DNA of 64,000 bases. Source: a virus. Below the pieces are notes generated by a model. The model worked only from the letters and a program-made list of their open reading frames with translations. It was not told the DNA's origin and made no database searches. The translations under genes and the position numbers were made by a program. How positions within the stretch are numbered: position 1 is the first letter of the stretch; the number at the start of each line of letters is the position of its first letter. Where the stretch lies: positions 96,001 through 160,000 of IMG/VR virus record IMGVR_UViG_3300045988_142974; one strand, given 5' to 3'. Below are positions 1 to 64,000 of this stretch, piece after piece.

Positions 1-98
1 CGAAAGAATATAAAGAAATTAAAGGTAGATTAGTAGATGCAGTTGCACCATTAAATGCAGATAAAATAAAAGAGATTGCCAATAGAATTGAGTATTAA
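1..98 (+). CDS. hypothetical protein, C-terminal fragment (gene starts upstream of window)
   Basis: Open frame 3..98 ending ...DKIKEIANRIEY*. The C-terminus and the spacer after it closely resemble those of ORF 133..384. Confidence 0.45.
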   Translation, partial: KEYKEIKGRLVDAVAPLNADKIKEIANRIEY

Positions 99-132
99 AT
101 GTTACTAAGAATTTTAAGTTTACTATGGAAGA

Positions 133-384
133 TTGGAGGTGATTATTATTTTTGAAAGTGAATTACAAGAAAATATAAATGATACAATATTGAAAAAATA
201 TAAGAATTTAATAAAAAAGTTATCAATTGATAATAGAGTTTTATGTATCTGTAAAGATAATGAGAATGGAGAATATTATCTTGAAGAATGTTGCGATAAC
301 TATTTTAAATACACATTGACAAAAGAAGATTGTTTGCAATTAGCAAAATTATTCAATGAGATTGCAAATACAATTGAATATTGA
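133..384 (+). CDS. hypothetical small protein, tandem paralog of the preceding gene; start codon uncertain
   Basis: ORF track. Ends ...FNEIANTIEY*. The TTG at 133 lies inside the SD GGAGGTGAT (135-143), so an in-frame ATT at 145/148 is more plausible. Confidence 0.5.
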   Translation: MEVIIIFESELQENINDTILKKYKNLIKKLSIDNRVLCICKDNENGEYYLEECCDNYFKYTLTKEDCLQLAKLFNEIANTIEY

Positions 385-420
385 ATGTTACTAAGAAGTT
401 TAAGTTCCGAGAGGTGATAT

Positions 421-735
421 ATGACGTTAGAAGAGTGTAACGGAAATTGGAATTTTATGTATGAATTTAGAATTGGAGAAAATTGGTATCCATGTAATGT
501 AATCAAAGTAGATAATGATCAGGTGTGTATCTTTACAAGAAATGGATCTGTAACGTCAGAACAACGTAAAGACGTAAGAAAAATGGACATAGATTTATAC
601 TTACAAACAAGATTAAGAATAATTAGAGATATTGGAAAATATGCTTATAATCATGGATACCATAATGATATAGAAGATGACTTGATGTTATTTCGTAATT
701 CAAAAGAATTAAACGTTTTAGAGAAGGGAGAATGA
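421..735 (+). CDS. hypothetical protein
   Basis: ORF track; SD GAGAGGTGAT upstream; no recognisable domain. Confidence 0.6.
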   Translation: MTLEECNGNWNFMYEFRIGENWYPCNVIKVDNDQVCIFTRNGSVTSEQRKDVRKMDIDLYLQTRLRIIRDIGKYAYNHGYHNDIEDDLMLFRNSKELNVLEKGE

Positions 736-971
736 TCATTATGCATGTGAATAAATTTGAAACAAAATCGGATGAAGAATTATCTGTATTATACGGACAA
801 TTTCTTGAAGCAGAAAAAATATCTGGTTTTTCAGATGATAACGAATTGGGGAAAATTAAAAAAGAATATGAAAAAGATTTCGGAGCAAATACTGTATTAA
901 TGCTTCAAATTGAATTGACTCATACAATAGCAAACAGATGGTTTATAGAACATAGAGGCAAAGAAATTTAA
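732..971 (+). CDS. hypothetical protein
   Basis: ORF track; ATGA stop/start overlap with the previous gene; no recognisable domain. Confidence 0.55.
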   Translation: MIIMHVNKFETKSDEELSVLYGQFLEAEKISGFSDDNELGKIKKEYEKDFGANTVLMLQIELTHTIANRWFIEHRGKEI

Positions 972-987
972 CTTTCCTTGTCATTAT

Positions 988-1097
988 GTGGGTAGCTAAT
1001 ATAGGGGCTGCTTTGACGAAAGCAAACGAGTTCAAGTCTCATAAATCAGTAATCAGGCTGACAGAAGTAAGAATAGGTTCAAGTCCTATCGCCCACA
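988..1097 (+). ncRNA. tRNA-like element (non-canonical, 110 nt)
   Basis: Acceptor-like pairing GTGGGT(988-993)/GCCCAC(1091-1096). Canonical T-arm ATAGG-TTCAAGT-CCTAT (1073-1089) abuts the 3' strand. D-loop-like AGC-TAATATAGGG-GCT. There is no 7-nt anticodon loop, and a second degenerate T-loop copy sits at 1028-1040. Confidence 0.4.
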
Positions 1098-1137
1098 ATA
1101 TGATGAATGATGATTTCTTTAATTTGGAGGTAATGAT

Positions 1138-1428
1138 ATGACAAAAAGTCAAATAGAAAAATTTGCAGTAGGTTATTCTTCTTATCCTACAGACTGTGTG
1201 GAAGAAGTATTAAAAGTTACTAATTTCGATGAAGATTTAGCGAGGAAAATTTTAGATGACAAAGAGAAAACATTAGCAATTTGGCAGAATGGAACAATAA
1301 TGATTGATGGAGTAACACTTTGTTGTGGATATGATTTCGCAGAAGATGCTTTTAGCAAAAAGATAAATATTGGTTATTGTCCGATTTGTGGAAGAAAAAT
1401 TGTAATTAAGAAGCCAATGAATGAATGA
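1138..1428 (+). CDS. hypothetical protein with C-terminal zinc-ribbon (CPICG)
   Basis: ORF track; SD GGAGGT upstream. Confidence 0.6.
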   Translation: MTKSQIEKFAVGYSSYPTDCVEEVLKVTNFDEDLARKILDDKEKTLAIWQNGTIMIDGVTLCCGYDFAEDAFSKKINIGYCPICGRKIVIKKPMNE

Positions 1429-1477
1429 TTTATTGGGAAGATTGGAAGAGGTGATATGAATGGAGCAATGGGATATT

Positions 1478-1636
1478 ATGTGCTGTAAATGTGGGAAATT
1501 CATTCTAACAGAACAAAAAGAGAAAATGACGGGAAATATAAAATGTATTAAAGGCAACTATAAAGATGGTTTTTACAATGGAGCTGAAGATAAGTTTTAT
1601 TGTAAAAAATGCGCTAATAAATTAGGATTTAGGTGA
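1478..1636 (+). CDS. small zinc-ribbon protein (52 aa, below ORF-track cutoff)
   Basis: Hand translation MCCKCGKF...YCKKCANKLGFR*; two CxxC pairs. Confidence 0.4.
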   Translation: MCCKCGKFILTEQKEKMTGNIKCIKGNYKDGFYNGAEDKFYCKKCANKLGFR

Positions 1637-1641
1637 TACAA

Positions 1642-1809
1642 ATGACAAGAATAATGGATAAGCCAAACAAAATAAAGGCAAAACTTATTGTTGAAGTTGA
1701 AGCTGAATTTTATGACAATGAATCATCAGAAGAAACATTAAGATATTGTGTTGAACAGGACTTAGAAGATACAGGATTAAATGTTATTGATGTTTCAGTA
1801 ATTGAATGA
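1642..1809 (+). CDS. small acidic hypothetical protein (55 aa)
   Basis: Hand translation MTRIMDKPNKIKAKLIVEVEAEF...; SD AGGTGAT 6 nt upstream. Confidence 0.4.
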   Translation: MTRIMDKPNKIKAKLIVEVEAEFYDNESSEETLRYCVEQDLEDTGLNVIDVSVIE

Positions 1810-1819
1810 GGTGGTATAG

Positions 1820-2050
1820 ATGGAATTTAAGAAAGGCGATAGAGTATTTCATAAGGGCTTAGAGCTTATAGGAACTTTTATGGAATATGCATGGAATAGT
1901 GATGAAGAAGCTATTGTGAAATTTGATAATGCTGACAATCCTGATGACTGTAGACATATATCTGTAAATCAATTACAGAATTGTCCAAGTAACGAAGAGA
2001 TTGGAAAGAGAATTGCGAGGTATAACAGGGGAATTAAAGAGGTGATATAA
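1820..2050 (+). CDS. hypothetical protein
   Basis: ORF track; SD GAGGTGGT upstream. Confidence 0.6.
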   Translation: MEFKKGDRVFHKGLELIGTFMEYAWNSDEEAIVKFDNADNPDDCRHISVNQLQNCPSNEEIGKRIARYNRGIKEVI

Positions 2051-2314
2051 ATGAGTCGAATTAATAAAACGCAAAATAACTTAGATACTGTGTGGAATAA
2101 TTTAGATTTAGCTTATGAATATATGGAAAGAGCTATTGAAGATTTATCACAAATGACTGGATTATCTGATGAATTAAAGAGAATGGTTGAGCAGTACGAT
2201 TTGTCGGAAATCAGTATAATGAAGCAGGAAATTGAAGAATTGATGTTTAATGCTGATGGCACACAAAGAACCGCTAAAATAGATGACTATAGAAGTGGTA
2301 AAATTTCACTGTAA
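2051..2314 (+). CDS. hypothetical protein
   Basis: ORF track; SD GAGGTGAT upstream. Confidence 0.6.
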   Translation: MSRINKTQNNLDTVWNNLDLAYEYMERAIEDLSQMTGLSDELKRMVEQYDLSEISIMKQEIEELMFNADGTQRTAKIDDYRSGKISL

Positions 2315-2482
2315 ATGATGGGGATGCAAATGGAATCAATTATAAATGAATTGGCAAAAAAAGATAACTTTACAAATGACAAGCAGTATAATTCAGGTTT
2401 AAGGCTAATAAGAGAAATGGGTTATCGCTATGTCAGTGGAGAACCTGAAGTTAAGTATTATTGTATATGTAATGGGTACTAA
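2315..2482 (+). CDS. small hypothetical protein (start 2315-2330 uncertain)
   Basis: Hand translation of an open frame filling the gap between 2314 and 2516. Confidence 0.35.
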   Translation: MMGMQMESIINELAKKDNFTNDKQYNSGLRLIREMGYRYVSGEPEVKYYCICNGY

Positions 2483-2515
2483 GAATTTGTTGGAAAGTTG
2501 GAAGAGGTGATATAG

Positions 2516-2797
2516 ATGGAAGAAATAAATGCGGCATTGATCTCCATACAACAATTTAAAATCGCATATAGTAATGAAAATGGAGTTATAACTGTTGGTG
2601 ATATTAAAGATTTAATGGCTAATATAGATACTATAGAAGAATGTGTAAGAAAGCAAAAGAGAATCCCAACAACTAACGAAAGAGAATTTGGTTTATTTGG
2701 AAAATCAAAAATTGTACATCGGTGTAGTATTTGTGGTAGTAATGTATATTCTACAAATGTATATTGTCCTCAATGTGGGCAGAAATTTTGTATGTGA
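2516..2797 (+). CDS. hypothetical protein with C-terminal zinc-ribbon (CSICG...CPQCG)
   Basis: ORF track; SD GAGGTGAT upstream. Confidence 0.6.
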   Translation: MEEINAALISIQQFKIAYSNENGVITVGDIKDLMANIDTIEECVRKQKRIPTTNEREFGLFGKSKIVHRCSICGSNVYSTNVYCPQCGQKFCM

Positions 2798-2841
2798 AGT
2801 ATTAGATTTAATTGAAGAATTGATGAAATGAGGTAATGTAG

Positions 2842-3105
2842 ATGGAAAATAAAAAAACATTAAAATATTTAAATGATATGAAGAATAGTAAAATGCCACC
2901 ATTTGATAGTCAATATGAATTTTTCTTTGCTACACTGGAAGATTATTATATTGCAAAATCAAATGGTGCAAAGATAATAAAAGAGGAGCTTATGGAATGG
3001 GATTCTGAAGCACAAAAAGAAATTGTTAATATATTGGCTGATATTATAGAATCTGATGAATTGATTGGTTTTGATAGAAATGATATTTTATCGTTAGCTG
3101 ATTAA
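2842..3105 (+). CDS. hypothetical protein
   Basis: ORF track; SD upstream. Confidence 0.6.
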   Translation: MENKKTLKYLNDMKNSKMPPFDSQYEFFFATLEDYYIAKSNGAKIIKEELMEWDSEAQKEIVNILADIIESDELIGFDRNDILSLAD

Positions 3106-3144
3106 ATGACGATTTCATTCACTTAGTATGGAGAAATTATAAGT

Positions 3145-3444
3145 ATGAAAAAAGAAGAGAAAATAAGAGTTATAAAATGGTACATTAGCCACCACATGAA
3201 TACAAAAGCCGATTATAGTGAAGTTGACGATTTGAAAGAGCTTGAAGAAATAGTAAGAACAGCAACAAATTGTTTTGGCGAAAGCGATAGATGCAATCAA
3301 TGCACTTCAGACGGAAAATCTTATTGTAAAAGATGTGCTAATTGTATTGAATGGCATTGGGATAAAGATATTATAGAAACAGCAGATAATTATCGTTTTC
3401 GATATACATATTGGAAAACATTTTTTGATATGGAAACCAAATGA
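3145..3444 (+). CDS. hypothetical Cys-rich protein
   Basis: ORF track; CNQC...CKRCANC cluster. Confidence 0.6.
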   Translation: MKKEEKIRVIKWYISHHMNTKADYSEVDDLKELEEIVRTATNCFGESDRCNQCTSDGKSYCKRCANCIEWHWDKDIIETADNYRFRYTYWKTFFDMETK

Positions 3445-3477
3445 AAAATTGCTTTCAAGTAGAATGGAGGATGTAAT

Positions 3478-3687
3478 ATGAAATATAATGTACAAATGTT
3501 AGTAACAGGTACGGTAACGAAAACCGTAGAGGCTGATTCTCCTTATAAGGCAAAGGAAATTGCAAGTGAAAAGTATGGAGATCAAAGTATTACATTATGT
3601 TCAAGATGTGCCCATATTGTTGAAGGATTGTCAATATCCGAAGATCCAGATTCTTATGAAGCTGAATTGATAGAAGAAATAGATTAA
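3478..3687 (+). CDS. hypothetical protein
   Basis: ORF track; SD GGAGGA upstream. Confidence 0.6.
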   Translation: MKYNVQMLVTGTVTKTVEADSPYKAKEIASEKYGDQSITLCSRCAHIVEGLSISEDPDSYEAELIEEID

Positions 3688-3718
3688 ATAATTGTTTTCA
3701 AATGGAAGAGGAGGAAAA

Positions 3719-4012
3719 ATGAAAGTAGTAGATTTGATTAATAAATTAAATGAAATTGGATATGACGAAAACACAGAGCTGACTTTTAGCTGCGTAGATG
3801 GAAATTCAGGCGAATGTTATGAAGTTCCATTTGATGAAATTAGTTTTGGAGAAAATTTAACTGGTGAACCTTATCGTAATGATGTAATTGATATAGGTTT
3901 AGATGTTGATTCGGTAAAAGATTATATACAGGCTAAGTCTGACGGATATGTGAACGATATGATCGACGAAATAAGAGAAGTTTTGAGTAAACATGATCCT
4001 TGGAAAAATTAA
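3719..4012 (+). CDS. hypothetical protein
   Basis: ORF track, trimmed to the ATG 8 nt after GAGGAGGA. Confidence 0.6.
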   Translation: MKVVDLINKLNEIGYDENTELTFSCVDGNSGECYEVPFDEISFGENLTGEPYRNDVIDIGLDVDSVKDYIQAKSDGYVNDMIDEIREVLSKHDPWKN

Positions 4013-4029
4013 AAATAAATTTAATTGTT

Positions 4030-4060
4030 GAAGAAGTGGAAATAAACCACTTCTTTTTTG
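4030..4060 (+). terminator. rho-independent terminator
   Basis: Stem AAGAAGTGG (4031-4039)/CCACTTCTT (4047-4055), 7-nt loop, then a T-run. Confidence 0.7.
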
Positions 4061-4073
4061 TTGCGGAAATGAG

Positions 4074-4352
4074 GTGAATTATGAATTGAGCAGATATAAA
4101 AATGGAAATCCCAAATATGCAAGTAGATTTATATGTATGAGGTGTATGAGTGAAAATATGTTAGCTAGAGGCATTCAAAGGCAGCGACAAAGAGAACGAA
4201 AACACGTTAAAGACCTATATTGTTTGAGATGTGGTGAAATCACAAAATGCATTGAGGTTAGATTTTGTGACTCTTATGACGAGATTTTTGAAGTCGCAAA
4301 GATTAAAAGAGAGAATTATTACATAGATGATTATGAAAGAGAGGTTGATTAA
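4074..4352 (+). CDS. zinc-ribbon protein immediately upstream of integrase (possible directionality/accessory factor; start uncertain, TTG 4086 possible)
   Basis: ORF track; CMRC...CLRC motif; overlaps the integrase start region. Confidence 0.5.
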   Translation: MNYELSRYKNGNPKYASRFICMRCMSENMLARGIQRQRQRERKHVKDLYCLRCGEITKCIEVRFCDSYDEIFEVAKIKRENYYIDDYEREVD

Positions 4353-4353
4353 T

Positions 4354-5334
4354 ATGGCACAGACAAAAGATTATGCGACTAAGAAAAAGGGCAAAACAGA
4401 GGTGCAGCCATTTTGGAACATGTCAGACATTAAGAATGTTATTGAGTGGTTTGAGAAGAACGAGGAATGGGATGGATATTTGATTACACTACTTGAATTA
4501 TTACTTGGTAGACGAATCGGTGATACAGTGATGACGAAGTGGTCAGATCTGTATTACGAAAACGGAAATCGTAAAAATGAAATTGATACTATTGAAGAAC
4601 AGAAAACAGGTAAGATTACTAATCTTCCTATAAGTAATATGGTGTGGGAGGCTGTTGATAATTATTTGTCACACGTCAAAATCAATCCAATGGAGCATTA
4701 TGATGAATATATCTTTCAGTATCAGCCTAAGACAGATTGGATTAATAGATGTACGTTAGATATATATTCTGAAAATAGTATAAATACTTGGTGCAAGGCG
4801 TTAAATAAAGACTTTTCTGATAAGCGAAAGGAAAAGATATTTAATGATTTTCATAAGCAGAAAAAATATTCATCATTGGGAGATTACCTTTATTATGAAG
4901 TTGAATATAATGATGTGGTTAAATGGCAGACAGATGATTATAGAAAGAAATTAAAGAAAGCAGTTAAAGATGTTGGAATAACTTCACCTGTGTCGAGTCA
5001 CAGCCTCCGTAAGTCTTTCGGCTATTGGATACATAAGACACATCCATTTGATCCTGACTGTCTACTATCATTGCAGAAATTGTTCAATCATACTGATCTT
5101 CAGACAACAATGAATTATATTGGCTTAACAGAAGAGAAAAATCGACAGTTAATCAACGATCATGGAGAGTTTATCCATAACGTACTTGCAGGTAAAGGAG
5201 ATGAGATAGTTAAGAATATGCCAGTTATTTCTCTGAAATCTGATGATTTTGGAAAGATAATAAGAATGCTTACGGATGATGTAGATAAGTATCAAGCTGC
5301 AATTGATATGGCAAATGAATTAAGAGTAATGTAG
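4354..5334 (+). CDS. int: tyrosine recombinase / phage integrase
   Basis: Catalytic-signature motifs LGRRIGD (Arg I), HSLRKSF (H-x-x-R) and LQTTMNYIG (Tyr). Trimmed to MAQTKDY. Confidence 0.85.
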   Translation: MAQTKDYATKKKGKTEVQPFWNMSDIKNVIEWFEKNEEWDGYLITLLELLLGRRIGDTVMTKWSDLYYENGNRKNEIDTIEEQKTGKITNLPISNMVWEAVDNYLSHVKINPMEHYDEYIFQYQPKTDWINRCTLDIYSENSINTWCKALNKDFSDKRKEKIFNDFHKQKKYSSLGDYLYYEVEYNDVVKWQTDDYRKKLKKAVKDVGITSPVSSHSLRKSFGYWIHKTHPFDPDCLLSLQKLFNHTDLQTTMNYIGLTEEKNRQLINDHGEFIHNVLAGKGDEIVKNMPVISLKSDDFGKIIRMLTDDVDKYQAAIDMANELRVM

Positions 5335-5354
5335 GTATGTAAAGGGATAATACG

Positions 5355-5579
5355 TTATTTTGTATTATCCTTTTTAATAAATTCAACATCCATATCTAAA
5401 TCAAGAGCGTCACATATCTCTATTAATGAATCAATAGTTATGTTTTTATGATTTAATCTGGAATATAATGCAGATGATGAAATATTTAATTTATCTGCGA
5501 CCTCTTGTTTTTGAAGTTCTTTTTCAGTTATGATTGTTTTAATTTTTAACAGAAGTTGTTTGCTATTTCTTACTATCAT
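5355..5579 (-). CDS. XRE/Cro-CI-type helix-turn-helix transcriptional regulator
   Basis: 74 aa; HTH QKQEVADKLNISSSALYSRLN. It is the only minus-strand gene and is divergent from 5772..6155. Confidence 0.8.
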   Translation of the reverse strand: MIVRNSKQLLLKIKTIITEKELQKQEVADKLNISSSALYSRLNHKNITIDSLIEICDALDLDMDVEFIKKDNTK

Positions 5580-5593
5580 ATTTCACTCCTTTT

Positions 5594-5727
5594 CAAGATA
5601 TATCTGTATTATATAAGATATGTACAAAATTAACAAGACATAATTTAAATTTTTGTTTATTATTTTATCTTAAAAATACAAGATATATCTTGAATTATAT
5701 TGAAATATGTTGTATTATATGAAATAT
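5594..5727. promoter_or_regulatory. divergent promoter/operator region with repeated operator-like sites
   Basis: Perfect 14-bp palindrome CAAGATATATCTTG (5679-5692) with near-copy CAAGATATATCTG (5594-5606). Second repeat GTATTATATAAGATAT (5606-5621) / GTATTATATGAAATAT (5712-5727). Confidence 0.55.
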
Positions 5728-5771
5728 CAAAGGTAATCCATACATAAAATAATCAGAGAGGAGGCTTACAT

Positions 5772-6155
5772 ATGGATTTACAGAGATATGATATTGTTAG
5801 AGCAAAAATAAAATATGAAGGCATGGGATCTGTTCAAACAAAGGAGCGTCCATATGTAGTTGTTAGTAATCCGATAGGAACTAAAAATGCAACGATAATT
5901 ACGGTGATGCCTTTGACTTCAAAAATAAAAAAGATAAATATGCCAGTTCATGAGTGTATTTGTGCTGATAATAAAAATGGACTCACTGAATACTCAATGG
6001 TCTTAGGTGAGCAGCCTATAACTATTTCTAAGAATGAAATAAAAGCAAAGATAGGAACAGTAACCAATCAGAATGATAAGAACCTTATTAATAAGGTGTG
6101 TTTTAACACATTCTTCTTTGGCGAAGATATTAATTGGGAGGAGGTACTTGCATAA
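5772..6155 (+). CDS. MazF/PemK-family toxin-like endoribonuclease
   Basis: Family pattern RYDIV...ERPYVVVSN...ITVMPLTSK...; size 127 aa. Confidence 0.75.
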   Translation: MDLQRYDIVRAKIKYEGMGSVQTKERPYVVVSNPIGTKNATIITVMPLTSKIKKINMPVHECICADNKNGLTEYSMVLGEQPITISKNEIKAKIGTVTNQNDKNLINKVCFNTFFFGEDINWEEVLA

Positions 6156-6406
6156 TGTATGTAAGCAAAGAAGAAGCTAAGAGAATGATAGATGAAGCCC
6201 CTGGTAAAATATGGATTGATTCATTTAACAGAATTGCATTTATTCATACAAAACCAAAGCAGATTTCTATTGACGAAGGAAAAAGAATAATAAATAAGGC
6301 AAGAACAATTGATTATCTGGATAATGATTTTTTTGGTCATTTATGTTTGGATATGCAGACGGAGTTTGTTCATAACATAAATTTTCTTCAAAGGGAAAGG
6401 GAATAA
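6155..6406 (+). CDS. hypothetical protein translationally coupled to the MazF-like gene (candidate partner/antitoxin)
   Basis: TAATG stop/start overlap at 6153-6157; SD GGGAGGAGG upstream; no recognisable domain. Confidence 0.55.
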   Translation: MYVSKEEAKRMIDEAPGKIWIDSFNRIAFIHTKPKQISIDEGKRIINKARTIDYLDNDFFGHLCLDMQTEFVHNINFLQRERE

Positions 6407-6440
6407 CAGAAATTGCTCCGAACATTTATTCGATTTTGTA

Positions 6441-6470
6441 TTGACAAGAATATATGTTCGGGTTTATAGT
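6441..6470 (+). promoter_or_regulatory. sigma-70-like promoter (TTGACA-18-TATAGT) bracketed by an 8-bp inverted repeat
   Basis: TTGACA at 6441-6446 and TATAGT at 6465-6470. CCGAACAT (6418-6425) / ATGTTCGG (6454-6461) flank the -35 box. Confidence 0.5.
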
Positions 6471-6558
6471 ATAAAAAAGAACAGAGCAAGCGATTCAAAC
6501 GGTGCTACCAACACCTTTCTACTTACTCTGTTCAAAGAACACAATTACATATTAACTG

Positions 6559-6625
6559 AATAATATGAATCGCAATTAAATTATATTACTAATTTATAAT
6601 TAAGTCAATTGCGTTTCATATTATT
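6559..6625. repeat. 19-bp inverted repeat (1 mismatch) separated by 29 nt
   Basis: AATAATATGAATCGCAATT (6559-6577) versus AATTGCGTTTCATATTATT (6607-6625). Confidence 0.7.
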
Positions 6626-6723
6626 TCCCTCAAAATTAACAATTAAATATGCATTTCATATGCTTTAGTCAATATTCTAAGGCTTATTAAAGTGCACCCT
6701 CAAATTAGAAAGGAGTGGTCATT

Positions 6724-7317
6724 TTGGACTATGTTATTAAAAATAATAACAAAGTTTACATTCGTGTAAGAAATGGAAGGACAGAAACTTGTTCGGAGAA
6801 TTTAAAAGGAGTTTTTAGTGAACACAAAGCAAAGAATATATTAAATTCGTTACCCAAAACATTAAGAAGATATCATTTTTATGTAGAGGCTATACCTGAT
6901 ATTGCGCCAAAAGTAAAAGAAAATAAAGTTTATGAAATTCCAGAAGAGGTGAGTCGATGGATTAATAAATTTGGTACATGTGGTGAAATTTTAGCAGAAG
7001 CAAAGGCAAGAAGTGATATTTTAGTAGCGCAAATAAATAGCTCAGACGAAGAATTGATAGACATTGTACATGAGGCAGAATTAGAACCGGATTTAAATAT
7101 GTATAAAGGTTATTTAATATACGCAAAAATTCGGAACAATCGCAGGGAGAGACGTAAATTAAAAGACGAATTGTTAATTATATCAGATATTTTGGATGAC
7201 ATTAGTCCTTCGAAGTTACATAAAAGTAGAATTCAAAAAGCTGTTGATGGTTTGTTACATAGAAAATATACGTACAGGATTACAGAGACGGAGGCGGATG
7301 AAGATAATGGTATGTAA
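6724..7317 (+). CDS. hypothetical protein (track start 6715 GTG abuts the SD; TTG 6724 preferred)
   Basis: ORF track; SD AAAGGAG at 6709-6714. Confidence 0.55.
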   Translation: MDYVIKNNNKVYIRVRNGRTETCSENLKGVFSEHKAKNILNSLPKTLRRYHFYVEAIPDIAPKVKENKVYEIPEEVSRWINKFGTCGEILAEAKARSDILVAQINSSDEELIDIVHEAELEPDLNMYKGYLIYAKIRNNRRERRKLKDELLIISDILDDISPSKLHKSRIQKAVDGLLHRKYTYRITETEADEDNGM

Positions 7318-7495
7318 AAAATGCTTGATTCCTATGGTAGAGACTATGAGTTTTCAACCAGGAGAAAGAAATCGACATGATAGATATTGTAAGTGTCCAA
7401 AATGTAAAAGAGAAACTAAACATATTAAAATTATGAATTCTGAACTGACTTTTGGAGAATACATAAATAAGGAGTTGCGAAAGGTAAGTAGATGA
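7298..7495 (+). CDS. zinc-ribbon protein
   Basis: MKIMVCKKC...CKCPKC; overlaps the end of the previous gene. Confidence 0.5.
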   Translation: MKIMVCKKCLIPMVETMSFQPGERNRHDRYCKCPKCKRETKHIKIMNSELTFGEYINKELRKVSR

Positions 7496-7496
7496 A

Positions 7497-8138
7497 ATGA
7501 TTAATAAAGAGATGATGAGGATTATTAATAGTAATCCTGAGATGATGGCTGTTGTTAATTCGTATATGGAAAATGATATGAGAAAACTCAAAAAAATATG
7601 TCATAAAGTTTGGTACGGGAAGTTTGATAGAAGTGATTATGATGAACTATATGATGTGGCGGTTGATTGTCTTATAGAAACATTAATTACATACAATAAT
7701 GAAAAAGCTCGTTTAGAAACATTTCTTGTAGGAAATATCATGAGGAAGACAAGCACATGGATGCGAGATAATAAATATAGATTAAAACGCCAGAATCTTT
7801 TAAAAGACGAAAATGGGAAATTAATTCTTGATGAAAAGGGTAATCCTCAAATTGTTATGAATGTCTCATTAGATATGAATACAGACGAGGTAAAAAATAT
7901 TAAAGATAATTTACCTTCAAGAGAGAATGTAGAGAAAGAGATATTTACAGAAGAATATACTGACAAAGTTGAATTATATTTGCAACAATTGCCACGAAAA
8001 CAGGAAAAGGTAGCGAGATTGTTATCTCAGCAGTATACGAAAGATGAGATATTAGAAATATTACATATAACTGCAAGCGAATACAATGATTGTTTAGCAG
8101 GATTAAGAAAGTATGAATACATATCAATTTTATTTTAA
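7497..8138 (+). CDS. sigma-70-family (ECF-like) RNA polymerase sigma factor
   Basis: 213 aa; C-terminal region-4-like HTH QEKVARLLSQQYTKDEILEILHITASEYNDCLAGLRK; N-terminal helical region-2-like segment. Confidence 0.65.
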   Translation: MINKEMMRIINSNPEMMAVVNSYMENDMRKLKKICHKVWYGKFDRSDYDELYDVAVDCLIETLITYNNEKARLETFLVGNIMRKTSTWMRDNKYRLKRQNLLKDENGKLILDEKGNPQIVMNVSLDMNTDEVKNIKDNLPSRENVEKEIFTEEYTDKVELYLQQLPRKQEKVARLLSQQYTKDEILEILHITASEYNDCLAGLRKYEYISILF

Positions 8139-8155
8139 TTAGGAGGAAGCAAGTT

Positions 8156-9712
8156 ATGACAATGGTAGGAAGAGACAAAGTAAAAAAAGATCAGATGATG
8201 TTAGGAACATTACTTAACCAGTTTAAAAGAGGTCAGATTAATAAGAATCATCCTTTGCAGAGAAAGCCTGATCAATGGACAGATGAGGCAAAGTCAGGGC
8301 TTGCTGCCACTATAATTAAAGGTGAAGATATTGATTCTATTAAGATATGCGAACAGATTGTAAGCTCAACAGAGTTTATTCTTTGGCTTATTGATGGATT
8401 GCAGAGATTAACTGTTCTTGAATCATTTAAGAATAATGCTTTTGAAATTAAGAAGAGTCTTGAAATGCCAATTATGTACTATCAGGGAGTTGATGAGAAT
8501 GGAAAAGTTGGAGTTATCAAATATGATCTTAGAGGTAAAAAGTACAAAGATTTACCAGATGAATTAAAGGAAAAATTCGATAGTTATGCTGTTGATATAG
8601 TTAAACATCTTGATTGTACGGATGAGGAGATTGCTTACCATATTGCAAGATATAACAGACAGACAAGCATGAATGTAAATCAGAAAAATATTTTAGCTGC
8701 TTGGAAGATAGCACCTGAAATTAAGAATCTTACAAATAATCGTTTTTTTAAAGATTGCGGAAATTACAATCCGAAAGAAGACACAAAGGAAGTTTTCAAT
8801 AGAGTTGTATGTGAGTCTATTATGACAATGTTTCATCTTGATAATTGGAAAAAAGCAAAACAGATGAGTATATATCTTAATGACAATGCTACTAAAGAAG
8901 AATTTGATACATTTGAGAGCGAACTTAATAGGTTATATAAAATAATTGACCAGGATACAGTAGGGCAGTTATTTAATGCGAAAAATTCATTCATATGGTT
9001 TGCAGCTTTTCACAAATTCACTGAGTTTGGAATTGAAGACATAAGATTTACTGATTTTCTTGAAGAATTTCAGAGAACATTACATAGTAAGACTTTTGCA
9101 GAATATGAAAACGAAAGTTTTGATACTTATGATGGTAATAAGGGAACTAAGGATAAGAAGGTTGTTAATGCTAAGTTAGATATGATTGAACAGCTTATGA
9201 AGGAATATTTACATATAACAGATGCAACAGAAGATAAGAACGAAACTATATGCAATAAGGAAGAATCTCATTCTGAAACGGACGAAGAATCTTCTGAGGT
9301 AGAAAATAAAAATGAAAATGTTTTAATTAAAACAGAGAATAATAAAGTGGCAAATGAAGATATGTTGGAACAGAATACAGGTAGTCCTGATGTATTAGAT
9401 TTTGTTAAAACAACTGTCGGTGATGATATAGAGATAGAAGATATCGAAGAGTATCAAGAGTTTGTTGATGCTTATGTTCGAATTGATTCTACTTTATATC
9501 AGAATTGTACAGCAGCACTTATTGCATTAACCGCATACGCTTATCGCTTAGACAAAGATGAAGAATTTGCGGAATGGTTGGAGAGATATCAAAGAAACAA
9601 AAGGGAATTTGCCCCTTCGCAAATTGTTAATTACAAATATATGAAGAGAGATTTGGATAATTTCTTAAAATTTACAGAAAACAAGAAGAATGAGAACGTA
9701 AATAATGCTTGA
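8156..9712 (+). CDS. DUF262 (ParB/GmrSD N-terminal-like) domain protein with long acidic C-terminal half
   Basis: Motifs NHPLQRKPDQW and LIDGLQRLT (DGQQR-type). No His-Me/DUF1524-like nuclease motif seen in the C-terminal half. Confidence 0.7.
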   Translation: MTMVGRDKVKKDQMMLGTLLNQFKRGQINKNHPLQRKPDQWTDEAKSGLAATIIKGEDIDSIKICEQIVSSTEFILWLIDGLQRLTVLESFKNNAFEIKKSLEMPIMYYQGVDENGKVGVIKYDLRGKKYKDLPDELKEKFDSYAVDIVKHLDCTDEEIAYHIARYNRQTSMNVNQKNILAAWKIAPEIKNLTNNRFFKDCGNYNPKEDTKEVFNRVVCESIMTMFHLDNWKKAKQMSIYLNDNATKEEFDTFESELNRLYKIIDQDTVGQLFNAKNSFIWFAAFHKFTEFGIEDIRFTDFLEEFQRTLHSKTFAEYENESFDTYDGNKGTKDKKVVNAKLDMIEQLMKEYLHITDATEDKNETICNKEESHSETDEESSEVENKNENVLIKTENNKVANEDMLEQNTGSPDVLDFVKTTVGDDIEIEDIEEYQEFVDAYVRIDSTLYQNCTAALIALTAYAYRLDKDEEFAEWLERYQRNKREFAPSQIVNYKYMKRDLDNFLKFTENKKNENVNNA

Positions 9713-10081
9713 TATTACAATGTGCACAAGTAAAAGTTGTAATAAGAGAGAATGTTGTTACAGGGCTATGAAAAAAACAATAAAGCACAAATATTAGTGA
9801 AATTGAGAAAGGAGATTGAGAAAAATAAAAATGTGTAATGGAGATACAGAATTTTAAAGGAGAATAAATAAAATGAATGAAAATTTACAAATTCAGGAAT
9901 TAAGAGAACAACTACATGAATATTCAAAAGAACATTGGTTGAGCTTTGTATTAAATTAATGAGAGAACAAGAAAAATATAATACGAAAATATAGATAACT
10001 TGAAAGTTAGTAAGAAAAGAAGATTATGGATTTTAGTAGGAGAGTAAATTCTCTTTCTTTGGAAAATTAGGAGTTTTACAG

Positions 10082-10417
10082 ATGGAAATGTTAAAAAAAT
10101 ATTCAGAAAAATATGGATTAAAAGAAGTAGTAAATGATTATGGAGAGCATCGTCAGACACGAGAAAGAAGCATTGTATTTCCGAATGGATGGGTTGCTTC
10201 TATTGTAGAAAATAATGGTGTTGATACATATAAGCCAAACGGAGAACACATAAAAGAATTTAAGTCGAATAAGAACTATTCTGTTGCAATGTGTGATTAT
10301 CATGGATACTTCGATTGGGATATTCTTAATCAATTTGGAGCAATTGATGGATGTATTTATTGTGATGATGAACTTGAAATATTGGTCGCTTGTGAAACGA
10401 TTAGGAGATTACAGTAA
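10082..10417 (+). CDS. hypothetical protein
   Basis: ORF track; SD AGGAG upstream. Confidence 0.55.
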   Translation: MEMLKKYSEKYGLKEVVNDYGEHRQTRERSIVFPNGWVASIVENNGVDTYKPNGEHIKEFKSNKNYSVAMCDYHGYFDWDILNQFGAIDGCIYCDDELEILVACETIRRLQ

Positions 10418-10456
10418 CAAGAAAGTTCGATTTCTTTGGAAGAGAGGTGAAAATAA

Positions 10457-10615
10457 ATGGCATGTGATTATTGTGCGTACCGTTATTCTTATGATTGTGA
10501 TGATGGTTGGAATCGCCATAAAAATTGTAAAAGTTTTAAGTTAGATTGGGATAGTTTATCTGAGAAAGATAAGAAAACCATTCAGAAGATTTTGGATAGA
10601 AGAGAGGTAAAGTAA
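10457..10615 (+). CDS. small Cys-rich hypothetical protein (52 aa)
   Basis: Hand translation MACDYCAYRYSYDCDDGW...; SD GAGAGGTGA upstream; TAATG overlap with the next gene. Confidence 0.4.
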   Translation: MACDYCAYRYSYDCDDGWNRHKNCKSFKLDWDSLSEKDKKTIQKILDRREVK

Positions 10616-10944
10616 TGGAAAATATAAGAAGATGGTTTGAGAATGACAAAATAAACAATGGTCAGGATTACGAGATTTATGAATACGAAGGTCACTTAGA
10701 AGCAAGAACAGATACAGTTATTTTTATGATAGTAGAGCCTCATAGCGGAACAAAAAATAGATGGATGCTTAGAGTTTCAACGGAAAGTGCTTTTGATAGA
10801 TGGGCTAATTCCACAGCCATTGAAGAGTTTTTCGATAGTGACATTGAATTATGTAATTATTTATACGAACATCAATTAGATATTTATAAGGATTTAGTTG
10901 AATATTTATCAAGAGAATATGATGATGTAGCAGAAGTTTACTAA
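10615..10944 (+). CDS. hypothetical protein
   Basis: ORF track. Confidence 0.6.
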   Translation: MENIRRWFENDKINNGQDYEIYEYEGHLEARTDTVIFMIVEPHSGTKNRWMLRVSTESAFDRWANSTAIEEFFDSDIELCNYLYEHQLDIYKDLVEYLSREYDDVAEVY

Positions 10945-10973
10945 GAAAACTTCGTTTCATTGTAAAAAATTTC

Positions 10974-11017
10974 TGAGCGATTCAGCTCAATAAAATTCCC
11001 AAATTAAAAAGAGAATA
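10974..11017 (+). promoter_or_regulatory. intergenic cassette: GATTCA-loop hairpin + AAAATTCCCAAA + AGAGAATA box
   Basis: TGAGC-GATTCA-GCTCA (10974-10989); AGAGAATA at 11010-11017, 60 nt upstream of the ATPase start. Confidence 0.4.
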
Positions 11018-11076
11018 TAGATATGTAACCAATTAACATTCACATATAAAAATTATAGAAAAGGAGAGTAAAACAG

Positions 11077-13677
11077 ATGAATGGATTGAGTAGTAAAGAA
11101 GTTCTCAAAAGTAGAGAGCTTCATGGAAGTAATAAGCTTCCTGAACCAAAGTTGGACAAGTGGTATGACTTCGCAAAGGAGGCATTAAGTGAGAAAATCA
11201 CAATGATTCTTATTGCAATTGCAGTATTGCAGTTATTCCTTGGAATCATGGGAGTAATGGATTTATCAGATCCAATTATGATTCTTGTTGTATTAGCAAT
11301 TGTAACATGTATTGCTGTTAAGACTGGACTTGGTGTTCAAAAATCAGCAGCAGAGTTGAGAGCCAAAACATCAGTCAGGTATTGTGACGTAATTCGTGAT
11401 GGCAAAGTTCAAACAATTAATAAGGATGAATTGGTAGTTGGTGATATTGTTTGTGTAGGAATGGGACAAGAGATTTTTGCAGATGGATATCTCATTGAAG
11501 GTAAGATTTCTGTAAACAATGCAGCCATTAATGGAGAAACAAAAGAGTGCAAGAAAACACCAATTGAAGGATATGTTCATAAGAAAACTACTTCAACAGC
11601 TGCTTATACGAATCAGAATTGCTTATTTGCTGGCACAACAGTAATGTCAGGCGAAGGAAAAATGATTGTTACTGATGTAGGTGTGAATACAGTAAATGGT
11701 GATACACTTGTTAAAATGCAAACACTTGAAGCACCAAAGACAGCACTTGATATTGCACTTGATAATCTGAGCGACTTCATTTCTAAGTGGGGAACAATCG
11801 CAGCCGTTATTACATTTGCGGTGCTTACAATTTCAGGAGTTGTACAGGTTGGATTTGGAGAATATTTTAGCGGTGGCGTTCTGAATATTATTCAGAAAAT
11901 CGCACAGAACTTCTCAGTAGCATTAACAATTATTGTAGCTGCTGTTCCCGAAGGATTGCCTCTTATTGTAAAACTTGTAACAAAACAGAATGTAAAGACA
12001 ATGGAGAAATTCAATATTCTTGCTAAGAATCCTGGTAAAATTCCAGAGTTAGCATATGTTGATATTATCTGTACTGATAAGACAGGTACTCTTACGACAG
12101 GTATTATGACTCCAAAGAAGATTATTGATGGCTTTGGTAATGATGTAAATAAGGATTCAGTTCTTTGGAATAATATCAAGGCAAACATTTCTTTAAATAA
12201 TAGTGCAACATTTGATTCAGAAAACAATATTACAGGTGGTAATTCAATTGATAGAGCAGTTCTTAGCCTTGTAAATCCTGAAACATATGCTGACATTCAG
12301 AAAAAATATCCAGTTAAGTTAAAGCAGGTATTTAATAGTAGCAATAAGTATTCAGCTTTTACGACAAAGGATGGAGTTACATACTATAAGGGCGCACCTG
12401 AGAAACTGATTGAGCATTGTACAAAAGTAATGGACTCAAGTGGTGAAATTGTAGAGAATAACGACAATGACACATTAAGTAATGCAATTACAGCAATGAC
12501 AAGCAATGCGATGAGATGCATTGCAGTTACAATGGCAGATGGTGATTTAGTAGAGAATGAAATACCAAATGACATGACATTCCTTGGAATTATTGGTGTT
12601 GTAGATCCTGTAAGAGATGAAGTACCGAGTGCAGTAAAAACAGCACATAAGGCTGGTATTCAAGTTATTGAAATTACAGGCGATTGTATTGAGACAGCAG
12701 TTGCAGTTGCTACAGAGTGTGGAATTTACAAAGATGGAGATTTAGCACTTACAAATGATGAATTTGAAGCGATGTCAGCTGATGAAGTAAAGAGTATAAT
12801 TCCTCGATTGAGAGTTATTTCAAGATGCTCACCAAACACAAAACTCAGACTTGTCACATTAGCACAAGAAATTGGAAAGTCAGTTGCAATGACAGGTGAT
12901 GGTGTAAATGATAGTCCTGCTTTAAAGAGAGCTGATGTTGGTTTTGGTATGCAAGGTGGATCAGATGTTGCAAAAGAAGCTTCAGACATTGTATTGACAG
13001 ATGATAATTTTGCAAGCGTAGTAAAGGCAGTAGAACTTGGAAGAACATTTATGCACAATATTATGATGTTCCTTGAATTCCAGTTACCTATCAATATTTC
13101 ACTTCTAATTCTCAGCGTTATCTATCCAATGATTGCAACGGGCGCATTACTCGCATCGGTTCAGATTCTGATTGTAAATATCATTATGGATTCCCTTAAT
13201 TCACTATCATTCGGTGGCGAACCTCCAAAGGATGAATACATGACAGAGAAACCTATTAAAAAGGGTTCTGGTTTATTCATCAGAGGAGCAAAGAAACGTA
13301 TTGCAATAAGTACAGTAGCTTTTATTGCACTTTATGGAATTATTACATTCAGTCCTATTGCAAATATGTTTGCATCTGAAACAGAAGCTATGACAGCGAG
13401 ATTCGCATTGTTATGCTTTATGGCAGTATTTAATGGATTTAATATTCGTACAGAACACATTAATTTATTCAATGGTATTGGGAAGAACAAACTGTTCTCA
13501 GCCATTGCAATCGGAATTTTTGTAATGACTTTTGCTCTTTGCAACTTTGCAGAAAATCTTATTAAGGTTACAGCTTTAGATTTCAAACATTGGGTAGTAG
13601 TTGTAATTCTAGCGTTTATGGTTATTCCAATTGATCTTATTAGAAAGATTATTGAGAAGAAAAGAGAGAATAAGTAA
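11077..13677 (+). CDS. P-type ATPase, P2 (Ca2+-transporting, PMCA/SERCA/LMCA1-like)
   Basis: CTDKTGTLT phosphorylation site, VPEGLP (M4), TGDGVNDSPALKRADVG hinge, about 10 hydrophobic segments, 866 aa. Confidence 0.92.
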   Translation: MNGLSSKEVLKSRELHGSNKLPEPKLDKWYDFAKEALSEKITMILIAIAVLQLFLGIMGVMDLSDPIMILVVLAIVTCIAVKTGLGVQKSAAELRAKTSVRYCDVIRDGKVQTINKDELVVGDIVCVGMGQEIFADGYLIEGKISVNNAAINGETKECKKTPIEGYVHKKTTSTAAYTNQNCLFAGTTVMSGEGKMIVTDVGVNTVNGDTLVKMQTLEAPKTALDIALDNLSDFISKWGTIAAVITFAVLTISGVVQVGFGEYFSGGVLNIIQKIAQNFSVALTIIVAAVPEGLPLIVKLVTKQNVKTMEKFNILAKNPGKIPELAYVDIICTDKTGTLTTGIMTPKKIIDGFGNDVNKDSVLWNNIKANISLNNSATFDSENNITGGNSIDRAVLSLVNPETYADIQKKYPVKLKQVFNSSNKYSAFTTKDGVTYYKGAPEKLIEHCTKVMDSSGEIVENNDNDTLSNAITAMTSNAMRCIAVTMADGDLVENEIPNDMTFLGIIGVVDPVRDEVPSAVKTAHKAGIQVIEITGDCIETAVAVATECGIYKDGDLALTNDEFEAMSADEVKSIIPRLRVISRCSPNTKLRLVTLAQEIGKSVAMTGDGVNDSPALKRADVGFGMQGGSDVAKEASDIVLTDDNFASVVKAVELGRTFMHNIMMFLEFQLPINISLLILSVIYPMIATGALLASVQILIVNIIMDSLNSLSFGGEPPKDEYMTEKPIKKGSGLFIRGAKKRIAISTVAFIALYGIITFSPIANMFASETEAMTARFALLCFMAVFNGFNIRTEHINLFNGIGKNKLFSAIAIGIFVMTFALCNFAENLIKVTALDFKHWVVVVILAFMVIPIDLIRKIIEKKRENK

Positions 13678-13693
13678 TTGAGGAGATGAGAAC

Positions 13694-13903
13694 ATGGTAA
13701 TGAGAGATAAAAGTTATAAAACAGTAGAGATTATTACTCTTATATGTTTTTCAATTAGTGTTATTACAGTATGTATTACACGCTTTATTCCATTTATTTT
13801 TCTGACATTACTCACATTCCCAATTTCTTTTAAATTATTAAAAGGGAAGGTTGACAGCCTTCCCAAGAATAAGGAGGACAAAAAAATATGTCAATTAGTT
13901 TAG
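13694..13903 (+). CDS. small two-TM membrane protein
   Basis: ORF track; two hydrophobic stretches; overlaps the start of the first TerD gene. Confidence 0.5.
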   Translation: MVMRDKSYKTVEIITLICFSISVITVCITRFIPFIFLTLLTFPISFKLLKGKVDSLPKNKEDKKICQLV

Positions 13904-14466
13904 TTAAAGGTCAGAAGATTGACCTTACAAAATGCAATGCAGGTTTAAACAAAGTCGTATTTGGTCTTGGATGGGACACAAATAGATACGATGGTAATGC
14001 AGATTTCGATTTGGATGTATCAGCATTTTTTACTGATGATTCAGGAAAGGTAACAGGCGAACAGGATTTTGTATTTTATGGTCAGCCACAGCATCCAAGC
14101 GGAGCATTGATTTATTCTGGCGATAATAGAACAGGTGTAGGTGATGGCGATGACGAGACAATGATTGTTGAGTTAAATAAGATTCCATCTAATATTACAA
14201 AGATTAGCTTCTCAGCGACAATTTATGATGCAGAAAATCGTTTACAGAATTTTGGAATGGTTGATAATTCGTACATTAGAGCATACAACGCTGATACAAA
14301 TGAGGAACTTTTCAAATATGAACTTAATGAGGATTTCTCATTAGAGACAGGTGTTATTGCAGGTGAGTTGTATCGTAAGAACGGTGAATGGAAGTTTAAT
14401 GCAGTTGGTTCAGGTTACAATGGTGGTTTAGCTGCTATTGGTAGAAATTTTGGTCTTGATTTATAA
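13888..14466 (+). CDS. TerD-family stress protein (YceD-like)
   Basis: SLVKGQKIDLTK, GLGWD, DFDLD, GDNRTGVGDGDDE (Ca-binding motif), GEWKFNAVGSGYNGGL. Confidence 0.92.
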   Translation: MSISLVKGQKIDLTKCNAGLNKVVFGLGWDTNRYDGNADFDLDVSAFFTDDSGKVTGEQDFVFYGQPQHPSGALIYSGDNRTGVGDGDDETMIVELNKIPSNITKISFSATIYDAENRLQNFGMVDNSYIRAYNADTNEELFKYELNEDFSLETGVIAGELYRKNGEWKFNAVGSGYNGGLAAIGRNFGLDL

Positions 14467-14484
14467 AATGGAAGGAGAATATAT

Positions 14485-15060
14485 ATGTCAGTAAATTTAG
14501 TAAAAGGACAGAAAATTAATTTATCTAAGGAAGTAGCAGGTGGTCTTACAAAGATTATGGTAGGACTTGGATGGGATGCTGTTAAGAAAGGATTCTTTGG
14601 TTCTAAGCCAAACATTGATTGCGATGCTTCGGCAATTATTTTAGGAAAAGATGATAAGTATCGTACATGTGTTTATTATGGTGACAGATCAGCAGAAGAC
14701 AGATGTGTGTATCATCATGGCGACAACCTCACAGGAGATGGAGACGGTGATGATGAGCAGATTACAGTTGACCTTGCGAATATTACAAATAAGGTTGAGA
14801 AGATTGTATTTGTAGTAAATATCTATGATTGTATTTCAAGAAAGCAGGATTTTGGACTTATCAAGAATGCGTACATTAGACTTGTTGATGAGTCAACTGG
14901 TAAGGAAATTTGTAAATATAATCTTTCAGATGATTATGCTGGCAAGACAGCAATGGTATTTGCAGAGGTTTATAAGAAAGACGGAGAGTGGAAATTTAAC
15001 GCCATCGGTCAGGGAACAAATGATTCAAGTGTTAGCGAATTAACAAGAAGATACAAGTAG
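14485..15060 (+). CDS. TerD-family stress protein (divergent paralog)
   Basis: NLVKGQKINLSK, GLGWD, GDNLTGDGDGDDE, GEWKFNAIGQG. Confidence 0.9.
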   Translation: MSVNLVKGQKINLSKEVAGGLTKIMVGLGWDAVKKGFFGSKPNIDCDASAIILGKDDKYRTCVYYGDRSAEDRCVYHHGDNLTGDGDGDDEQITVDLANITNKVEKIVFVVNIYDCISRKQDFGLIKNAYIRLVDESTGKEICKYNLSDDYAGKTAMVFAEVYKKDGEWKFNAIGQGTNDSSVSELTRRYK

Positions 15061-15072
15061 GAGGATTTAATT

Positions 15073-15654
15073 ATGTCAGTTTCGTTAAGTAAAGGACAGA
15101 GAGTAGATTTAACAAAGGGTAGACCGTCATTAAAAAACATTCTTGTTGGACTTGGATGGGATATTAATCATTATGACGGAGAAGCAGATTTTGATCTCGA
15201 TGCCTCTGTGTTTATGACAAAAGAGAATGGTAAGGTTGGCAATGACGAGGATTTCATTTTCTATGGTAATCTTGAACATAGTTCAAAGAGTGTAAAGCAT
15301 ATGGGAGATAACCGTACAGGTGAGGGAGATGGAGATGATGAGGTTATTAAGATTAAACTTGATAAAATCCCATCAGACTATGAGACTCTTGCTGTGACGG
15401 TCACAATTTATGATGCTGAGAGTAGACTTCAGAACTTCGGTATGGTTGGAAATGCATATGTGCGTGTAGTAGACGAAGAGACAGGCGAGGAACTTATTCG
15501 TTTTGATTTAAGTGAAGACTTCTCTACCGAGACTGCGTTAGTCGTAGCTGAAATATATAAACATAATGGCGAATGGAAGTTTAAGGCTGTAGGAAGTGGC
15601 TATAACGGTGGATTAAAGGCATTATGTAATCAGTATGGAATTGATGCAGAGTAG
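15073..15654 (+). CDS. TerD-family stress protein (YceE-like)
   Basis: SLSKGQRVDLTK, GLGWD, DFDLD, GDNRTGEGDGDDE, GEWKFKAVGSGYNGGL. Confidence 0.92.
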   Translation: MSVSLSKGQRVDLTKGRPSLKNILVGLGWDINHYDGEADFDLDASVFMTKENGKVGNDEDFIFYGNLEHSSKSVKHMGDNRTGEGDGDDEVIKIKLDKIPSDYETLAVTVTIYDAESRLQNFGMVGNAYVRVVDEETGEELIRFDLSEDFSTETALVVAEIYKHNGEWKFKAVGSGYNGGLKALCNQYGIDAE

Positions 15655-15663
15655 GAGGATTGT

Positions 15664-16413
15664 ATGACAAATTTTATGTTTATTATAATTGTGGTAATTG
15701 TATTAATTGCACTGATTCTTTTCTTTACTCCTTTTGGTAAACAGCTTAGAGTAAAGTTTAAAGGAAGAACAGATGAAGTAATGCGCCAGGATGCACAAAC
15801 ACCAGAAGGTGCTAGAGATTATTACAATGTAGCCATTAGAGAAAAGGAAGAATTTTATAACAAGGCTTCTGCTACATATGCAGAGATTTCAGGAAAGCGT
15901 GACACAGCAGAGAAAGATTTATACCAGGCGAACAAAGATATTATGCGTGTTACACAGCAGATTAACGCTTGTCTTGATGAGAACAAAGAAGATGAAGCAA
16001 TGCAGTATGCAATGAAGAAGTCTACTTTGGAGAATAAGATTAATGTGCTAAAAGATACAATCGAAGAGATGAAAGAAGCACAGGCTCATCAGAAAGACAT
16101 TCGTGATCAGGCAGCCGAAGAATTGCAGAAACTTAAAGAGGAAAAGGAACAGGTTCTTTTTCAGATGGAAGCTGATAGTCAGATTATCGAACTTCATCAG
16201 AGTATGGACAGTCTCAATACCAACAATGAGAGTGATAGAATGCTTGAAAGAGTTCGTGAAGGAGCAAGAAAGACAAGAGAACGTGCAGAAGGAAGTAGAA
16301 TTGCATATGATTCTAGCGCACAGGCTAATGAGAGAAGACTTGCTAATTCTGAAAGAGAGCGCAATGCTCGTCAGATTCTTGATGATATGAAGAGACAGAG
16401 AGGTAATAAGTAA
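15664..16413 (+). CDS. PspA/IM30-like coiled-coil protein with N-terminal TM anchor
   Basis: N-terminal hydrophobic helix followed by a long heptad-rich region resembling PspA (…ENKEDEAMQYAMKKSTLENKINVLKDTIEE…). A TelA-like assignment cannot be excluded. Confidence 0.55.
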   Translation: MTNFMFIIIVVIVLIALILFFTPFGKQLRVKFKGRTDEVMRQDAQTPEGARDYYNVAIREKEEFYNKASATYAEISGKRDTAEKDLYQANKDIMRVTQQINACLDENKEDEAMQYAMKKSTLENKINVLKDTIEEMKEAQAHQKDIRDQAAEELQKLKEEKEQVLFQMEADSQIIELHQSMDSLNTNNESDRMLERVREGARKTRERAEGSRIAYDSSAQANERRLANSERERNARQILDDMKRQRGNK

Positions 16414-16505
16414 TGATTGTATTAAACATTGGAGTTTTCTTAATCTGTCTTGGTGTATGCTTTGGAGCAGGTTTTATCGTGGGAAAACGTAAGAAGAATA
16501 AATAA
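16413..16505 (+). CDS. 30-aa hydrophobic peptide (single TM + KRKKNK tail), translationally coupled
   Basis: Hand translation MIVLNIGVFLICLGVCFGAGFIVGKRKKNK*; TAATG overlap with the 15664..16413 stop. Confidence 0.4.
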   Translation: MIVLNIGVFLICLGVCFGAGFIVGKRKKNK

Positions 16506-16641
16506 TTTAAGGGTTGGTAGGTGTTACAGCCTACTAGCTCTATCAAAGGGTAATAAAATAGACCTTTTAATTTATAAAACGGAGAATATAACATTAGAAA
16601 CAATTAACAAAAATCAATATAAGAAAGAAGAGGTACAAAAT

Positions 16642-18705
16642 ATGGACGGATTTATGATGTTTAAAAAGGCTTTGCAGAAGCACTTCGATGAAATGCAGAA
16701 AGAGGCTACACATTTATTTGAGGTAAATGTAGATAAGGATGAATTATGGAATACATATCTTGATAGCTTTCCTGCCGGTACAAATGAGATTTTCAGAGAG
16801 CGTAGAGAACATGATTGCAGTTGTTGTAGACAGTTTATCAAGAATATTGGTTCTGCTGTCACCATTAAGGATAATCAGATTCACACAATCTGGGAACTGA
16901 ATCTTGGTGATACAACATATCAGCCAGTATGCGATGCACTTGACGCTTTTGTAAAGGCTCATATAGTTACAGATATTTATACAACTAAGTTCCCTAAGAT
17001 TGGTACAGATTTTAATTTTGAGGAAATCAATGGAAAGTCTCATAAGTGGGATCATTTCTTCTTAGAGCTTCCAAGTAAGTTTGTAAATAGAAGTAGCCGT
17101 TCCAACGAGGAAGTTAAAGGACAGTTCAGAGATACAAGAAATGTATTTAAGCGTTCTCTTGATGAGATTACTATGGATGCACTCGATACAATTCTTGAAC
17201 TTATCAACTCAAATACACTTTACAAGGGTGAAGAATGGAAGGGAGTACTCACAGAATTTAAGAAGTATAAGAAGGAATACGATAAGCTGGCTTCTGATAC
17301 TGAAAAGGATTTATATGCTTGGGAGAAGTCGGTAACGGCAGGTATGGCTATCGGTAGAATTAGAAATCATTCTATTGGAACACTTCTTATCAATGTAAGT
17401 GAGGATATGGATCTTGACACAGCAGTTAAGAAGTATGAGCAGATTGTCGCTCCAAGTAATTATAAAAGACCAAAGGCTATTTTTACAAAGAAAATGCTTG
17501 AGGATGCAAAGAAGACCATTACAGAACTCGGTTATATGGATTCATTACAGAGAAGATTTGCTAATCTGAATGATATTACTGTAAATAATGTACTGTTCTC
17601 AAATAAGAGTGCTGCAAGAAGAATGGTAGGTGCAGATGATATTTTTGGTCAGATGGAAAAGGATGTTGCTGTAAGTCCTAAGAAGTTTTCTAAGGTTGAA
17701 GAGATTTCAGCACAGGATTTCATTGATAAGGTACTTCCAACTGCAAAGGAGATTGAAGCTTTTGTAGAGAATAAACATGAGAAGAACTTTGTTTCTATGA
17801 TTGCACCTGTAAATCCAGATGCTAAGACAATGTTTAAATGGAACAATGGATTATCTTGGGCTTATTCAGGAAACATCACCGACTCTGATATGAAGCAGAA
17901 TGTAAAAGCTGCTGGCGGTAATGTTGACGGTGTTCTTAGATTTTCAATCATGTGGAATGAAGGACAGAATGATAACAGCGATCTTGATGCGCATTGTAAA
18001 GAACCTGATGGTAACGAGATTTATTTCAGTAATTGTAGAAAACCAGAAACTTCAAGATGTGGAGGTCAGTTAGATATTGATATTACACGCCCTATGACGC
18101 AGATGGCAGGAAAACCTTCTGTGGAAAATATTACATGGGCAGATATGTCACGTATGAAGCCAGGTGTTTATAAGTTTTTTGTTAATCAGTTTGCAGCGAG
18201 AGGAAGTAAAGGATTTAAGGCAGAAATTGAATTCAATGGTGAGATTTTTGCGTTTGAATACAATAGTCCTGTTTCTGGTAATGTTCAGGTGGCAGAAGTT
18301 ACACTTGACGAGAATGGCAACTTCTCAATTAAGGAAAAGCTGTCTGGAAGTTCATCTATTTCAAGTCGTGAAATTTGGGGTGTAAATACAAATCAGTTTG
18401 TTCCTGTATCAGTAATTAGTTACAGTCCAAACTATTTTGACGAGCAGGATGGAATTGGTCATAGACATTTATTTTTCTTCCTGAAGGATTGTGTAAATAG
18501 CGAAGAGCCTAATGGATTCTATCTTGAGTTCCTTGATAATGATTTAATGAAGCATAAGAGAGTGTTCGAGGCTTTAGGTGCTAAGTGTCATGTAGAAGAT
18601 ACTGATGATCAGCTTTCAGGAATTGGTTTTTCGATGACAAAGAGAGCAGATTTAGTTGTTAAGGTTAAGGGCGCAATAGAGCGTGTAATGAAGATTAAGT
18701 TTTAA
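16642..18705 (+). CDS. large conserved-looking protein of unknown function in the TerD module (687 aa)
   Basis: ORF track, trimmed to MDGFMMFKK after SD GAAGAGG. N-terminal HDCSCC motif. The C-terminal segment has a TerD-reminiscent DLDAH...GGQLDID pattern. Confidence 0.7.
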   Translation: MDGFMMFKKALQKHFDEMQKEATHLFEVNVDKDELWNTYLDSFPAGTNEIFRERREHDCSCCRQFIKNIGSAVTIKDNQIHTIWELNLGDTTYQPVCDALDAFVKAHIVTDIYTTKFPKIGTDFNFEEINGKSHKWDHFFLELPSKFVNRSSRSNEEVKGQFRDTRNVFKRSLDEITMDALDTILELINSNTLYKGEEWKGVLTEFKKYKKEYDKLASDTEKDLYAWEKSVTAGMAIGRIRNHSIGTLLINVSEDMDLDTAVKKYEQIVAPSNYKRPKAIFTKKMLEDAKKTITELGYMDSLQRRFANLNDITVNNVLFSNKSAARRMVGADDIFGQMEKDVAVSPKKFSKVEEISAQDFIDKVLPTAKEIEAFVENKHEKNFVSMIAPVNPDAKTMFKWNNGLSWAYSGNITDSDMKQNVKAAGGNVDGVLRFSIMWNEGQNDNSDLDAHCKEPDGNEIYFSNCRKPETSRCGGQLDIDITRPMTQMAGKPSVENITWADMSRMKPGVYKFFVNQFAARGSKGFKAEIEFNGEIFAFEYNSPVSGNVQVAEVTLDENGNFSIKEKLSGSSSISSREIWGVNTNQFVPVSVISYSPNYFDEQDGIGHRHLFFFLKDCVNSEEPNGFYLEFLDNDLMKHKRVFEALGAKCHVEDTDDQLSGIGFSMTKRADLVVKVKGAIERVMKIKF

Positions 18706-18726
18706 TTAGAAAAGGAGATTATTATT

Positions 18727-19116
18727 ATGACAAACAACGAATTATTTATCAATGCAACAAGAGCAAACTATCAGTTCCCATTCAGAGGAATGATTAACGT
18801 AATTGATTTGTGGGATTTATCTCTCACAAATCTGGACTCAGTGTTTAAGACACTCAATGCAGAAGTAAAGAAGTCTGAGGAAGAAAGTCTTCTAAATACC
18901 AAGTCAAAGGAAGATGAGGAGATTTCTAACAAGATTGAAATTGTTAAGTATATTGTTGACGTGAAGCTGGATGAGAAGAAGAAGAGAGAAGACGCTAAGA
19001 AAAATGCTGAGATGAGACAGAGATTGCTTGAAATCAAAGCTAAGAGACAGGATGCAGCACTTGAGAATATGTCTGATGAGGATCTGGATAAGGCACTTGC
19101 AGAATTAAGTGAGTAA
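18727..19116 (+). CDS. hypothetical charged coiled-coil protein
   Basis: ORF track; SD AAGGAG upstream. Confidence 0.6.
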   Translation: MTNNELFINATRANYQFPFRGMINVIDLWDLSLTNLDSVFKTLNAEVKKSEEESLLNTKSKEDEEISNKIEIVKYIVDVKLDEKKKREDAKKNAEMRQRLLEIKAKRQDAALENMSDEDLDKALAELSE

Positions 19117-19125
19117 TTGTTATAA

Positions 19126-19177
19126 ATATACCATATATAGTATTAAAAATAAACGATATATACTATATATGGTATAT
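19126..19177. terminator. perfect 18-bp inverted repeat hairpin (terminator-like)
   Basis: ATATACCATATATAGTAT (19126-19143) / ATACTATATATGGTATAT (19160-19177), 16-nt loop, followed by ATATTTT. Confidence 0.6.
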
Positions 19178-19290
19178 ATTTTACATTAGAATGAATCGCA
19201 CATTTCTTTATGAAATAGATAATTTAATACATATATTAGAAAAATTCAAAAAAGAATGTCCTGAGCATATTGGAGAATGGAGATAACATT

Positions 19291-19839
19291 ATGACGAATA
19301 AAGAGCAAAATAATTTAAGCAAATACATAGCATTAATTCTTAGACACAGACCTGATGTTATTGGTATCGCATTAGATGAACATGGTTGGGCTAACGTGTC
19401 AGATCTATTAAAAGGAATCAATAAAACTCAGACGATTACAATGAAAATGCTTGAAAAAATTGTAGAAGAAGATTCTAAACAGAGATATTCATTTAATCGA
19501 GAGAAGACGCTTATAAGAGCAAATCAAGGTCATTCTATAAAAGTTGATGTAGAATTGAAAGAGTGTATGCCACCAGATATTTTATATCATGGAACGGGTG
19601 TCAAATATTGCTCTTCAATCAATAAACAAGGGTTAATATCCAAGAGTCGTTTATATGTCCATCTATCAAAAGATATTGAAACAGCAACAAATGTTGGCAG
19701 TAGACATGGAGAACCGTTTATTTATAAGGTTCGAGCAAAAGATATGTATAATGATGGATATAAATTCTTTTTATCTCAAAATGGGGTATGGCTTACAAAA
19801 GAAGTACCAATCTGTTATTTAGATGCGTTCTCGAAATAA
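19291..19839 (+). CDS. kptA: RNA 2'-phosphotransferase Tpt1/KptA
   Basis: Near-collinear with E. coli KptA by eye: [55 protein letters not shown]. Confidence 0.9.
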
Positions 19840-19910
19840 GGACAACAAGGACATTCCAAACTTCAAGGAACGAGTTGAAACAGATATATAAAATTTTGGA
19901 GGTTAAGACA

Positions 19911-20939
19911 ATGACAATTGAACAGATTAAGGACAAATTAAAATCAAAAGAGTATGACTTCCTGAGAACAGATAAGAATTTGGGTAACAATATCATTATC
20001 TTAACTCTTGGTGGAAGTTATGCATATGGAACAAATAATGAGGGTAGCGATTTAGATATTCGTGGTTGTGCTTTGAATAGCAAGATGCAGATTCTTACAA
20101 ATGAGAATTTTGAGCAGTTTGTAAACAATGAGACAGACACAACCATTTATGCCTTTAATAAGTTAGTAGCTTTGTTAAGTAATACAAACCCTAACACAAT
20201 AGAAATGCTTGGAAATAAGCCAGAACACTATTTCTATGTATCTCCTATTGGTCAGGAACTTATTGACAATGCGCATTTATTTTTATCAAAGAGAGCTTGT
20301 CATTCGTTTGGCGGTTATGCTAATCAGCAATTATACAGATTAAATCAGAAAGCTGCACATCAGATGTCGCAGTCTGAATTAGAGAAACATATTCTAAAGA
20401 CTCTTGAATTTATGCAGACTGACTTCACAAAGAAATATACACCATATGAAGATGATTCTATGAAATTATATATTGATAAAGCTGTGCAGGAAGGCTACGA
20501 TACAGAAATCTTTATGGATATAAATCTTCATCATTACCCATTAAGAGATTATTGTTCTATGTGGAATGAGCTTCAGAATACAGTTCGTCAATATGGAAAA
20601 ATTGGTAAGAGAAATGAAAAAGCAATTGAACATGGTAAAATTGCTAAACATTCAATGCATCTTATTCGACTGTATATGATGTGCTTAGATATTCTTGAAA
20701 AAGAAAGAATAATTACATACAGAGAAGATGAGCATAATTTACTAATGGATATTCGCAATGGCAAGTATTTGGATAGCAACGATCAGCCAATCCCAGAATT
20801 CTTTGAAATGGTAAATGATTATGAAAAGAGATTAGATTATGCGAAGAAAAACACAAGTCTTCCTGATAATCCTAATTATAAGGCTATCAATGAATTTGTT
20901 GCTAGTGTAAATGAAAGGGTGGTAAAAGGTGAAATCTAA
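19911..20939 (+). CDS. RlaP-type (PF10127-like, Pol-beta superfamily) nucleotidyltransferase
   Basis: LTLGGSYAYGTNNEGSDLDIRGC minimal NTase motif. Trimmed to the ATG after GGAGG. Confidence 0.65.
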   Translation: MTIEQIKDKLKSKEYDFLRTDKNLGNNIIILTLGGSYAYGTNNEGSDLDIRGCALNSKMQILTNENFEQFVNNETDTTIYAFNKLVALLSNTNPNTIEMLGNKPEHYFYVSPIGQELIDNAHLFLSKRACHSFGGYANQQLYRLNQKAAHQMSQSELEKHILKTLEFMQTDFTKKYTPYEDDSMKLYIDKAVQEGYDTEIFMDINLHHYPLRDYCSMWNELQNTVRQYGKIGKRNEKAIEHGKIAKHSMHLIRLYMMCLDILEKERIITYREDEHNLLMDIRNGKYLDSNDQPIPEFFEMVNDYEKRLDYAKKNTSLPDNPNYKAINEFVASVNERVVKGEI

Positions 20940-22296
20940 TTTGAAGATTGAAATTCCATCTGGTGCAAATGAAATTATCCATAGTCTACAAAATAATGGA
21001 TATGAAGCTTTCTTAGTCGGAGGATGTGTAAGAGATAGTATTCTTGGCAGACCAATTCACGATTATGACATTACAACTTCTGCCACGCCAGATGAGATGA
21101 TGGAAGTATTCAAGGACAAGAGAATTATTGAAACTGGATTACAGCATGGAACTATCACAATTTTAATTGACGGTGAAGGATATGAATGTACCACTTACAG
21201 AATTGACGGTAATTACTCAGATAGTCGTAGACCTGATAGCGTAACATTTACACGAAATCTTAAAGAAGATTTAAAGCGTAGAGATTTTACAATTAATGCA
21301 ATGGCTTACAATGATGAAGTTGGTCTTATAGATCCGTTTAATGGTATGGAAGATATTAAATACCACAAGATTAGATGTGTTGGCAGAGCAGAAGACAGAT
21401 TTTCAGAAGATGCATTAAGAATTTTACGTGCCATTCGGTTTGCCTCACAGTTGGGATTTGTCCTTGAACCTGATACAGATTGGCATATTTCTAAAATGTA
21501 TAAGAATTTGGAGAATATATCTATTGAAAGGATCAATAGTGAATTTTGTAAAATTGCTGCATCGAGTGATTTCTGTGTACAAATGGTCTTATATCACGAA
21601 GTATTCTCGTTGTTCATTCCTGAAATTAAAGATATGTTTGGTTTTCAACAGAATAATCCATATCACATGTATGATGTATGGAATCATACCGTACATGCAA
21701 TAGAATATTGTGAATCCGATGATTTAGTAACAAGATTGGCAGTATTCTTTCACGATTTTGGTAAGCCACACTGTTATCAAGATGGAGAAGATGGTATCAG
21801 ACACTTTAAAGGTCATGGAAGAGTAAGTGCTGATATGACCAATGAGATTATGAAACGTCTTAGATTTGACAATGATACAAGAGAAAAGGTCATTGAATTA
21901 GTCTATTATCATGATGCTACTTTTGAGGTGGGAAAGAAATATGTCAAGAGATGGCTTAATAAAATTGGAGAAGAACAGTTCAGAAGGTTATTAAATGTTC
22001 GTAGAGCTGATATTAAAGCACAAGCAGACATGGCTCAGGAAACAAGATTACAGAAAATTGATAACATCGAATATATTTTAGAAGAAGTCTTACAGGATGA
22101 TGAATGTTTTTCTCTAAAGGATTTAGCAGTTAATGGAAAAGATGTAATGGATACAATGCTCATTAAAAGTGGAAAAGAAGTTGGCTACTGGCTCAATGAA
22201 ATCTTAACTCGTGTAATAGATGGGAGATTAAAAAATGATAAAGAGGATCTTATTTATTGGATGACTGGTATTACAGATGGTTGGATAGAATATTAA
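20929..22296 (+). CDS. cca: CCA-adding tRNA nucleotidyltransferase with C-terminal HD domain
   Basis: FLVGGCVRDSILGR, DYDITT, RDFTINA, and HD motif FFHDFGKP. The GTG start overlaps the previous stop. Confidence 0.88.
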   Translation: MKSNLKIEIPSGANEIIHSLQNNGYEAFLVGGCVRDSILGRPIHDYDITTSATPDEMMEVFKDKRIIETGLQHGTITILIDGEGYECTTYRIDGNYSDSRRPDSVTFTRNLKEDLKRRDFTINAMAYNDEVGLIDPFNGMEDIKYHKIRCVGRAEDRFSEDALRILRAIRFASQLGFVLEPDTDWHISKMYKNLENISIERINSEFCKIAASSDFCVQMVLYHEVFSLFIPEIKDMFGFQQNNPYHMYDVWNHTVHAIEYCESDDLVTRLAVFFHDFGKPHCYQDGEDGIRHFKGHGRVSADMTNEIMKRLRFDNDTREKVIELVYYHDATFEVGKKYVKRWLNKIGEEQFRRLLNVRRADIKAQADMAQETRLQKIDNIEYILEEVLQDDECFSLKDLAVNGKDVMDTMLIKSGKEVGYWLNEILTRVIDGRLKNDKEDLIYWMTGITDGWIEY

Positions 22297-22306
22297 CGGA
22301 GGTAAT

Positions 22307-23047
22307 ATGTACGAAAAATTAAAAGAATATATAAAAGAATCAAATAATATTGTATTCTTTGGTGGAGCAGGTGTATCAACTGAAAGTGGTATTCCTGATT
22401 TTCGTTCCAAGGATGGATTATATAATCAGCATGACGTTCAGTTTGATAAATACGAACCAGAATATCTTTTGAGTAGAGAATGTTTATATAATAATCCAAA
22501 GATATTTTATGAGTTCTATCGTCAGAAGATGGATACAAGAAATGTTGAACCAAACGTTACTCATAAGGTGCTTGCTAAGATGGAAGAAATAGGTAAGTTG
22601 AAAGCTATTGTAACACAGAATATTGATGGACTTCATCAGAAAGCTGGAAGTAAGAATGTCTTTGAGATTCATGGAACTACTCAGAAGAATTATTGTAGTA
22701 AGTGTAAGATGAAATATCATTCTGATTTCTTGTTTAACACTAAAGATGCTATTCCAAAGTGTGAATGTGGTGGGCTGATTAGACCTGATGTGACTTTATA
22801 CGGAGAGAATCTTCCTAACGAAGCTGTAAATGGAGCAATCAGAGCTATTCGAGATGCTGAAATGTTGATTATTGGTGGCACTTCATTAAAAGTTTATCCA
22901 GCAGCTCATTATATTTCATATTTTAGTGGTAGACATTTGGTTGTTATCAATATGGAGAAAATTCAAGTGTTGTTGAATGAGGATACAGATCTGATGATTG
23001 TTGATTCGTTAGGTAATGTGTTCAGTGAAATTGATAAATGGATGTGA
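22307..23047 (+). CDS. Sir2-family NAD-dependent protein deacylase/ADP-ribosyltransferase
   Basis: GGAGVSTESGIPDFRS, QNIDGLH, catalytic FEIHGT, zinc ribbon CSKC...CECGG, GTSLKVYPA. Confidence 0.88.
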   Translation: MYEKLKEYIKESNNIVFFGGAGVSTESGIPDFRSKDGLYNQHDVQFDKYEPEYLLSRECLYNNPKIFYEFYRQKMDTRNVEPNVTHKVLAKMEEIGKLKAIVTQNIDGLHQKAGSKNVFEIHGTTQKNYCSKCKMKYHSDFLFNTKDAIPKCECGGLIRPDVTLYGENLPNEAVNGAIRAIRDAEMLIIGGTSLKVYPAAHYISYFSGRHLVVINMEKIQVLLNEDTDLMIVDSLGNVFSEIDKWM

Positions 23048-23060
23048 GGTGAGAGAATAA

Positions 23061-23267
23061 TTGGAATGGATTAAATGTGTCGAAGGACAAATGCCAGAAG
23101 ACGACAAAAGATATGACGGTAAGAAAGTAATTAATGTACTTGTTACTACAAATCGAGGTATGGTAACAAAAGTACAAAGGCAATACTATGATGGGACATG
23201 GTTTTGGGGAAGAATTACTGGCGGTATGAGAGCTTGGATGCCGTTGCCTGAACCATACAAAGAATAA
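23061..23267 (+). CDS. DUF551-like small phage protein
   Basis: W..........MP...WMPLPEPY pattern; TTG start after SD GAGGTGAG. Confidence 0.5.
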   Translation: MEWIKCVEGQMPEDDKRYDGKKVINVLVTTNRGMVTKVQRQYYDGTWFWGRITGGMRAWMPLPEPYKE

Positions 23268-23281
23268 GTGGGGGTTGAAGA

Positions 23282-23737
23282 GTGAAATTAAAGGATAAAA
23301 TACGAGATAAATTACGTCTTTGGCTGTTAGAAGACGATTTGTTTCAAGTGGAAACAGCTAAAAAATCATATAAGGATGCAATAGAAAAATGCAAAGATGC
23401 AGAGGATAAATATAGATACACCAATATTCAATTATCTGATGCAGCTATTACATATAAAAATTCTCATAAATTAGTTGATGATTGTCATAAAATGATGAAT
23501 TCTATGGTAGACGTTGGAACTGATGTTGGGTTTTATTCTGATGATCATTCTTGGGCAGTTGTGTGTATCAAGGGGCATCCTGAATATGTGAAGCTTATCC
23601 CATTATCACATAGAGATGCACATGAGGTACTTGAGTTTCTAAAACATTTCAAATATTCAGATAGAGTAATTGATTCCCCTTTTGCATTTAGAGATATGGT
23701 TAATAATTGTATCATGGATAAGCCATTTGAAAAGTAG
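23282..23737 (+). CDS. hypothetical protein
   Basis: ORF track; GTG start. Confidence 0.55.
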   Translation: MKLKDKIRDKLRLWLLEDDLFQVETAKKSYKDAIEKCKDAEDKYRYTNIQLSDAAITYKNSHKLVDDCHKMMNSMVDVGTDVGFYSDDHSWAVVCIKGHPEYVKLIPLSHRDAHEVLEFLKHFKYSDRVIDSPFAFRDMVNNCIMDKPFEK

Positions 23738-23802
23738 AGAATAATCTAATATAGAAGCAATTCTATTCACGGCTGATCAGCCAAATTAAGTGAGGTGATA
23801 AA

Positions 23803-24102
23803 GTGAAAAAATATTGGGAAACAGGTGAAAAGAATGATTTTGGTAAGGAATGTTATAAATTACATTTTAGTCAATTTTATGAAGAAGATGATGAAAATGT
23901 AGTAGCTGGTTTTGTACAAGATGAGATAGACGAAAACATATTTATATATGTATCAAAAGAACTAAATGTTGAATATGATACATTGTTTGCAGACAATATA
24001 GAAGATGCAAAGCATCAAATTGAAGACATGTTAATAGACCATTGGAATGATGAGATTGATTATTTAGAAAATCGAATTAAATCATTTCAAAACGAAGAAT
24101 AA
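23803..24102 (+). CDS. hypothetical acidic protein
   Basis: ORF track; GTG start after SD GAGGTGAT. Confidence 0.55.
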   Translation: MKKYWETGEKNDFGKECYKLHFSQFYEEDDENVVAGFVQDEIDENIFIYVSKELNVEYDTLFADNIEDAKHQIEDMLIDHWNDEIDYLENRIKSFQNEE

Positions 24103-24123
24103 TCATGTATAAAAATTTCTATC

Positions 24124-24295
24124 TTGGCGATTCAGCCAAATTTTCCAAATAAAAGTAACAAGAAATATTTTTTCCTATGGTTTTAGCAGACGTGCAAATT
24201 CCATAGGATTTTACAACAAAATAATTAAGAAGAAAGGAATTAAGCAGTAACTCCTGGGTAATTATGGTTACGTAACCTCTGTAAAATAGTGTATT
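24124..24295 (+). promoter_or_regulatory. structured leader of the C5-methyltransferase gene
   Basis: Contains the GATTCA-loop hairpin TTGGC-GATTCA-GCCAA (24124-24139), the terminator-like TCCTATGG/CCATAGGA stem (24173-24208) plus TTTT, SD-like AAAGGAA about 58 nt before the start, and the 12-bp palindrome GGTTACGTAACC (24266-24277). Confidence 0.4.
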
Positions 24296-25219
24296 TTGAC
24301 AGAGAATAATGAAAAAAATAATTCTCAAGGGCTACGAGTATTAAGTTTATGTGGTGGCGTTGAAACAGGATTGTATGCGTTACAGAAGCTCGGAATACCT
24401 ATAAGAGAATATCATACATATGAAATTTTGCCAGAAGCCATAGCAGTTTCTCAGTACCATTTTCCGTTTGTGGTACATCATGGCGATTTATATGAAGCGG
24501 ATTTTGAAGAGTTTAAAGGATTTGATTTACTGTTGGCAGGAACTTGTTGCCAGTCACTTTCAAGAGTGCGAATTGAAAGTAAAGAGGTCAATAATGGTCT
24601 TGATGGTAAGTCAGGAATTTTCTTTAAAGCAATTGAGTGTCTTAGGGCAATTCAGCCCAAATATTTCATGTTTGAAAATGTAATACCAAGTAGTGACGAA
24701 GATCTGAAGACAATGACAGAATGCATTGGTGTAGAACCTATTTTGATTAATTCAGGAAAATTTTCTGCGCAGAGTCGTGAAAGATATTATTGGACAAACA
24801 TACCATTAGGTAAATTACCTGATAAATCTCCATTAGTTTTAAAAGATATTATGGAGAATAGTGTAGATGAGAAATATTTCTATAAGAAAGATTTTGAAAT
24901 CTTGGATATGAGTAAACGTGTATGTGCAGAGTTAAAAGTTAATTCTATGGAAATGAATAGAAGAATTTATAATCCAGATTTTAAGTGCTGCACATTAACT
25001 TGTATAAATGGTGGATATCATGAAAAGAAAGTATTAGATAGTAGCAGACCACGAAAACTTACAGAAGTTGAATATGAAAGATTACAGGGATTACCTGATA
25101 ATTTTACAAAAGTTCAGCTTAATGGTCGTTGGTTATCATACTCAAAAAGATGTAGTTTGATGGGCAATGGATGGAATGAATCTACTGTTGAATGGATCTT
25201 GAGTGGGTTAAGAGAATAA
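24296..25219 (+). CDS. DNA (cytosine-5)-methyltransferase
   Basis: Motif I LSLCGGVETG, motif IV GTCCQSLS, FMFENV, QSRERYYW, motif X GNGW. TTG start. Confidence 0.88.
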   Translation: MTENNEKNNSQGLRVLSLCGGVETGLYALQKLGIPIREYHTYEILPEAIAVSQYHFPFVVHHGDLYEADFEEFKGFDLLLAGTCCQSLSRVRIESKEVNNGLDGKSGIFFKAIECLRAIQPKYFMFENVIPSSDEDLKTMTECIGVEPILINSGKFSAQSRERYYWTNIPLGKLPDKSPLVLKDIMENSVDEKYFYKKDFEILDMSKRVCAELKVNSMEMNRRIYNPDFKCCTLTCINGGYHEKKVLDSSRPRKLTEVEYERLQGLPDNFTKVQLNGRWLSYSKRCSLMGNGWNESTVEWILSGLRE

Positions 25220-25272
25220 CATAATATGAAGTTCGCAGGAAAGCGGAATTTCTTGTGATGAAAGGAGAAAAT

Positions 25273-25995
25273 ATGTATCCAGAATACGATGATTTTTATG
25301 AGCCAAGTGAGGGCGAAATGTTTTTTGATGAAATGAAAGAAAAGTTCAGAGAGATTTTACGTGAAGATGTAAATTCTGAAATCAGTAGATTAACAAAAGA
25401 AAATGCAGAATTAGGACAAAAGGTTAAAGAGTATAATGATAAAAATTTAAATCTTTCTTGTAGAGAAAGAGATTTGCAGTACAAGATTGACAATTACAAG
25501 CGAGAGGTAGAGAAAGACTTTTACAATAAAACAATGGAAGAAGTTTTTGAGAAACTTTTAGAAGACTCAGAAGTGTGGTATGCAGAACGTGTTCCTCATG
25601 AGAAACCAAAATGTAATTTATGTAATGAGGAAAGAAAACTTATTGCAGTATATCCAAATGGTGAAACTGTAACCAAGGAGTGTGAATGTTCTCGACCAGC
25701 ATATATTTATGAGCCAGTAATTTCATTGAATAAAGAGATTAAATTTCATAAGGCGTATAAGCCAAGATATAGTGATAAAAAGAAAGTCTATTTTACTAAA
25801 AATTACAAACCAAACAAGGATTATGCAGATGCATACGATTATTACAGTGAATTCAGAATAGAAAATATTTTTGATGATTTTAATGATGATGTAATTCTAT
25901 ATCACAATGGAAAAAGCTATGGAGAAAAAATTGCATTCAGAAGTAAAGATGCTTGTCAGAAATATTGTGATTGGCTTAATAAGGAGAATAAGTAA
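25273..25995 (+). CDS. hypothetical coiled-coil/Cys-cluster protein
   Basis: ORF track, trimmed to the ATG after AAAGGAG. Confidence 0.6.
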   Translation: MYPEYDDFYEPSEGEMFFDEMKEKFREILREDVNSEISRLTKENAELGQKVKEYNDKNLNLSCRERDLQYKIDNYKREVEKDFYNKTMEEVFEKLLEDSEVWYAERVPHEKPKCNLCNEERKLIAVYPNGETVTKECECSRPAYIYEPVISLNKEIKFHKAYKPRYSDKKKVYFTKNYKPNKDYADAYDYYSEFRIENIFDDFNDDVILYHNGKSYGEKIAFRSKDACQKYCDWLNKENK

Positions 25996-26487
25996 ATGAT
26001 AGTTGGTGTAAAAATATGTGAAGCGAAAGATACAATTAAGAAATATGAAGACCTTGGGTATAAGTTTGTTAGTGAAGAAAATGTAGGTGAAGGATATTTA
26101 AAACTTATATTCAGAGGTTCAATTGTTCCAGAAGAGAATAATATAACAGATATTCAATTCCATGAGGGCGATTTTATAGAAAATAAGGATGGGAAAATTG
26201 GATATATTTCATCCATTTGTCATTGTGATGAGTGTAAAAAACGTGGATTTTTTGAACCAACTATTACATATCTTGATGGAACACCAGATTACATTAGCAA
26301 TTATTCTGTTAAAACTATTTCGTCTGATTATAAACAGATTGGGATTCAGAAGTTTTCAACAGAAGATATATTGAGAAATAAAATAGCTGCACTTGAGAAA
26401 GAGAATAAAGAATTAAAGGAAAAAGTAAATTATTTTATTAATAGAAACGAACTATTAAGGTTGTATATAGGAAGGAATGATAAGTAA
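25996..26487 (+). CDS. hypothetical protein
   Basis: ORF track. Confidence 0.6.
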   Translation: MIVGVKICEAKDTIKKYEDLGYKFVSEENVGEGYLKLIFRGSIVPEENNITDIQFHEGDFIENKDGKIGYISSICHCDECKKRGFFEPTITYLDGTPDYISNYSVKTISSDYKQIGIQKFSTEDILRNKIAALEKENKELKEKVNYFINRNELLRLYIGRNDK

Positions 26488-27270
26488 ATGGCATATATAA
26501 AACAATATTGGCAGAATAAAGAACAAAGAGCGACAATTGCTCGTGAACACACAAAAGAGATGCGGAATAAATATGGTCGTTGTATTCAAACTTCAATTTT
26601 GGGTACAAAAATTTATGATACAAATTCATTTAATAGGGATTTTGAAGAGAATATCGAAGATAAAGATACCAAGATTATTGTAGAGGATATTGATAGTGTA
26701 GGTGCTGTAATGAAATACGGCAATCCAAGTACAGCAGTTCTTAATTTTTCTTCATATAAAAATCCAGGTGGAATGTTTTTAAATGGTAGTAAGGCACAGG
26801 AAGAGTGCTTATGTCACGAATCATTCTTATACAATGTGTTGAGTCAGTTTGTATTAAAGTTTTATGATTGGAATAATCGACATAAGAATAAGGCTTTATA
26901 TTTGAATAGAGGATTATTTTCTCCCGGTGTTTGGTTCTTTAGAGAGAATAGCCATGTAGAGTGTAGTGTTATTACTTGTGCTGCTCCAAATAAGTCGGCT
27001 GCTCAGAAATATCAGAACGTGTCAGACGAAGAGAATACTAAAGCATTAAGAAGTCGAATTAAATTTGTTCTTAATATGGCGAAAGACAACAATGTGAGCA
27101 CTCTTATTTTAGGAGCTTATGGATGTGGAGTATTTGGGCAAGACGCAACAGAAGTAGCGAATATATTTAAAGAATATTTAACTACTACTCATAAATGCTT
27201 CGATACTGTTGTATTTGCTGTTCCAAATGGCAGAGATGGTAACTATGAGAAGTTTGTAAAAGTATTTTAA
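26488..27270 (+). CDS. TIGR02452-family macro/PARG-like protein
   Basis: AVLNFSSYKNPGGMFLNGSKAQEECLCHESFLYNVL and LILGAYGCGVFGQD signatures. Confidence 0.75.
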   Translation: MAYIKQYWQNKEQRATIAREHTKEMRNKYGRCIQTSILGTKIYDTNSFNRDFEENIEDKDTKIIVEDIDSVGAVMKYGNPSTAVLNFSSYKNPGGMFLNGSKAQEECLCHESFLYNVLSQFVLKFYDWNNRHKNKALYLNRGLFSPGVWFFRENSHVECSVITCAAPNKSAAQKYQNVSDEENTKALRSRIKFVLNMAKDNNVSTLILGAYGCGVFGQDATEVANIFKEYLTTTHKCFDTVVFAVPNGRDGNYEKFVKVF

Positions 27271-27287
27271 TAAAGGAGGACGAATAA

Positions 27288-27533
27288 ATGAGTATATGGA
27301 TAAGTACAAAGGATCAAATGCCACCAATAAACGAGGAAGTTTTAATTTTATACAAAGATAAAAAAGATGAACTAAAAGAAGAAAATTTATTTTACAGTGT
27401 TGCAAGTTGGATTAAAGATTCCAATTTTGGGTTTGAGAGATGGTCATATTTTATTGAGTATTCGGGGTATTACGAGGTAGTATATTGGACACCACTTGTA
27501 GATATGCCAAGAATAAAGACACAGGAAACATAG
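27288..27533 (+). CDS. DUF551-like small phage protein
   Basis: MSIWISTKDQMP...YWTPLVDMP pattern. Confidence 0.5.
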   Translation: MSIWISTKDQMPPINEEVLILYKDKKDELKEENLFYSVASWIKDSNFGFERWSYFIEYSGYYEVVYWTPLVDMPRIKTQET

Positions 27534-27560
27534 ATTTCTTGAGGAGTTTAGGAGGGTTTT

Positions 27561-27710
27561 ATGAGAATATATACTGAAATGGAATGCGATATTGGTTGTG
27601 AAGATGGATATTTTTGCGAATATTACAATGAAGAAACCAAAAGTTGTAATTATCCAAATGTTTGTAATGTTTATAAAGAAAATAAAAAGAAACATTGGTG
27701 GCAGAAATAA
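27561..27710 (+). CDS. small Cys-rich protein (49 aa)
   Basis: Hand translation MRIYTEMECDIGCEDGYFCEYYNEETKSCNYPNVCNVY...; SD GGAGGG upstream. Confidence 0.4.
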   Translation: MRIYTEMECDIGCEDGYFCEYYNEETKSCNYPNVCNVYKENKKKHWWQK

Positions 27711-27741
27711 TAGAGAATAATATAACAAGAGGTGTAAATAA

Positions 27742-28155
27742 ATGCAGAATATTAGTATTAAAGGAGTTTGCGATTGTGTAGACTTAGACAGAAATATCAA
27801 ATTGACAAATGGTGCAGTCGTAGTGCAGAAAGAAAATAACAATGTAATAGGTGTTTATTTAGTGATTTCGTTCAGAGATAATAAAAACAAATATGGTAGT
27901 GATAGTACATCAACATATTGTAGTTTGGTAAATCTCGACAATGGGCAATTAGCTTTTGAAGAAAGATGTAGTCGTGCTACAACAGAGAGACGTGTTCTTA
28001 GACATCTAACAAGAGCAGGTTTTAGTTATCCTTATGATCCAAATTCTCATGAGCAGGATAGTAGGTTTTATAATATGAGAATTCAGGTTTATAACAATGG
28101 AAATTACAAAATAAATCTTGAACTTGGTGATGAATATATTATGTATGGTAGATAG
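27742..28155 (+). CDS. hypothetical protein
   Basis: ORF track. Confidence 0.55.
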   Translation: MQNISIKGVCDCVDLDRNIKLTNGAVVVQKENNNVIGVYLVISFRDNKNKYGSDSTSTYCSLVNLDNGQLAFEERCSRATTERRVLRHLTRAGFSYPYDPNSHEQDSRFYNMRIQVYNNGNYKINLELGDEYIMYGR

Positions 28156-28169
28156 GAGGAATAAACCAT

Positions 28170-28460
28170 ATGAAGAAGAAAATTTTAGCAGTTGCATTAG
28201 GATTAACATTGTGTTTTGGAATGACTGGATGCACTGCAAGCGATGATTTGGCAGCCTCTAATATTCCAAATGAACAACAGTCTAAATGTGAACATGAATA
28301 CAAAGAAATTGATTGGCATGTTCAGTCATATTCGGACGGTAGTAATGTTGGTTATGATATTTATTGCCCTAAATGTGAATATGAAATAAATGTTAGTTAT
28401 AAAGAGTGGAATAAAATTCAAGCAGATATGGAATATAAGAAGGAAAATAAAGCACAGTAA
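28170..28460 (+). CDS. lipoprotein (signal peptide + lipobox)
   Basis: MKKKILAVALGLTLCFGMTGC: positively charged N-terminus, hydrophobic core, lipobox-like MTGC. Confidence 0.7.
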   Translation: MKKKILAVALGLTLCFGMTGCTASDDLAASNIPNEQQSKCEHEYKEIDWHVQSYSDGSNVGYDIYCPKCEYEINVSYKEWNKIQADMEYKKENKAQ

Positions 28461-28513
28461 ACCGAAGTTTCTTTTGAATTTTCAAGGGCAAGTCGCTCAA
28501 AAATCCAAGTAAA

Positions 28514-28583
28514 AGAGAATATTACAAAGAAAGGATAATTAGTAGCTGGCTTTAAAGGTTGCAACCGCTTTGGTACTAATTAT
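28514..28583 (+). promoter_or_regulatory. methyltransferase leader: AGAGAATA box, SD-like tract, 49-nt hairpin ending on the start codon
   Basis: AGAGAATA at 28514-28521; AAAGAAAGGA at 28526-28535; perfect 10-bp stem ATAATTAGTA (28535-28544)/TACTAATTAT (28574-28583); apical palindrome GGTTGCAACC (28557-28566). Confidence 0.5.
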
Positions 28584-29389
28584 TGAAACTACAAAATGAT
28601 AAGTATTACACACCAATAGAATTGGCGAATTACTGTTGGGATAAGGTTTTTGAAGTTGTTGGCGAAGAAAATATATCAGAGATTATTGAGCCTAGTGTTG
28701 GGAATGGCAGTTTTCTTCATCATGCAGAGCAACTACCACATTTTGCGTATGATATTGAACCTGAGTGCGAATCTAATTTTACTCATATCTTTAAGCAGGA
28801 TTATTTAAGTGCTGATATAAAGTATCTTTGGGGAAGGCTGATAATAGGAAATCCACCATACGGAAGATGTTTAAATATGGCACAGAAATTTTTTAAGAAG
28901 TCAGTTGAAATTGCAGATACAATTGCATTTATTCTTCCTATAAGTCAATTGAATAACACAAGGTCAATGTATGAGTTTGATTTGGTATATAGTGAAGATT
29001 TAGGTATCCAGCATTATACAGATAGAGATTTACATTGTTGCTTTAATATTTATCGCAGACCTGATAGTGGAGAATTAAATAGTAAACCAGTCGCAAAATT
29101 AAAGGATGTCACTATATATCGGCAGGATAGCAAGGGATATAACGAGAAAGATTTTGATGTTCGTATGTGCTATTGGGGTGATGGATCTGCTGGAAAGATA
29201 TTAAAGGATGATGAACATTATTCGGCAGAATATAAAATCAAGATAAATAATGAAGAATTAAAAGAAGATATTATTGAAGTGCTTACTACATTTGATTGGA
29301 AGGAATATCTAAATTGTATTGCAATGAGAAAAATACAACAATTTCACATTGTCGATGTCTTAAAGAAGAATATCAAAGGAATTAAATAA
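28583..29389 (+). CDS. N6-adenine DNA methyltransferase (gamma-class, TaqI/Eco57I-like)
   Basis: YYTP, motif I EPSVGNGSF, motif IV GNPPYG. TTG start. Confidence 0.8.
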   Translation: MKLQNDKYYTPIELANYCWDKVFEVVGEENISEIIEPSVGNGSFLHHAEQLPHFAYDIEPECESNFTHIFKQDYLSADIKYLWGRLIIGNPPYGRCLNMAQKFFKKSVEIADTIAFILPISQLNNTRSMYEFDLVYSEDLGIQHYTDRDLHCCFNIYRRPDSGELNSKPVAKLKDVTIYRQDSKGYNEKDFDVRMCYWGDGSAGKILKDDEHYSAEYKIKINNEELKEDIIEVLTTFDWKEYLNCIAMRKIQQFHIVDVLKKNIKGIK

Positions 29390-29458
29390 GAGAATAATAC
29401 ATTGAAAGGAGCAAGAGATTTGCTGCAGCGTTAAATCTGGATTTGCTCTGAGTAAGAA
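29389..29458 (+). promoter_or_regulatory. methyltransferase leader: AGAGAATA box, SD-like GGAG, about 40-nt hairpin
   Basis: AGAGAATA at 29389-29396; GGAG at 29408-29411; stems GAGCAA/TTGCTC (29409-14/29443-48) and AGATTT/AAATCT (29416-21/29433-38); apical palindrome GCTGCAGC (29422-29429). Confidence 0.5.
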
Positions 29459-30334
29459 ATGTTAGAGATTAACAAAATATACAACGAAGATTGCTTTGAA
29501 GGTATGAAAAAGATTGATGATAAGTCAATAGATTTTATTTTTACGGATCTTCCTTATAATACGACTAATAATTCTTGGGAATGTGAAATGCCGTTAAATG
29601 ATTATGTCGAGTTATCAGGTCAATATTTTTATGAAACAGATTTATTCAAGTTAGCTCAAGTAACAAATAGCAGTCTCGAATATACAAGAGATTGGTTCTA
29701 CGAGAATAAGAAAGATGGCTTATGGAATCATTACAATCGAATCATCAAAGATAACGGTTGTATTGCACTATGGGCGCAGTCACCTTTTGATAAGAAACTC
29801 GCTTGTAGTAATGAAAAGCTATATCGCTATGAATGGATTATCGAAAAAACCAAAGCAACTGGTCATCTAAATGCAAAGAAAATGCCTATGAAGGCACACG
29901 AAAATGTCTTAATTTTCTATAAGAAACTCCCTACTTACAATCCACAAATGACAGAAGGACATACACCTGTTCATTCTTATACAAAACATACAACAGATGG
30001 TAGCTGTTATGGTGCTACAAAGACTGGTATTTCAGGTGGTGGTAGTACACAAAGATACCCAAGAGATGTTCAGCAGTTCAAGTGGGACACTCAGAAAAGT
30101 AGCTTACATCAATGTCAAAAGCCTGTTGAAGCGTGTGAGTATTTTATTAAAACCTATACTAATCCAGGAGATTTAGTTCTTGATTCGTGTGCAGGAAGTT
30201 GTACCACTGCAGTTGCAGCTTTGAATACAGGTAGAAATTACATATGTTTTGAGAAGGACAAGGATATTTTTGAGGTTGGAAGTAAGAGAGTAGCTGAATA
30301 TGCTAATCAGGATTTATTGATAAGTGCAACTTAA
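29459..30334 (+). CDS. N4-cytosine/N6-adenine DNA methyltransferase (beta-class, PF01555-like)
   Basis: FTDLPYNT (motif IV) precedes DSCAGSCTT (motif I). Confidence 0.85.
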   Translation: MLEINKIYNEDCFEGMKKIDDKSIDFIFTDLPYNTTNNSWECEMPLNDYVELSGQYFYETDLFKLAQVTNSSLEYTRDWFYENKKDGLWNHYNRIIKDNGCIALWAQSPFDKKLACSNEKLYRYEWIIEKTKATGHLNAKKMPMKAHENVLIFYKKLPTYNPQMTEGHTPVHSYTKHTTDGSCYGATKTGISGGGSTQRYPRDVQQFKWDTQKSSLHQCQKPVEACEYFIKTYTNPGDLVLDSCAGSCTTAVAALNTGRNYICFEKDKDIFEVGSKRVAEYANQDLLISAT

Positions 30335-30337
30335 TTA

Positions 30338-30407
30338 AGAGAATAAGAACAATGAAAGGAGACGAGGTTCGTGTACACAAGAAGGAATTCCTTACTCCAA
30401 GTAATTT
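30338..30407 (+). promoter_or_regulatory. methyltransferase leader: AGAGAATA box, SD-like GGAG, palindrome-rich hairpin
   Basis: AGAGAATA at 30338-30345. GGAG at 30358-30361 can pair with CTCC at 30395-30398. Palindromes GTGTACAC (30371-30378) and AAGGAATTCCTT (30382-30393). Confidence 0.5.
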
Positions 30408-31142
30408 ATGAAATATATGGGTTCAAAATCTCGTATAGTTGATAATATTTTACCGATTATTCAAGAAAGATTGCGAGATTATAATATCAAAACATACATA
30501 GAGCCATTTTGCGGCGGCTGTAATGTAATCGACAAAGTTCAATGTGATATAAAAATCGCTTCTGACAATCATAAATATCTTATTGAAATGTTCAAGAATC
30601 TAAATCAGATTCAAAATCTCCCAGAATTTATTACAAAAGAACATTACTCAGATGTAAGAAAGTGTTTTAATAAAGGATTATCCCAATATCCAGATTGGTA
30701 TATTGGTGCAGTTGGCTTTCTTTCAAGCTATAACGGAAGATTCTTTGATGGAGGTTACTCAGGTATCGTATATACAAAAGCTGGAACTGAAAGAAATTAT
30801 TACGATGAAGCTAAGAGAAATTTGTTAGAGCAGATTCCAAGGTTAGAAGATATTCAATTCCAATGTGGAGATTATAAAGAGTTATATTCTGATAAAGTTG
30901 ACTGCTTATTTTATTGCGATATTCCATATAAGGGTACGAAACAGTATGGATCAAGTAAGAATTTTGATTATGACAGATTCTGGAATTGGGCTGAGAAGAT
31001 GAGCGAGAAAAATATTGTCTTAGTCAGTGAGCATGAAGCTCCTTCTGGATGGGAATGTATTTGGCAACAGGAAGTCAAGAGAACGATTGACAATACGAAG
31101 CAAGTTAAAGCAGTAGAAAAGTTATTTGAAATTAGAGAATAA
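30408..31142 (+). CDS. N6-adenine DNA methyltransferase (D12/Dam-like, alpha-class)
   Basis: YMGSKSRI, EPFCGGCNV, CDIPY. Confidence 0.85.
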   Translation: MKYMGSKSRIVDNILPIIQERLRDYNIKTYIEPFCGGCNVIDKVQCDIKIASDNHKYLIEMFKNLNQIQNLPEFITKEHYSDVRKCFNKGLSQYPDWYIGAVGFLSSYNGRFFDGGYSGIVYTKAGTERNYYDEAKRNLLEQIPRLEDIQFQCGDYKELYSDKVDCLFYCDIPYKGTKQYGSSKNFDYDRFWNWAEKMSEKNIVLVSEHEAPSGWECIWQQEVKRTIDNTKQVKAVEKLFEIRE

Positions 31143-31161
31143 ATATCTGGGAGGTGACAAT

Positions 31162-31548
31162 TTGAATGAACCAAAGTTTTATGTACAGGAATTAATATCT
31201 ACGGAATATATGGACAAAAGAGTTTTAATCCTATATCCATATGAACTTAGCAATGAGCCGATATTAAAAGACAATATTCCCAAAATGACAAAAGTGATAA
31301 GAGAATATATAAAAGAGTCTGAAATGTATAGAAAGTGTGTAGATACAATTCCAAATCTTATATGGGATTCTCAAAAATTATCTATGCAGAATGAAGCTGA
31401 TGAACATCAAAGAAAAGCTGATGAACTTGCAGAAATAATGAATGAAGGTATCAGTCCTTATGCGTGGTATGTTAAAGGTAGGTTTGATGGAGAGATAGGT
31501 GGATTTCATTACAATGTAGATAATATAGTTTATTTGGATAGAAACTAG
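31162..31548 (+). CDS. hypothetical protein
   Basis: ORF track, trimmed to the TTG after SD GGGAGGTGA. Confidence 0.55.
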   Translation: MNEPKFYVQELISTEYMDKRVLILYPYELSNEPILKDNIPKMTKVIREYIKESEMYRKCVDTIPNLIWDSQKLSMQNEADEHQRKADELAEIMNEGISPYAWYVKGRFDGEIGGFHYNVDNIVYLDRN

Positions 31549-31605
31549 CAAGAAATTTTGGTTTCAAGGTTTGTCACGAAAACTATATAATATTCGGGAT
31601 AAAAA

Positions 31606-31691
31606 AGAGAATATATCAATGTAATTACAATTAAGGAAAGGAAAGACGTTCACATGTGAGTAAAGCTGCGCAGCTACTATGGTGAACAAAT
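31606..31691 (+). promoter_or_regulatory. methyltransferase leader: AGAGAATA box, SD-like tract, about 40-nt hairpin
   Basis: AGAGAATA at 31606-31613; AAGGAAAGGAAAG at 31633-31645; stem GTTCAC/GTGAAC (31648-53/31682-87); palindromes CACATGTG (31651-58) and AGCTGCGCAGCT (31664-75). Confidence 0.5.
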
Positions 31692-32528
31692 TTGAAAAAT
31701 ACATATATTAAATCGCCTCTAAATTATGTCGGAGGCAAGTATAAGTTACTACCAATTATTGTACCAATGTTTCCAGATAAGATAAATACTTTTGTAGATT
31801 TATTTGGTGGAGGTTTTAATGTCGGTATTAATGTAAAAGCTGATCATATTATCTACAATGATATATGTGAGCAGGTAGTTGGTTTTCTAAGATATTTACA
31901 AGGTTCAAATATTGAAGAAGTATTATATAAGATTGATTCATATATTAGTAAGTATGGATTAACGAAAGAAAACAAAGAAGGATATTTACTGTTTAGAAAA
32001 GAATATAACACAGGTATTAAAGATCCAATTAAATTCTATACGCTTTTATGTTATGCGTTCAATAATCAAATCAGATTCAATTCCAAAGGTGAATATAACA
32101 TGCCTTTTGGTAAAGACAGATCCAGTTTTAATCCCACTCTTAGACAAAAATTTATAGATTTTCATAAGCAACTGAATGAAATAGATTGTAGTTTCTTAAA
32201 TATTCCATTTGAGAGATTTGATTTTTCTGATTTTACGGAAGGTGATTTTGTTTATGCAGATCCACCATATTTTAATTCTGTTGCTACATACAATGAAAAC
32301 GGTGGCTGGACAGAAGAAATGGAGAATAAATTACTAGAGACTCTTGATGCTTTGAATGATAAAGGCGTTAAGTTTGCATTAAGTAATAATCTCAAATATG
32401 ACAATCCATTACTTGATAAATGGAAAGATAAATACATAGTTCATTATTTAAAGCATGATTATAGTAACTGTAATTACCAGAAAAAGGATAAGAGTGCAGA
32501 TTGTGAGGTATTAATCACAAATTATTAA
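31692..32528 (+). CDS. dam: Dam-family N6-adenine DNA methyltransferase
   Basis: YVGGKYKLL, DLFGGGFNV, ADPPY. TTG start. Confidence 0.88.
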   Translation: MKNTYIKSPLNYVGGKYKLLPIIVPMFPDKINTFVDLFGGGFNVGINVKADHIIYNDICEQVVGFLRYLQGSNIEEVLYKIDSYISKYGLTKENKEGYLLFRKEYNTGIKDPIKFYTLLCYAFNNQIRFNSKGEYNMPFGKDRSSFNPTLRQKFIDFHKQLNEIDCSFLNIPFERFDFSDFTEGDFVYADPPYFNSVATYNENGGWTEEMENKLLETLDALNDKGVKFALSNNLKYDNPLLDKWKDKYIVHYLKHDYSNCNYQKKDKSADCEVLITNY

Positions 32529-32533
32529 AAATC

Positions 32534-32576
32534 TCAACCTCTGAAATGCCCTAAAATCAAGGCTTTCAGAGGTTGA
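32534..32576. terminator. 13-bp-stem hairpin after the methyltransferase block
   Basis: TCAACCTCTGAAA (32534-46)/TTTCAGAGGTTGA (32564-76). No T-run follows on the + strand (an A-run precedes and follows), so terminator function is uncertain. Confidence 0.45.
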
Positions 32577-32615
32577 AAAGCAAAGTAAAACCACGTTTCA
32601 TTTAAGGAGGTAAAA

Positions 32616-32984
32616 ATGGAAGATATTGTAAACATTATTGAAATTAATAAATATATGTATTTTGATAAAAATTGTGGAGTATTTCGTTTAACATCAGAAG
32701 CTTCAGAAATTATCTATAGACAGAAAAAAATTATTTGCAGTTATTCAGGTGCAGATGAATGGATAAATTTCTTCACGTTAGAAATGATGAATCTTTATAC
32801 AGGTTCAAGTCCATATAATTATGTAATAAGAACTTGCGATCATCACGAAGCATTCCCAAGAATTTTTAAAGAGAATAAAAAAGGGTTAAGTGATTGGGTT
32901 GAAAAGTCTCTTACGGAAGAATGGGGAAAGAGAATGTATAAGATGATTGAAAATATTATTGATGACTTACCAGTATGTGAATAG
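32616..32984 (+). CDS. hypothetical protein
   Basis: ORF track; SD AAGGAGGT upstream. Confidence 0.55.
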   Translation: MEDIVNIIEINKYMYFDKNCGVFRLTSEASEIIYRQKKIICSYSGADEWINFFTLEMMNLYTGSSPYNYVIRTCDHHEAFPRIFKENKKGLSDWVEKSLTEEWGKRMYKMIENIIDDLPVCE

Positions 32985-33501
32985 GAGAGTGAATTATATA
33001 GGTAAATCATTAGAATTTGTAAAAGAACGAATTGCATCAGGTCAGTGCAATGGTATGGAAAATAATAAATATGAATCCATGATTGAGCAGGATATACGAG
33101 AGTTATTTACGGTTATTACTTACACCAAAGATGAAACAATTTTAATAGATGTTCCTTATCTTAAAGGTGACAAACCTTATTTTAATGTAATTATTAAGCA
33201 CGATCCAGATGCAGATTTTGAATATTTCACAATGCAGCGTTGCAATTGTGATGGAACGTTTGTATTCTTTCAAGATTTAATGGGTGAGTGCATAGATAAA
33301 ATGATTCATCTTAAAACCTGTAATGTAAATAAGGAGATTCCAAAAGATTTAACTGGATATTCTATCATCTATACTGTCGGAGATTTTGTATTGGCAGAAG
33401 AGTTTGGAAAAGAATTTGCAACTGAAGAAAAGCCTTGGATGCAGAGTAGATTCACTGCTATGTTGCCAATTAAGTTTGATATAGTAAGGAATGGAGAATA
33501 A
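32947..33501 (+). CDS. hypothetical protein (start uncertain, probably about 32990)
   Basis: ORF track. The track ATG overlaps the previous gene by 38 nt, and the SD AGGAGAG at 32983-32989 has no canonical start at the right distance. Confidence 0.45.
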   Translation: MKILLMTYQYVNRRVNYIGKSLEFVKERIASGQCNGMENNKYESMIEQDIRELFTVITYTKDETILIDVPYLKGDKPYFNVIIKHDPDADFEYFTMQRCNCDGTFVFFQDLMGECIDKMIHLKTCNVNKEIPKDLTGYSIIYTVGDFVLAEEFGKEFATEEKPWMQSRFTAMLPIKFDIVRNGE

Positions 33502-33505
33502 TAGT

Positions 33506-33757
33506 ATGGAGTTATCACAAGATGAAAGACAAAAATTTTTAGAATTAATAGATAAAGTAAGTCCATGTGCTGCAATTTCTGAAAAAGAAAATCTTGAAAA
33601 GTTTAAAGAGTGGCTGGATAGTGATAGGTCAAAAAGAGTTACATTTGTTGAAGCTCCAAAAATATTTAAAGATCAGGTTGGAAATGACAAAGTGCTTCTT
33701 ATACCAACAAATGACGAAGCTATAAAGCCAATAAGAGTAATATTCGAAGGAGAATAA
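33506..33757 (+). CDS. hypothetical protein
   Basis: ORF track, trimmed to MELSQDE. Confidence 0.55.
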   Translation: MELSQDERQKFLELIDKVSPCAAISEKENLEKFKEWLDSDRSKRVTFVEAPKIFKDQVGNDKVLLIPTNDEAIKPIRVIFEGE

Positions 33758-33761
33758 CAAT

Positions 33762-34040
33762 ATGAACAAAAGACAGAAAAAGAAGTTATTTAAACAGACA
33801 CTTATTAAGGTTAGAAAACTGCATCCACAGAAGGGTGATGTGATTTGTTTTCAACCAGATTTAGATTGGATTGATGCTGAAACTATGTGCCAGTTTATGA
33901 AAGTTTATTCGAATAATGATGTTTTCGGTAAATTGAAGTTAGCTTTTGTACCTGCTGATATTAAGCAGCTTAGACATAAAGGGGACGCTCAGATATATAT
34001 TGATAAGTTACAGAGTATTGTAAATCAGATGGGAGAATAA
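33762..34040 (+). CDS. hypothetical protein
   Basis: ORF track. Confidence 0.55.
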   Translation: MNKRQKKKLFKQTLIKVRKLHPQKGDVICFQPDLDWIDAETMCQFMKVYSNNDVFGKLKLAFVPADIKQLRHKGDAQIYIDKLQSIVNQMGE

Positions 34041-34247
34041 ATGATTAAAAATAAGGCTTTAGCACAAATTTTAAAGAATCAATATTTAATTTTATATTAT
34101 TTACGACACTGCGAGTCTTGTAAAAATCTAATGGAGGACATTAATGAAATTACTGATAACGCATTAATAAAAACTGAATATTTTACAGACAAATTGTTGC
34201 ATAGAAGGCGAACAAGAAAGAAGCATTTCCTTCAAGTTTTTGAATGA
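34041..34247 (+). CDS. hypothetical protein
   Basis: ORF track. Confidence 0.5.
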   Translation: MIKNKALAQILKNQYLILYYLRHCESCKNLMEDINEITDNALIKTEYFTDKLLHRRRTRKKHFLQVFE

Positions 34248-34290
34248 AAAGAGAGAATAAACACATAGAAAATAGAAAGAGAGGATACAT

Positions 34291-36489
34291 ATGAGAGTAT
34301 TACTTTTATTAAGAGGCTCTGCTGGTTGTGGAAAATCAACTTGGATTGAGCAGAATGGATTAAAGTCATATGCATTATCAGCGGATGATATTAGATTACT
34401 GTGTCAGAGTCCAGTATTACAACCTGATGGAACAGTAGGGATTAGTCAGAGTAATGATAAAACCGTTTGGAAGACATTGTTTAATTTACTTGAAATTCGT
34501 ATGCAGAAAGGTGAGTTTATAGTAATTGATGCTACAAATTCAAAAACATCTGAGATAAACAGATATAAGCAGATGTGTGAAACATACAGATATAGGATGT
34601 ATTGTGTCGATTTTACAGATATTCCAATTGAAGAAGTAAAGAAAAGAAATGTCAACAGAGAGGAATTAAAGAGAGTTCCTGATGAAGCAATCGAAAAAAT
34701 GTATTCACGTTTCAAGACTCAGAAAATTCCTTCTGGTATTAAGGTAATTAAGCCAGATGAGTTAGATTCTATTTGGATGAAGTTATTTGATTTATCTGAA
34801 TATAAGAAAATTCATCATATCGGAGACGTTCATGGTTGCTATACAGCGTTAAAGAAATATATTGATGACAATGGCGGTATTAAAGATGATGAATTTTACA
34901 TCTTCTGCGGTGATTATGTAGATAGAGGTATTGAAAATGCTGATGTTGTTAAGTATCTGATTTCTATTAAGGATAAGAAAAATGTCCTTATGCTTGAAGG
35001 AAATCATGAAAGATGGCTTTGGTTATGGGCTAATGATTGTACAAGTAAGTCTAAAGAATTTGAACTTGTAACAAAGCCACAGTTAGAAGAAGCAAAGATT
35101 GATAAAAAGGATGTACGTCAGCTTTATAGAAAATTTGGACAGTGTGCTTATTATAGATATGGAGAAAATATTTATTTAGTAACTCATGCAGGTTTAAGTG
35201 TATTACCAGATAATCTTACATTTGTTGCAACAGATCAGATGATTCATGGAGTTGGTAATTACAATGATTTTGAAAAAATTGCAGAGACATTTGCTGAAAA
35301 AATGCCATCAAATTATTATCAAATTCATGGTCATAGAAACACTAAACAAGTTCCAATTCGTGTGAATGATAGAGTATTTAATCTTGAAGGAAGAGTTGAA
35401 TTTGGTGGGAATTTAAGATGTGTTCAGCTTGATAAAGATGGTATGTACGAAATAGAAATTCATAATGAAGTATTCAAAACACCCGAAATGAGAGAAGAAC
35501 AGAGTGTAACAAATAGTTCTGTTGCTGATGTAATTATTTCATTAAGAGCAAATAGATACATTCAGGAAAAGAAATTTGGTAATATTTCTTCTTTCAATTT
35601 TACGAACAAGGCTTTTTACGACAAGGTATGGGACGAGCAGACTACAAAAGCAAGAGGTTTATATCTTGACACATTTAAGGGAAAGGTAGTAGCAAGGGCT
35701 TATGATAAGTTCTTTAACATCAACGAGCGACCAGAAACAAAATTTGATATGCTACAGAATAAGCTTCAATTCCCTGTTACAGCATATGTAAAAGAAAATG
35801 GTTATTTAGGTATTGTAAGCTACGATGAATACAATGATGATTTATTTATTGCAAGTAAATCTACTATTGACAGTCAGTTTGCACAATGGCTCAAAGAAGC
35901 TATTTACAATCAGATTACAGAAGAAAATAGAGAAAAAATGAAACAGTATGCGAAAGATAATAATGTGTCATTTGTATTTGAAAATGTTGATATGAAAAAT
36001 GATCCGCATATTATTGAATATCTTGAAAGTAAGTTATATCTATTAGATATTGTTTATAATCAGATGGATTTTGCTAAATATGATTATGAAACTATGTGTG
36101 ATATTGCTCATCAGCTTGGATTAACTCCAAAAGAAAAAGCATTTGAGATTGCTAATTGGCAGGATTTTTATGATTGGTACTATGATATTCTTGAAGAGGA
36201 TTATGAATACAATGGTAGAAAAATTGAGGGATTTGTAATCGAAGATAGTGTTGGATATATGACAAAACTGAAGCTTGCATATTATAACTTTTGGAAGTTT
36301 ATGAGAGCAATTTCACATGAAGCTATTAGAAATGGATATATTAAAAAGACATCTGCTTTAACAACTCCTATTGCTAATGAGTATTATGCATGGGTAAGAA
36401 AGTTGCATGATGTCGATGATATTGATTCAATTCCAAAAGATATTTGTACATTGAGAAGATTATTTTTTAAAGACAAATTAGGAGAATAA
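34291..36489 (+). CDS. trifunctional RNA repair enzyme: polynucleotide kinase - metallophosphoesterase - RNA ligase (Pnkp-like)
   Basis: P-loop GSAGCGKST; calcineurin-type phosphatase motifs GDVHGC, GDYVDRG, GNHE, HGHRN; C-terminal ligase lysine motif VKENGYLG (KxxG, Rnl1/Trl1-like). Confidence 0.8.
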   Translation: MRVLLLLRGSAGCGKSTWIEQNGLKSYALSADDIRLLCQSPVLQPDGTVGISQSNDKTVWKTLFNLLEIRMQKGEFIVIDATNSKTSEINRYKQMCETYRYRMYCVDFTDIPIEEVKKRNVNREELKRVPDEAIEKMYSRFKTQKIPSGIKVIKPDELDSIWMKLFDLSEYKKIHHIGDVHGCYTALKKYIDDNGGIKDDEFYIFCGDYVDRGIENADVVKYLISIKDKKNVLMLEGNHERWLWLWANDCTSKSKEFELVTKPQLEEAKIDKKDVRQLYRKFGQCAYYRYGENIYLVTHAGLSVLPDNLTFVATDQMIHGVGNYNDFEKIAETFAEKMPSNYYQIHGHRNTKQVPIRVNDRVFNLEGRVEFGGNLRCVQLDKDGMYEIEIHNEVFKTPEMREEQSVTNSSVADVIISLRANRYIQEKKFGNISSFNFTNKAFYDKVWDEQTTKARGLYLDTFKGKVVARAYDKFFNINERPETKFDMLQNKLQFPVTAYVKENGYLGIVSYDEYNDDLFIASKSTIDSQFAQWLKEAIYNQITEENREKMKQYAKDNNVSFVFENVDMKNDPHIIEYLESKLYLLDIVYNQMDFAKYDYETMCDIAHQLGLTPKEKAFEIANWQDFYDWYYDILEEDYEYNGRKIEGFVIEDSVGYMTKLKLAYYNFWKFMRAISHEAIRNGYIKKTSALTTPIANEYYAWVRKLHDVDDIDSIPKDICTLRRLFFKDKLGE

Positions 36490-36493
36490 ATAT

Positions 36494-36988
36494 ATGAAGA
36501 TAGAATTAATCAAATTAAAATTCAATGATACTTGTACATATAAGCATAAGCCATTCACTTATTGCTGTGATGAAATTCAAAATGATAAGGCTATTGTATT
36601 TACAGGTGAAGATTTAGTATGCAACGATACTTTTGGATTAGTAGTAAGAGATTCAGATGATAATATAATTCCTCAATTTTGTACTTCATATACTGAAACA
36701 TTTACCTCTTGGGGAGATGAATACGAACAGACAGACAATTATCCAATTCAGTTTTGTCCTCATTGCGGAGAGAAGATTGAAATTTCTGTTATAGAGGAGA
36801 TTGATGTGTCTGATAAGTACAATGAACTGACTAAGCAACGTGAAGAATTATGGAAGAAGTGTCAGAGAACGGATAGTAAGAAGAAAGAATTTGAATTAAG
36901 AGAGCAGGTTGAAAAACTTGATAAACAGATTGATAGTTTCTATTGGTTAGATGAGTGGAAAGGAGAATATTACTATGGCAGTATTTAA
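36494..36988 (+). CDS. hypothetical protein (zinc-ribbon CPHCG)
   Basis: ORF track. Confidence 0.55.
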   Translation: MKIELIKLKFNDTCTYKHKPFTYCCDEIQNDKAIVFTGEDLVCNDTFGLVVRDSDDNIIPQFCTSYTETFTSWGDEYEQTDNYPIQFCPHCGEKIEISVIEEIDVSDKYNELTKQREELWKKCQRTDSKKKEFELREQVEKLDKQIDSFYWLDEWKGEYYYGSI

Positions 36989-37250
36989 AAATTTCAAAGA
37001 TGATGAGTTAATCGTAAGCTGTAAATGTGGATGTGATAAAGGTATTCACCTTAAGATTCATGACTATGAAGATGGGGATTATGCTTTCTTAACATATACA
37101 AACGGTAATTTTTATACTCAGCAAAGACCATTCTTTGAGAAGTTGAAGAAAATTTGGGCGATTATTTGTAATAAGGATTTCTATTATTCTGATGTTGTAA
37201 TGACAAAGGATGATTTTAAAGAGTTTAAGGAATGGGTAAATAGAAAGTAG
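36975..37250 (+). CDS. hypothetical protein
   Basis: ORF track, trimmed to MAVFKNF after AAAGGAG. Confidence 0.55.
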   Translation: MAVFKNFKDDELIVSCKCGCDKGIHLKIHDYEDGDYAFLTYTNGNFYTQQRPFFEKLKKIWAIICNKDFYYSDVVMTKDDFKEFKEWVNRK

Positions 37251-37356
37251 AGTCACAGTAAATTCAGGTTTCCTTTGTATACAAAGAGAAAAATTAAAGC
37301 AATGATAAAATCAATGATTTTTATTAACTATAAAATATAAGAGAGGTGAACGATTA

Positions 37357-37986
37357 ATGTCTTTAGCATATAAAAATGACACGTACAACAACTATAATGG
37401 CGAATATGAAATGGGTTCATTAAATAAATTTGCACAAGCAGAAAGAAGATTGTCAACAAAGAAACAAGTATTGGATGATATGAAGAATGAATATGACCTT
37501 ATTGAACAACAAACATTTCGCATTTATAAAGAGAATATTCAGTATATGCTACTTGATCAGCCATCTACTATTAAAACGTGTAGAGAATGGTTAAATATGT
37601 TATCAAAGAATCAGGATACTGATGGTAACAAGCTTGATAAAAGAAAGAAGTATAAAGAAAAGGAAACATATGATTGGTATATTAATTATATTAAAAAGCT
37701 TCTTGATATTGAGTATATGAATGATGTTAAATTCATTGATTTTAATTTCGGTCAAGCTACTAATATTCAGTTTGAATATAAAGAGCATAATTGGTGTTTA
37801 GAAATTCCTCATATTAAAGCTATCAAATTAGATGCATATAAGAATTATGGTGGTAGTGTATTTAAACTTGCGTTAGTACACAATGATACAGAATATAGTT
37901 GTAGTTGGTCGCAGTTTGGCTCTACATATGAGGAAGATGAATTAAGAGATATTATGACACAAGGTATTGAGAAATATTGTAATTAG
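37357..37986 (+). CDS. hypothetical protein
   Basis: ORF track. Confidence 0.55.
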   Translation: MSLAYKNDTYNNYNGEYEMGSLNKFAQAERRLSTKKQVLDDMKNEYDLIEQQTFRIYKENIQYMLLDQPSTIKTCREWLNMLSKNQDTDGNKLDKRKKYKEKETYDWYINYIKKLLDIEYMNDVKFIDFNFGQATNIQFEYKEHNWCLEIPHIKAIKLDAYKNYGGSVFKLALVHNDTEYSCSWSQFGSTYEEDELRDIMTQGIEKYCN

Positions 37987-38045
37987 TGGGTGATAACTTC
38001 ACAGGAAAGCAACATATCATCCGATTTAAGAAAGGACAAGTACAA

Positions 38046-38525
38046 ATGAATTTGAATAAAATTAGAAGTGAAGATTTGATTTTTAGTAATGAAATTGAAG
38101 ACGATAGAACTAATACATATCTTACACTAAATGATTATGATTGGATGAATTATAATCTGTCTACTCGTTTTAGAACAGAAGAGATGGGTGTATTAGAAGT
38201 CGAGTTTGAATTTTGTGGTTTTTCTACTTCACAAATGAATGTAAAACAGACATTAAATGGTAAGGTTCAGGAAATTACATATGAATATCCAACAGATATT
38301 TTCAGTAAAAATTTGATTAGGTTCTTAGAAAAACATATCAGATACTGGAATGAAAAATACGCATTTAATGGCGAAGAAGAAGTTATAGATTTCTTTAATG
38401 AAGTTCTCGATAAAGGGACTGTCAAAGATGTTGCTGAAATCAATAAAAATGACAACAGACCACAATGCTGCATAGATCACGATAAGTATTTTTCAACATG
38501 TGACACTTGTGAGTTTGGAGAATAA
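38046..38525 (+). CDS. hypothetical protein (track start 37986 GTG; ATG 38046 has the better SD)
   Basis: ORF track. Confidence 0.5.
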   Translation: MNLNKIRSEDLIFSNEIEDDRTNTYLTLNDYDWMNYNLSTRFRTEEMGVLEVEFEFCGFSTSQMNVKQTLNGKVQEITYEYPTDIFSKNLIRFLEKHIRYWNEKYAFNGEEEVIDFFNEVLDKGTVKDVAEINKNDNRPQCCIDHDKYFSTCDTCEFGE

Positions 38526-38553
38526 CAAAAAATTATAAAGGAGAATATTAAAC

Positions 38554-38865
38554 ATGGAAACAATTTTAAGATTATTAGCAGAGAACCCAGAAAGTTTAGG
38601 AGAGGTAGTAAAGACATACATTACAAAGTATAAAGAGCCTGTATATGATGTTCTGAAGGAACTCATGATTATTGCAAAGGATTATTCTGAGAATACTGAA
38701 TATCCTGCAATTCAGGCGAGAACCAAGAAGAATATGTTTGATGCATATGTAAGTGTTGGTTTTACAGAGGATCAGGCATTAGCACTTATGATTAACGATA
38801 ATATTCAGCTTATGAAGAACATTCAGAAGTCAGTTAATAATACTTCCGTAAAGAAGAGTAAGTAA
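38554..38865 (+). CDS. hypothetical protein
   Basis: ORF track. Confidence 0.55.
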   Translation: METILRLLAENPESLGEVVKTYITKYKEPVYDVLKELMIIAKDYSENTEYPAIQARTKKNMFDAYVSVGFTEDQALALMINDNIQLMKNIQKSVNNTSVKKSK

Positions 38866-39074
38866 TGGTTTCGCAGTAAACCAATCTTTCTTTTGAAAAT
38901 TTTTAATCATATCTAAGCCATTCGGCTATGGGAATCCCAGTAACAAGGAAAAATAATATTTTCTTATAGTGGTTGCAAACACTAGGAAAATCAATAATTT
39001 TATAATACAGAAAGGTATAAATAGTAAACCTATAGGTAATTTAGATTGCGCAATCTCTATGTAAATAAGAGATT
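38866..39074 (+). promoter_or_regulatory. structured leader of the PP-loop gene
   Basis: Contains the hairpin TGGTTT-CGCAGT-AAACCA (38866-83) followed by TCTTTCTTTTG, the hairpin AGCC-ATTC-GGCT (38916-27), and SD-like AAAGG (39010-14) 61 nt before the ATG. Also has palindromes CCTATAGG (39029-36) and AGATTGCGCAATCT (39043-56), and the stem AATCTCT/AGAGATT (39052-58/39068-74) abutting the ATG. Confidence 0.4.
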
Positions 39075-40124
39075 ATGAACAATGAAAATAAAAATACTAA
39101 TTCATCAGAGTTTAAACATACAAAAGACGATTTGGCTCGTCTTATGAGTATGTCTCTCAATGAAAAAGTTGGTGTCACACAAGCACGAACTATGGAATGG
39201 TATGTCCATTATAATAAAAAGTGTTATGTGTCATTTTCAGGTGGCAAGGATAGTACAGTTCTTGCATACATAGCTGCACAAGTTTGTTACTTATTTAAGT
39301 GTAAGCTTGTTCTTTGGTTTTCTGATACAGGATTGGAATTTCCTGAATTAAGAGAACATGTCAAAACTTATGGAGATTGGTTGATGAAACAATTTCCTGG
39401 TTCAGAAGGTTTTCCACCATTAGTAGTTGAAACAATTATAGATCCACCAAAAGACAGAAAAGGAAAGAGAATAGTATTTAAGGATGTGATTCTTAATCAA
39501 GGATATCCAATTCTTAGTAAAAATATCAGTAGACAGATTGGTGATGTCCAGAGATTAGGACAAGACTGTTGGGCTGCAAGATGTTTCGATGGCAGAGAAA
39601 CAGGAATGTATGACATGAGAAAGTGGAAATTTGTCATAGATGCACCATTTAAAGTATCAAATAAATGTTGTGACATTATGAAGAAACGACCAGCTCATCG
39701 TTTTACAAAAGAGTCTGGACTTATGCCATTAGTTGCAACAATGACTTGTGAAAGTAAGCAGAGAAAAACAGAGTGGTTACATAATGGATGTAATGCATTT
39801 GATAAGAAAAATCCAAGCAGTCAGCCAATGAGTTTTTGGACTGAGCAAGATGTACTTAAATTTATAGTGAGATACGACCTTCCTTATCCATCTGTATATG
39901 GTGAGATAAAGCAGAATGAAAAAGGAGAATATTATACTACAGGATATAGTCGTACAGGCTGTATGTTCTGTGCATATGGTTGTCATTTAGAGAAAGAACC
40001 GAATAGATTTCAGATGCTAAAGCAGACACATCCTAAGATTTGGGAGTATTGTATGAAACCTGTATCCGAAGGTGGGCTTGGAATGAAAACAGTCTTGGAA
40101 TTTATTGGTGTTAAGTTCGAGTAA
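39075..40124 (+). CDS. PP-loop ATP-pyrophosphatase / PAPS-reductase-family protein (DndC/IbrA-like)
   Basis: SFSGGKDSTV PP-loop; C-terminal Cys cluster GCMFCAYGC. Confidence 0.75.
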   Translation: MNNENKNTNSSEFKHTKDDLARLMSMSLNEKVGVTQARTMEWYVHYNKKCYVSFSGGKDSTVLAYIAAQVCYLFKCKLVLWFSDTGLEFPELREHVKTYGDWLMKQFPGSEGFPPLVVETIIDPPKDRKGKRIVFKDVILNQGYPILSKNISRQIGDVQRLGQDCWAARCFDGRETGMYDMRKWKFVIDAPFKVSNKCCDIMKKRPAHRFTKESGLMPLVATMTCESKQRKTEWLHNGCNAFDKKNPSSQPMSFWTEQDVLKFIVRYDLPYPSVYGEIKQNEKGEYYTTGYSRTGCMFCAYGCHLEKEPNRFQMLKQTHPKIWEYCMKPVSEGGLGMKTVLEFIGVKFE

Positions 40125-40137
40125 AAAGAGGTGCAAT

Positions 40138-40323
40138 ATGAAAAGATATGAACTTTATATTACTGGTAAAAGAACTATCGACTTAGAAGATTATAAAGAT
40201 ATTGGCGAGTATGTAAATAATATCATTGAAGGAAATGGCGAAGAAGATGGATATCAGGATTTAGACGAACTTTTGGATGATATGGAATACGAGACATTAA
40301 ACTATAGGAAAATTGTTTGTTAA
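40138..40323 (+). CDS. small acidic hypothetical protein
   Basis: ORF track, trimmed to MKRYELY. Confidence 0.5.
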   Translation: MKRYELYITGKRTIDLEDYKDIGEYVNNIIEGNGEEDGYQDLDELLDDMEYETLNYRKIVC

Positions 40324-40553
40324 ATATTAAAATTTGGCAAGAAATTTTTCTTTCTTGGGAGGTGATTAATATATTTCATAGAGAGAGAACTAAAGTCGAA
40401 AATGGATGCGATTGTTGGGGAAAACCGGAATATGATGATGTATATGAAGTTTATTATAATGATGAATTTGTATGTCGTATGTCAAGTGATCCAATAGTAT
40501 TGGTGGATAAGATAAATGATGTTTTAATTAATTATAGGAGAATGACTATATAG
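40317..40553 (+). CDS. hypothetical protein (real start probably a non-ATG codon just after SD GGGAGGTGAT at 40360-40369)
   Basis: ORF track. Confidence 0.4.
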   Translation: MLNIKIWQEIFLSWEVINIFHRERTKVENGCDCWGKPEYDDVYEVYYNDEFVCRMSSDPIVLVDKINDVLINYRRMTI

Positions 40554-40599
40554 GATAGCTAATTGATAAAACAGTATTATGAAAATCGGAGGGAAAAGA

Positions 40600-40803
40600 A
40601 TGAAAAGAGGAGATATTATTGAATTAATTGAGGATACAACATTTTATAAAAAAGGTAAGAAGGCTTATTTTATTGGTAGATCGAATTTTAATCCTAATAA
40701 TATCGAAATTGTTTGGGTTGGTGAAGAACAAGCTTATAAAGATGGCGATATAGATGAATTTCCAGCTAGATTGTTTAAGCAGGTGGAACATGGCGATAGG
40801 TGA
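40600..40803 (+). CDS. hypothetical protein
   Basis: ORF track, trimmed to MKRGDII. Confidence 0.5.
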   Translation: MKRGDIIELIEDTTFYKKGKKAYFIGRSNFNPNNIEIVWVGEEQAYKDGDIDEFPARLFKQVEHGDR

Positions 40804-41077
40804 TGGAAGAAAAACATATTCCGACAGTACATTAAAATCTATAACAAAAGATAAACTGATTGATATTATTCGCTGCTTAGAAAGTAATCTCAGAAATGCT
40901 TATGAGACAAATGATATTCAGTATGAGCATTGTAAGAGGTTACTGAGTGAAGAGAAGAATAAAACTCTTGATGAAGTTCTAAAGGCTTGTGACATTGAAT
41001 GTGGACTTTATAGTGGTGATGTTAAAAATCTTACAAGACATGTTTTGATGAGAGTATTAGATAGATTGAGAGAATAA
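40790..41077 (+). CDS. hypothetical protein
   Basis: ORF track, trimmed to MAIGDG. Confidence 0.5.
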   Translation: MAIGDGRKTYSDSTLKSITKDKLIDIIRCLESNLRNAYETNDIQYEHCKRLLSEEKNKTLDEVLKACDIECGLYSGDVKNLTRHVLMRVLDRLRE

Positions 41078-41106
41078 ATGTAAATAAAATAGAAAGGATA
41101 TAGAGT

Positions 41107-41838
41107 ATGTATACAGAGCAGAACAGAGGGTTTACTGTGATAACAAATTTTGGATGTGATTGCCATTGTAAATATTGTATTACAAAGCATCATCCAATTT
41201 TGCAAAATGCGGTAACTGATAAAAATAAAATAGATTGGGAGCATTTAGAGAAGTGTATTTCTGAATCAAATGCACCTACTGTTAATTTATCAGGTGGTGG
41301 AGATCCATTTTATGATTGGCAGAATAATATTGATTTTTACAATCATATGTATGAACTGGCTACAAAATATGGAAAGAAGCTAGATATACATACTCGTATT
41401 CTTCCTACAGATATGGATTTGATTAAAAAGTTTAGAAAGATTGCCTTAAGCATTGAGCCTTACGATACAAGAGCAATGGAACGATTGCAAGTCATATTAC
41501 CTGAGATTGAGAAAACTACTAAGTTGAGAGTTATTAATGTACTAAATGAAAGAATGACTACAGAAGATTGTCTTGATTATATAAACAAGATGCACAATAT
41601 TGGTGTTAAGCAGATTACGTTTAGACAGATGTTTGGTAATAAAAATGCATATCAGAACTTCTTAAATATCAAAAACACCATCAATATTCCAGGTGTTATG
41701 TTCCTACCAGATGGTGAATATCATCATTACTATTTCACAACCAATAACAAGCTTTATCCATATTTCTTTGGTTATACAGAGAATGATAGAAAGGTGTGGA
41801 TGAAGAAATATGAAGAAATTGAACAATATTGTGGTTGA
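41107..41838 (+). CDS. radical SAM enzyme (small, 243 aa)
   Basis: CDCHCKYC (CxxxCxxC) 15 aa from the N-terminus; SGGGDP SAM-binding motif. Confidence 0.75.
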   Translation: MYTEQNRGFTVITNFGCDCHCKYCITKHHPILQNAVTDKNKIDWEHLEKCISESNAPTVNLSGGGDPFYDWQNNIDFYNHMYELATKYGKKLDIHTRILPTDMDLIKKFRKIALSIEPYDTRAMERLQVILPEIEKTTKLRVINVLNERMTTEDCLDYINKMHNIGVKQITFRQMFGNKNAYQNFLNIKNTINIPGVMFLPDGEYHHYYFTTNNKLYPYFFGYTENDRKVWMKKYEEIEQYCG

Positions 41839-42238
41839 TCCATATCTTAATGATGATATGTGTATAGATCGCTTGGTTGAAAATTGGAAACTACACAATG
41901 GAATAATAATTGCATTTGATTTTGATAATACAATTTTTGATTACTATGACAAAGGATATAGGTATGACAAAGTTATTACTCTATTAAGAGAATGTAAAGA
42001 TATGGGATGTACATTGATTCTCAGTACATGTTGTGACGAATCAAAATTTGAATTTATGGAGAATAAATGTATAGAGGTTGGAATTCATATTGATTACATA
42101 AATGACTCACCACCTTATATCCCTTTCACTGGCAATAAAATCTATTACAACATTATGTTAGACGATAGAGCTGGTTTGAGTGCAGCTTATAAAATTTTGT
42201 ATGAGACAAAGGAGAGAATTAAAAATGAAACATTTTGA
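41810..42238 (+). CDS. HAD-superfamily hydrolase-like protein
   Basis: AFDFDNT (DxDxT) motif and a late MLDD motif; overlaps both neighbouring genes. Confidence 0.55.
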   Translation: MKKLNNIVVDPYLNDDMCIDRLVENWKLHNGIIIAFDFDNTIFDYYDKGYRYDKVITLLRECKDMGCTLILSTCCDESKFEFMENKCIEVGIHIDYINDSPPYIPFTGNKIYYNIMLDDRAGLSAAYKILYETKERIKNETF

Positions 42239-43202
42239 ATTAGTAAAAGAGTACGCATATCCAAGTGGTAGTGTTTATGTTCTTTATAATAAAGAAAAGA
42301 ATTTCTACATTGAAACTACTTCTATGCAGGATGTAAATACAAAAGGAAAATCTCAGGAAATCATTATGACAGATGATGCAGATTTGATTAAAAAGAATCT
42401 CGTTCCGTTTGAGGAAAAGTGGCTTACAGCGATTAGTACACAGTACGGATGTCCACAGCATTGTCAGTTCTGTTTAGTACCAGAGTTAGGATTTCACGGA
42501 AATCTTTCTACAGAAGAAATGTGGGAACAGCTTGAATTTGTATTTAATCAGCATCCACAGGTCACAAAGAGCGACAAGATTAAAGTGGGCTTTGCACGTA
42601 TGGGAGAACCACAATATAACTGGAAAAATATTTTACAGGTAATGAGAGATATGAAAACTTATAGAGAAGGATTTACTTTCTTGCCTTGCTACAACACAAT
42701 TCTTCCTAAAGTGAAAGTATTTGGTAAGAGTCCAGTTGATGTTCTGAAGGACGAAGTTATGTCTGTAAAAGAGTATCTTGACGGATTTATGCACATTCAA
42801 ATTTCAACAAATAGCACAAATGAAGATGAGAGAAAGTATCTGTTTGGTGGTGCTGATGTTGTAACTATCGAAGAGATGAAGAAAGAATTTAATAATATGC
42901 CGAATAACAATAGACTTATCACTCTGAATTTTATTTGTGGAGCAGGATGGGAACTTGATCCAAACAAGTTATATGGTCTTGATCCGAATGTGTTTTGTGT
43001 TAAAATTACACCTCTTAATACAACGACAGCTACTAAGGAGCATGGTCTTGAAGATGCAATTCAGTGGAATTGGGAGAATATGAATAAGATTAAAGAAAAG
43101 GTTGAGAGTTGTGGTCTAAAGGTAGTTGTAGATGTAGCTGCTAAAGCAGAATTACCATTATGCTGTGGTAACTTGGTTCAGGATTATAAAAAGAATAGAT
43201 AG
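42225..43202 (+). CDS. RlmN/Cfr-family radical SAM RNA methyltransferase-like protein
   Basis: Hand alignment to E. coli RlmN: ISTQYGCPQHCQFCLVPELGFHGNLS (versus [25 protein letters not shown]), RMGEPQ (versus GMGEPL), and C-terminal PLCCGNL (versus AACGQL). Confidence 0.6.
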   Translation: MKHFELVKEYAYPSGSVYVLYNKEKNFYIETTSMQDVNTKGKSQEIIMTDDADLIKKNLVPFEEKWLTAISTQYGCPQHCQFCLVPELGFHGNLSTEEMWEQLEFVFNQHPQVTKSDKIKVGFARMGEPQYNWKNILQVMRDMKTYREGFTFLPCYNTILPKVKVFGKSPVDVLKDEVMSVKEYLDGFMHIQISTNSTNEDERKYLFGGADVVTIEEMKKEFNNMPNNNRLITLNFICGAGWELDPNKLYGLDPNVFCVKITPLNTTTATKEHGLEDAIQWNWENMNKIKEKVESCGLKVVVDVAAKAELPLCCGNLVQDYKKNR

Positions 43203-43276
43203 GAAGAAAGATTCGTTTCTTGTGAAAATCTAAACAGAGAATATATCTATAGATTAAATGTTTGGAGGAAAAGACA

Positions 43277-43930
43277 ATGGCATACATATATAGGTACACT
43301 GATTTAGTGGATAACATAATCAAATATGTTGGAATAGTATGGTCTGACAACAGAAGTTTAGAAGATAGACTGTATGAACATGAATTAAGAGATGACTGGT
43401 GTAGAACAAGAAAATGGAAAATTGAATACTTAACAGAGAATATTACAACAAGAACTGATGCTGAGTATTTTGAAGCACATTACATTAGTTTGTATCAAAC
43501 AGATAAATATTTTAATGTTTCTAAAGCAGGTTGGGGTGTAAGTTCATTTTTACCAAATAGAGAAAATGATTGGGTAGAATTTATACAAAAGCCAATTGCA
43601 TTAAAACAGAATTTGTCAGATTTGAGACTAACAATAATGGAAGAAAAGCGTAAGCTCAATAAACTTCAGTTTGAGATCGAGGATAAGAATAAAGAGTTGG
43701 ATAAGCTTGCGTGTAATATAAATTACTGTCTTGATTCATCTAATAATTTCACTCTTAACTCTAGTGAATTAATAAAAAGATTAGATGAGAAAAGAGCCAC
43801 GTATGAAGATTTCCAATATGGAATTACAAGTAAATCCTCGATTAATAAATGGATATATAGAGAAGAAGGAATTAGAGCTGCAATTTCGATAGTAAAAGAA
43901 TATCTTTTGGATATGAAGTGTGCAGTTTAA
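43277..43930 (+). CDS. GIY-YIG domain homing-endonuclease-like protein (free-standing)
   Basis: N-terminal YIYRYTD...IKYVGIV...RLYEH pattern; C-terminal coiled coil. Confidence 0.6.
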   Translation: MAYIYRYTDLVDNIIKYVGIVWSDNRSLEDRLYEHELRDDWCRTRKWKIEYLTENITTRTDAEYFEAHYISLYQTDKYFNVSKAGWGVSSFLPNRENDWVEFIQKPIALKQNLSDLRLTIMEEKRKLNKLQFEIEDKNKELDKLACNINYCLDSSNNFTLNSSELIKRLDEKRATYEDFQYGITSKSSINKWIYREEGIRAAISIVKEYLLDMKCAV

Positions 43931-43963
43931 GAAGAATTATCGGTTTCATGTGGAGGTAAAAAG

Positions 43964-44512
43964 ATGACAATAGATGAGAGAATAGAGTTCTTGAAAACAT
44001 ATATCAATGAGTTTGAAAAGACTAGCCAATATGGTTATGGATATAGAGCAAATGAATATTTAAAGACTTGTGAAAAGCTAAAAGCGTTGGGATTCAATTG
44101 GGGAGATAAAATTGATTTTGAAGATTTTAGAATCTACAAAGGTCATAATATCTCAAATTCATCTACTAACTATAAAGGTAATGACGATGATTATTATATT
44201 CATTGGGATAATGGCAATGTTGGTTGTCTGATGTTTGTTAATAGTGAAAATTGGGATTTAGCACAGGATGATTACAATGAGTTTTTAGAGAAATTAAGAT
44301 CTTATGGTGCTGTAGATTGGGATGATTTTAATGCACATATTATTTTTGACATTGAACATGGTAAAAAATTACTTGAAGACTATCCAAAAATCAGACAAGA
44401 GACTGCTGATAAAATAAAAAAGAAGTTGAAAAATGAAGAGTTAGCCAAAGCAAAAAGAAAGTATGAGCAACTTTTAGCTGAGTCAGGAGGTGAAATTTCA
44501 AATGACTTGTAA
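43964..44512 (+). CDS. hypothetical protein
   Basis: ORF track. Confidence 0.55.
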   Translation: MTIDERIEFLKTYINEFEKTSQYGYGYRANEYLKTCEKLKALGFNWGDKIDFEDFRIYKGHNISNSSTNYKGNDDDYYIHWDNGNVGCLMFVNSENWDLAQDDYNEFLEKLRSYGAVDWDDFNAHIIFDIEHGKKLLEDYPKIRQETADKIKKKLKNEELAKAKRKYEQLLAESGGEISNDL

Positions 44513-44870
44513 GTATCCAATAACTAGTAGAAGTTATAAATTTTGTATAGGCTGTAGTGATATAGGTTGTTGCGAAGATGCTGTTACTTCTAATATACCT
44601 ATGCCAGAAGTTCAGCCGCCAAAGAATGTTATTCCGTCTGCATCCGAAGCAAATAAGATGACAAACAATGTAATTGATAGTTGCACTACACAGCAATTAG
44701 CAGAATTATTTAAATTAATTAGAGATGCGATTGCAGATGGCAAATTTTTAATCAGTGAAGATGGTTCTTTGAAGCCTGAAACACGAAAGAAATTAGAGGA
44801 ACTTGGTTATAAAGTCGAGACTGGTACTCAGGACAATGAGCCATATTACAGTATCAGTTGGAAGGAGTAA
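44502..44870 (+). CDS. hypothetical protein
   Basis: ORF track, trimmed to MTCKYP after CAGGAGGTGA. Confidence 0.5.
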   Translation: MTCKYPITSRSYKFCIGCSDIGCCEDAVTSNIPMPEVQPPKNVIPSASEANKMTNNVIDSCTTQQLAELFKLIRDAIADGKFLISEDGSLKPETRKKLEELGYKVETGTQDNEPYYSISWKE

Positions 44871-44872
44871 AT

Positions 44873-45124
44873 ATGGCATACGGAGTAAAAGTAGGAATTA
44901 AAGCAAAAGATATTTATGATAGATTAACACTTGCTGAAAAAGAAAGATTTGAAGAGGTCATTATTTCAGACGTGAACAAAACAGAAGATGAAGTAATTAT
45001 TACTGCAATTGCTATTGAAAAACATAATTATGATGAAAATAAATATAAGGAACTTGTAAAAAAGGAGTCTTGGGCTATGCAAAACATTGGGAAAATAAGT
45101 AGTTGTCCAAAGATATCTTTGTAA
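44873..45124 (+). CDS. hypothetical protein
   Basis: ORF track, trimmed to MAYGVK. Confidence 0.5.
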   Translation: MAYGVKVGIKAKDIYDRLTLAEKERFEEVIISDVNKTEDEVIITAIAIEKHNYDENKYKELVKKESWAMQNIGKISSCPKISL

Positions 45125-45184
45125 AAATCGCAGTAAATTTCGATTTCTTTTGGAGAATATAATTATAGAAAGAGAGGTACATAT

Positions 45185-46042
45185 ATGCCAGTGCATGATG
45201 ATTTAGGCGTTAGGATGAAGACATTTTATGAGCAGATTTCAAAGATAAAACTGATGAGAAGGTGTCCGGTTGCTATCAGAATTGATGGAAAAGCGTTCCA
45301 CACATTCACAAGAGGATTTCAGAAGCCATTTGATGAAGTGCTAATTAAATCAATGCAGGAAACAATGAAATACTTATGTGAGAATATTCAGGGCTGTGTT
45401 CTTGGCTACACGCAGTCAGATGAGATTACATTAATCCTTGTTGATTATAAGAAGCTCACATCTTCAGCATGGTTTGATTACGAGGTACAGAAGATTTGCA
45501 GTATTGCGGCGAGTATGGCTACGATGGCATTTAATAAAGCTTTTGTAAAAGAAGTTAAAAAATATTCTTTTGAACTTAGTATGGGAATTCATACAGATGA
45601 AGAAAGAAGATTATTAGATATTTATCATAAAGCTATAGACAAAGGTGCAATGTTCGATGCTCGTTGTTTCAATATTCCAAAAGAAGAAGTAACAAATCTT
45701 TGCTATTGGAGACAATTAGATGCTTCTCGTAACTCAATTCAGATGGTAGGTCAAGCCAATTTCTCACATAAAGAATTACAGAATAAGTCATGTAATGATA
45801 TTCAGGATATGCTTATGAGTCAGAAAGGTATTAACTGGAACGATTTGCCTACTTATCAGAAGAGAGGAAGTTGCTGTGTAAGGAATAAGATTATCATTGA
45901 ATCTGATGGTGTTATGGCAACTGCACAATTAAGAGACACTTCTAGGTCTGAAAATGAGTGGATTATTGATACAGATATCCCTATTTTCAAAGGTGAAGGT
46001 AGAGAATATATTGATAGATTAGTTTTTGTTGGTGAAGAGTAA
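45185..46042 (+). CDS. Thg1-like protein (tRNA-His guanylyltransferase family, 3'-5' nucleotidyltransferase)
   Basis: AIRIDGKAFHTFT, GYTQSDEITL, FDARCFNIP, YWRQLDASRNS. Collinear with yeast Thg1 by eye. Confidence 0.85.
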   Translation: MPVHDDLGVRMKTFYEQISKIKLMRRCPVAIRIDGKAFHTFTRGFQKPFDEVLIKSMQETMKYLCENIQGCVLGYTQSDEITLILVDYKKLTSSAWFDYEVQKICSIAASMATMAFNKAFVKEVKKYSFELSMGIHTDEERRLLDIYHKAIDKGAMFDARCFNIPKEEVTNLCYWRQLDASRNSIQMVGQANFSHKELQNKSCNDIQDMLMSQKGINWNDLPTYQKRGSCCVRNKIIIESDGVMATAQLRDTSRSENEWIIDTDIPIFKGEGREYIDRLVFVGEE

Positions 46043-46066
46043 GTAAATATAAAGGAGAATATATAT

Positions 46067-46423
46067 ATGAATGAAACAATTAAAAATGAAGAAGCGTTGG
46101 AAGAAGTTAATCCAGTTGATGAGTATTTAAAAAACTATAAGGAACAGAAACTTGCAGAGTTTTGTGTTCAGAAGGACAAAGAGATTGAGAACCGTAAGGA
46201 AGAAAAACAGAAACTCATGGAACAGATTACAGATATGAAAGTTACGGTTAAGCAGCATGACGAAACATGGAAGAATATGGATAGTTTGTATGCCAAGATT
46301 AAGAAATTATCTGTAAATGATTATTTGAAGTTATATCATATGATAAATAACGATATTGCAGGAAATTACTCAACAATTACAACTGTACTTCCTAGTCATG
46401 TTGGTATTAATGGCAATTGGTAA
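46067..46423 (+). CDS. hypothetical coiled-coil protein
   Basis: ORF track. Confidence 0.55.
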   Translation: MNETIKNEEALEEVNPVDEYLKNYKEQKLAEFCVQKDKEIENRKEEKQKLMEQITDMKVTVKQHDETWKNMDSLYAKIKKLSVNDYLKLYHMINNDIAGNYSTITTVLPSHVGINGNW

Positions 46424-46470
46424 AATAAGAGTACATGAATCTGACATTTCTTGGTTGTGGAGGTGAGATT

Positions 46471-46731
46471 GTGAAATACAACATTAAAACAGTAAGAACA
46501 TTAGTAACAGATAATAAGAAAAGCTTTAGAGTTGGTGAAGATATTGCATTTATGTTATTCAATAAAGTGGCAAATCATCACGACCACTACATAGGACATA
46601 TTATAGAAATGACAGACACTTCTATTAAAATTTCTAATATTGAAATTGATAGATGTCATGAAGATGGCGAAATGATTATTGACTTAGAAAATATTGAATC
46701 CAATAGCTGTAATTATGTGTATTATGATTAA
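46471..46731 (+). CDS. hypothetical protein
   Basis: ORF track, trimmed to the GTG after GGAGGTGAG. Confidence 0.5.
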   Translation: MKYNIKTVRTLVTDNKKSFRVGEDIAFMLFNKVANHHDHYIGHIIEMTDTSIKISNIEIDRCHEDGEMIIDLENIESNSCNYVYYD

Positions 46732-46762
46732 AATATAGAATATATAGTTGGAGGTAAAGAAT

Positions 46763-47155
46763 ATGAGATTTGAAAAAGAGACAGAGAATAAAATTAGAGA
46801 AGCATTTCGTCAGGAAGATTTTCAGAACTTTATGTTTGAGGCAGTTTTTGGTGAATCAAAAGACGAATATGATGAGTTATACAGGAATGTATATAAATGG
46901 GAACTTGAAGAGATAGAGGATAGATTAATCTATTTAGTAAAATCTCATATTCATCATAATGTTCATATTAACAGAAATGCCATTGTTACTTTTATTCTTG
47001 AAAATATAGCAGAAGATCTTGGTGGTGATGATTTAGATTGCAAAAATATAAAATTCTTTGCTTTCTGTAACCATCTATACTACATAATTTTTGATATTGT
47101 TGCTAAGCCATATTTTATGAAAGATGTAATGGATAAAGACAAAAGACAGAATTGA
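46763..47155 (+). CDS. hypothetical protein
   Basis: ORF track, trimmed to MRFEKE. Confidence 0.55.
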   Translation: MRFEKETENKIREAFRQEDFQNFMFEAVFGESKDEYDELYRNVYKWELEEIEDRLIYLVKSHIHHNVHINRNAIVTFILENIAEDLGGDDLDCKNIKFFAFCNHLYYIIFDIVAKPYFMKDVMDKDKRQN

Positions 47156-47193
47156 GATAAAACAGAGAATATATAGTTGGAGGTGAGAAACAA

Positions 47194-47541
47194 ATGAACT
47201 TACAGGAAAATGTAAATAAGTCACTAATGTTATCAAAGGTGGAACAGATGCATGATTTTAGAGGTTGGGCAAGAAAACTTCCTGCTTTTCACTTTGATAA
47301 AGAATGGGATGTGACGATTATTCCACCATTTGCAGGTGCGATTATCAGATTTGTAATTGATTATAATGGAAAGCATGTGTCGGTATATTTTGATGCGTAT
47401 TCAGAACTTGGATGGATGTATGATGAAGATGAGCAGCCAATTCCATATTTTGAATATTATGATGGTGAAGATACTCATAGATATTATCTTGATGAGTCAG
47501 AACAGATGATGACTGATATTAGAAATTTCTTAAACAATTAG
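47194..47541 (+). CDS. hypothetical protein
   Basis: ORF track. Confidence 0.55.
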   Translation: MNLQENVNKSLMLSKVEQMHDFRGWARKLPAFHFDKEWDVTIIPPFAGAIIRFVIDYNGKHVSVYFDAYSELGWMYDEDEQPIPYFEYYDGEDTHRYYLDESEQMMTDIRNFLNN

Positions 47542-47600
47542 TCTTAGCAATTCAGCTAACAATTTTCAAAAAATAAGAGAATAAAAGTAAGAGGTGAGAA

Positions 47601-47927
47601 ATTATAGAATACGATTTTGAAGGAAAAGAAAATGCTATCACGGCAGAACATTTAAGAAATGGTCAAACTTGTAAAGTGGTTGGATTTGGTCAGTCAATGA
47701 CACCAATACTTAAATCAGGTCAACCAGTAATTTGTAAGCCTGTGACAGAAGATACAGAGTTAAAAAAGAATGATATTGTACTCTGTAAGGTTAAAGGTAA
47801 TTATTATTTACATAAAATTTCAGCAATTAAAAATGGTGTCAGTTACCAGATTTCAAATAATCATGGTCATATCAATGGCACAATTACAAGAAGCAATATC
47901 TTTGGTGTTGTTGTTGAAATCCTTTAA
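47601..47927 (+). CDS. stand-alone S24-like (LexA/UmuD/signal-peptidase fold) peptidase domain protein; probable ATT start
   Basis: GFGQSMTP (GxSMxP serine motif). The frame is open from 47598, and the SD GAGGTGAG at 47591-47598 predicts a start at about 47601 (ATT). The track GTG at 47676 would cut into the domain. Confidence 0.5.
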   Translation: MIEYDFEGKENAITAEHLRNGQTCKVVGFGQSMTPILKSGQPVICKPVTEDTELKKNDIVLCKVKGNYYLHKISAIKNGVSYQISNNHGHINGTITRSNIFGVVVEIL

Positions 47928-48039
47928 GACTCATTTGAGTTACAATTTCCAATAAAAATGAAAATCGAATAGAGAATAAGTAAGTGAAAGGAGTTCAGTG
48001 GAAATCACTGTTTCATTCGGATTTTGAGGAGGTGAGAAA

Positions 48040-48657
48040 GTGCCAACAGGTTATACAGCATATATAAAAGATGGAGATATTACAACAGGAAAAGACTTTT
48101 TAAAGCTTTGTCTTAGAAATTTTGGTATAGCTATTAATATGAGAGATGAGCCATTATCAAAACCAGTCCCAACTCAGTTTGAACCAAATCCTTATTACAA
48201 GAAAGATTACGAGAAAACTGTTGATGTTCGTAATAAATATAGACAAATGACTTTTGATGAAGCGAAGAAAGAGCTTATTGATAAGCATAAAAAAGATATG
48301 GAATCAGCAAAAAAGTCTCTCGATGAATTTATTGCAGAAGATGAGCGATATATGAAAGTTAGAGATGAAATTGAAAAGTGGATTCCACCAACATCTGAAC
48401 ATGAAAATGTTAAGAAGTTCGCATTAAATCAAATTGATATATCGCTAAATACAGATATGAGAGAATATTGTAATAAGGAATTAAAAAAAGATTTAGACAT
48501 TAGCGATGAAGCAGTTCATTTATATATGAATGAGATTAATGAGTTTTATGAAAACAGTGTTACTAGAGCATATAAAAAATGGCAGGAAGAATTAAAGAGA
48601 ACTGCTGATAAAAATATGTGGATGAAACAATTCTTAGATAGTTTAGAGAATATATAA
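48040..48657 (+). CDS. hypothetical protein
   Basis: ORF track; GTG start after GGAGGTGAG. Confidence 0.55.
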   Translation: MPTGYTAYIKDGDITTGKDFLKLCLRNFGIAINMRDEPLSKPVPTQFEPNPYYKKDYEKTVDVRNKYRQMTFDEAKKELIDKHKKDMESAKKSLDEFIAEDERYMKVRDEIEKWIPPTSEHENVKKFALNQIDISLNTDMREYCNKELKKDLDISDEAVHLYMNEINEFYENSVTRAYKKWQEELKRTADKNMWMKQFLDSLENI

Positions 48658-48670
48658 GTGAGGTGAGAAA

Positions 48671-49114
48671 GTGGCAGATTTTAGATTTAATGAAGATTTT
48701 GCAAATAATTGGAAGTCAGGTCAGATAGTTATTTGTGAAGAAAAAGAAGGTGGTTATTTAATTGATAAAGCTGCACTTATTGAAAAGGACGAACTTTTAA
48801 AACATGGTGAATTTATCACAATGAATGTTCAGATATTGGGACATATGCAATCAAATGGTGTAGATGATTTATTCATGTACGATAGAGATTTCAAGCCAGG
48901 AGACACAGTAAAACATTTCAAAGGTGGTTTCTATAAGATTGTTGCCATTGGAACTAATACAGAAACAGAAGAAAAGATGGTTGCGTATCAGAATTTAAAG
49001 GATCAGAGAGTATGGATTAGACCATATGATATGTTTATCAGTAAAGTGGATAGAGAGAAATATCCAAATGCTTATCAGCCATATAGATTTATCAAAGTAA
49101 AGATTACTGCTTAG
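48671..49114 (+). CDS. DUF1653-like protein
   Basis: FKPGDTVKHFKGGFYKIVAIG...MVAYQNLKDQRVWIRPYDMF pattern. Confidence 0.55.
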   Translation: MADFRFNEDFANNWKSGQIVICEEKEGGYLIDKAALIEKDELLKHGEFITMNVQILGHMQSNGVDDLFMYDRDFKPGDTVKHFKGGFYKIVAIGTNTETEEKMVAYQNLKDQRVWIRPYDMFISKVDREKYPNAYQPYRFIKVKITA

Positions 49115-49123
49115 TAATTAGTC

Positions 49124-49173
49124 TTGAACGATTCAGTTCAAAAATTCCAAAAATCAAAACTGAATAGAGAATA
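49124..49173 (+). promoter_or_regulatory. intergenic cassette: GATTCA-loop hairpin + AAAATTCCAAAA + AGAGAATA box
   Basis: TTGAAC-GATTCA-GTTCAA (49124-49141); AGAGAATA at 49166-49173. Near-copy at 47544-47583. Confidence 0.45.
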
Positions 49174-49347
49174 TAAATATGGGTGGAAGAACAGCATACC
49201 CTTGGGTTTTTATACTCAAAAATCACTGTTGAAGATAGATTTTGCATAAATTTATTTTCTGTGTTCCGTCCATCTGGGCGTTTAGATAGATTGTTTTATT
49301 AACAATATTTACATAATTTTTTTTAATTTTAAGGAGGACATTTTTAA

Positions 49348-50241
49348 ATGGCAGAGACAACAACAAAGGAAACAAATTTAAGACAGGCAAATGCAAAGGC
49401 AACAGCAGTAGGTGTAGTTAGTGAGAAGGATCTGAAGATTGTAACAGAGGATGGAAAGAATAAGGTAACAGGTCATATTACAGTCAAGACTTCTGATGTG
49501 AATTTCGTTAAGTACAACGTCAATGTAAATGAGAAGACTAAAGCTGGTACTGATAACAAAACTTATGCAGGCATTCAGACAGTAATGAACGAGTACAAGT
49601 CTATTGCAGAAGTTGGTGAGGAAGAGGCTACAAAGGTTAGAGTAACTGGTGATATTAGTCCATTCACAGGTAAGAATGGTGAGAAGATTGTATCTTACAA
49701 GAGCAATTTCTTCAATAGATTAAAGGCTGGCGAGGATTATGATCCACACGCAGAGTTCGCAATTGAGGTATTCATTTCTGGTATCAATCCTGAACTTGAT
49801 ACTGACGGTGTTGAGACAGGAAGAATCGTAGTAAGCGGATGGATGCCTACATATAACGGAATTGAGCCAATCGACCTTGTGGCAGAGGGTGAAGTAGGAC
49901 AGGCTGTTGATTCAGGATTTGAGGTAGGACAGACAGTAGAATTCTACGGAGACATTATTAATAACAGAATTGAGACTGTAACAGAGATTCCAGTTAAGAT
50001 TGGTAAGCCAAGAAAGAAGGTATCTGTAGAGATTAAGAGTGATCTTCTTATCACAGGTGCGTCTGAAGCATATGAGGAGGGCATTACACCAGAGCTTCCA
50101 TATGTCGCTGAAACAATTCAGGCTGCAATTCAGGAGAGAGCAAATCGTCTTGAGGAAGCAAAAGCTAAAGCTCAGAGTGGTGCAAAGGCATCTACTGCAA
50201 AGCCAAGTGGTGCAGCACATGGTAGAAGTTTAGGTTTCTAA
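49348..50241 (+). CDS. putative phage ssDNA-binding protein (function inferred from position only)
   Basis: ORF track. It is the first gene of the replication block, directly upstream of the AAA_24 ATPase, with a low-complexity C-terminal tail. Confidence 0.4.
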   Translation: MAETTTKETNLRQANAKATAVGVVSEKDLKIVTEDGKNKVTGHITVKTSDVNFVKYNVNVNEKTKAGTDNKTYAGIQTVMNEYKSIAEVGEEEATKVRVTGDISPFTGKNGEKIVSYKSNFFNRLKAGEDYDPHAEFAIEVFISGINPELDTDGVETGRIVVSGWMPTYNGIEPIDLVAEGEVGQAVDSGFEVGQTVEFYGDIINNRIETVTEIPVKIGKPRKKVSVEIKSDLLITGASEAYEEGITPELPYVAETIQAAIQERANRLEEAKAKAQSGAKASTAKPSGAAHGRSLGF

Positions 50242-50328
50242 TCTAACTTTGTTGTAGGTACGAATGAAATAGTTTGAAATATGTACCATTTTTATAAAAA
50301 AATATTTTTAAAAATAAAGGAGAATTAC

Positions 50329-51318
50329 ATGAACGAATTAGATATTTTTAATCCACAGGTCAGCACAGTAGCAAAAGGTTTAGAGGGCAAGGTTATTCTT
50401 GTCTATGGTGGAAATAACTTAGGAAAGACTAAACAGGCAACTCGTATGAAGAAGCCATTCTATCTTCCATTCGAGGCAGGTCTTAATGCCATTCCTGGTG
50501 TTCCATATTGTCCTATTACAAAGTGGTCTGACTTCATTAAGATTAACAAGCAGCTTACAGATCCTGCAACAGTAGAGAAGGCAAGAGAAATGTATTCAAC
50601 AATTATCTTTGATGAGATTGAAGCGGCTGCAAATTACTGTCAGGAATTTATTTGCCAGAAGTATAAAGCTCCTTCAATCGGAGAAGGAAACGGTGGATAT
50701 GGACTTTGGAAAGAGTATGAGACTGAGTTCTGGAAGCAGATTAACAAGTTACTTGGTGCTGGATATTGCTGTTACTTTATTGCACATGCACAGGAGAAGG
50801 ATGGATACATTTCACCAAAGGCTGATAAGAGAGCGTTAGCACCTATCATTAATAATACAGACTTATGTGTTTATGTTCGTTCTAATGGTGTTGATAAAGA
50901 CGGTAAGGTTGTTAAGTCTTCTGGTTTCTTAGCACAGACAGATGAGTTCTTTGCTCGTTCTCGTTTCGATTATCTTCCTACTACTTATATTGAGGAGTTC
51001 ACTGCTGAAGCTCTTGAAGATGTAATTATTAAGGCTATTGAGATTCAGGAGAGAGAAGAGGGAATCACAGCAGTTACATATGAGGAGCAGAAAGCACAGA
51101 GAACAGTTGATGTTAAATCATATGATGACCTCATGGACGAGCTACAGAAACTTGGAGAGAAGCTTGCTGATAATGGATATCTTGAGGATTTACAGACAAT
51201 CGTTGCAAATCAGTTAGGCGAAGGTAAGAAGGCTAGTGATCTGAAGAAAGGTCAGGAACAGCTTATTGAAGCAATCATTTATGATATTGAGAGTTTCATT
51301 GAGGAGAATAACTTATAA
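50329..51318 (+). CDS. AAA_24/Sak4-like RecA-fold ATPase
   Basis: Walker A LVYGGNNLGKT; Walker B IIFDEIE. Trimmed to MNELDIF. Confidence 0.7.
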   Translation: MNELDIFNPQVSTVAKGLEGKVILVYGGNNLGKTKQATRMKKPFYLPFEAGLNAIPGVPYCPITKWSDFIKINKQLTDPATVEKAREMYSTIIFDEIEAAANYCQEFICQKYKAPSIGEGNGGYGLWKEYETEFWKQINKLLGAGYCCYFIAHAQEKDGYISPKADKRALAPIINNTDLCVYVRSNGVDKDGKVVKSSGFLAQTDEFFARSRFDYLPTTYIEEFTAEALEDVIIKAIEIQEREEGITAVTYEEQKAQRTVDVKSYDDLMDELQKLGEKLADNGYLEDLQTIVANQLGEGKKASDLKKGQEQLIEAIIYDIESFIEENNL

Positions 51319-51329
51319 GAGGTTGATAC

Positions 51330-51920
51330 ATGGCAGCTCGAAGAAAATGCGTAATATGCAATGAGCCAATTGTAGATGAGGATGGCGTTCCATACAAGGG
51401 ACGCTATGCTCATAAAAAATGTTTTAATATTGCAATCAAGACATTGCAGAAAGATAAAACTGAACAGATAGATAAAGTTGCTACAAAGAAAAAAGTCGGT
51501 AGAAAGGCTAGACCTCAAGCTGAATTGAAAGAAGCATTGTCCGAAGAGGAATATGCAAAAAAGCAACAGTATTATAAGTATTTAAGAAGTCTCATCGAAG
51601 GAGAAGAATTAAGTACAAAAGTATATGCCTTAACAGAAGATTATATCAAGCGTTATGGTTTTACATACGAAAGCATGTATAAGACTCTGGTTTATCTGCA
51701 TGAAATCATTGAAAAGGATTTAACTGGTGATGTAATTGGTATTGTTCCATATTATCACACAGAAGCAATGCAGTATTATGAGTCGGTTGATAAATTGGAA
51801 GAACATAATGAAAGTATTGATATTTCAAATATGTACAAAGAAAAGACCATTATTGTTCAACCTAAAAGGAGAAAAATAAAACAGATTGATATTCAGTCAA
51901 TTGGGAAAGGGGTGAAATAA
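51330..51920 (+). CDS. hypothetical zinc-finger protein in the replication block
   Basis: CVICN...HKKC motif. Confidence 0.55.
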   Translation: MAARRKCVICNEPIVDEDGVPYKGRYAHKKCFNIAIKTLQKDKTEQIDKVATKKKVGRKARPQAELKEALSEEEYAKKQQYYKYLRSLIEGEELSTKVYALTEDYIKRYGFTYESMYKTLVYLHEIIEKDLTGDVIGIVPYYHTEAMQYYESVDKLEEHNESIDISNMYKEKTIIVQPKRRKIKQIDIQSIGKGVK

Positions 51921-53548
51921 TGGCACATGAAGGACTTGTAGACAAAAGAGCATATTTGAATACGATTGGTTGTTTAATACAAGATTCTTCCTTAATAGAT
52001 GATATTGATAGACCATTAGATAGAACTGATTTTAATACAGAGAACTTCTATGAATTGCTATTTGTTGCAATTTACAATCTACATATGCAAGGTTGCACCA
52101 CAATTGATGAATTTAGTATAGATTCATATCTAAGCAATTACAAAGAGCAGTATTCAATTTTTCAGGAGAATCAAGGTATAGAATATCTTTCAAATGCAAG
52201 AGATATAGCTACCATTGAGAACTATGATTATTATTATCACAGATTAAGAAAATACGCATTGCTTAGATATTATGAGCAAAAAGGTCTTGATACAAGATTT
52301 ATTTTTGACAGTACCATTGCAGATACCTCAAAGATGGAAGCTGAACAAATTAAGTTTGACAATTATACTGAGCAAGACATTATTGAAATGGTTGAAGCGA
52401 CATTTGTTATTAATCCCAATATGAAATATTGTACCAATACACTAAGTACAGATGTTCAGGCTGGTGATGGCATGACAGATTTGGTAAATGAATTGATGGA
52501 AGTTCCTGATGTTGGTTTAGCCTTGAATAACGAGGGATTGAACACTGTATCAAGAGGTGCGAGATTAGGATGTTTATTTATGAGATCATGTCCTCAAGGT
52601 GGTGGTAAAACTCGTATGGCTGCTGGTGATGCTTGTAAAATTGCAGTTCCGTATTTTTATGATGTTGTATCAAAGCAGTATGTGTATACAGGAAATTGTG
52701 AGCCGACTACTATTTTCTCAACTGAGATGCCAGTAGATGAAATACAGACATTATTAATTGCAGCCGTTAGTAAAGTAAATGAGGAACATATTCTATATGG
52801 TACATATGAACAAGGAGAATTAGAAAGAGTTCAACAAGCCATTTCTTATATCGAATCTAGTCCATTATATATCGTACATATTCCTGATTTTTCCATTGAA
52901 GACATTAAAAACCAGATAAAAAAATACAACCGAGAATTTTCTGTTAGGTATTTTTTCTTTGACTATATTCATACCTCATTACGTTTAATGGCAGAAGTAA
53001 ATAGTAAATCTGGAATGGGATTGAAAGAGCATCAGTTATTATTGGTATTTGCAACTGAATTAAAGACGATTGCTCAACAGTTAGATGTGTTTATTTATAC
53101 TGCTTCTCAGTTAAATGGTGAAGCACAAAATGCACAGTATAAGGATCAGAATTTGTTGGCTGGTTCAAAAGCATTAGCGAATAAATTGGATATGGGTGTT
53201 ATTTCAATGGCTCCCACCAAAGCAGAGAAAAAGAAAATCGAATCAGTGTTACATAAAATGGTTAATATGCCTGTACCTAATATGTGTCATTGGGTATACA
53301 AAGTCAGACGAGGAAGATTAACACGAATCATTATTTGGACAAAAATTGATTTGGGTACTATGACAGAACAGTGTTTGTTTGTAACGAATTATGATTTTGA
53401 GTTAATTGATATGGATTTTACAAAGATTGAGCAGGTAGAAGAGAAGATTAAGGAACATTCTGTATTGCTATCTCAAGTACCTGATAATCCGATTGATGAA
53501 GAACAGGAAGAAGAACCAACTGATAAGAAGAGTTGGGGAAATTGGTAA
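51920..53548 (+). CDS. DnaB-like replicative DNA helicase
   Basis: Walker A CPQGGGKT; Walker B FFFDYIH; N-terminal DnaB-like helical domain. Confidence 0.82.
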   Translation: MAHEGLVDKRAYLNTIGCLIQDSSLIDDIDRPLDRTDFNTENFYELLFVAIYNLHMQGCTTIDEFSIDSYLSNYKEQYSIFQENQGIEYLSNARDIATIENYDYYYHRLRKYALLRYYEQKGLDTRFIFDSTIADTSKMEAEQIKFDNYTEQDIIEMVEATFVINPNMKYCTNTLSTDVQAGDGMTDLVNELMEVPDVGLALNNEGLNTVSRGARLGCLFMRSCPQGGGKTRMAAGDACKIAVPYFYDVVSKQYVYTGNCEPTTIFSTEMPVDEIQTLLIAAVSKVNEEHILYGTYEQGELERVQQAISYIESSPLYIVHIPDFSIEDIKNQIKKYNREFSVRYFFFDYIHTSLRLMAEVNSKSGMGLKEHQLLLVFATELKTIAQQLDVFIYTASQLNGEAQNAQYKDQNLLAGSKALANKLDMGVISMAPTKAEKKKIESVLHKMVNMPVPNMCHWVYKVRRGRLTRIIIWTKIDLGTMTEQCLFVTNYDFELIDMDFTKIEQVEEKIKEHSVLLSQVPDNPIDEEQEEEPTDKKSWGNW

Positions 53549-53561
53549 GTGAGGTGAGAGT

Positions 53562-54728
53562 ATGTATTTAGACAAGGATGCAATTCTTAACTCACTTACT
53601 AAGGAAGATATAATAACAATTGTTACTTATTTTGGCTCTAGTTATCCAAAAACAGATAGTAATGGCGATTTAATATTCCAATCGGTATGTCACGGATCAG
53701 ATTCGTGGAAATTGTATTATTATCACGAACCAAATGAGGATAAAGGGTACAAAGGAAGAACTTTTCATTGTTACTCTAAATGTTCAGATAGTTTTAACGT
53801 TGTTGAATTAGTAATTAGAGCCAATAGAGTTAAAGGAAAGACAGTTACATGGTATAAAGCGTTGCATTTTATTGGGCAACTTACAGGAAAGTTAGCTGTT
53901 ACAAGTGCTGATGAGATTGAGAAAGAAAAGAATCGTATTAATGATTTTGAATGGATTAATCGTTTGAAGTCAGTAAAAAAGAATAGACGTGAAGTACCTA
54001 CATTGTCTGAAATTAGTGAAAATATCTTAGACACATTCTACTATGCACCTCATGAAGATTGGTTAAATGACAACATTTCTCGTGAAGCTTTGAGCAGGTA
54101 TGAGATTGGTTATTATGGATTGACCAATCAAATCGTAATTCCACATCGGGACAAAGACAATCGGTTGATTGGAATTAGAGGTCGTTATCTTGATGAATCT
54201 GATATTGAAAGAGTAGGAAAGTATGTTCCGCTTCAAATAAGTGGGAAGTTTCTTAGTCATCAATTAGGTTCAAATCTATATGGAATCAATGTTACCCAAA
54301 ACAAAATTAAATCAATACGAAAAGCAATGCTGCTTGAGTCGGAAAAAGGATGTATGCAAAATTATTCGTACTTTGGAGAAGATTCATTTGCAGTAGCAAC
54401 TTGCGGAAGTAATATTACTGTCACTCAGCAAAAATTATTGTTGCAATATCTCAAATGTGAAGAAGTGATTGTGGCTTTTGATAGAGAATACCAGGATGCA
54501 CATTCTTTCGAGGCAGAGATTTATTATAACAAACTTGTAAAAAAAGTAGCAGGATTAGTGCCATATTGTAAAGTTTGTTTGTTATTAGACAGTGAGAATA
54601 GATTGCCTTATAAAGCCAGTCCTACAGATATGGGGAAAGAAACATTGTTGGAATTATTAGATGAGAAGATTGTTATCACAATGGATGAAGTTAATAGAGT
54701 GTTGAAAGAATCAAAGAAGGAGAAGTAA
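53562..54728 (+). CDS. DNA primase (zinc finger + Toprim)
   Basis: CHGSDS...HCYSKC zinc finger; Toprim-like LLESEKG and VAFDRE. Confidence 0.8.
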   Translation: MYLDKDAILNSLTKEDIITIVTYFGSSYPKTDSNGDLIFQSVCHGSDSWKLYYYHEPNEDKGYKGRTFHCYSKCSDSFNVVELVIRANRVKGKTVTWYKALHFIGQLTGKLAVTSADEIEKEKNRINDFEWINRLKSVKKNRREVPTLSEISENILDTFYYAPHEDWLNDNISREALSRYEIGYYGLTNQIVIPHRDKDNRLIGIRGRYLDESDIERVGKYVPLQISGKFLSHQLGSNLYGINVTQNKIKSIRKAMLLESEKGCMQNYSYFGEDSFAVATCGSNITVTQQKLLLQYLKCEEVIVAFDREYQDAHSFEAEIYYNKLVKKVAGLVPYCKVCLLLDSENRLPYKASPTDMGKETLLELLDEKIVITMDEVNRVLKESKKEK

Positions 54729-55700
54729 TTGCAAGAATTAAAAGATAGAGTAAGACCTGTAACTGATAAGGACAAAGGTTTACCTACATTTTCATATAGT
54801 AAAATTGAGGTTTTCAAAAATTGTCCTCTTCAGTATAAGTTTAAATATATGGATAAGAAGTATTCACATGATACTTCAATTGCACTTGAGTTGGGTAGTC
54901 TGTGTCATTATGTTTTGGAACAGAAGGGCAGGATGATTGCTTCTGGTCAAGCAGTAGATTATGACAAGTTAAATAATATTCTACAGAATGGAGTGACCGA
55001 AACAGACGAAAAAACAAAAGAAGAATTATTAGGTGTAGCACAACTAAGAAGAAAATATTTCGAAGTATGGCACGAAGCTGATAATGCGAGTGGTGCTTCA
55101 TATGAAGAAAAAATAAAACTATTTGACAAAGTGTTACACGAAGAAATGGAAGATACTACTTGGCAGCCTACATATTTTGAAAAACCTTTTGAATTTGTAT
55201 GGGATAATAAAGTTATTTTAAAAGGTTTTATTGACCGAATTGATGTAAAGGATGGTCAGTATAGAATGGTTGATTATAAGACTTCCAAGAAAATATATGA
55301 TCAGAGTAAATTGGCAACTTCATTACAGTTTGGAATTTATGCCTTGGCAATTTTAAACGAATTTGGTGAATTGCCTATTGAATCGCAGTATAGATTCATC
55401 CTTATAGATGATGAACAATATGCTCTTACAAAAGGATGGGAAAAACGTTTAATCAAAGCACTTGATAAAGTGTTTGGTGATATTGAAGCAAGTGAGAATA
55501 AAAATCTGTTTATTCCGAAACCCACGCCATTGTGTCATTGGTGCAATTTCTGCACAACAAATCCAGAAGCAACTATTTATAAAAATGAATGTGAATATTA
55601 TTCAAAGTGGACACCAACTCAAAAGACATTTGAAGTCAATAAAAAGTGGAATGCTTTGGAGAATAATAATACAGAGAAGAAAAGAAAGTTGGTATTTTAA
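54729..55700 (+). CDS. PD-(D/E)XK Cas4/AddB-type nuclease with 4-Cys cluster
   Basis: N-terminal FKNCPLQYKFKY, DYKTSKK core, C-terminal CHWCNFC. TTG start. Confidence 0.8.
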   Translation: MQELKDRVRPVTDKDKGLPTFSYSKIEVFKNCPLQYKFKYMDKKYSHDTSIALELGSLCHYVLEQKGRMIASGQAVDYDKLNNILQNGVTETDEKTKEELLGVAQLRRKYFEVWHEADNASGASYEEKIKLFDKVLHEEMEDTTWQPTYFEKPFEFVWDNKVILKGFIDRIDVKDGQYRMVDYKTSKKIYDQSKLATSLQFGIYALAILNEFGELPIESQYRFILIDDEQYALTKGWEKRLIKALDKVFGDIEASENKNLFIPKPTPLCHWCNFCTTNPEATIYKNECEYYSKWTPTQKTFEVNKKWNALENNNTEKKRKLVF

Positions 55701-55766
55701 TGACAGAAGAAAAGTTGAAAATGATTGAGCCTATTTATGACTCGTTTGAATAAAAGGAGGATTTGA

Positions 55767-58700
55767 GTGAGTTTTTTTGGAGTACATAACCATAGTGCAG
55801 AGGGAAGCAATTTAAGACTTCGAGATTCTATAAATAAAGTGCCTGAAATGATTGAGTATGCTCACTCATTAGGTCATGCTGGTATTTGCTTTACGGAACA
55901 TGAATCTATCACTTCCTCTTTAGATGCACTTAAATACTATGATAGTCACAAGGATTTAGAAGGATGGGAGAATTTTAAAGTTGTTCTTGGTAATGAGATA
56001 TATTTGTGTACAGAAGATGTAACTGCCGAGAATAAATTTAATAATAGATATCCTCATTTTATTTTAGTAGCATTAAATGCTCATGGGCATCAAGGCATTA
56101 GAGAATTAAGCACAAAAGCTTGGACTAAGAACTCTTTTATGCATGTCATGATGCGAGTTCCTACCTATTATAGTGATCTTGAAGAAATGATGGCAAACTA
56201 TAAAGGAGATATTATCGGAAGCTCGGCTTGCCTCGGGGGAGCATTACCACATAGACTTTTACAGTTTCAGGATTTAGAAAGAGCAAATCCAAAGGAATAT
56301 GAAAAAATATGGCAATCTTGTAAAGATTGGATTGCATATATGAATGAGATATTTGGTGAAGGATACTTCTTTTTAGAGTTGCAACCTTCTCATATGTTGG
56401 AACAAATCTATGTCAATCACAAGTTAATTCAGTTATCAGAAGAGACAGGTACACCATATATCATTACAACGGATGCTCATTATCTTAAAAAAGAAGATAG
56501 ACAGATACATAAAATCTTTTTGGAATCTCAAGACGGCGACAGAGAGGTGGATGATTTTTATTCTACCACTTATATTATGAGTGAAGATGAAATTCATGAA
56601 TATATGGACGAATACTATGGTCACGATGTAGTTCAAAAAGGATTAGATAATACAATGCTTATATATGGAAAAGCAGAGTATTACAAACTCACAAAAGACC
56701 TCGATATTCCGTACATTCCATTAAATACTTCTGAACCGAACAAAGAATTGTATGAAAAGTTTAAGAATCAAATCCCTTTATTAAGTGAGTTTTATCATTC
56801 TGAATACGATTGTGATAGGCATTTAGTAAGAGATATTGTTGCTTATATTGACACAGATCCTTATTACCAAACAGACGAAGCTTATGAAAAAATAAACGAA
56901 TGTCTTCATTATATAAAGGATTCATCCGAAAAAATGAAGGTTCGTTGGTCTAAATATCTTCTTCAGATTGCTATTGATGTACAAATTGCTTGGAGTGCAG
57001 GTACATTAGTAGGGGCTGGTCGAGGTTCTGGTGTAGGTTTCTGTCTATTAAATATTCTTGGTATCACACAGATTAATCCATTAAGAGAAAAAACAAAGAC
57101 ATATCCTTGGAGATTCTTGAATCCAGAACGTGCTTCTGTTTTGGATATTGATATTGATATATGTGGTTCAAAGCGTGAAGCAGTTATTCAGGCTATGAAA
57201 GATACATATGGAGAAGATAGAGTTAGTAAGGTTATGACATTATCAACTGAAAAGAGTAGAAGTGCTATCTTAACAGCAGCTCGTGGTTTGAAGATTGATA
57301 ATGATATAGCTCAGTATATTAGTTCATTGATTGTAGCTGATAGAGGTCAATTAAGAACTTTATCACAAATGTATTATGGTGATGATGATAACCCACCTGT
57401 ACAAGAATTTGTTACAGAAATGAATAAATATCCTGAATTATGGGAAGCTGCACAGAAGATAGAAGGACTTGTCAATGGTGTAGGTTCACATGCAGGTGGA
57501 ATTATCTTAGTTGATAGACCATTTACAGATACAACAGCACTTATGAAAACAAATTCAGGTGATGTTATTACTCAGTTTGATTTACATATGTGTGAAGATT
57601 GTTCTCTTATTAAGGTCGATCTGCTTTGTATTGATGCTTTGGATAAAATGCAAGCAGAGTTGGAACTGCTTTTGGAGAATAATGTAATAGAGTGGCAAGG
57701 TTCATTGAAAGCTACTTATGAAAAATATATTGGTGTATATACTTTGGAACGTAATGCTAAAGATATGTGGGAAATGCTTTGGAATCACAAAGTAATGTCA
57801 TTCTTTCAGATGGAGAAAGAGAGTGGCGTACAGGCGGTTGCATTAGCAAAACCTGCTTCTGTCGATGAATTAGCAACCATTAACTCAGTATTGCGACTTA
57901 TGGCACAGGAAAAAGGTGCTGAAACACCATTACAGAAATATGCTCGTTTTAGAGAAAATATCCAGTATTGGTATGATGAAATGACTGAATATGGTCTGAC
58001 ACAAGAAGAACAAGATATTCTGAAAGATATTATTGGAGTATCATTTGGTATCTGTGAAGCCCAGGAGTATTTGGTACTTTTGACAATGCATCCGAAGATT
58101 GGCGGCTTCTCACTAGCTTGGGGTGATAGATTAAGAAAAGCGGTCGCAAAGAAGAAGCCAAAAGAGTTCTTGCAATTACAAGAAGAGTTCTTTGCTAATG
58201 CGGAAGAGAAGCATTTATCAAAGAATTTAACGACCTATGTGTGGAATGTGCTTATTTGCACTCAGCGAGGGTATGGATTCAACAAAAGTCATACACTAGC
58301 CTACTCGATTATAGGTCTTCAAGAGCTGAATTTGTGTTATAAATATAGCCCGATTTACTGGCAGACAGCGAATTTAATTGTAGATTCTGGTGCAGTAGAT
58401 GAAAATGCAGGTGATTCTACCAATTATGGAAAGATGGCAATAGCAATAGCGGCTGTTCAAAAAGAGAATGTAAAAGTAGAACTTCCACTTATCAACTCAG
58501 CAGACTTTGGTTTTAAAGCAGATGTTGAGAACAATCGTATCATTTTTGGACTAAAGGGTATCAATGGTATAGGCGATGATATTGTACAAGCAATTATTCA
58601 GAACAGACCATTTAATTCTATGGAAGATTTCGCTCATAAAATGCTTGATACAAAGCTTATTACCAAGTCAAAAATGGTTCAATTAATTAAAGCTGGTTGC

Positions 58701-59705
58701 TTTACAGAATTGCACTCATCAGATAGAAAAGAAACAATGCGTTGGTATTTAAAAAACTATGCTTTTACTCCAAGTGACAAGATTACAATGCAACAGTTCG
58801 CAAAAATGACAGAATTGGGTATTATTCCTGAATCATTAGATTTAGCAAAACGTATGGTTAATTTCAAAAAATATGTTTTAGATGATGAAGGATTGTATGA
58901 AAAGCATATAGATGAAGGAAAGAAAATACCCAAAAGAGGATATCATGATGGTTATTATATTCTCGACAACAATTCTCAGCCTTTCTTCAAGGAACATTTC
59001 ACAGAAGACTCAGTAATTAAAATAAAAGGAGAATATTATATTGTATCAGAGAAATTATTTACCAAGGAGGTTGATAGATACATTCAGCCATTAAAGGATT
59101 GGTTTGACAATTCTGATACATTAAATCTCTACAATGGGGTTTTATTCAAAACTGTTTGGAATCAATATGCTGATGGTACATTACCTTCTTGGTCTATGCA
59201 AGCATTGAGTTTCTATGATGGTGAGCATGAATTGGAGAATATTAATGAAGAACTATATGGCATAGTTAATTTCTTTGATTTACCAGAAGAACCAGAACCT
59301 TACGATTATTACACTCGTTATATTGATGGTTCACCAAAGAAAATACCTAAATTTAAGATTTCAAGAATAGCAGGAACAGTTATTAATGCTGATAACTTGC
59401 ATTGTATGGTCACACTTCTTACAAAATATGGTGCAGTACATGTGAAGTTTAATAAAGGTCATTATGCATTTTATAATAAACAAATTTCAGCAAAGCTTGA
59501 TCCGAATAGTGACAAGAAAACTGTACTTGAAAGAAGTTGGCTAAGTAGAGGTTCAAAGATTGTTGTGGCAGGAATCAGAAGAGATGATAGTTTCAGACCA
59601 ATGATTTATAAAGACACAATTTATCAACACACAGTAAACAAGGTTCAAGAGATACATTCAGATGGCACATTGCTACTTCAATCTGAAAGAACAAAAGTTG
59701 ATTAA
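55767..59705 (+). CDS. dnaE: DNA polymerase III alpha subunit (PHP + polymerase core)
   Basis: N-terminal PHP GVHNHS...CFTEHE; 1312 aa; finger/palm motifs GRGSGVGF, DIDID, FNKSH. Confidence 0.92.
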   Translation: MSFFGVHNHSAEGSNLRLRDSINKVPEMIEYAHSLGHAGICFTEHESITSSLDALKYYDSHKDLEGWENFKVVLGNEIYLCTEDVTAENKFNNRYPHFILVALNAHGHQGIRELSTKAWTKNSFMHVMMRVPTYYSDLEEMMANYKGDIIGSSACLGGALPHRLLQFQDLERANPKEYEKIWQSCKDWIAYMNEIFGEGYFFLELQPSHMLEQIYVNHKLIQLSEETGTPYIITTDAHYLKKEDRQIHKIFLESQDGDREVDDFYSTTYIMSEDEIHEYMDEYYGHDVVQKGLDNTMLIYGKAEYYKLTKDLDIPYIPLNTSEPNKELYEKFKNQIPLLSEFYHSEYDCDRHLVRDIVAYIDTDPYYQTDEAYEKINECLHYIKDSSEKMKVRWSKYLLQIAIDVQIAWSAGTLVGAGRGSGVGFCLLNILGITQINPLREKTKTYPWRFLNPERASVLDIDIDICGSKREAVIQAMKDTYGEDRVSKVMTLSTEKSRSAILTAARGLKIDNDIAQYISSLIVADRGQLRTLSQMYYGDDDNPPVQEFVTEMNKYPELWEAAQKIEGLVNGVGSHAGGIILVDRPFTDTTALMKTNSGDVITQFDLHMCEDCSLIKVDLLCIDALDKMQAELELLLENNVIEWQGSLKATYEKYIGVYTLERNAKDMWEMLWNHKVMSFFQMEKESGVQAVALAKPASVDELATINSVLRLMAQEKGAETPLQKYARFRENIQYWYDEMTEYGLTQEEQDILKDIIGVSFGICEAQEYLVLLTMHPKIGGFSLAWGDRLRKAVAKKKPKEFLQLQEEFFANAEEKHLSKNLTTYVWNVLICTQRGYGFNKSHTLAYSIIGLQELNLCYKYSPIYWQTANLIVDSGAVDENAGDSTNYGKMAIAIAAVQKENVKVELPLINSADFGFKADVENNRIIFGLKGINGIGDDIVQAIIQNRPFNSMEDFAHKMLDTKLITKSKMVQLIKAGCFTELHSSDRKETMRWYLKNYAFTPSDKITMQQFAKMTELGIIPESLDLAKRMVNFKKYVLDDEGLYEKHIDEGKKIPKRGYHDGYYILDNNSQPFFKEHFTEDSVIKIKGEYYIVSEKLFTKEVDRYIQPLKDWFDNSDTLNLYNGVLFKTVWNQYADGTLPSWSMQALSFYDGEHELENINEELYGIVNFFDLPEEPEPYDYYTRYIDGSPKKIPKFKISRIAGTVINADNLHCMVTLLTKYGAVHVKFNKGHYAFYNKQISAKLDPNSDKKTVLERSWLSRGSKIVVAGIRRDDSFRPMIYKDTIYQHTVNKVQEIHSDGTLLLQSERTKVD

Positions 59706-59722
59706 AAGGAAAGTGAGGACTA

Positions 59723-61975
59723 ATGGCATCAGAAAATAGAATAAAAATTATATGTAGTGTAGAGACAATACGATTTTATAAAAATGAATTCGGAATTGCT
59801 GTTGTCTCAGTAGATAAGGTCAAAGAGGGTAAACCTAAGACCGATAAATTCAATCAAATCATAATCAAAGGTACAATGCCACAGTTGGTTGAAGGTAATC
59901 CATATGTATTAGTGGCAGATTATGTAGAAGATCCCAAATGGGGAGGACAATACAATATCATATCAATCTATAGTGCCATTACTTTTAATGAGAATGACAA
60001 AGTTGGACAGAAGAAATTCTTGTCCACTTTGTTTACCCCACTTCAGATTGAAAATATGTATGATGCATTGGATGATCCATTTGATTCTTTGAAGAATAAC
60101 AAAGCAGAAGATTTGGTAAAGGTCAGAGGTTGTGGATTAGACACGGCTGCACGATGGATTGAAAGATTTAATAGAAATATCCATTTAGCAAAAATCTTCT
60201 CAGAGTTGGAGCAGTATAACCTTACGAACAATATGGTGAATAGATTAATGGAACGATATAATTCACCTGACTTAGTTGTTGAAAAGGTTAAAAATAATCC
60301 ATATATCTTATGTAATGAAGTAAAAGGAATTGGTTGGAAAACGGCAGACAAAATAGCTCTTGATAGTGGAATGGAAGAATTTTGTTCTCAACGTATTAGT
60401 GCTTTTATTTACAAATATCTTGAAGATTCTGGTCAGGATGGTTGTTCATGGATTACACCTGATGAGTTAATGGGGGCAATTATTGATGAACTTGGCGAAG
60501 ATGTTCCTGATATGAATATTACAGAAGCAATTCATGATATGGGTGATGAGTTGTGGTGGAATGAAGATAAGACACAGATTGGTCTTAGAAAATTCTACAA
60601 TATTGAAGATAAAATTGCCAAAGAATTAATCCGATTAAGAGATGCAAAATCAGAGATTACATATGGCGATTGGGAAGATACAATCAAGCATGTCGAGCAT
60701 AAGAATGGTTGGCAGTTTACAGAAGAACAGCGAATGGGTGTAAAAGAAGCTCTTGAAAATAATGTAGTTGTTATTCATGGTGAAGCTGGAACAGGTAAGA
60801 GTTCATCCGTGTCTGCTTTTCTTGAAGCATTGAAAGATTATGTATATGTACAGTGTGCTTTATCTGGTCGTGCAAGTTCTCGAATGGCTGAAATCACAGG
60901 AGAAGAAGGATATACAATTCATAGATTGCTTAAATATCCTTGTACTGATGATGGGGGCAAGAATGGTTTCACATATCATGATGAAAACCCATTGGATGTT
61001 GACATTGTAATCGTAGATGAGATTTCAATGGTTGATGCCTATCTTTTCTATTATCTTTTAAGAGCAATCCCTTCAGGTGCAAAGCTTATCTGTCTTGGAG
61101 ATATGGGACAGTTAGAGTCAATTGGGTGTGGCAACATTGCATTTGATATGATCAATTCTCCTGAGATTCCCACTGTATATCTTAGTCAAGTACATAGACA
61201 AGCAGCAGCTTCAGCTATTGTTACAGAAGCAAGACGTATTCGTAAAGGAATACAGATTGTAGAAAAAGACTGGGTTGGTACAGAGACAAGAGGAGAATTG
61301 CAGGATTTATCACTAGATTGTTATTCAGATAAGAGTAATACTTTCTATAAAATAATGCAGAGATTTTCAGAAGCAATGAATACAGAGAACTTCAATGTTA
61401 TGGAAACTCAGATACTTGTCCCTGTTAAGAAACAAGGTGATGCTTGCACTTATAACATCAATAATACGATTCAGGATTTATATAATCCAGAAGACGACAA
61501 TAAAGAACAGATTGAGGTTGTATCACAGGGTAAAGTAATTCTTCGAGAAGGAGATAAAGTTATCAATACACAGAATACATACAAAACCAATCCACCTATC
61601 TTTAATGGTAATCTTGGTATTATTAAAAAGGTATTTCCAGAAGATAAAGCAGTGCTTATTTCATTTATGGGAATTGGAGAAGTATACGTAGAAGAAACAC
61701 AAGTTAATAGTATTGAACTTGGTTATGCAATCACAGTTCACAAGTCTCAAGGTTCTCAGTTCGATCATGTTATTTTCGGCATTGATTTTTCATCATATTC
61801 CCTTTTAACAAGAGAATTATTATATACAGGAATTACAAGAGCAAAGAAAAAATGTGATTTGGTTGCTCAAACTGGTGCTTTGAGAATGGCTATCAGTAAA
61901 GAAGGCGTAAGTAAGAAACAGACTCACTTACAGCAGTGTTTGTATGACACAGCTCATCCGAAGTTAGTATTTTAA
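59723..61975 (+). CDS. RecD/RecD2-like SF1 helicase
   Basis: HGEAGTGKSS, IVDEISMV, TVHKSQGSQF, YTGITRAKK. Confidence 0.85.
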   Translation: MASENRIKIICSVETIRFYKNEFGIAVVSVDKVKEGKPKTDKFNQIIIKGTMPQLVEGNPYVLVADYVEDPKWGGQYNIISIYSAITFNENDKVGQKKFLSTLFTPLQIENMYDALDDPFDSLKNNKAEDLVKVRGCGLDTAARWIERFNRNIHLAKIFSELEQYNLTNNMVNRLMERYNSPDLVVEKVKNNPYILCNEVKGIGWKTADKIALDSGMEEFCSQRISAFIYKYLEDSGQDGCSWITPDELMGAIIDELGEDVPDMNITEAIHDMGDELWWNEDKTQIGLRKFYNIEDKIAKELIRLRDAKSEITYGDWEDTIKHVEHKNGWQFTEEQRMGVKEALENNVVVIHGEAGTGKSSSVSAFLEALKDYVYVQCALSGRASSRMAEITGEEGYTIHRLLKYPCTDDGGKNGFTYHDENPLDVDIVIVDEISMVDAYLFYYLLRAIPSGAKLICLGDMGQLESIGCGNIAFDMINSPEIPTVYLSQVHRQAAASAIVTEARRIRKGIQIVEKDWVGTETRGELQDLSLDCYSDKSNTFYKIMQRFSEAMNTENFNVMETQILVPVKKQGDACTYNINNTIQDLYNPEDDNKEQIEVVSQGKVILREGDKVINTQNTYKTNPPIFNGNLGIIKKVFPEDKAVLISFMGIGEVYVEETQVNSIELGYAITVHKSQGSQFDHVIFGIDFSSYSLLTRELLYTGITRAKKKCDLVAQTGALRMAISKEGVSKKQTHLQQCLYDTAHPKLVF

Positions 61976-62002
61976 GAGAATAATATAGTAGAGGTTTCTG
62001 GA

Positions 62003-62530
62003 ATGCCCATAAATAGGGCGTTTCAGAGACTCAAAAAGCCAAGGAAAGACGGATTTCATGCCGTTCTTAACACAATATATAGTGGTTGGATAAACACGCA
62101 ACCGCTATATATAGTACATAATAAAGGAGATGATACTACATATATGAAATTTTATGAACGATTAGAACACTGGTCATATTTATTAAAATCAAAAGCATTA
62201 TATCATGAGCTGAAATATTATGTAAAGAAACGACAAACACACATTAAACGATTATATGGTTTTAATAGTAGAGGGATCGGTAAAACATATAATCTGATGA
62301 AGATTAGTGGTAAATATAAAATTCCTGTTATTGAACCGATGGGAAGCATGGCAGATTATGCATATAAAATGCACTTAAAATTCAATCCAATTGTACTTAC
62401 ACCAAGTCAGTTAAGAGAGAAAGTGCAGCCAGGAACAATTATATTGGTTGATGAAAAACAATTATTGAATGAAAATGCTAAATCTGAATTAGATAGATAT
62501 ATACAAGTTGGATTTGAAACAGAGAATTAA
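62003..62530 (+). CDS. hypothetical protein (alternative start ATG 62145)
   Basis: ORF track; SD AGAGG 8 nt upstream of 62003. The 5' 140 nt contain two long hairpins. Confidence 0.5.
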   Translation: MPINRAFQRLKKPRKDGFHAVLNTIYSGWINTQPLYIVHNKGDDTTYMKFYERLEHWSYLLKSKALYHELKYYVKKRQTHIKRLYGFNSRGIGKTYNLMKISGKYKIPVIEPMGSMADYAYKMHLKFNPIVLTPSQLREKVQPGTIILVDEKQLLNENAKSELDRYIQVGFETEN

Positions 62531-62548
62531 ATATAAGGAGAATACTTT

Positions 62549-63109
62549 ATGAGTTCAAAAGACAATTCATATGCAAATACAGACAAAAAGACATTATTTT
62601 TATCTGATGATGTAGACAACGAATCTATTGGTAAATTAACATGGAGTATTTTACAACAGATTCGAGAAGATGATGAGAAAGATGAGAAGGAAAAAGATTA
62701 TAAACGTGAGCCAATTAAACTATACATCAACTCGTATGGTGGATCTGTTTATGATATGTGGGGATTAATTGATATTATTCTCAATAGCAAAACTCCAATC
62801 TATACATATTGTACAGGATATGCAATGAGTGCAGCTTTTAAGATTTTCTTAGCAGGTCATAAGAGATATTGCTACAAACATTCAACATTTATGTATCATC
62901 AGATGAGTTGTTGGAGAAGTGGTAAATATCAGGATTTGGTAGAAGACAGAGAAGAAATGGACTGGCTGAATAAAAAGATTGAAGAATATGTAATCGACAG
63001 AACCAATCTCACAAAAGATGATATTAAGGAAATTCGTGAAAAGAAGAAAGATTTTTATATTCATTCTGATAAAGCAGTCAAGTATGGAATTGTTGATGAA
63101 GTTTTGTAA
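62549..63109 (+). CDS. ClpP-family serine protease
   Basis: YINSYGGSV, GYAMSAAF (catalytic Ser), MYHQM (His). Confidence 0.8.
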   Translation: MSSKDNSYANTDKKTLFLSDDVDNESIGKLTWSILQQIREDDEKDEKEKDYKREPIKLYINSYGGSVYDMWGLIDIILNSKTPIYTYCTGYAMSAAFKIFLAGHKRYCYKHSTFMYHQMSCWRSGKYQDLVEDREEMDWLNKKIEEYVIDRTNLTKDDIKEIREKKKDFYIHSDKAVKYGIVDEVL

Positions 63110-63147
63110 AAGTTGAATTGACGGATTTCGAAAAGGAGATGAATTAT

Positions 63148-63354
63148 ATGACATATTGTCAGAGATGTGGTGAATATTGCCAAGACCATTATACATATTG
63201 TAAGAAATGTTATTTTGAACTTGGACAACCATTTGGGAAAGCAATAGAAAGAGCTCACAAATGTAGAAAATGTGGGTGCACTATATATGGAAGATATAAC
63301 TATTGTTTATCATGTGCTCAGAAAAAAGGTTTTATTAATAAATCAAATTATTAA
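63148..63354 (+). CDS. zinc-ribbon protein
   Basis: CQRCG...CKKC and CRKCG...CLSC. Trimmed to the ATG after AAAGGAG. Confidence 0.5.
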   Translation: MTYCQRCGEYCQDHYTYCKKCYFELGQPFGKAIERAHKCRKCGCTIYGRYNYCLSCAQKKGFINKSNY

Positions 63355-63410
63355 AATGATAAAACAAGAATCGACAGTTTCTTGTGAAAATTAAGGAGGT
63401 TGTAAAGAAT

Positions 63411-63800
63411 ATGAGTTGCCCAAGACCAGGAAAAGAATGCAATGAATTTATGTGTGGAAATTCAGTAGAAGGTGTATGCCGTGAAGGATTAAAAAATTAT
63501 AAAGTGATTACATTATGTGGTAGTACAAAATTTAAAGATGAGTTTATGAAAGTTCAAAAAGAACTTACCTTAAATGGTTATATTGTGATTTCAGTTGGGT
63601 GTTTTGGTCATTCAGGCGATGTATTTACAGATGAGCAAAAGATTATGTTAGATGATATGCACAAGAGAAAAATTGATATGGCAGATGAAATTTTCGTAAT
63701 CAATGTCAATGGATATATTGGAAGCTCAACAAAATCTGAAATTGAATATGCTGAAGCACATAATAAGAAAGTAAATTATCTTGTTAATATCAACAGATAA
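63411..63800 (+). CDS. hypothetical protein, possibly nucleoside 2-deoxyribosyltransferase-like fold
   Basis: VITLCGSTKF...ADEIFVINVNGYIGSSTKSEIEYA pattern; weak assignment. Confidence 0.35.
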   Translation: MSCPRPGKECNEFMCGNSVEGVCREGLKNYKVITLCGSTKFKDEFMKVQKELTLNGYIVISVGCFGHSGDVFTDEQKIMLDDMHKRKIDMADEIFVINVNGYIGSSTKSEIEYAEAHNKKVNYLVNINR

Positions 63801-63868
63801 ACAGATAGCAAAAATCCATTATTTCTTGTGGAGATTAGGAGGAAAATGTGTCATTAGATAAAGAACCG

Positions 63869-64000
63869 ATGAAAGTAAGCACAGCATAAGCACAGCATTA
63901 AGAATTGCAAAACAGTATTATCCACAGGATAAATTAGAACATGCACTTAGAGTCGCTACATATGTTGCTGAAAATGAAATGATTCCATCTGAATATACAA
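63869..64000 (+). pseudogene. gene interrupted by an 11-bp tandem duplication (possible HD-superfamily protein N-terminus), runs off the window
   Basis: ATG at 63869 gives MKVSTA then a TAA stop. AAGCACAGCAT occurs twice in tandem (63877-63887 and 63888-63898). Removing one copy gives a continuous MKVSTALRIAKQYYPQDKLEHALRVATYVAENEMIPSEYT... Confidence 0.45.

Follow-up and report, generated by a model that had tools for sequence, protein, structure and literature searches.

The locus described here lies within 64,000 nucleotides of viral DNA, analysed as a whole and hereafter called the window, from a family of ~150-kb temperate phages frequently encountered in samples from the human gut. Lachnospiraceae are the hosts, and relatives are found integrated in chromosomes. 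In the early, replication-proximal region of this phage, four genes stand side by side and are accompanied by a hairpin and two gene remnants. These features, together with three other genes of the window that are considered below, are as follows.

19126-19177, + strand: AT-rich hairpin with a perfect 18-bp stem and a 16-nt loop, after an upstream gene (18727-19116)
19209-19283, + strand: 3' remnant of c17, its last 25 codons (75 nt), without a full ORF (tblastn)
19291-19839, + strand: Tpt1/KptA RNA 2'-phosphotransferase, 182 aa (PF01885, E 1.3e-46)
19826-19882, + strand: 5'-end remnant of c15, 57 nt (blastn, tblastn)
19911-20939, + strand: RlaP-type Pol-beta nucleotidyltransferase, 342 aa (PF10127, E 8.4e-14)
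20929-22296, + strand: class II CCA-adding tRNA nucleotidyltransferase with an HD domain, 455 aa (PF01743, E 4.7e-39)
22307-23047, + strand: predicted canonical Sir2/CobB-type NAD-dependent protein deacylase, 246 aa (PF02146, E 3.5e-56)
26488-27270, + strand: bacterial-type PARG/macro-fold protein (PF10021, E 1.1e-26; TIGR02452, 191 bits, cut-off 50)
34291-36489, + strand: 5'-kinase (GSAGCGKS), metallophosphoesterase (GDYVDRG, GNHE) and Rnl1-type RNA ligase (KENG) in a single polypeptide
45185-46042, + strand: Thg1-like 3'-5' nucleotidyltransferase (PF04446, E 5.1e-31; weak Thg1C match)

HMM searches bore out the four family assignments that an earlier note had made from the sequence (PF01885 for Tpt1, PF10127 for RlaP, PF01743 for the CCA enzyme and PF02146 for Sir2), and catalytic motifs are intact in all four genes. 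Tpt1 retains the complete catalytic set R18-H19-R76-R120, scores 245 bits against NCBIfam NF002014 (cut-off 239) and matches PDB entry 7kw8 (E 2.3e-45). The RlaP protein scores 52 bits against PF10127 (GA 23), a match to the N-terminal half of the model only, and a sequence search of the PDB gave no match. It aligns with phrog_388 over its full length (E 3.5e-50), and its residues G34-G35-S36, D47, D49 and D76 are invariant in 36 homologues. The CCA enzyme comprises a PolyA_pol head followed by PolyA_pol_RNAbd, HD and tRNA_NucTran2_2 domains, carries the motifs GGCVRD, DYD, RRD, EDALR and HD, and passes NF009814 (328 bits, cut-off 290). Sir2 shows GAGVS, QNIDGLH, H122 and the Zn-binding cysteines C130/C133/C152/C154, and matches both the NF001752 equivalog (309 bits, cut-off 221) and Sir2Tm 1yc5 (E 1.3e-45).

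The description of these genes as packed head to tail holds for the last three but not for the first. The GTG at 20929 overlaps the RlaP stop codon (TAA, 20937-20939) by 11 nt, as read directly from the junction, and only 10 nt, containing GGAGG, separate the CCA and Sir2 genes, whereas 71 nt lie between Tpt1 and RlaP. The CCA gene could just as plausibly start at the TTG at 20941. Tight spacing is in any case not specific to the block, because the whole window is packed in this way: the median intergenic distance is 17 nt (95 gaps between 96 + strand genes), and packing is unchanged downstream of Sir2. The inverted repeat noted just before the block is likewise real, and its perfect 18-bp core (19126-19143/19160-19177) lies within 26-nt arms of 88% complementarity (19118-19143/19160-19185). 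The hairpin (dG = -23.7 kcal/mol, z = -4.96; 0 of 200 shuffles fold equally well) forms directly 3' of the upstream gene's stop (19116), with the Tpt1 ATG 113 nt further on. However, it belongs to conserved backbone and not to the Tpt1 cassette; the region from 18700 to 19216 shares 95% identity with relatives that have either type of cassette, and a hairpin shared with relatives that carry other cassettes is no specific marker of the block.

The remnants on either side of Tpt1 point to how it came to lie here. In relatives, Tpt1 usually resides in a c17-Tpt1-c15 cassette that takes the place of RlaP, with the small gene c17 preceding Tpt1 and c15 (183 aa when complete) directly 3' of it. In the window, residues 55-79 of c17 match at 88% identity (tblastn) and residues 9-28 of c15 at 75%. 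The window is thus a recombinant in which a 75-nt c17 stub and a 57-nt c15 stub were left over, and the c15 remnant is the scar left where recombination brought Tpt1 next to RlaP. A cassette swap placed Tpt1 here and deleted its usual neighbour. The exact Tpt1 protein of the window occurs on at least 19 contigs; among the 10 examined, Tpt1-RlaP-CCA was seen in every one that reaches far enough downstream.

Synteny was compared across 67 non-redundant related loci, which were gathered with RlaP, Tpt1 and Sir2 queries, so that all counts from this set are biased by the queries and ignore shared ancestry. A conserved four-gene order did not emerge: the slot takes 17 architectures, all four genes occur together in only 3 loci, and RlaP-CCA alone is stable. 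The array nevertheless has a fixed order, namely (c17-Tpt1), (RlaP[-c90] or c15), CCA, (DHH phosphoesterase or small ORF), Sir2 and small genes, with each element present or absent independently. RlaP (35 loci) and c15 (30 loci) never co-occur, and of the loci with Tpt1, 20 also have c15 and 5 have RlaP. The theme of RNA-end repair proposed in the earlier note draws support from the gene calls, from the DHH/DHHA1 phosphoesterase and metallophosphoesterase genes that occupy the same slot in relatives, and from tRNA-Lys(UUU) and tRNA-Gln(UUG) genes 4-7 kb upstream of the slot in relatives. tRNAs such as tRNA-Lys(UUU) and tRNA-Gln(UUG) are known targets of anticodon nucleases.

The association between RlaP and the CCA gene extends further. 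In a GTDB survey of 37 RlaP prophage loci (one genome per species), the two genes are adjacent in 14, down to 53% identity for RlaP and 36% for CCA; in a 15th locus CCA lies upstream with two small ORFs intervening, and in 22 no CCA gene is present in the RlaP neighbourhood examined. Where the pair is kept, the RlaP stop and the CCA start lie no more than about 15 nt apart. A looser linkage, with the genes 1.8 kb apart, is found in Salmonella phage SSE121. Judged from these gene orders, RlaP-CCA appears to be the sole stable functional unit between 19291 and 23047; its two genes are probably translationally coupled, and this coupling is the most useful lead from the locus. RlaP adds 1-2 NMP to RNA 3'-OH ends and is needed for restored aminoacylation of over-damaged tRNA (PMC12776372).

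Sir2, whose role the earlier note had singled out as the most novel-looking part of the set, is an optional cassette, and its product is a predicted deacylase of the ordinary cellular kind. Its usual site in the phage family is this array, directly 3' of c15, CCA or the small ORF after CCA, and a more divergent subgroup (L190-L196, L202) carries it in another context. It follows CCA in only 2 of the 7 window-type contigs that run past that gene, and across the 67 loci it is found with or without Tpt1 and CCA, each of which also occurs without it. Two other identities were considered and rejected. A divergent phage ‘RNA-repair’ sirtuin is contradicted by 27% identity over 113 aa to rV5 gp080 and by the NF001752 cut-off, which the window protein passes and gp080 fails, and a defence NADase by its ordinary cellular deacylase type and by a PADLOC run on Sir2 that returned no match. 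Nothing here supports a mechanistic tie between Sir2 and the other three genes.

Elsewhere in the window, profile matches agree with the earlier kinase-phosphatase-ligase, Thg1-like and PARG-like calls. The first of these proteins has AAA_33, Metallophos and RNA_lig_T4_1 domains (E 1.2e-43 for the last) and matches phrog_8238 over its full length (E 3.8e-224). Two other assignments fell away: the supposed RlmN/Cfr-like methylase reaches 41 bits where the cut-off is 290, and neither ARAGORN nor Rfam calls the tRNA-like RNA. Pattern-based scans found the RNA ligase in 33 related loci, compared with 166 for RlaP, and no IMG/VR contig carries both Tpt1 and the ligase. Because the ligase is distant (13 kb from the block), much rarer than RlaP and never on the IMG/VR contig of Tpt1, the repair genes are not inherited as a kit. 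Tpt1 also has no obvious substrate, since the T4-type heal-and-seal pathway leaves no 2'-phosphate; a cyclic phosphodiesterase that would leave one did not turn up in the window, nor did a 2H or cREC protein among the ORFs scanned.

We favour the reading, at a probability of roughly 0.55, that the block represents one of many arrangements of an array prone to recombination, whose accessory genes process RNA ends or use NAD, with RlaP-CCA as its stable unit. The identities of the genes, their intact motifs, the mosaic build of the slot and the patterns of conservation are what the analysis shows directly; the substrates, the order of action and the counter-defence role are inferred. A host nuclease would trim or cut tRNA 3' ends, the HD domain would clear a 2',3'-cyclic or 3'-phosphate, RlaP would restore one or two nucleotides at the 3'-OH, and the CCA enzyme would then rebuild the CCA. 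Anticodon-loop breaks and 5' ends would be handled here by the kinase-phosphatase-ligase and the Thg1-like enzyme. Tpt1 would be an optional add-on for NAD+-dependent 2'-phosphate removal or for ADP-ribosylation of 5'-phosphate ends, and the PARG-like protein, a possible ADP-ribose eraser, could remove the resulting products. Sir2 would act as a conventional lysine deacylase from a separate accessory cassette. Bacterial-type PARG is known to take off ADP-ribose placed on 5'-phosphate ends by Tpt1-type enzymes (PMC11833690).

The operon proposed in the earlier note, a single co-functional NAD-linked tRNA-repair unit with Sir2 as an integral second NAD-consuming step, is improbable in comparison. 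Such a Sir2 might, for example, resemble KptA in working on RNA 2'-phosphates, an activity that certain phage sirtuins are predicted to have, and sirtuin-centred phage RNA repair has been predicted by Iyer et al. 2022 (PMC9503650). The genes are neighbours on one strand with short gaps, assemblies L116 and L119 repeat the order of the window, and Sir2 usually lies within this array in the phage family. However, the rarity of the complete set, the independent occurrence of Sir2 and Tpt1/CCA, the recombination scar at the Tpt1-RlaP junction, the cellular deacylase character of Sir2, its presence beside KptA rather than in its stead, and a spacing that is the norm for the window all argue against this operon. 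An equally doubtful proposal is an NAD+/ADP-ribose conflict module in place of RNA repair, in which Tpt1 ADP-ribosylates 5'-phosphate RNA or DNA ends as a cap or toxin-like act and PARG erases the marks, a chemistry with precedent (PMC11833690). PARG could also erase marks set by host ADP-ribosyltransferases, and Sir2 would be an extra NAD consumer whose toll is offset by NAD-salvage genes of relatives. The PARG-like gene is located 3.4 kb further downstream, still within the variable early region, and an isochorismatase gene is present a few kb downstream in the window-type relatives L115 and L117, with a phosphoribosyltransferase and NAMPT next in line in L115; yet among relatives PARG, Sir2 and Tpt1 come and go independently of one another, Tpt1 scores above the cut-off of the equivalog model for genuine RNA 2'-phosphotransferases, and the conserved core RlaP-CCA does not use NAD.

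Two further explanations are unlikely, if somewhat less so. The CCA enzyme, perhaps with RlaP, could mature CCA-less phage tRNAs and thereby aid translation of an AT-rich genome. This would suit the tRNA-Gln, tRNA-Lys and tRNA-Met genes 4-7 kb upstream of the slot in relatives, including L006, whose tRNA-Gln and tRNA-Lys genes lack an encoded CCA, and the fact that tRNA-rich phages commonly carry CCA enzymes, which were matched in 529 phage records. Nevertheless, no tRNA gene was found within the 64-kb window, the slot lacks a CCA gene in L098 and L170 although both carry the tRNAs, and RlaP, Tpt1, the ligase and Thg1 are left unexplained. In many Firmicutes, moreover, part of the tRNA genes lack an encoded CCA, and a host of this kind needs a CCA enzyme of its own. 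Alternatively, the slot could be a recombination hotspot that gathers unrelated accessory genes, with the RNA theme a coincidence of annotation. The many architectures fit this idea, as do the numerous small ORFs without annotation that share the region with DNA methylases and further cargo, the solitary Tpt1 of phiCD211 and Erwinia phage Ea35-70, and c15 homologues without RNA-repair neighbours in Streptococcus prophages and Lactococcus phages. Against it, RlaP-CCA adjacency has survived deep divergence, the annotated elements are mostly RNA-end enzymes (Tpt1, RlaP, CCA, DHH phosphoesterase, metallophosphoesterase), and their order is fixed across architectures.

Phage RNA-repair gene sets were reportedly described by comparative genomics by Burroughs and Aravind in 2016. 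Phage kits of RNA ligase, kinase, phosphatase, KptA, RlaP, CCA, Thg1 and Macro/PARG (Iyer et al. 2021, Viruses 13:63, PMC7824862; 2022, Viruses 14:1977, PMC9503650) and sirtuin-centred RNA-repair neighbourhoods (PMC9503650) are likewise on record, and the concept of a repair kit is therefore not new. The published sets share their components with the window, including calcineurin-like phosphatase, polynucleotide kinase and Macro-type ADP-ribose processing, as well as the proposed role of undoing tRNA cleavage by host nucleases. The block is a shuffled version of this toolkit and not a new four-gene machine. It differs in belonging to a ~150-kb temperate phage of Lachnospiraceae rather than a jumbo or proteobacterial phage, in coupling RlaP to a CCA gene instead of a ligase, and in occupying a cassette-shuffling slot, such that gene content differs between near-identical genomes. 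Pseudomonas RtcB-RlaP-RtcA operons (PMC12776372) encode a PF10127 protein with the same GGS motif and three conserved Asp, a likeness from which the phage RlaP is expected to extend damaged RNA 3'-OH ends by 1-2 NMP; the phage protein, however, covers only half of the Pfam model, has no PDB sequence match and adjoins a CCA enzyme rather than RtcB/RtcA. The sirtuin neighbourhoods of rV5, SP15 and Serratia BF (PMC9503650) resemble the window in placing a Sir2-family gene among RNA-end enzyme genes (in rV5: phosphoesterase, ATPase, Rnl1, hypothetical protein, Sir2, MazG). The window Sir2 is canonical, with a Zn ribbon, and accompanies KptA without substituting for it, whereas rV5 gp080 fails every NCBIfam cut-off.

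T4 Pnkp and Rnl1 act against the PrrC anticodon nuclease, and a kinase, a phosphatase and an Rnl1-type ligase recur in the window, fused in one protein at its 13-kb remove from the block. Its phosphatase is a metallophosphoesterase and not a HAD enzyme as in T4; the protein also falls below the equivalog cut-off for bacterial Pnkp (65 bits, cut-off 750), and no Hen1 was detected beside it. In fungal and plant tRNA splicing by Trl1 and Tpt1, Tpt1 removes the junction 2'-phosphate using NAD+ with the catalytic tetrad also seen here, but the cyclic phosphodiesterase step of that pathway has no counterpart identified in the window. The ligase-PARG-HD-Pnk operon of Deinococcus radiodurans (PMC11833690) similarly sets a bacterial-type PARG alongside end-healing and sealing enzymes, whereas in the window the corresponding genes are scattered across 10 kb, and in relatives each of them varies independently of the others.

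All four family assignments proposed in the earlier note, which described the genes as a candidate NAD-linked RNA end-repair operon, are upheld by HMM matches and by catalytic motifs, the active-site residues being intact in four of four proteins. Curated NCBIfam equivalog cut-offs are passed by Tpt1, the CCA enzyme and Sir2 alike, and PHROG places each of the four genes in a family of its own. The block comprises the following genes.

19291-19839, Tpt1/KptA (PF01885, E 1.3e-46)
19911-20939, RlaP-type Pol-beta nucleotidyltransferase (PF10127, E 8.4e-14, N-terminal half of the model; phrog_388, full length)
20929-22296, class II CCA-adding enzyme with HD domain (PF01743, E 4.7e-39)
22307-23047, Sir2 (PF02146, E 3.5e-56)

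The Tpt1 protein matches PF01885 over its full length (159 bits; gathering score 26) and exceeds the cut-off of equivalog NF002014 (245.2 bits versus 239). When aligned to PDB 7kw8, its Arg-His-Arg-Arg tetrad is complete, with R18-H19 in LRHRP, R76 in IRANQGHS and R120 in SRLYVHLS, residues that we take to be catalytic. Family match and intact tetrad together identify it as a predicted RNA 2'-phosphotransferase. The CCA enzyme clears equivalog NF009814 (327.8 bits; cut-off 290) and carries GGCVRD31, DYD45, RRD117 and EDALR160, in agreement with the GGxVRD, DxD, RRD and EDxxR pattern, as well as an HD phosphohydrolase domain (PF01966, 31.2 bits; threshold 22) with the motif FFHDFGKP.

The nucleotidyltransferase aligns with positions 11-144 of the 249 in PF10127 (52.3 bits; gathering score 23) and with all of phrog_388 (E 3.5e-50), and a sequence search of PDB gave no match. 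Residues G34, G35, S36, D47, D49 and D76 are invariant among 36 homologues of 53-79% identity; the expectation of three conserved catalytic aspartates in RlaP comes from PMC12776372. The ligase adjacency that gave the family its name is absent, the nearest ligase lying 13 kb downstream, and it is the CCA enzyme that adjoins RlaP in the window and in most relatives.

The close packing of the block carries little information. The GTG start at 20929 that overlaps the RlaP stop, and the short gap before Sir2, are as originally described, but TTG at 20941 is an equally good start for the CCA enzyme and 71 nt separate Tpt1 from RlaP. Intergenic gaps in the window have a median of 17 nt (n=95), with the same packing downstream of Sir2, and short gaps are therefore a window-wide rule that is uninformative about these four genes. 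The hairpin reported 5' of the block is real (18-bp perfect core, dG -23.7 kcal/mol, z = -4.96) but not specific to it, as it lies past the stop codon of the preceding gene, within a backbone common to relatives that have other genes here. A promoter and terminator scan returned counts equal to the shuffle expectation and is therefore uninformative.

Clustering the ORFs of all fetched related loci revealed that the block occupies a variable slot, bounded by a conserved 129-aa gene (18727-19116) and by small genes downstream. Its order is constant and its content is not: ORF cluster c17 with Tpt1 comes first, followed by RlaP (with or without cluster c90) or by cluster c15, then the CCA enzyme, then a DHH/DHHA1 phosphoesterase or small ORF, and finally Sir2. 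The 67 non-redundant loci that have the upstream anchor show 17 different architectures. RlaP (35 loci) and c15 (30 loci) never co-occur (0/67). Tpt1 is present in 25 of the 67, accompanied by c15 in 20 and by RlaP in five; the CCA enzyme is present in 54, and Sir2 in 22, a figure that is inflated because Sir2 served as a search query. The proposed four-gene order is thus not a conserved unit, being complete in only 3/67 loci with the window included. Fisher tests of cassette co-occurrence are taken as descriptive, since three of the genes were used to find the loci and the loci share ancestry.

Pairwise blastn against relatives divides the region into the following segments.

18700-19216, common backbone with the hairpin
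19208-19823, Tpt1 preceded by the final 75 nt of c17
19826-19882, c15 stub of 57 nt
19892-22148, RlaP-CCA cassette
22281-23056, Sir2 cassette

Tpt1 is usually flanked by c17 and c15, and the map with its c17 and c15 stubs indicates that the Tpt1-RlaP junction arose by recombination that deleted the usual downstream neighbour of Tpt1. The recombinant is not a one-off. The exact Tpt1 protein of the window occurs on at least 19 contigs, and the ten examined come from ten different samples; wherever enough downstream sequence is available, RlaP-CCA comes next, with Sir2 after it in only two cases. These instances were recovered through the exact-protein look-up, the exact junction sequence itself having no match in IMG/VR. 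Elsewhere, Tpt1 stands alone in phiCD211, which has the closest Tpt1 from an isolated phage and no synteny, and in Erwinia phage Ea35-70. In two related loci, an isochorismatase (nicotinamidase-like) gene lies a few kilobases downstream of a window-type Tpt1-RlaP-CCA arrangement (L115:10959-12549 and L117:11872-12549), and in L115 it precedes genes for a phosphoribosyltransferase and NAMPT; all belong to NAD salvage and to the same variable region. None of these three was found among the window ORFs scanned.

RlaP-CCA is the sole stable pair of the block. The two genes are adjacent in 34 of the 35 close-family loci with RlaP and in 14 of the 37 more distant loci from the GTDB collection (one genome per species), down to 53% identity for RlaP and 36% for the CCA enzyme. 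In the adjacent distant prophage loci, no CCA start lies more than about 15 nt from the RlaP stop. One further GTDB locus has the CCA gene upstream of RlaP with two small ORFs between them, and in vequintavirus SSE121 a distance of 1.8 kb separates the two within a single string of genes.

The protein identities, intact motifs and conservation pattern are direct observations, and the activity of the RlaP-CCA pair in this phage is what we infer. Pseudomonas RlaP has been shown to extend damaged RNA 3'-OH ends by one or two nucleotides (PMC12776372). By analogy, the HD domain of the CCA enzyme could clear terminal phosphates, the phage RlaP would carry out that extension, and the coupled CCA enzyme would then complete the acceptor end. 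The fused kinase-phosphatase-Rnl1 ligase (34291-36489, + strand) and the Thg1-like enzyme (45185-46042, + strand) might cover anticodon-loop breaks and 5' ends. Tpt1 could contribute either by removing 2'-phosphates or by ADP-ribosylating 5'-phosphate ends, adducts that the bacterial-type PARG (26488-27270) could remove, as this enzyme type has been described to do (PMC11833690). Sir2 most likely targets acyl-lysines on proteins of the host or the phage, without involvement of the other three.

A bolder joint reading has three parts. RlaP and the CCA enzyme would form a translationally coupled machine that rebuilds tRNA acceptor ends cut beyond CCA, with RlaP restoring the discriminator or other nucleotides and the CCA enzyme finishing; c15 would be a non-homologous substitute for RlaP in the slot; and a canonical sirtuin would have been recruited to the same task, for example to remove acyl groups that would otherwise block the repair enzymes or tRNA. 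We give this combination roughly one chance in eight.

Genes for tRNA-Lys(UUU) and tRNA-Gln(UUG) are found near the slot in relatives, and the pair in one of them (L006) has no encoded CCA, an arrangement that fits a tRNA-centred conflict and equally the plain maturation of tRNA by the CCA enzyme. The L006 pair is adjacent (L006:3393-3543); for the same pair in a second related locus (L005:3229-3379), the calls are an ochre-suppressor tRNA (anticodon UUA) and one whose anticodon has four bases, UUUA.

The c15 protein (approximately 183 aa, phrog_8839), the usual partner of Tpt1, is encoded at L085:8548-9099 and in 29 other loci, with only the 57-nt stub in the window. Its family comprises 466 clusters at 50% identity, extends to Lactococcus 949-group phages and small Streptococcus prophages, and has the conserved motifs SRNKDNK, GE..R.Y.SVN.RD, KWLFDFD and TPNGYAVIV.HGFDTR. 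No Pfam family or PDB sequence matched it. An AF2 model improved from pLDDT 53 with a shallow alignment to 97.8 with a deep one, and the latter model matched no PDB fold (TM < 0.3) and, in BFVD, only uncharacterised phage proteins (TM 0.6-0.7). Candidate identities as a cREC, an AEP-like palm or a 2H protein are therefore unsupported and were dropped. One family member is fused to DUF1653.

The Sir2 protein is, by sequence, an ordinary CobB/Sir2Tm-type deacylase. It clears NF001752 ('NAD-dependent protein deacylase') with 309.5 bits (cut-off 221), and its alignment to Sir2Tm (1yc5, E 1.3e-45) includes GAGVS, QNIDGLH, H122 and the zinc-binding C130, C133, C152 and C154. Curated cut-offs were used to judge cellular relatives because the homologue search, which gave only close phage variants (≥ 81% identity), offered no view of them. 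Identity as a defence-type SIR2 NADase finds no support, as no PADLOC defence SIR2 model (ThsA, DSR, SIR2-HerA and others) matched at E ≤ 1e-3. A further candidate was the divergent phage clade typified by the rV5 sirtuin, for which a KptA-like role in RNA repair has been predicted (Iyer et al. 2022). Sequence affinity to the rV5, SP15 and Serratia BF sirtuins, as expected for that clade, is not borne out: the window protein aligns with rV5 gp080 through the N-terminal part only (27% identity over 113 aa, E 2e-10), and gp080 fails every NCBIfam cut-off whereas the window Sir2 passes. Its neighbourhood lacks the ligase, cREC/2H, MazG, HAD and Nudix associations, consisting instead of the CCA enzyme and DUF551 in the window and of c15, cluster c49, DHH phosphoesterase or metallophosphoesterase genes in relatives, and it co-occurs with KptA rather than taking its place. 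A SirTM-type sirtuin-macro pair was also rejected, since seven genes and 3.4 kb separate the PARG/macro gene from Sir2 and the two vary independently. Sir2 is well established in the phage family, with more than 120 clusters (90% identity) that share ≥ 81% identity with the window protein; it occupies this slot in the close family and other positions in a more divergent subgroup, with no constant partner.

The presumed task of phage RNA-repair kits is to counter host defences that cleave tRNA, and few of them have been tested outside T4. Surveys of such kits by Iyer, Aravind and colleagues include KptA, RlaP, CCA enzymes, Thg1, calcineurin-type phosphatases, Macro/2H clean-up and a sirtuin-centred variant (PMC7824862, PMC9503650). 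The present locus resembles those systems in its component list and counter-nuclease rationale and differs from them in host lineage, in its organisation by cassette shuffling, and in coupling RlaP to a CCA enzyme whereas the literature ties RlaP to RNA ligases. It reveals no new kind of system. The observation made in the earlier note stands, and its interpretation is supported in part. The chief value of the locus is the RlaP-CCA pair as a testable lead, through which the recently characterised activity of RlaP gains a concrete partner and, in the tRNA 3' end, a substrate open to testing, together with a set of near-isogenic gut phages, a natural series in which only the RNA-end/NAD enzyme cassettes differ and which could serve as an experimental resource. 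Culturable lysogens, such as [Clostridium] asparagiforme DSM 15981, offer a related RlaP-CCA prophage that could be manipulated.

Some of the wider repair inventory assigned to the window did not survive. The 'tRNA-like RNA' at 988-1097 was rejected as evidence, with no call by ARAGORN and no Rfam match at gathering score or E ≤ 10; these 110 nt can form an acceptor-like closing stem, a T-loop-like hairpin (GGUUCAAGUCC) and extra arms (fold z = -2.3), and they overlap a 51-codon ORF (986-1141). The supposed RlmN/Cfr-like methylase scored 41 bits against a cut-off of 290. The kinase-phosphatase-ligase is not the bacterial Pnkp equivalog (65 bits versus 750), and no Hen1 gene was found next to it. 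Pattern-based scans of IMG/VR, in which some contigs are partial, yielded 32 contigs with Tpt1 and 33 with the ligase, many of them longer than 100 kb, with zero overlap; the window carries both genes. The exact ligase protein is on two contigs, neither a Tpt1 contig, although one substitution suffices to hide a match.

The window has a GC content of approximately 32% and is coded almost wholly on the + strand. Its integrase, DnaB, PolIII-alpha, RecD2 and several DNA methylases place it on the early or replication side of a large temperate Lachnospiraceae phage. The block has no DNA-level megablast match among isolated phages. Close RlaP relatives occur in at least 166 IMG/VR loci, mostly human-gut contigs of 90-215 kb, and the hosts of the GTDB loci are mostly labelled Lachnospiraceae or other Clostridia, with some loci chromosomal (e.g. 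in [Clostridium] asparagiforme DSM 15981 and Mediterraneibacter hominis).

Several other features of the window deserve mention. Positions 11077-16413 hold a phage-borne Ter-type stress or tellurite-resistance-like module, composed of a P-type cation ATPase (866 aa), three TerD-domain genes in tandem (13888-15654) and a PspA/IM30-like gene, with a conserved DUF8224 gene (16450-18705) directly downstream. Positions 39075-43930 encode a PAPS-reductase-like protein of 349 aa and two weakly matching radical-SAM proteins, one at 41107-41838 and the other, partially similar to RlmN/Cfr, at 42180-43202, together with a weak GIY-YIG match that stays below threshold; this may be a nucleic-acid modification cluster, in which PAPS_reduct alone reaches a curated family cut-off. 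Four DNA methyltransferases are located within 8 kb (24296-25219, 29459-30334, 30408-31142 and 31692-32528), one C5-cytosine, one N6/N4 and two D12-class N6-adenine enzymes, and the position of the C5 methylase is taken in relatives by alternative non-orthologous methylases of 29-36% identity. A tyrosine integrase, a DUF1653 protein and a ClpP-like protease are encoded at 4327-5334, 48671-49114 and 62549-63109, respectively.

Follow-up and report, generated by a model that had tools for sequence, protein, structure and literature searches.

Invertible and fixed leaders as probable translation-initiation cassettes of DNA-modification genes in a large temperate gut Firmicutes phage

The window analysed here, a stretch of 64,000 nucleotides (positions 96,001 to 160,000 of IMG/VR virus record IMGVR_UViG_3300045988_142974), contains five DNA methyltransferase genes (M1 to M5) and one PAPS-reductase-like (PP-loop) gene (Table 1), and it raises the question of how ribosomes find the starts of these six genes, which lack an ordinary Shine-Dalgarno (SD) sequence and follow long palindromic leaders. 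We found that the six leaders are real, conserved control cassettes and that their design is not peculiar to the window phage. Probably they are modular cassettes, of two related kinds, from which a large temperate gut Firmicutes phage starts the translation of its DNA-modification genes. The relatives reveal the two kinds: the leaders of M1 and of the PAPS-reductase-like gene (class I) are invertible, whereas inversion of the leaders of M2 to M5 (class II) was never seen. The original prediction had missed the central finding, that two leaders out of the six are DNA switches that can invert. Inversion in class I and a bridging RNA structure in class II, taken together, seem to us the better-supported account of the set.

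Table 1. Positions of the recombinase, leaders, switches and DNA-modification genes in the window.
Feature	Position	Strand	Evidence or remark
Tyrosine recombinase	4354..5334	+	Pfam PF00589, E = 2.4e-14; PHROG 'integrase', 1.2e-31
M1 switch, left inverted repeat AGAAATATTTTTT	24161..24173	.	pairs with 24313-24325; inversion breakpoints of relatives here
M1 segment, hairpin 1	24173-24208
M1 switch, invertible segment, ON	24174..24312	+	reverse-complemented in relatives
M1 segment, AGAAAGGAA tract	24231-39
M1 segment, CCTGGG	24253-58
M1 segment, palindrome GGTTACGTAACC	24266-77
M1 segment, stem CTCTGT/ACAGAG	24277-82 / 24299-304
M1, TTG start	24296		homologous to starts in other lineages
M1 switch, right inverted repeat AAAAAATAATTCT	24313..24325	.	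within coding sequence
M1, C5 cytosine DNA methyltransferase	24296..25219	+	Pfam PF00145, E = 2.3e-20
M2, fixed leader	28461..28582	+	conserved, never inverted in relatives
M2 leader, AGAGAATA box	28514-21
M2 leader, AAAGAAAGGA tract	28526-35
M2 leader, perfect 10-bp stem	28535-44/28574-83
M2 leader, palindrome GGTTGCAACC	28557-66
M2, probable N6-adenine DNA methyltransferase	28583..29389	+	PHROG 799 'DNA methyltransferase', 2.9e-15
M3, fixed class II leader	29389..29458	+	matches scaffold of Clostridia genomes
M3 leader, AGAGAATA box	29389-96
M3 leader, GAAAGGAG tract	29404-11
M3 leader, palindrome slot 1 GCTGCAGC	29422-29
M3 leader, palindrome slot 2 AAATCTGGATTT	29433-44
M3 leader, helix 3' strand TTGCTCT	29443-49		start 9 nt downstream
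M3, N6/N4 DNA methyltransferase	29459..30334	+	Pfam PF01555, E = 3.4e-24
M4, fixed class II leader	30335..30407	+
M4 leader, AGAGAATA box	30338-45
M4 leader, 19-codon uORF	30352 to 30411		stop overlaps ATG 30408
M4 leader, GGAG	30358-61
M4 leader, GTGTACAC	30371-78
M4 leader, AAGGAATTCCTT	30382-93
M4 leader, CTCC	30395-98		start 9 nt downstream
M4, D12-class N6-adenine methyltransferase	30408..31142	+	Pfam PF02086, E = 1e-15
M5, fixed leader	31549..31691	+	conserved, never inverted in ~25 relatives
M5 leader, AGAGAATA box	31606-13
M5 leader, AAGGAAAGGAAAG tract	31633-45
M5 leader, stem GTTCAC/GTGAAC	31648-53 / 31682-87
M5 leader, palindrome TCACATGTGA	31650-59
M5 leader, palindrome AGCTGCGCAGCT	31664-75
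M5, D12-class N6-adenine methyltransferase	31692..32528	+	Pfam PF02086, E = 6.5e-35
PAPS-reductase-like gene switch, left inverted repeat AAATAATATTTT	38951..38962	.	repeat pairing and alignment to relatives
PAPS-reductase-like gene switch, invertible segment, ON	38963..39090	+	reverse-complemented in L083, L084
PAPS-reductase-like segment, hairpin 1, loop GTTGCAAA	38967-84
PAPS-reductase-like segment, AGAAAGG	39009-15
PAPS-reductase-like segment, ACCTATAGGT	39028-37
PAPS-reductase-like segment, AGATTGCGCAATCT	39043-56
PAPS-reductase-like segment, stem TCTCT/AGAGA
PAPS-reductase-like gene, ATG start	39075		first 5 codons inside invertible segment
PAPS-reductase-like gene switch, right inverted repeat AAAATACTAATT	39091..39102	.	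within coding sequence
PAPS-reductase-like (PP-loop) gene	39075..40124	+	Pfam PF01507, E = 5.1e-13; PHROG 424, 2.8e-45

By scanning about 92 plus-strand ORFs for duplexes with the anti-SD, we confirmed that all six genes lack a start-proximal SD, as had been predicted: most genes of the window scored -9 to -17 kcal/mol, and the scores near the start were -1.9 (M1), -2.9 (M2), -4.9 (M3), 0.0 (M4), -7.6 (M5) and -1.7 kcal/mol (PAPS-reductase-like gene). The accompanying claim that nearly every other gene has an SD held for about 85% of them and failed for about ten other genes with weak scores. Upstream of all six genes lies a strong 16S-complementary tract, 46-59 nt from the start. The tracts of M2, M3, M4 and M5 lie where the original prediction had placed them and end 47, 47, 46 and 46 nt before the start; those of class I are distant as claimed, but the distances are 56 nt (M1) and 59 nt (PAPS-reductase-like gene) and not 58-61 nt.

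The palindromes and hairpins that had been described, including the perfect 10-bp stem of the M2 leader, are all in place. Within the six leaders (809 nt) there are eight palindromes of at least 10 bp against 0.85 expected, an approximately tenfold enrichment, and a ninth straddles the end of the M3 gene; the whole window is without overall enrichment (67 against 92 expected). Single-sequence folding gave no signal above chance: the six leader cores folded no better than shuffles (z = -1.69 to +0.89; M2 leader, MFE -14.2 kcal/mol, z = -1.69) and the whole leaders not beyond chance (z = -2.55 to +0.09), and it is from relatives only that support for the predicted structure comes. The leaders matched no Rfam family. 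The AGAGAATA box opens four leaders as proposed, but it is a junction motif found genome-wide, with 41 copies, all on the plus strand, against 8 expected. Many of its copies overlap the stop codon of the preceding gene.

Compared across relatives, the sequences of class II are modular, conserved and covarying. The leaders of M3 and M4 share a scaffold with 44 loci in Clostridia genomes, in the order AGGAG, GAGRTTT, an 8-bp palindrome, an AAA-N6-TTT palindrome and RCTCC; both of the two loci checked are prophage-borne, close to a terminase or baseplate gene, and the downstream genes are mostly methylases or PAPS-reductase-like genes. The four fixed leaders belong to a widespread type of hairpin leader, found at phage methylase genes, that has apparently not been described before. 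Of 50 distinct upstream contexts, 46 contain the M3 leader in near-invariant form, preceded by at least ten different genes, although the protein drops to 76% identity and the upstream gene varies, and all 108 profile matches are on the plus strand. When M3 directly follows another methylase, an ordinary GGTGAT SD replaces the leader. In relatives the stop of the M4 uORF always abuts the M4 start (TTATGA, TGATGA or TAATGA). M2 carries an N-terminal YYTP motif, and the Pfam scan gave no match for it.

The proposed pairing was supported by comparison of relatives: pairing in the palindrome slots reaches 95.8%, whereas shuffles gave 65.6% and none of 500 attained the observed value, and the pair next to GGAG covaries (39 C-G, 22 U-A). 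Pairing is imperfect in 11 independent cases, and each of these is a G.U on the sense strand. Among 84 distinct instances, the helix that holds the tract ends 9 nt before the start in 66 (79%) and 8-10 nt before it in 77 (92%), and the mean anti-SD energy of the scaffold tract, -11.8 kcal/mol, is on par with ordinary SDs. The central two bases of every palindrome are also complementary, for which an intramolecular RNA hairpin cannot account.

For class II, we tentatively propose a structure-bridged ribosome-binding site acting at the RNA level as the most likely way of working. The tract (GAAAGGAG or AGGAGG) would lie within, or just 5' of, a helix enclosing one or two short hairpins of perfect palindromic sequence and ending 9 nt (M3 and M4), 4 nt (M5) or 0 nt (M2) before the SD-less start. 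The 30S subunit would capture the tract, with the unpaired GAAA as a toehold, and the folded insert would then hold the tract physically near the start; initiation would hinge on the fold and is probably kept low. With its stem closed, the M5 leader places the tract 3 + 4 nt from the TTG. In the leaders of M3 and M4 the SD is paired inside the stem rather than beside it, and the effective SD-to-start path after capture is about 13-14 nt; the usual path is 7-9 nt. In class I a distance of about 45 nt separates the tract from a distinct weak SD hairpin further 3', which precludes a bridging role for the tract in that class. The original reading that a helix juxtaposes or occludes a distant SD is strengthened by the SD-strength tract, the 9-nt spacing and the strand-specific G.U departures; it agrees with the comparative data and gains nothing from the unremarkable folding energies, and the original interpretation as a whole is partly supported.

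It is less probable that tract and hairpin govern mRNA fate or throttle translation without bridging. The leader would then be a STAB-SD-like 5' stabiliser, in which the 5' exonuclease is blocked by a 30S subunit sitting on an SD that does not initiate, or by a stem-loop at the 5' terminus; or an SD decoy or occluding structure would keep methylase synthesis low, possibly opened by a factor in the manner of Com acting on Mu mom. GAAAGGAG is identical to the STAB-SD core, reportedly described by Agaisse and Lereclus in 1996, which favours this possibility, as does the tract being conserved also in class I, too distant from the start for an SD role, and, in both classes, pairing with UCCU or CUCC; AGAGAATA just 5' could be a promoter or processing site. 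Yet a stabiliser does not need the fixed distance between helix and start found in class II, and in the Clostridia loci the sequence 5' of the tract is not conserved.

We consider it unlikely that the leaders are chiefly DNA-level recombination linkers, conserved boundary sequences in which the AGAGAATAA junction and the leader scaffold shuffle methylase cassettes between phages, as with the PeSL cassettes in T4-type phages, and the perfect palindromes act in DNA, as duplex or cruciform, and not in RNA. The left junction is always RGAGAATAA behind the many upstream genes, one leader precedes different methylases and one methylase follows different leaders, in L446, L451, L468 and L490 the right repeat joins the same class I cassette to a different gene, and the palindrome centres are symmetric. 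Shuffling accounts for this distribution of leaders but does not explain why they have, at a constant distance from the start, a tract complementary to 16S rRNA, and deviations that are exclusively G.U, and strand-specific, indicate a single-stranded sense molecule. Such linkage is compatible with the inversion and bridging that we prefer.

Own-site autoregulation exists in CfrBI and related systems, and the original prediction had suggested that every methylase has the palindrome of its leader as recognition site and, by methylating it, feeds back on expression; we now regard this as very improbable. The slots do resemble type II sites (CTGCAG, GAATTC, TGCGCA, GCGGCCGC, GTCGAC and others), some sites are avoided in the window (CTGCAG 2 against 9.9 expected, GAATTC 13 against 32.8), and at CCGG and GCGC centres there are C-to-T changes that look like deamination of 5-methylcytosine. 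Against it, the C5 methylase is near-invariant between motifs VIII and X, the stretch taken as its target-recognition region, while its palindrome varies among ACGT, ATAT, GTAC and GCGC; the methylases of L414 and L433 are 91% identical and have CTGCGCAG/TCATGA and GGCTAGCC/GTATAC, respectively; M4 at 92-99% protein identity has two unrelated leaders; CTGCGCAG is found before a D12-class methylase and also before an M2-like one; and a gene that encodes no methylase, the PAPS-reductase-like one, has the same slots. The palindromes covary freely without tracking the enzyme, which disfavours the own-target reading.

We are highly confident that the two class I leaders are invertible DNA segments, which would switch their gene on and off. 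The segments, of 139 bp (M1) and 128 bp (PAPS-reductase-like gene), are bounded by A/T-rich inverted repeats of 12-13 bp (GAAWT...TTTTT); those of M1 are 13 nt long, 92% complementary and 139 nt apart. A site-specific recombinase would invert the 128-139-bp segment, which contains the entire initiation region plus the first 5-6 codons. One orientation supplies the gene with a start codon, and the gene would be on; in the other a stop adjoins the gene body, the start is gone and the gene would be off. Both switches are ON in the window, and both orientations are present among the assembled contigs of IMG/VR and ENA, on which the evidence for inversion is based.

The M1 segment is flipped in L163, L164, L170, L190 and L191, and in the diverged lineages L203, L209, L214, L218 and L220. 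Of about 74 IMG/VR loci 10 are flipped, with both states in each of three diverged lineages, and the independent ENA assemblies gave 50 ON against 5 OFF (L440, L448, L455, L465 and L480). A profile search gave 106 plus against 18 minus matches, and six identical interiors were found in both orientations. In the OFF state a stop codon lies directly 5' of codon 6, no start is left, and the ORF is intact in 9 of 10 genes. For the PAPS-reductase-like gene, L083 and L084 have an exactly reverse-complemented interior between flanks identical to those of L081, L082, L085, L086 and the window, and the OFF gene likewise has a stop directly 5' of codon 6 and no start. Inversion and loss of the start codon are seen in the contigs, and methylation would presumably go on and off with them. 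Relatives carry a second C5 methylase with a switch of its own, and all four ON/OFF combinations of the two adjacent switches were seen; the switches would flip independently, so a phage or lysogen population would mix modification states.

Altogether about 25 loci are flipped in the two independently assembled collections (18 in IMG/VR, some of which cover the same contig, and 5-6 in ENA), all with breakpoints exactly at 12-16-bp repeats; they come from three element lineages of diverged sequence and affect three different genes. That they are assembly artefacts or old fixed rearrangements without active switching, as might be suspected where all evidence comes from assembled contigs and the short contig L438 has an inverted-duplication artefact, is scarcely credible in view of this number, these exact breakpoints, the diverse lineages and genes, the interiors seen both ways and the intact ORFs of OFF genes.

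Among 28 window proteins scanned, mostly the longer of about 90 ORFs, the tyrosine recombinase was the only recombinase. Conserved across the phage family, in 103 viral contigs, it is also present on many switch-carrying contigs, and we consider it a candidate invertase that may equally be the prophage integrase. Its gene adjoins a divergent XRE-type repressor gene.

The leaders of the six DNA-modification genes, five methylase genes (M1 to M5) and one PAPS-reductase-like PP-loop gene at 39075, were of two kinds. Those of M1 and the PAPS-reductase-like gene are invertible segments (class I), and those of M2 to M5 are fixed (class II). The window has a G+C content of 32% and nearly all genes are on the + strand. 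A near-identity search against isolated phages gave no match to the window. The best isolate protein matches were to Brevibacillus and Thomasclavelia phages at about 35% identity, and the close relatives of this phage are gut-sample contigs in IMG/VR, 100-200 kb long and numbering in the hundreds.

Features of the modification genes and their leaders (window positions unless a locus is named; L-numbers are homologous loci from IMG/VR, ENA or GTDB genomes; ON, start codon joined to the gene; OFF, flipped)
Feature	Position	Strand	Description	Basis
M1	24296		C5 methylase	Pfam
M2	28583		No Pfam match; 'DNA methyltransferase' family match	PHROG
M3	29459		N6/N4 methylase	Pfam
M4	30408		D12-class adenine methylase	Pfam
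M5	31692		D12-class adenine methylase	Pfam
PP-loop protein	39075		PAPS-reductase-like	Pfam
Tyrosine recombinase	4354-5334	+	Conserved in the phage family	
M1-switch inverted repeats	24161-73 / 24313-25		13 nt, 92% complementary, 139 nt between	
39075-switch inverted repeats	38951-62 / 39091-102		12 nt, 83% complementary (window)	
Invertible segment, PAPS-reductase-like gene	38963-39090		128 bp; contains ATG and first five codons	
uORF in M4 leader	30352-30411		19 codons, MKGDEVRVHKKEFLTPSNL; stop overlaps M4 ATG	
Second C5 methylase cassette	L171 3886-4030 (ON); L170 3886-4030 (OFF); 12 other loci		Repeats AAGAAATATTATTTT / AAAATAATAATTC	

In an anti-SD duplex-energy scan of about 92 ORFs, most genes gave -9 to -17 kcal/mol and the six modification genes 0 to -7.6 kcal/mol. 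The original prediction that these six lack the SD present on other genes was right for the six, but about ten other genes were weak too. The SD-like, 16S-complementary purine tract lies upstream where it had been placed, ending 47, 47, 46 and 46 nt before the starts of M2, M3, M4 and M5, 56 nt before M1 and 59 nt before the PAPS-reductase-like gene; the split-SD feature, a strong SD more than 15 nt upstream with none at normal spacing, was present. Over 84 distinct instances of the class II scaffold, the tract had an anti-SD energy of -11.8 +/- 1.0 kcal/mol and lay 41-54 nt upstream of the start. The predicted hairpins between tract and start could be drawn as described, but their folding energies were no better than those of dinucleotide shuffles (z from -1.69 to +0.89 for the six leaders). 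Rfam 15 gave no match at gathering score in the whole window, and at E <= 10 only four chance-level matches in 28440-31720 (snoRNA, lncRNA and miRNA models); three of these fall within coding sequence, and the fourth overlaps the start of the M2 leader on the opposite strand. Scans for sigma-70 promoters and for terminators did not exceed chance level, and no convincing promoter was seen when the leaders were inspected by eye.

The leader of the PAPS-reductase-like gene was found in both orientations. Its interior is exactly reverse-complemented in two relatives (L083, L084) with respect to the window and four other loci (L081, L082, L085, L086), and the flanks are identical. The breakpoints fall in the 12-nt inverted repeat, which in L081 has a perfect 9-bp core (TAGTATTTT/AAAATACTA, read from the alignment); in the flipped leader the start codon is gone and the retained codons come straight after a TAA. 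Across 80 loci that have an M1 homologue, the M1 leader is flipped in L163, L164, L170, L190 and L191, and the flipped state reads '...KP*EKNNSQ...'. In a second, diverged lineage L203, L209 and L214 are flipped relative to L204, L206, L208 and others, and in a third L218 and L220 relative to L215-L217; the repeats in diverged lineages are 15-16 bp. An element profile search found 124 copies among the sequences examined, 106 forward and 18 flipped, with six exact interior sequences in both orientations, and an independent set of ENA metagenome contigs gave 50 forward and 5 flipped, these being counts over assembled contigs, each of which gives one orientation. The ENA set was gathered by an exact-match scan with a 25-nt core, and orientation was assigned by a longer flank signature.

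We regard programmed inversion of the class I leaders as shown at the level of natural sequence variation. At that same level, flipping to OFF takes away the start codon and brings TAG or TAA against the retained codons, and because the start codon is lost an on/off consequence for the genes would follow. The full-length ORF was kept in 9 of 10 flipped M1-type genes. Many relatives carry behind M1 a second C5 methylase gene, absent from the window, with its own invertible cassette; all four ON/OFF combinations of the two neighbouring switches were seen, and the flipping is independent. In four ENA loci (L446, L451, L468, L490) the type-A invertible cassette runs, at its right repeat, into a different gene with the N-terminus ...NNYCELNGRPLRLLI, which indicates that the cassette is modular at the repeat.

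The tyrosine recombinase is the only recombinase among the 28 window proteins scanned, out of about 90 ORFs. It may be the invertase acting on the class I repeats, and could also be the phage integrase. It adjoins a divergent XRE-type HTH repressor gene (5355-5579, -), and this region looks like a lysogeny module. Some of the ENA contigs carrying the methylase switch are 0.3-1.9 Mb long, which suggests integrated prophage; together with the position of the recombinase beside the repressor, this suggests a temperate phage. Palindromes AGATATATCT and CAAGATATATCTTG occur between the tyrosine recombinase and XRE-type repressor genes (5590-5700).

Phage-borne methylases determine which hosts can be infected and also expose the phage to defences against modified DNA. 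An on/off switch on each modification gene would give one phage genotype many modification patterns, and in lysogens the class I switch would render the host methylome phase-variable. The G segment of phage Mu and the C segment of P1 are kilobase in size and swap tail-fibre C-termini through the serine invertases Gin and Cin with an enhancer. Class I shares with them programmed DNA inversion within a phage genome, but consists of 130-bp on/off switches on methylase genes, and its sole candidate enzyme is a tyrosine recombinase. With bacterial invertons (fimS, C. difficile RecV) it shares a short repeat-bounded segment, found in both orientations, by which a gene is connected to or disconnected from expression signals; it differs in belonging to a phage or prophage, in recurring within one genome on several DNA-modification genes, and in carrying the ribosome-binding region and first codons instead of a demonstrated promoter. 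'Partial intergenic' invertons overlapping a gene start are a recognised bacterial category (bioRxiv 10.1101/2023.03.11.532203). Phasevarions and hsdS 'epigenetic invertons' are cellular type I/III systems that change specificity through hsdS shuffling or go on and off through repeat slippage (PMC7672463). As in such phase-variable methyltransferases, methylation capacity would here, judging from sequence, be switched reversibly within a clonal population, whereas class I flips the start region of phage orphan type II-like methylases and of a PP-loop enzyme. The literature searched contains no report of a phage inverton on a modification gene. A 2026 study (PMC13501310), which cites the Mu and P1 segments, presents putative gut viral invertons of its own that are, as far as its authors know, the first to come from metagenome-assembled gut viral genomes; methylases are not mentioned there.

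For the class II leaders of M2 to M5, no inverted copy was found among relatives. All 108 profile matches to the M3-type leader were on the + strand (0 of 108 inverted), and no small-scale inversion between the hairpin arms was seen. In 46 of 50 distinct contexts the M3 leader barely varies, with protein identity down to 76%, and it follows at least 10 different upstream genes with the junction always at RGAGAATAA. In four contexts M3 stands directly behind another methylase gene with an ordinary GGTGAT SD in place of the leader, so the leader is an alternative to the normal ribosome-binding site. M3-type leaders also precede a methylase of 25-30% identity and, elsewhere, M5-like, M2-like, M1-like and PAPS-reductase-like genes, and M4 carries two unrelated leaders at protein identities of 92-99%. 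Judging from these combinations, leader and downstream gene are separable.

The leaders of M3 and M4 belong to a scaffold that runs AGGAG, N3-7, GAGRTTT, 8-bp palindrome, NN, T, AAA-N6-TTT, RCTCC. When one genome per GTDB species was scanned for this pattern, 44 loci matched, nearly all of them from Clostridia. By N-terminal motifs and clustering, the genes behind it are mostly DNA methylases of several classes or PAPS-reductase-like, with a few other phage genes. At two loci (L404, L414) Pfam confirmed the downstream methylases, as well as a PAPS-reductase-like gene upstream of the L414 leader; it also placed a terminase near L404 and a weak, sub-threshold baseplate-protein match near L414, so both loci appear prophage-borne. 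The 3' end of the helix is 9 nt from the start in 66 of the 84 distinct instances and 8-10 nt in 77, and the pair beside GGAG is C-G in 39 and U-A in 22. Class II pairing was counted in fixed-register columns. In M3- and M4-type leaders GGAG pairs with CUCC; once captured, the tract would have a path of about 13-14 nt to the start. The leaders of M2 and M5 are looser variants with the tract just 5' of the stem; with the stem closed, tract and start would be separated by about 0 nt (0-1) in M2 and about 7 nt (3 + 4) in M5.

Every palindrome in the original prediction was present. Palindromes of at least 10 bp are slightly depleted in the window (67 against 92 expected), and the six leaders (809 nt) hold eight against 0.85 expected; a ninth straddles the end of the M3 gene. 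Pairing is conserved in relatives: in a 38-sequence alignment the slots, as we call the perfect palindromes within class II leaders, were 95.8% paired against 65.6% in shuffles, and 139 slot cells were changed on both sides against 36, a level reached by 0 of 500 shuffles. The complementarity extends to two central adjacent bases, which cannot pair inside one hairpin, and we cannot reconcile this centre symmetry with a simple RNA hairpin. The independent imperfections in both classes were T.G or G.T on the sense strand in 11 of 11 cases and A.C in none. Imperfections of G.U type only would fit selection on a single-stranded sense molecule, and equally a deamination bias of the sense strand.

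The suggestion that each palindrome is the target of its own enzyme is not supported, as the leader site does not covary with the enzyme. In M1 the stretch from motif VIII to motif X, taken as its target-recognition region, hardly changes, and the palindrome core varies (ACGT, ATAT, GTAC, GCGC); the L414 and L433 enzymes are 91% identical and have neither slot in common; and CTGCGCAG stands before both D12-class and M2-like enzymes. Several 6-bp palindromes are strongly avoided in the window (observed/expected: ATCGAT 0/9.8, GTTAAC 0/8.0, GGATCC 0/5.6, CTGCAG 2/9.9, CAGCTG 2/10.3, CTTAAG 2/10.7, GATATC 12/28.7, GAATTC 13/32.8); the M3 leader holds one of the two CTGCAG sites.

For class II we favour a putative structure-dependent ribosome-binding site, because the tract is a genuine partner of the anti-SD, conservation extends to bases beyond the helix (GAAA, or the extra G of GGAGG) and the distance from helix end to start stays SD-like. 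Caution is needed because the main scaffold has its SD paired and because class I leaders contain the tract as well, at a place where it is unable to serve the start. In T4 genes 38 and 25, reportedly, from work of the Gold lab and of Nivinskas and colleagues in 1999, the SD flanks a hairpin and lands 5-11 nt from the AUG. Class II has in common with them a far-upstream SD whose physical distance is predicted to be shortened by an intervening hairpin, and the arrangement would hold roughly for M5 (~7 nt) and M2 (~0 nt), though M2 is too close for the T4 spacing; in the M3- and M4-type scaffold, unlike T4, the SD is itself a strand of the closing helix. Such a fixed leader would be a compact, widespread and testable case of distant, structure-held SD initiation in Firmicutes.

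Two alternatives are live and do not exclude each other. The STAB-SD of Bacillus is a 5' mRNA stabiliser whose distance to the start is not fixed and which lacks an enclosing helix and palindrome slots. Tract and hairpin could likewise be an mRNA stabiliser or decoy: the leader sequence resembles the GAAAGGAGG of STAB-SD, and both have a GAAAGGAG(G) tract distant from the start in a Firmicutes setting, but the leaders differ in their fixed tract-start spacing, enclosing helix and palindrome slots. The term STAB-SD is mentioned in PMC5737220. Alternatively, the leaders could act at the DNA level in cassette shuffling. The PeSL (promoter-early stem-loop) cassettes of T4-type phages, described by Arbiol and colleagues in 2010, are said to be stem-loop sequences that flank variable ORFs at shuffling junctions. 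Like these, the leaders are conserved short stem-loop regulatory sequences beside variable ORFs and coincide with shuffling junctions; they differ in being tied to one functional gene class and carrying an SD-like tract, with no promoter shown. Mu mom/Com and CfrBI are further comparison systems for leader control.

In relatives the M4 uORF junction is TTATGA, TGATGA or TAATGA, and as the stop always touches the M4 start, termination-reinitiation coupling is suggested for this leader type only. The motif wTG AAA GGA recurs in leaders. A general uORF or leader-peptide role was rejected, since a common nonsense variant cuts the M3 uORF short, the leaders of M4b have ACG and most of the genome examples are start-less; the uORF is thus no general leader feature. 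An integron attC was dropped on anatomy (it is the downstream ORF that the hairpin moves with, rather than the one upstream; no GTTRRRY core was seen in the leaders by eye), as was gene-60-type bypassing.

We might speculate further, though we think it rather unlikely as a whole, that flipping cassettes give a temperate gut Firmicutes phage a phase-variable methylome and that the fixed class II leader is an undescribed element, shared by phage methylase genes across Clostridia, whose two hypervariable, perfectly palindromic slots make it a programmable duplex sensor. If so, several modification genes would each stand behind an independently flipping 130-bp translation-start cassette, the combinatorial modification states would be bet-hedging between restriction-modification and modification-dependent defences, and lysogens might carry epigenetic heterogeneity of the host. 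With a sensor, the centre symmetry of the slots would imply duplex recognition (dsDNA or an RNA dimer), and the two-slot leader would be a sensor of some programmable kind instead of a simple hairpin.

The AGAGAATA box, proposed as a leader feature, does begin four leaders, but it is general in the window, with 41 copies against 8 expected, on the + strand only (e.g. 13665, 25211, 31134, 41069, 48645, 61975). With GGAGAATAA it forms the usual gene-end/next-start junction in this phage, often overlapping the stop codon with the next start 4-6 nt downstream, and it is the left boundary of the mobile methylase cassettes. A recurrent module consists of a hairpin (e.g. TTGGCGATTCAGCCAA, GAGCGATTCAGCTC; in relatives a perfect GGCTGATCAGCC), then ATTTTCC(A)AA and, a few nt later, AGAGAATA; it was found at 10965-11017, 23765-23790, 24123-24150, 47545-47583, 47928-47978 and 49125-49173, and may be a terminator-promoter cassette.

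Another hairpin ('hairpin 1') precedes the SD-like tract in the class I leaders and in some of class II (window 38967-38984; L039, L087, L171). It has a covarying stem (TAGTG/CACTA, GGCG/CGCC, GTGATA/TATCAC) and a conserved loop GTTGCAAA with variants GTCGCGAAT and GTCATGAAT, and may be a protein-binding site; a similar hairpin occurs at about 62064-62110 in the 61976-62143 gap. The window also contains an RNA-repair and NAD/ADP-ribose gene cluster (19788-23047, 26488-27270, 34291-36489, 45185-46042), probably a counter-defence toolkit, which includes an RlaP-like protein, a CCA-adding/poly(A) polymerase, SIR2, a PARG/macro protein, a Pnkp-like kinase-phosphatase-RNA ligase (732 aa) and a Thg1-like protein. 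At 13888-15654 there are three paralogues in tandem, each about 192 aa long (repeat families D1, D2, D15).
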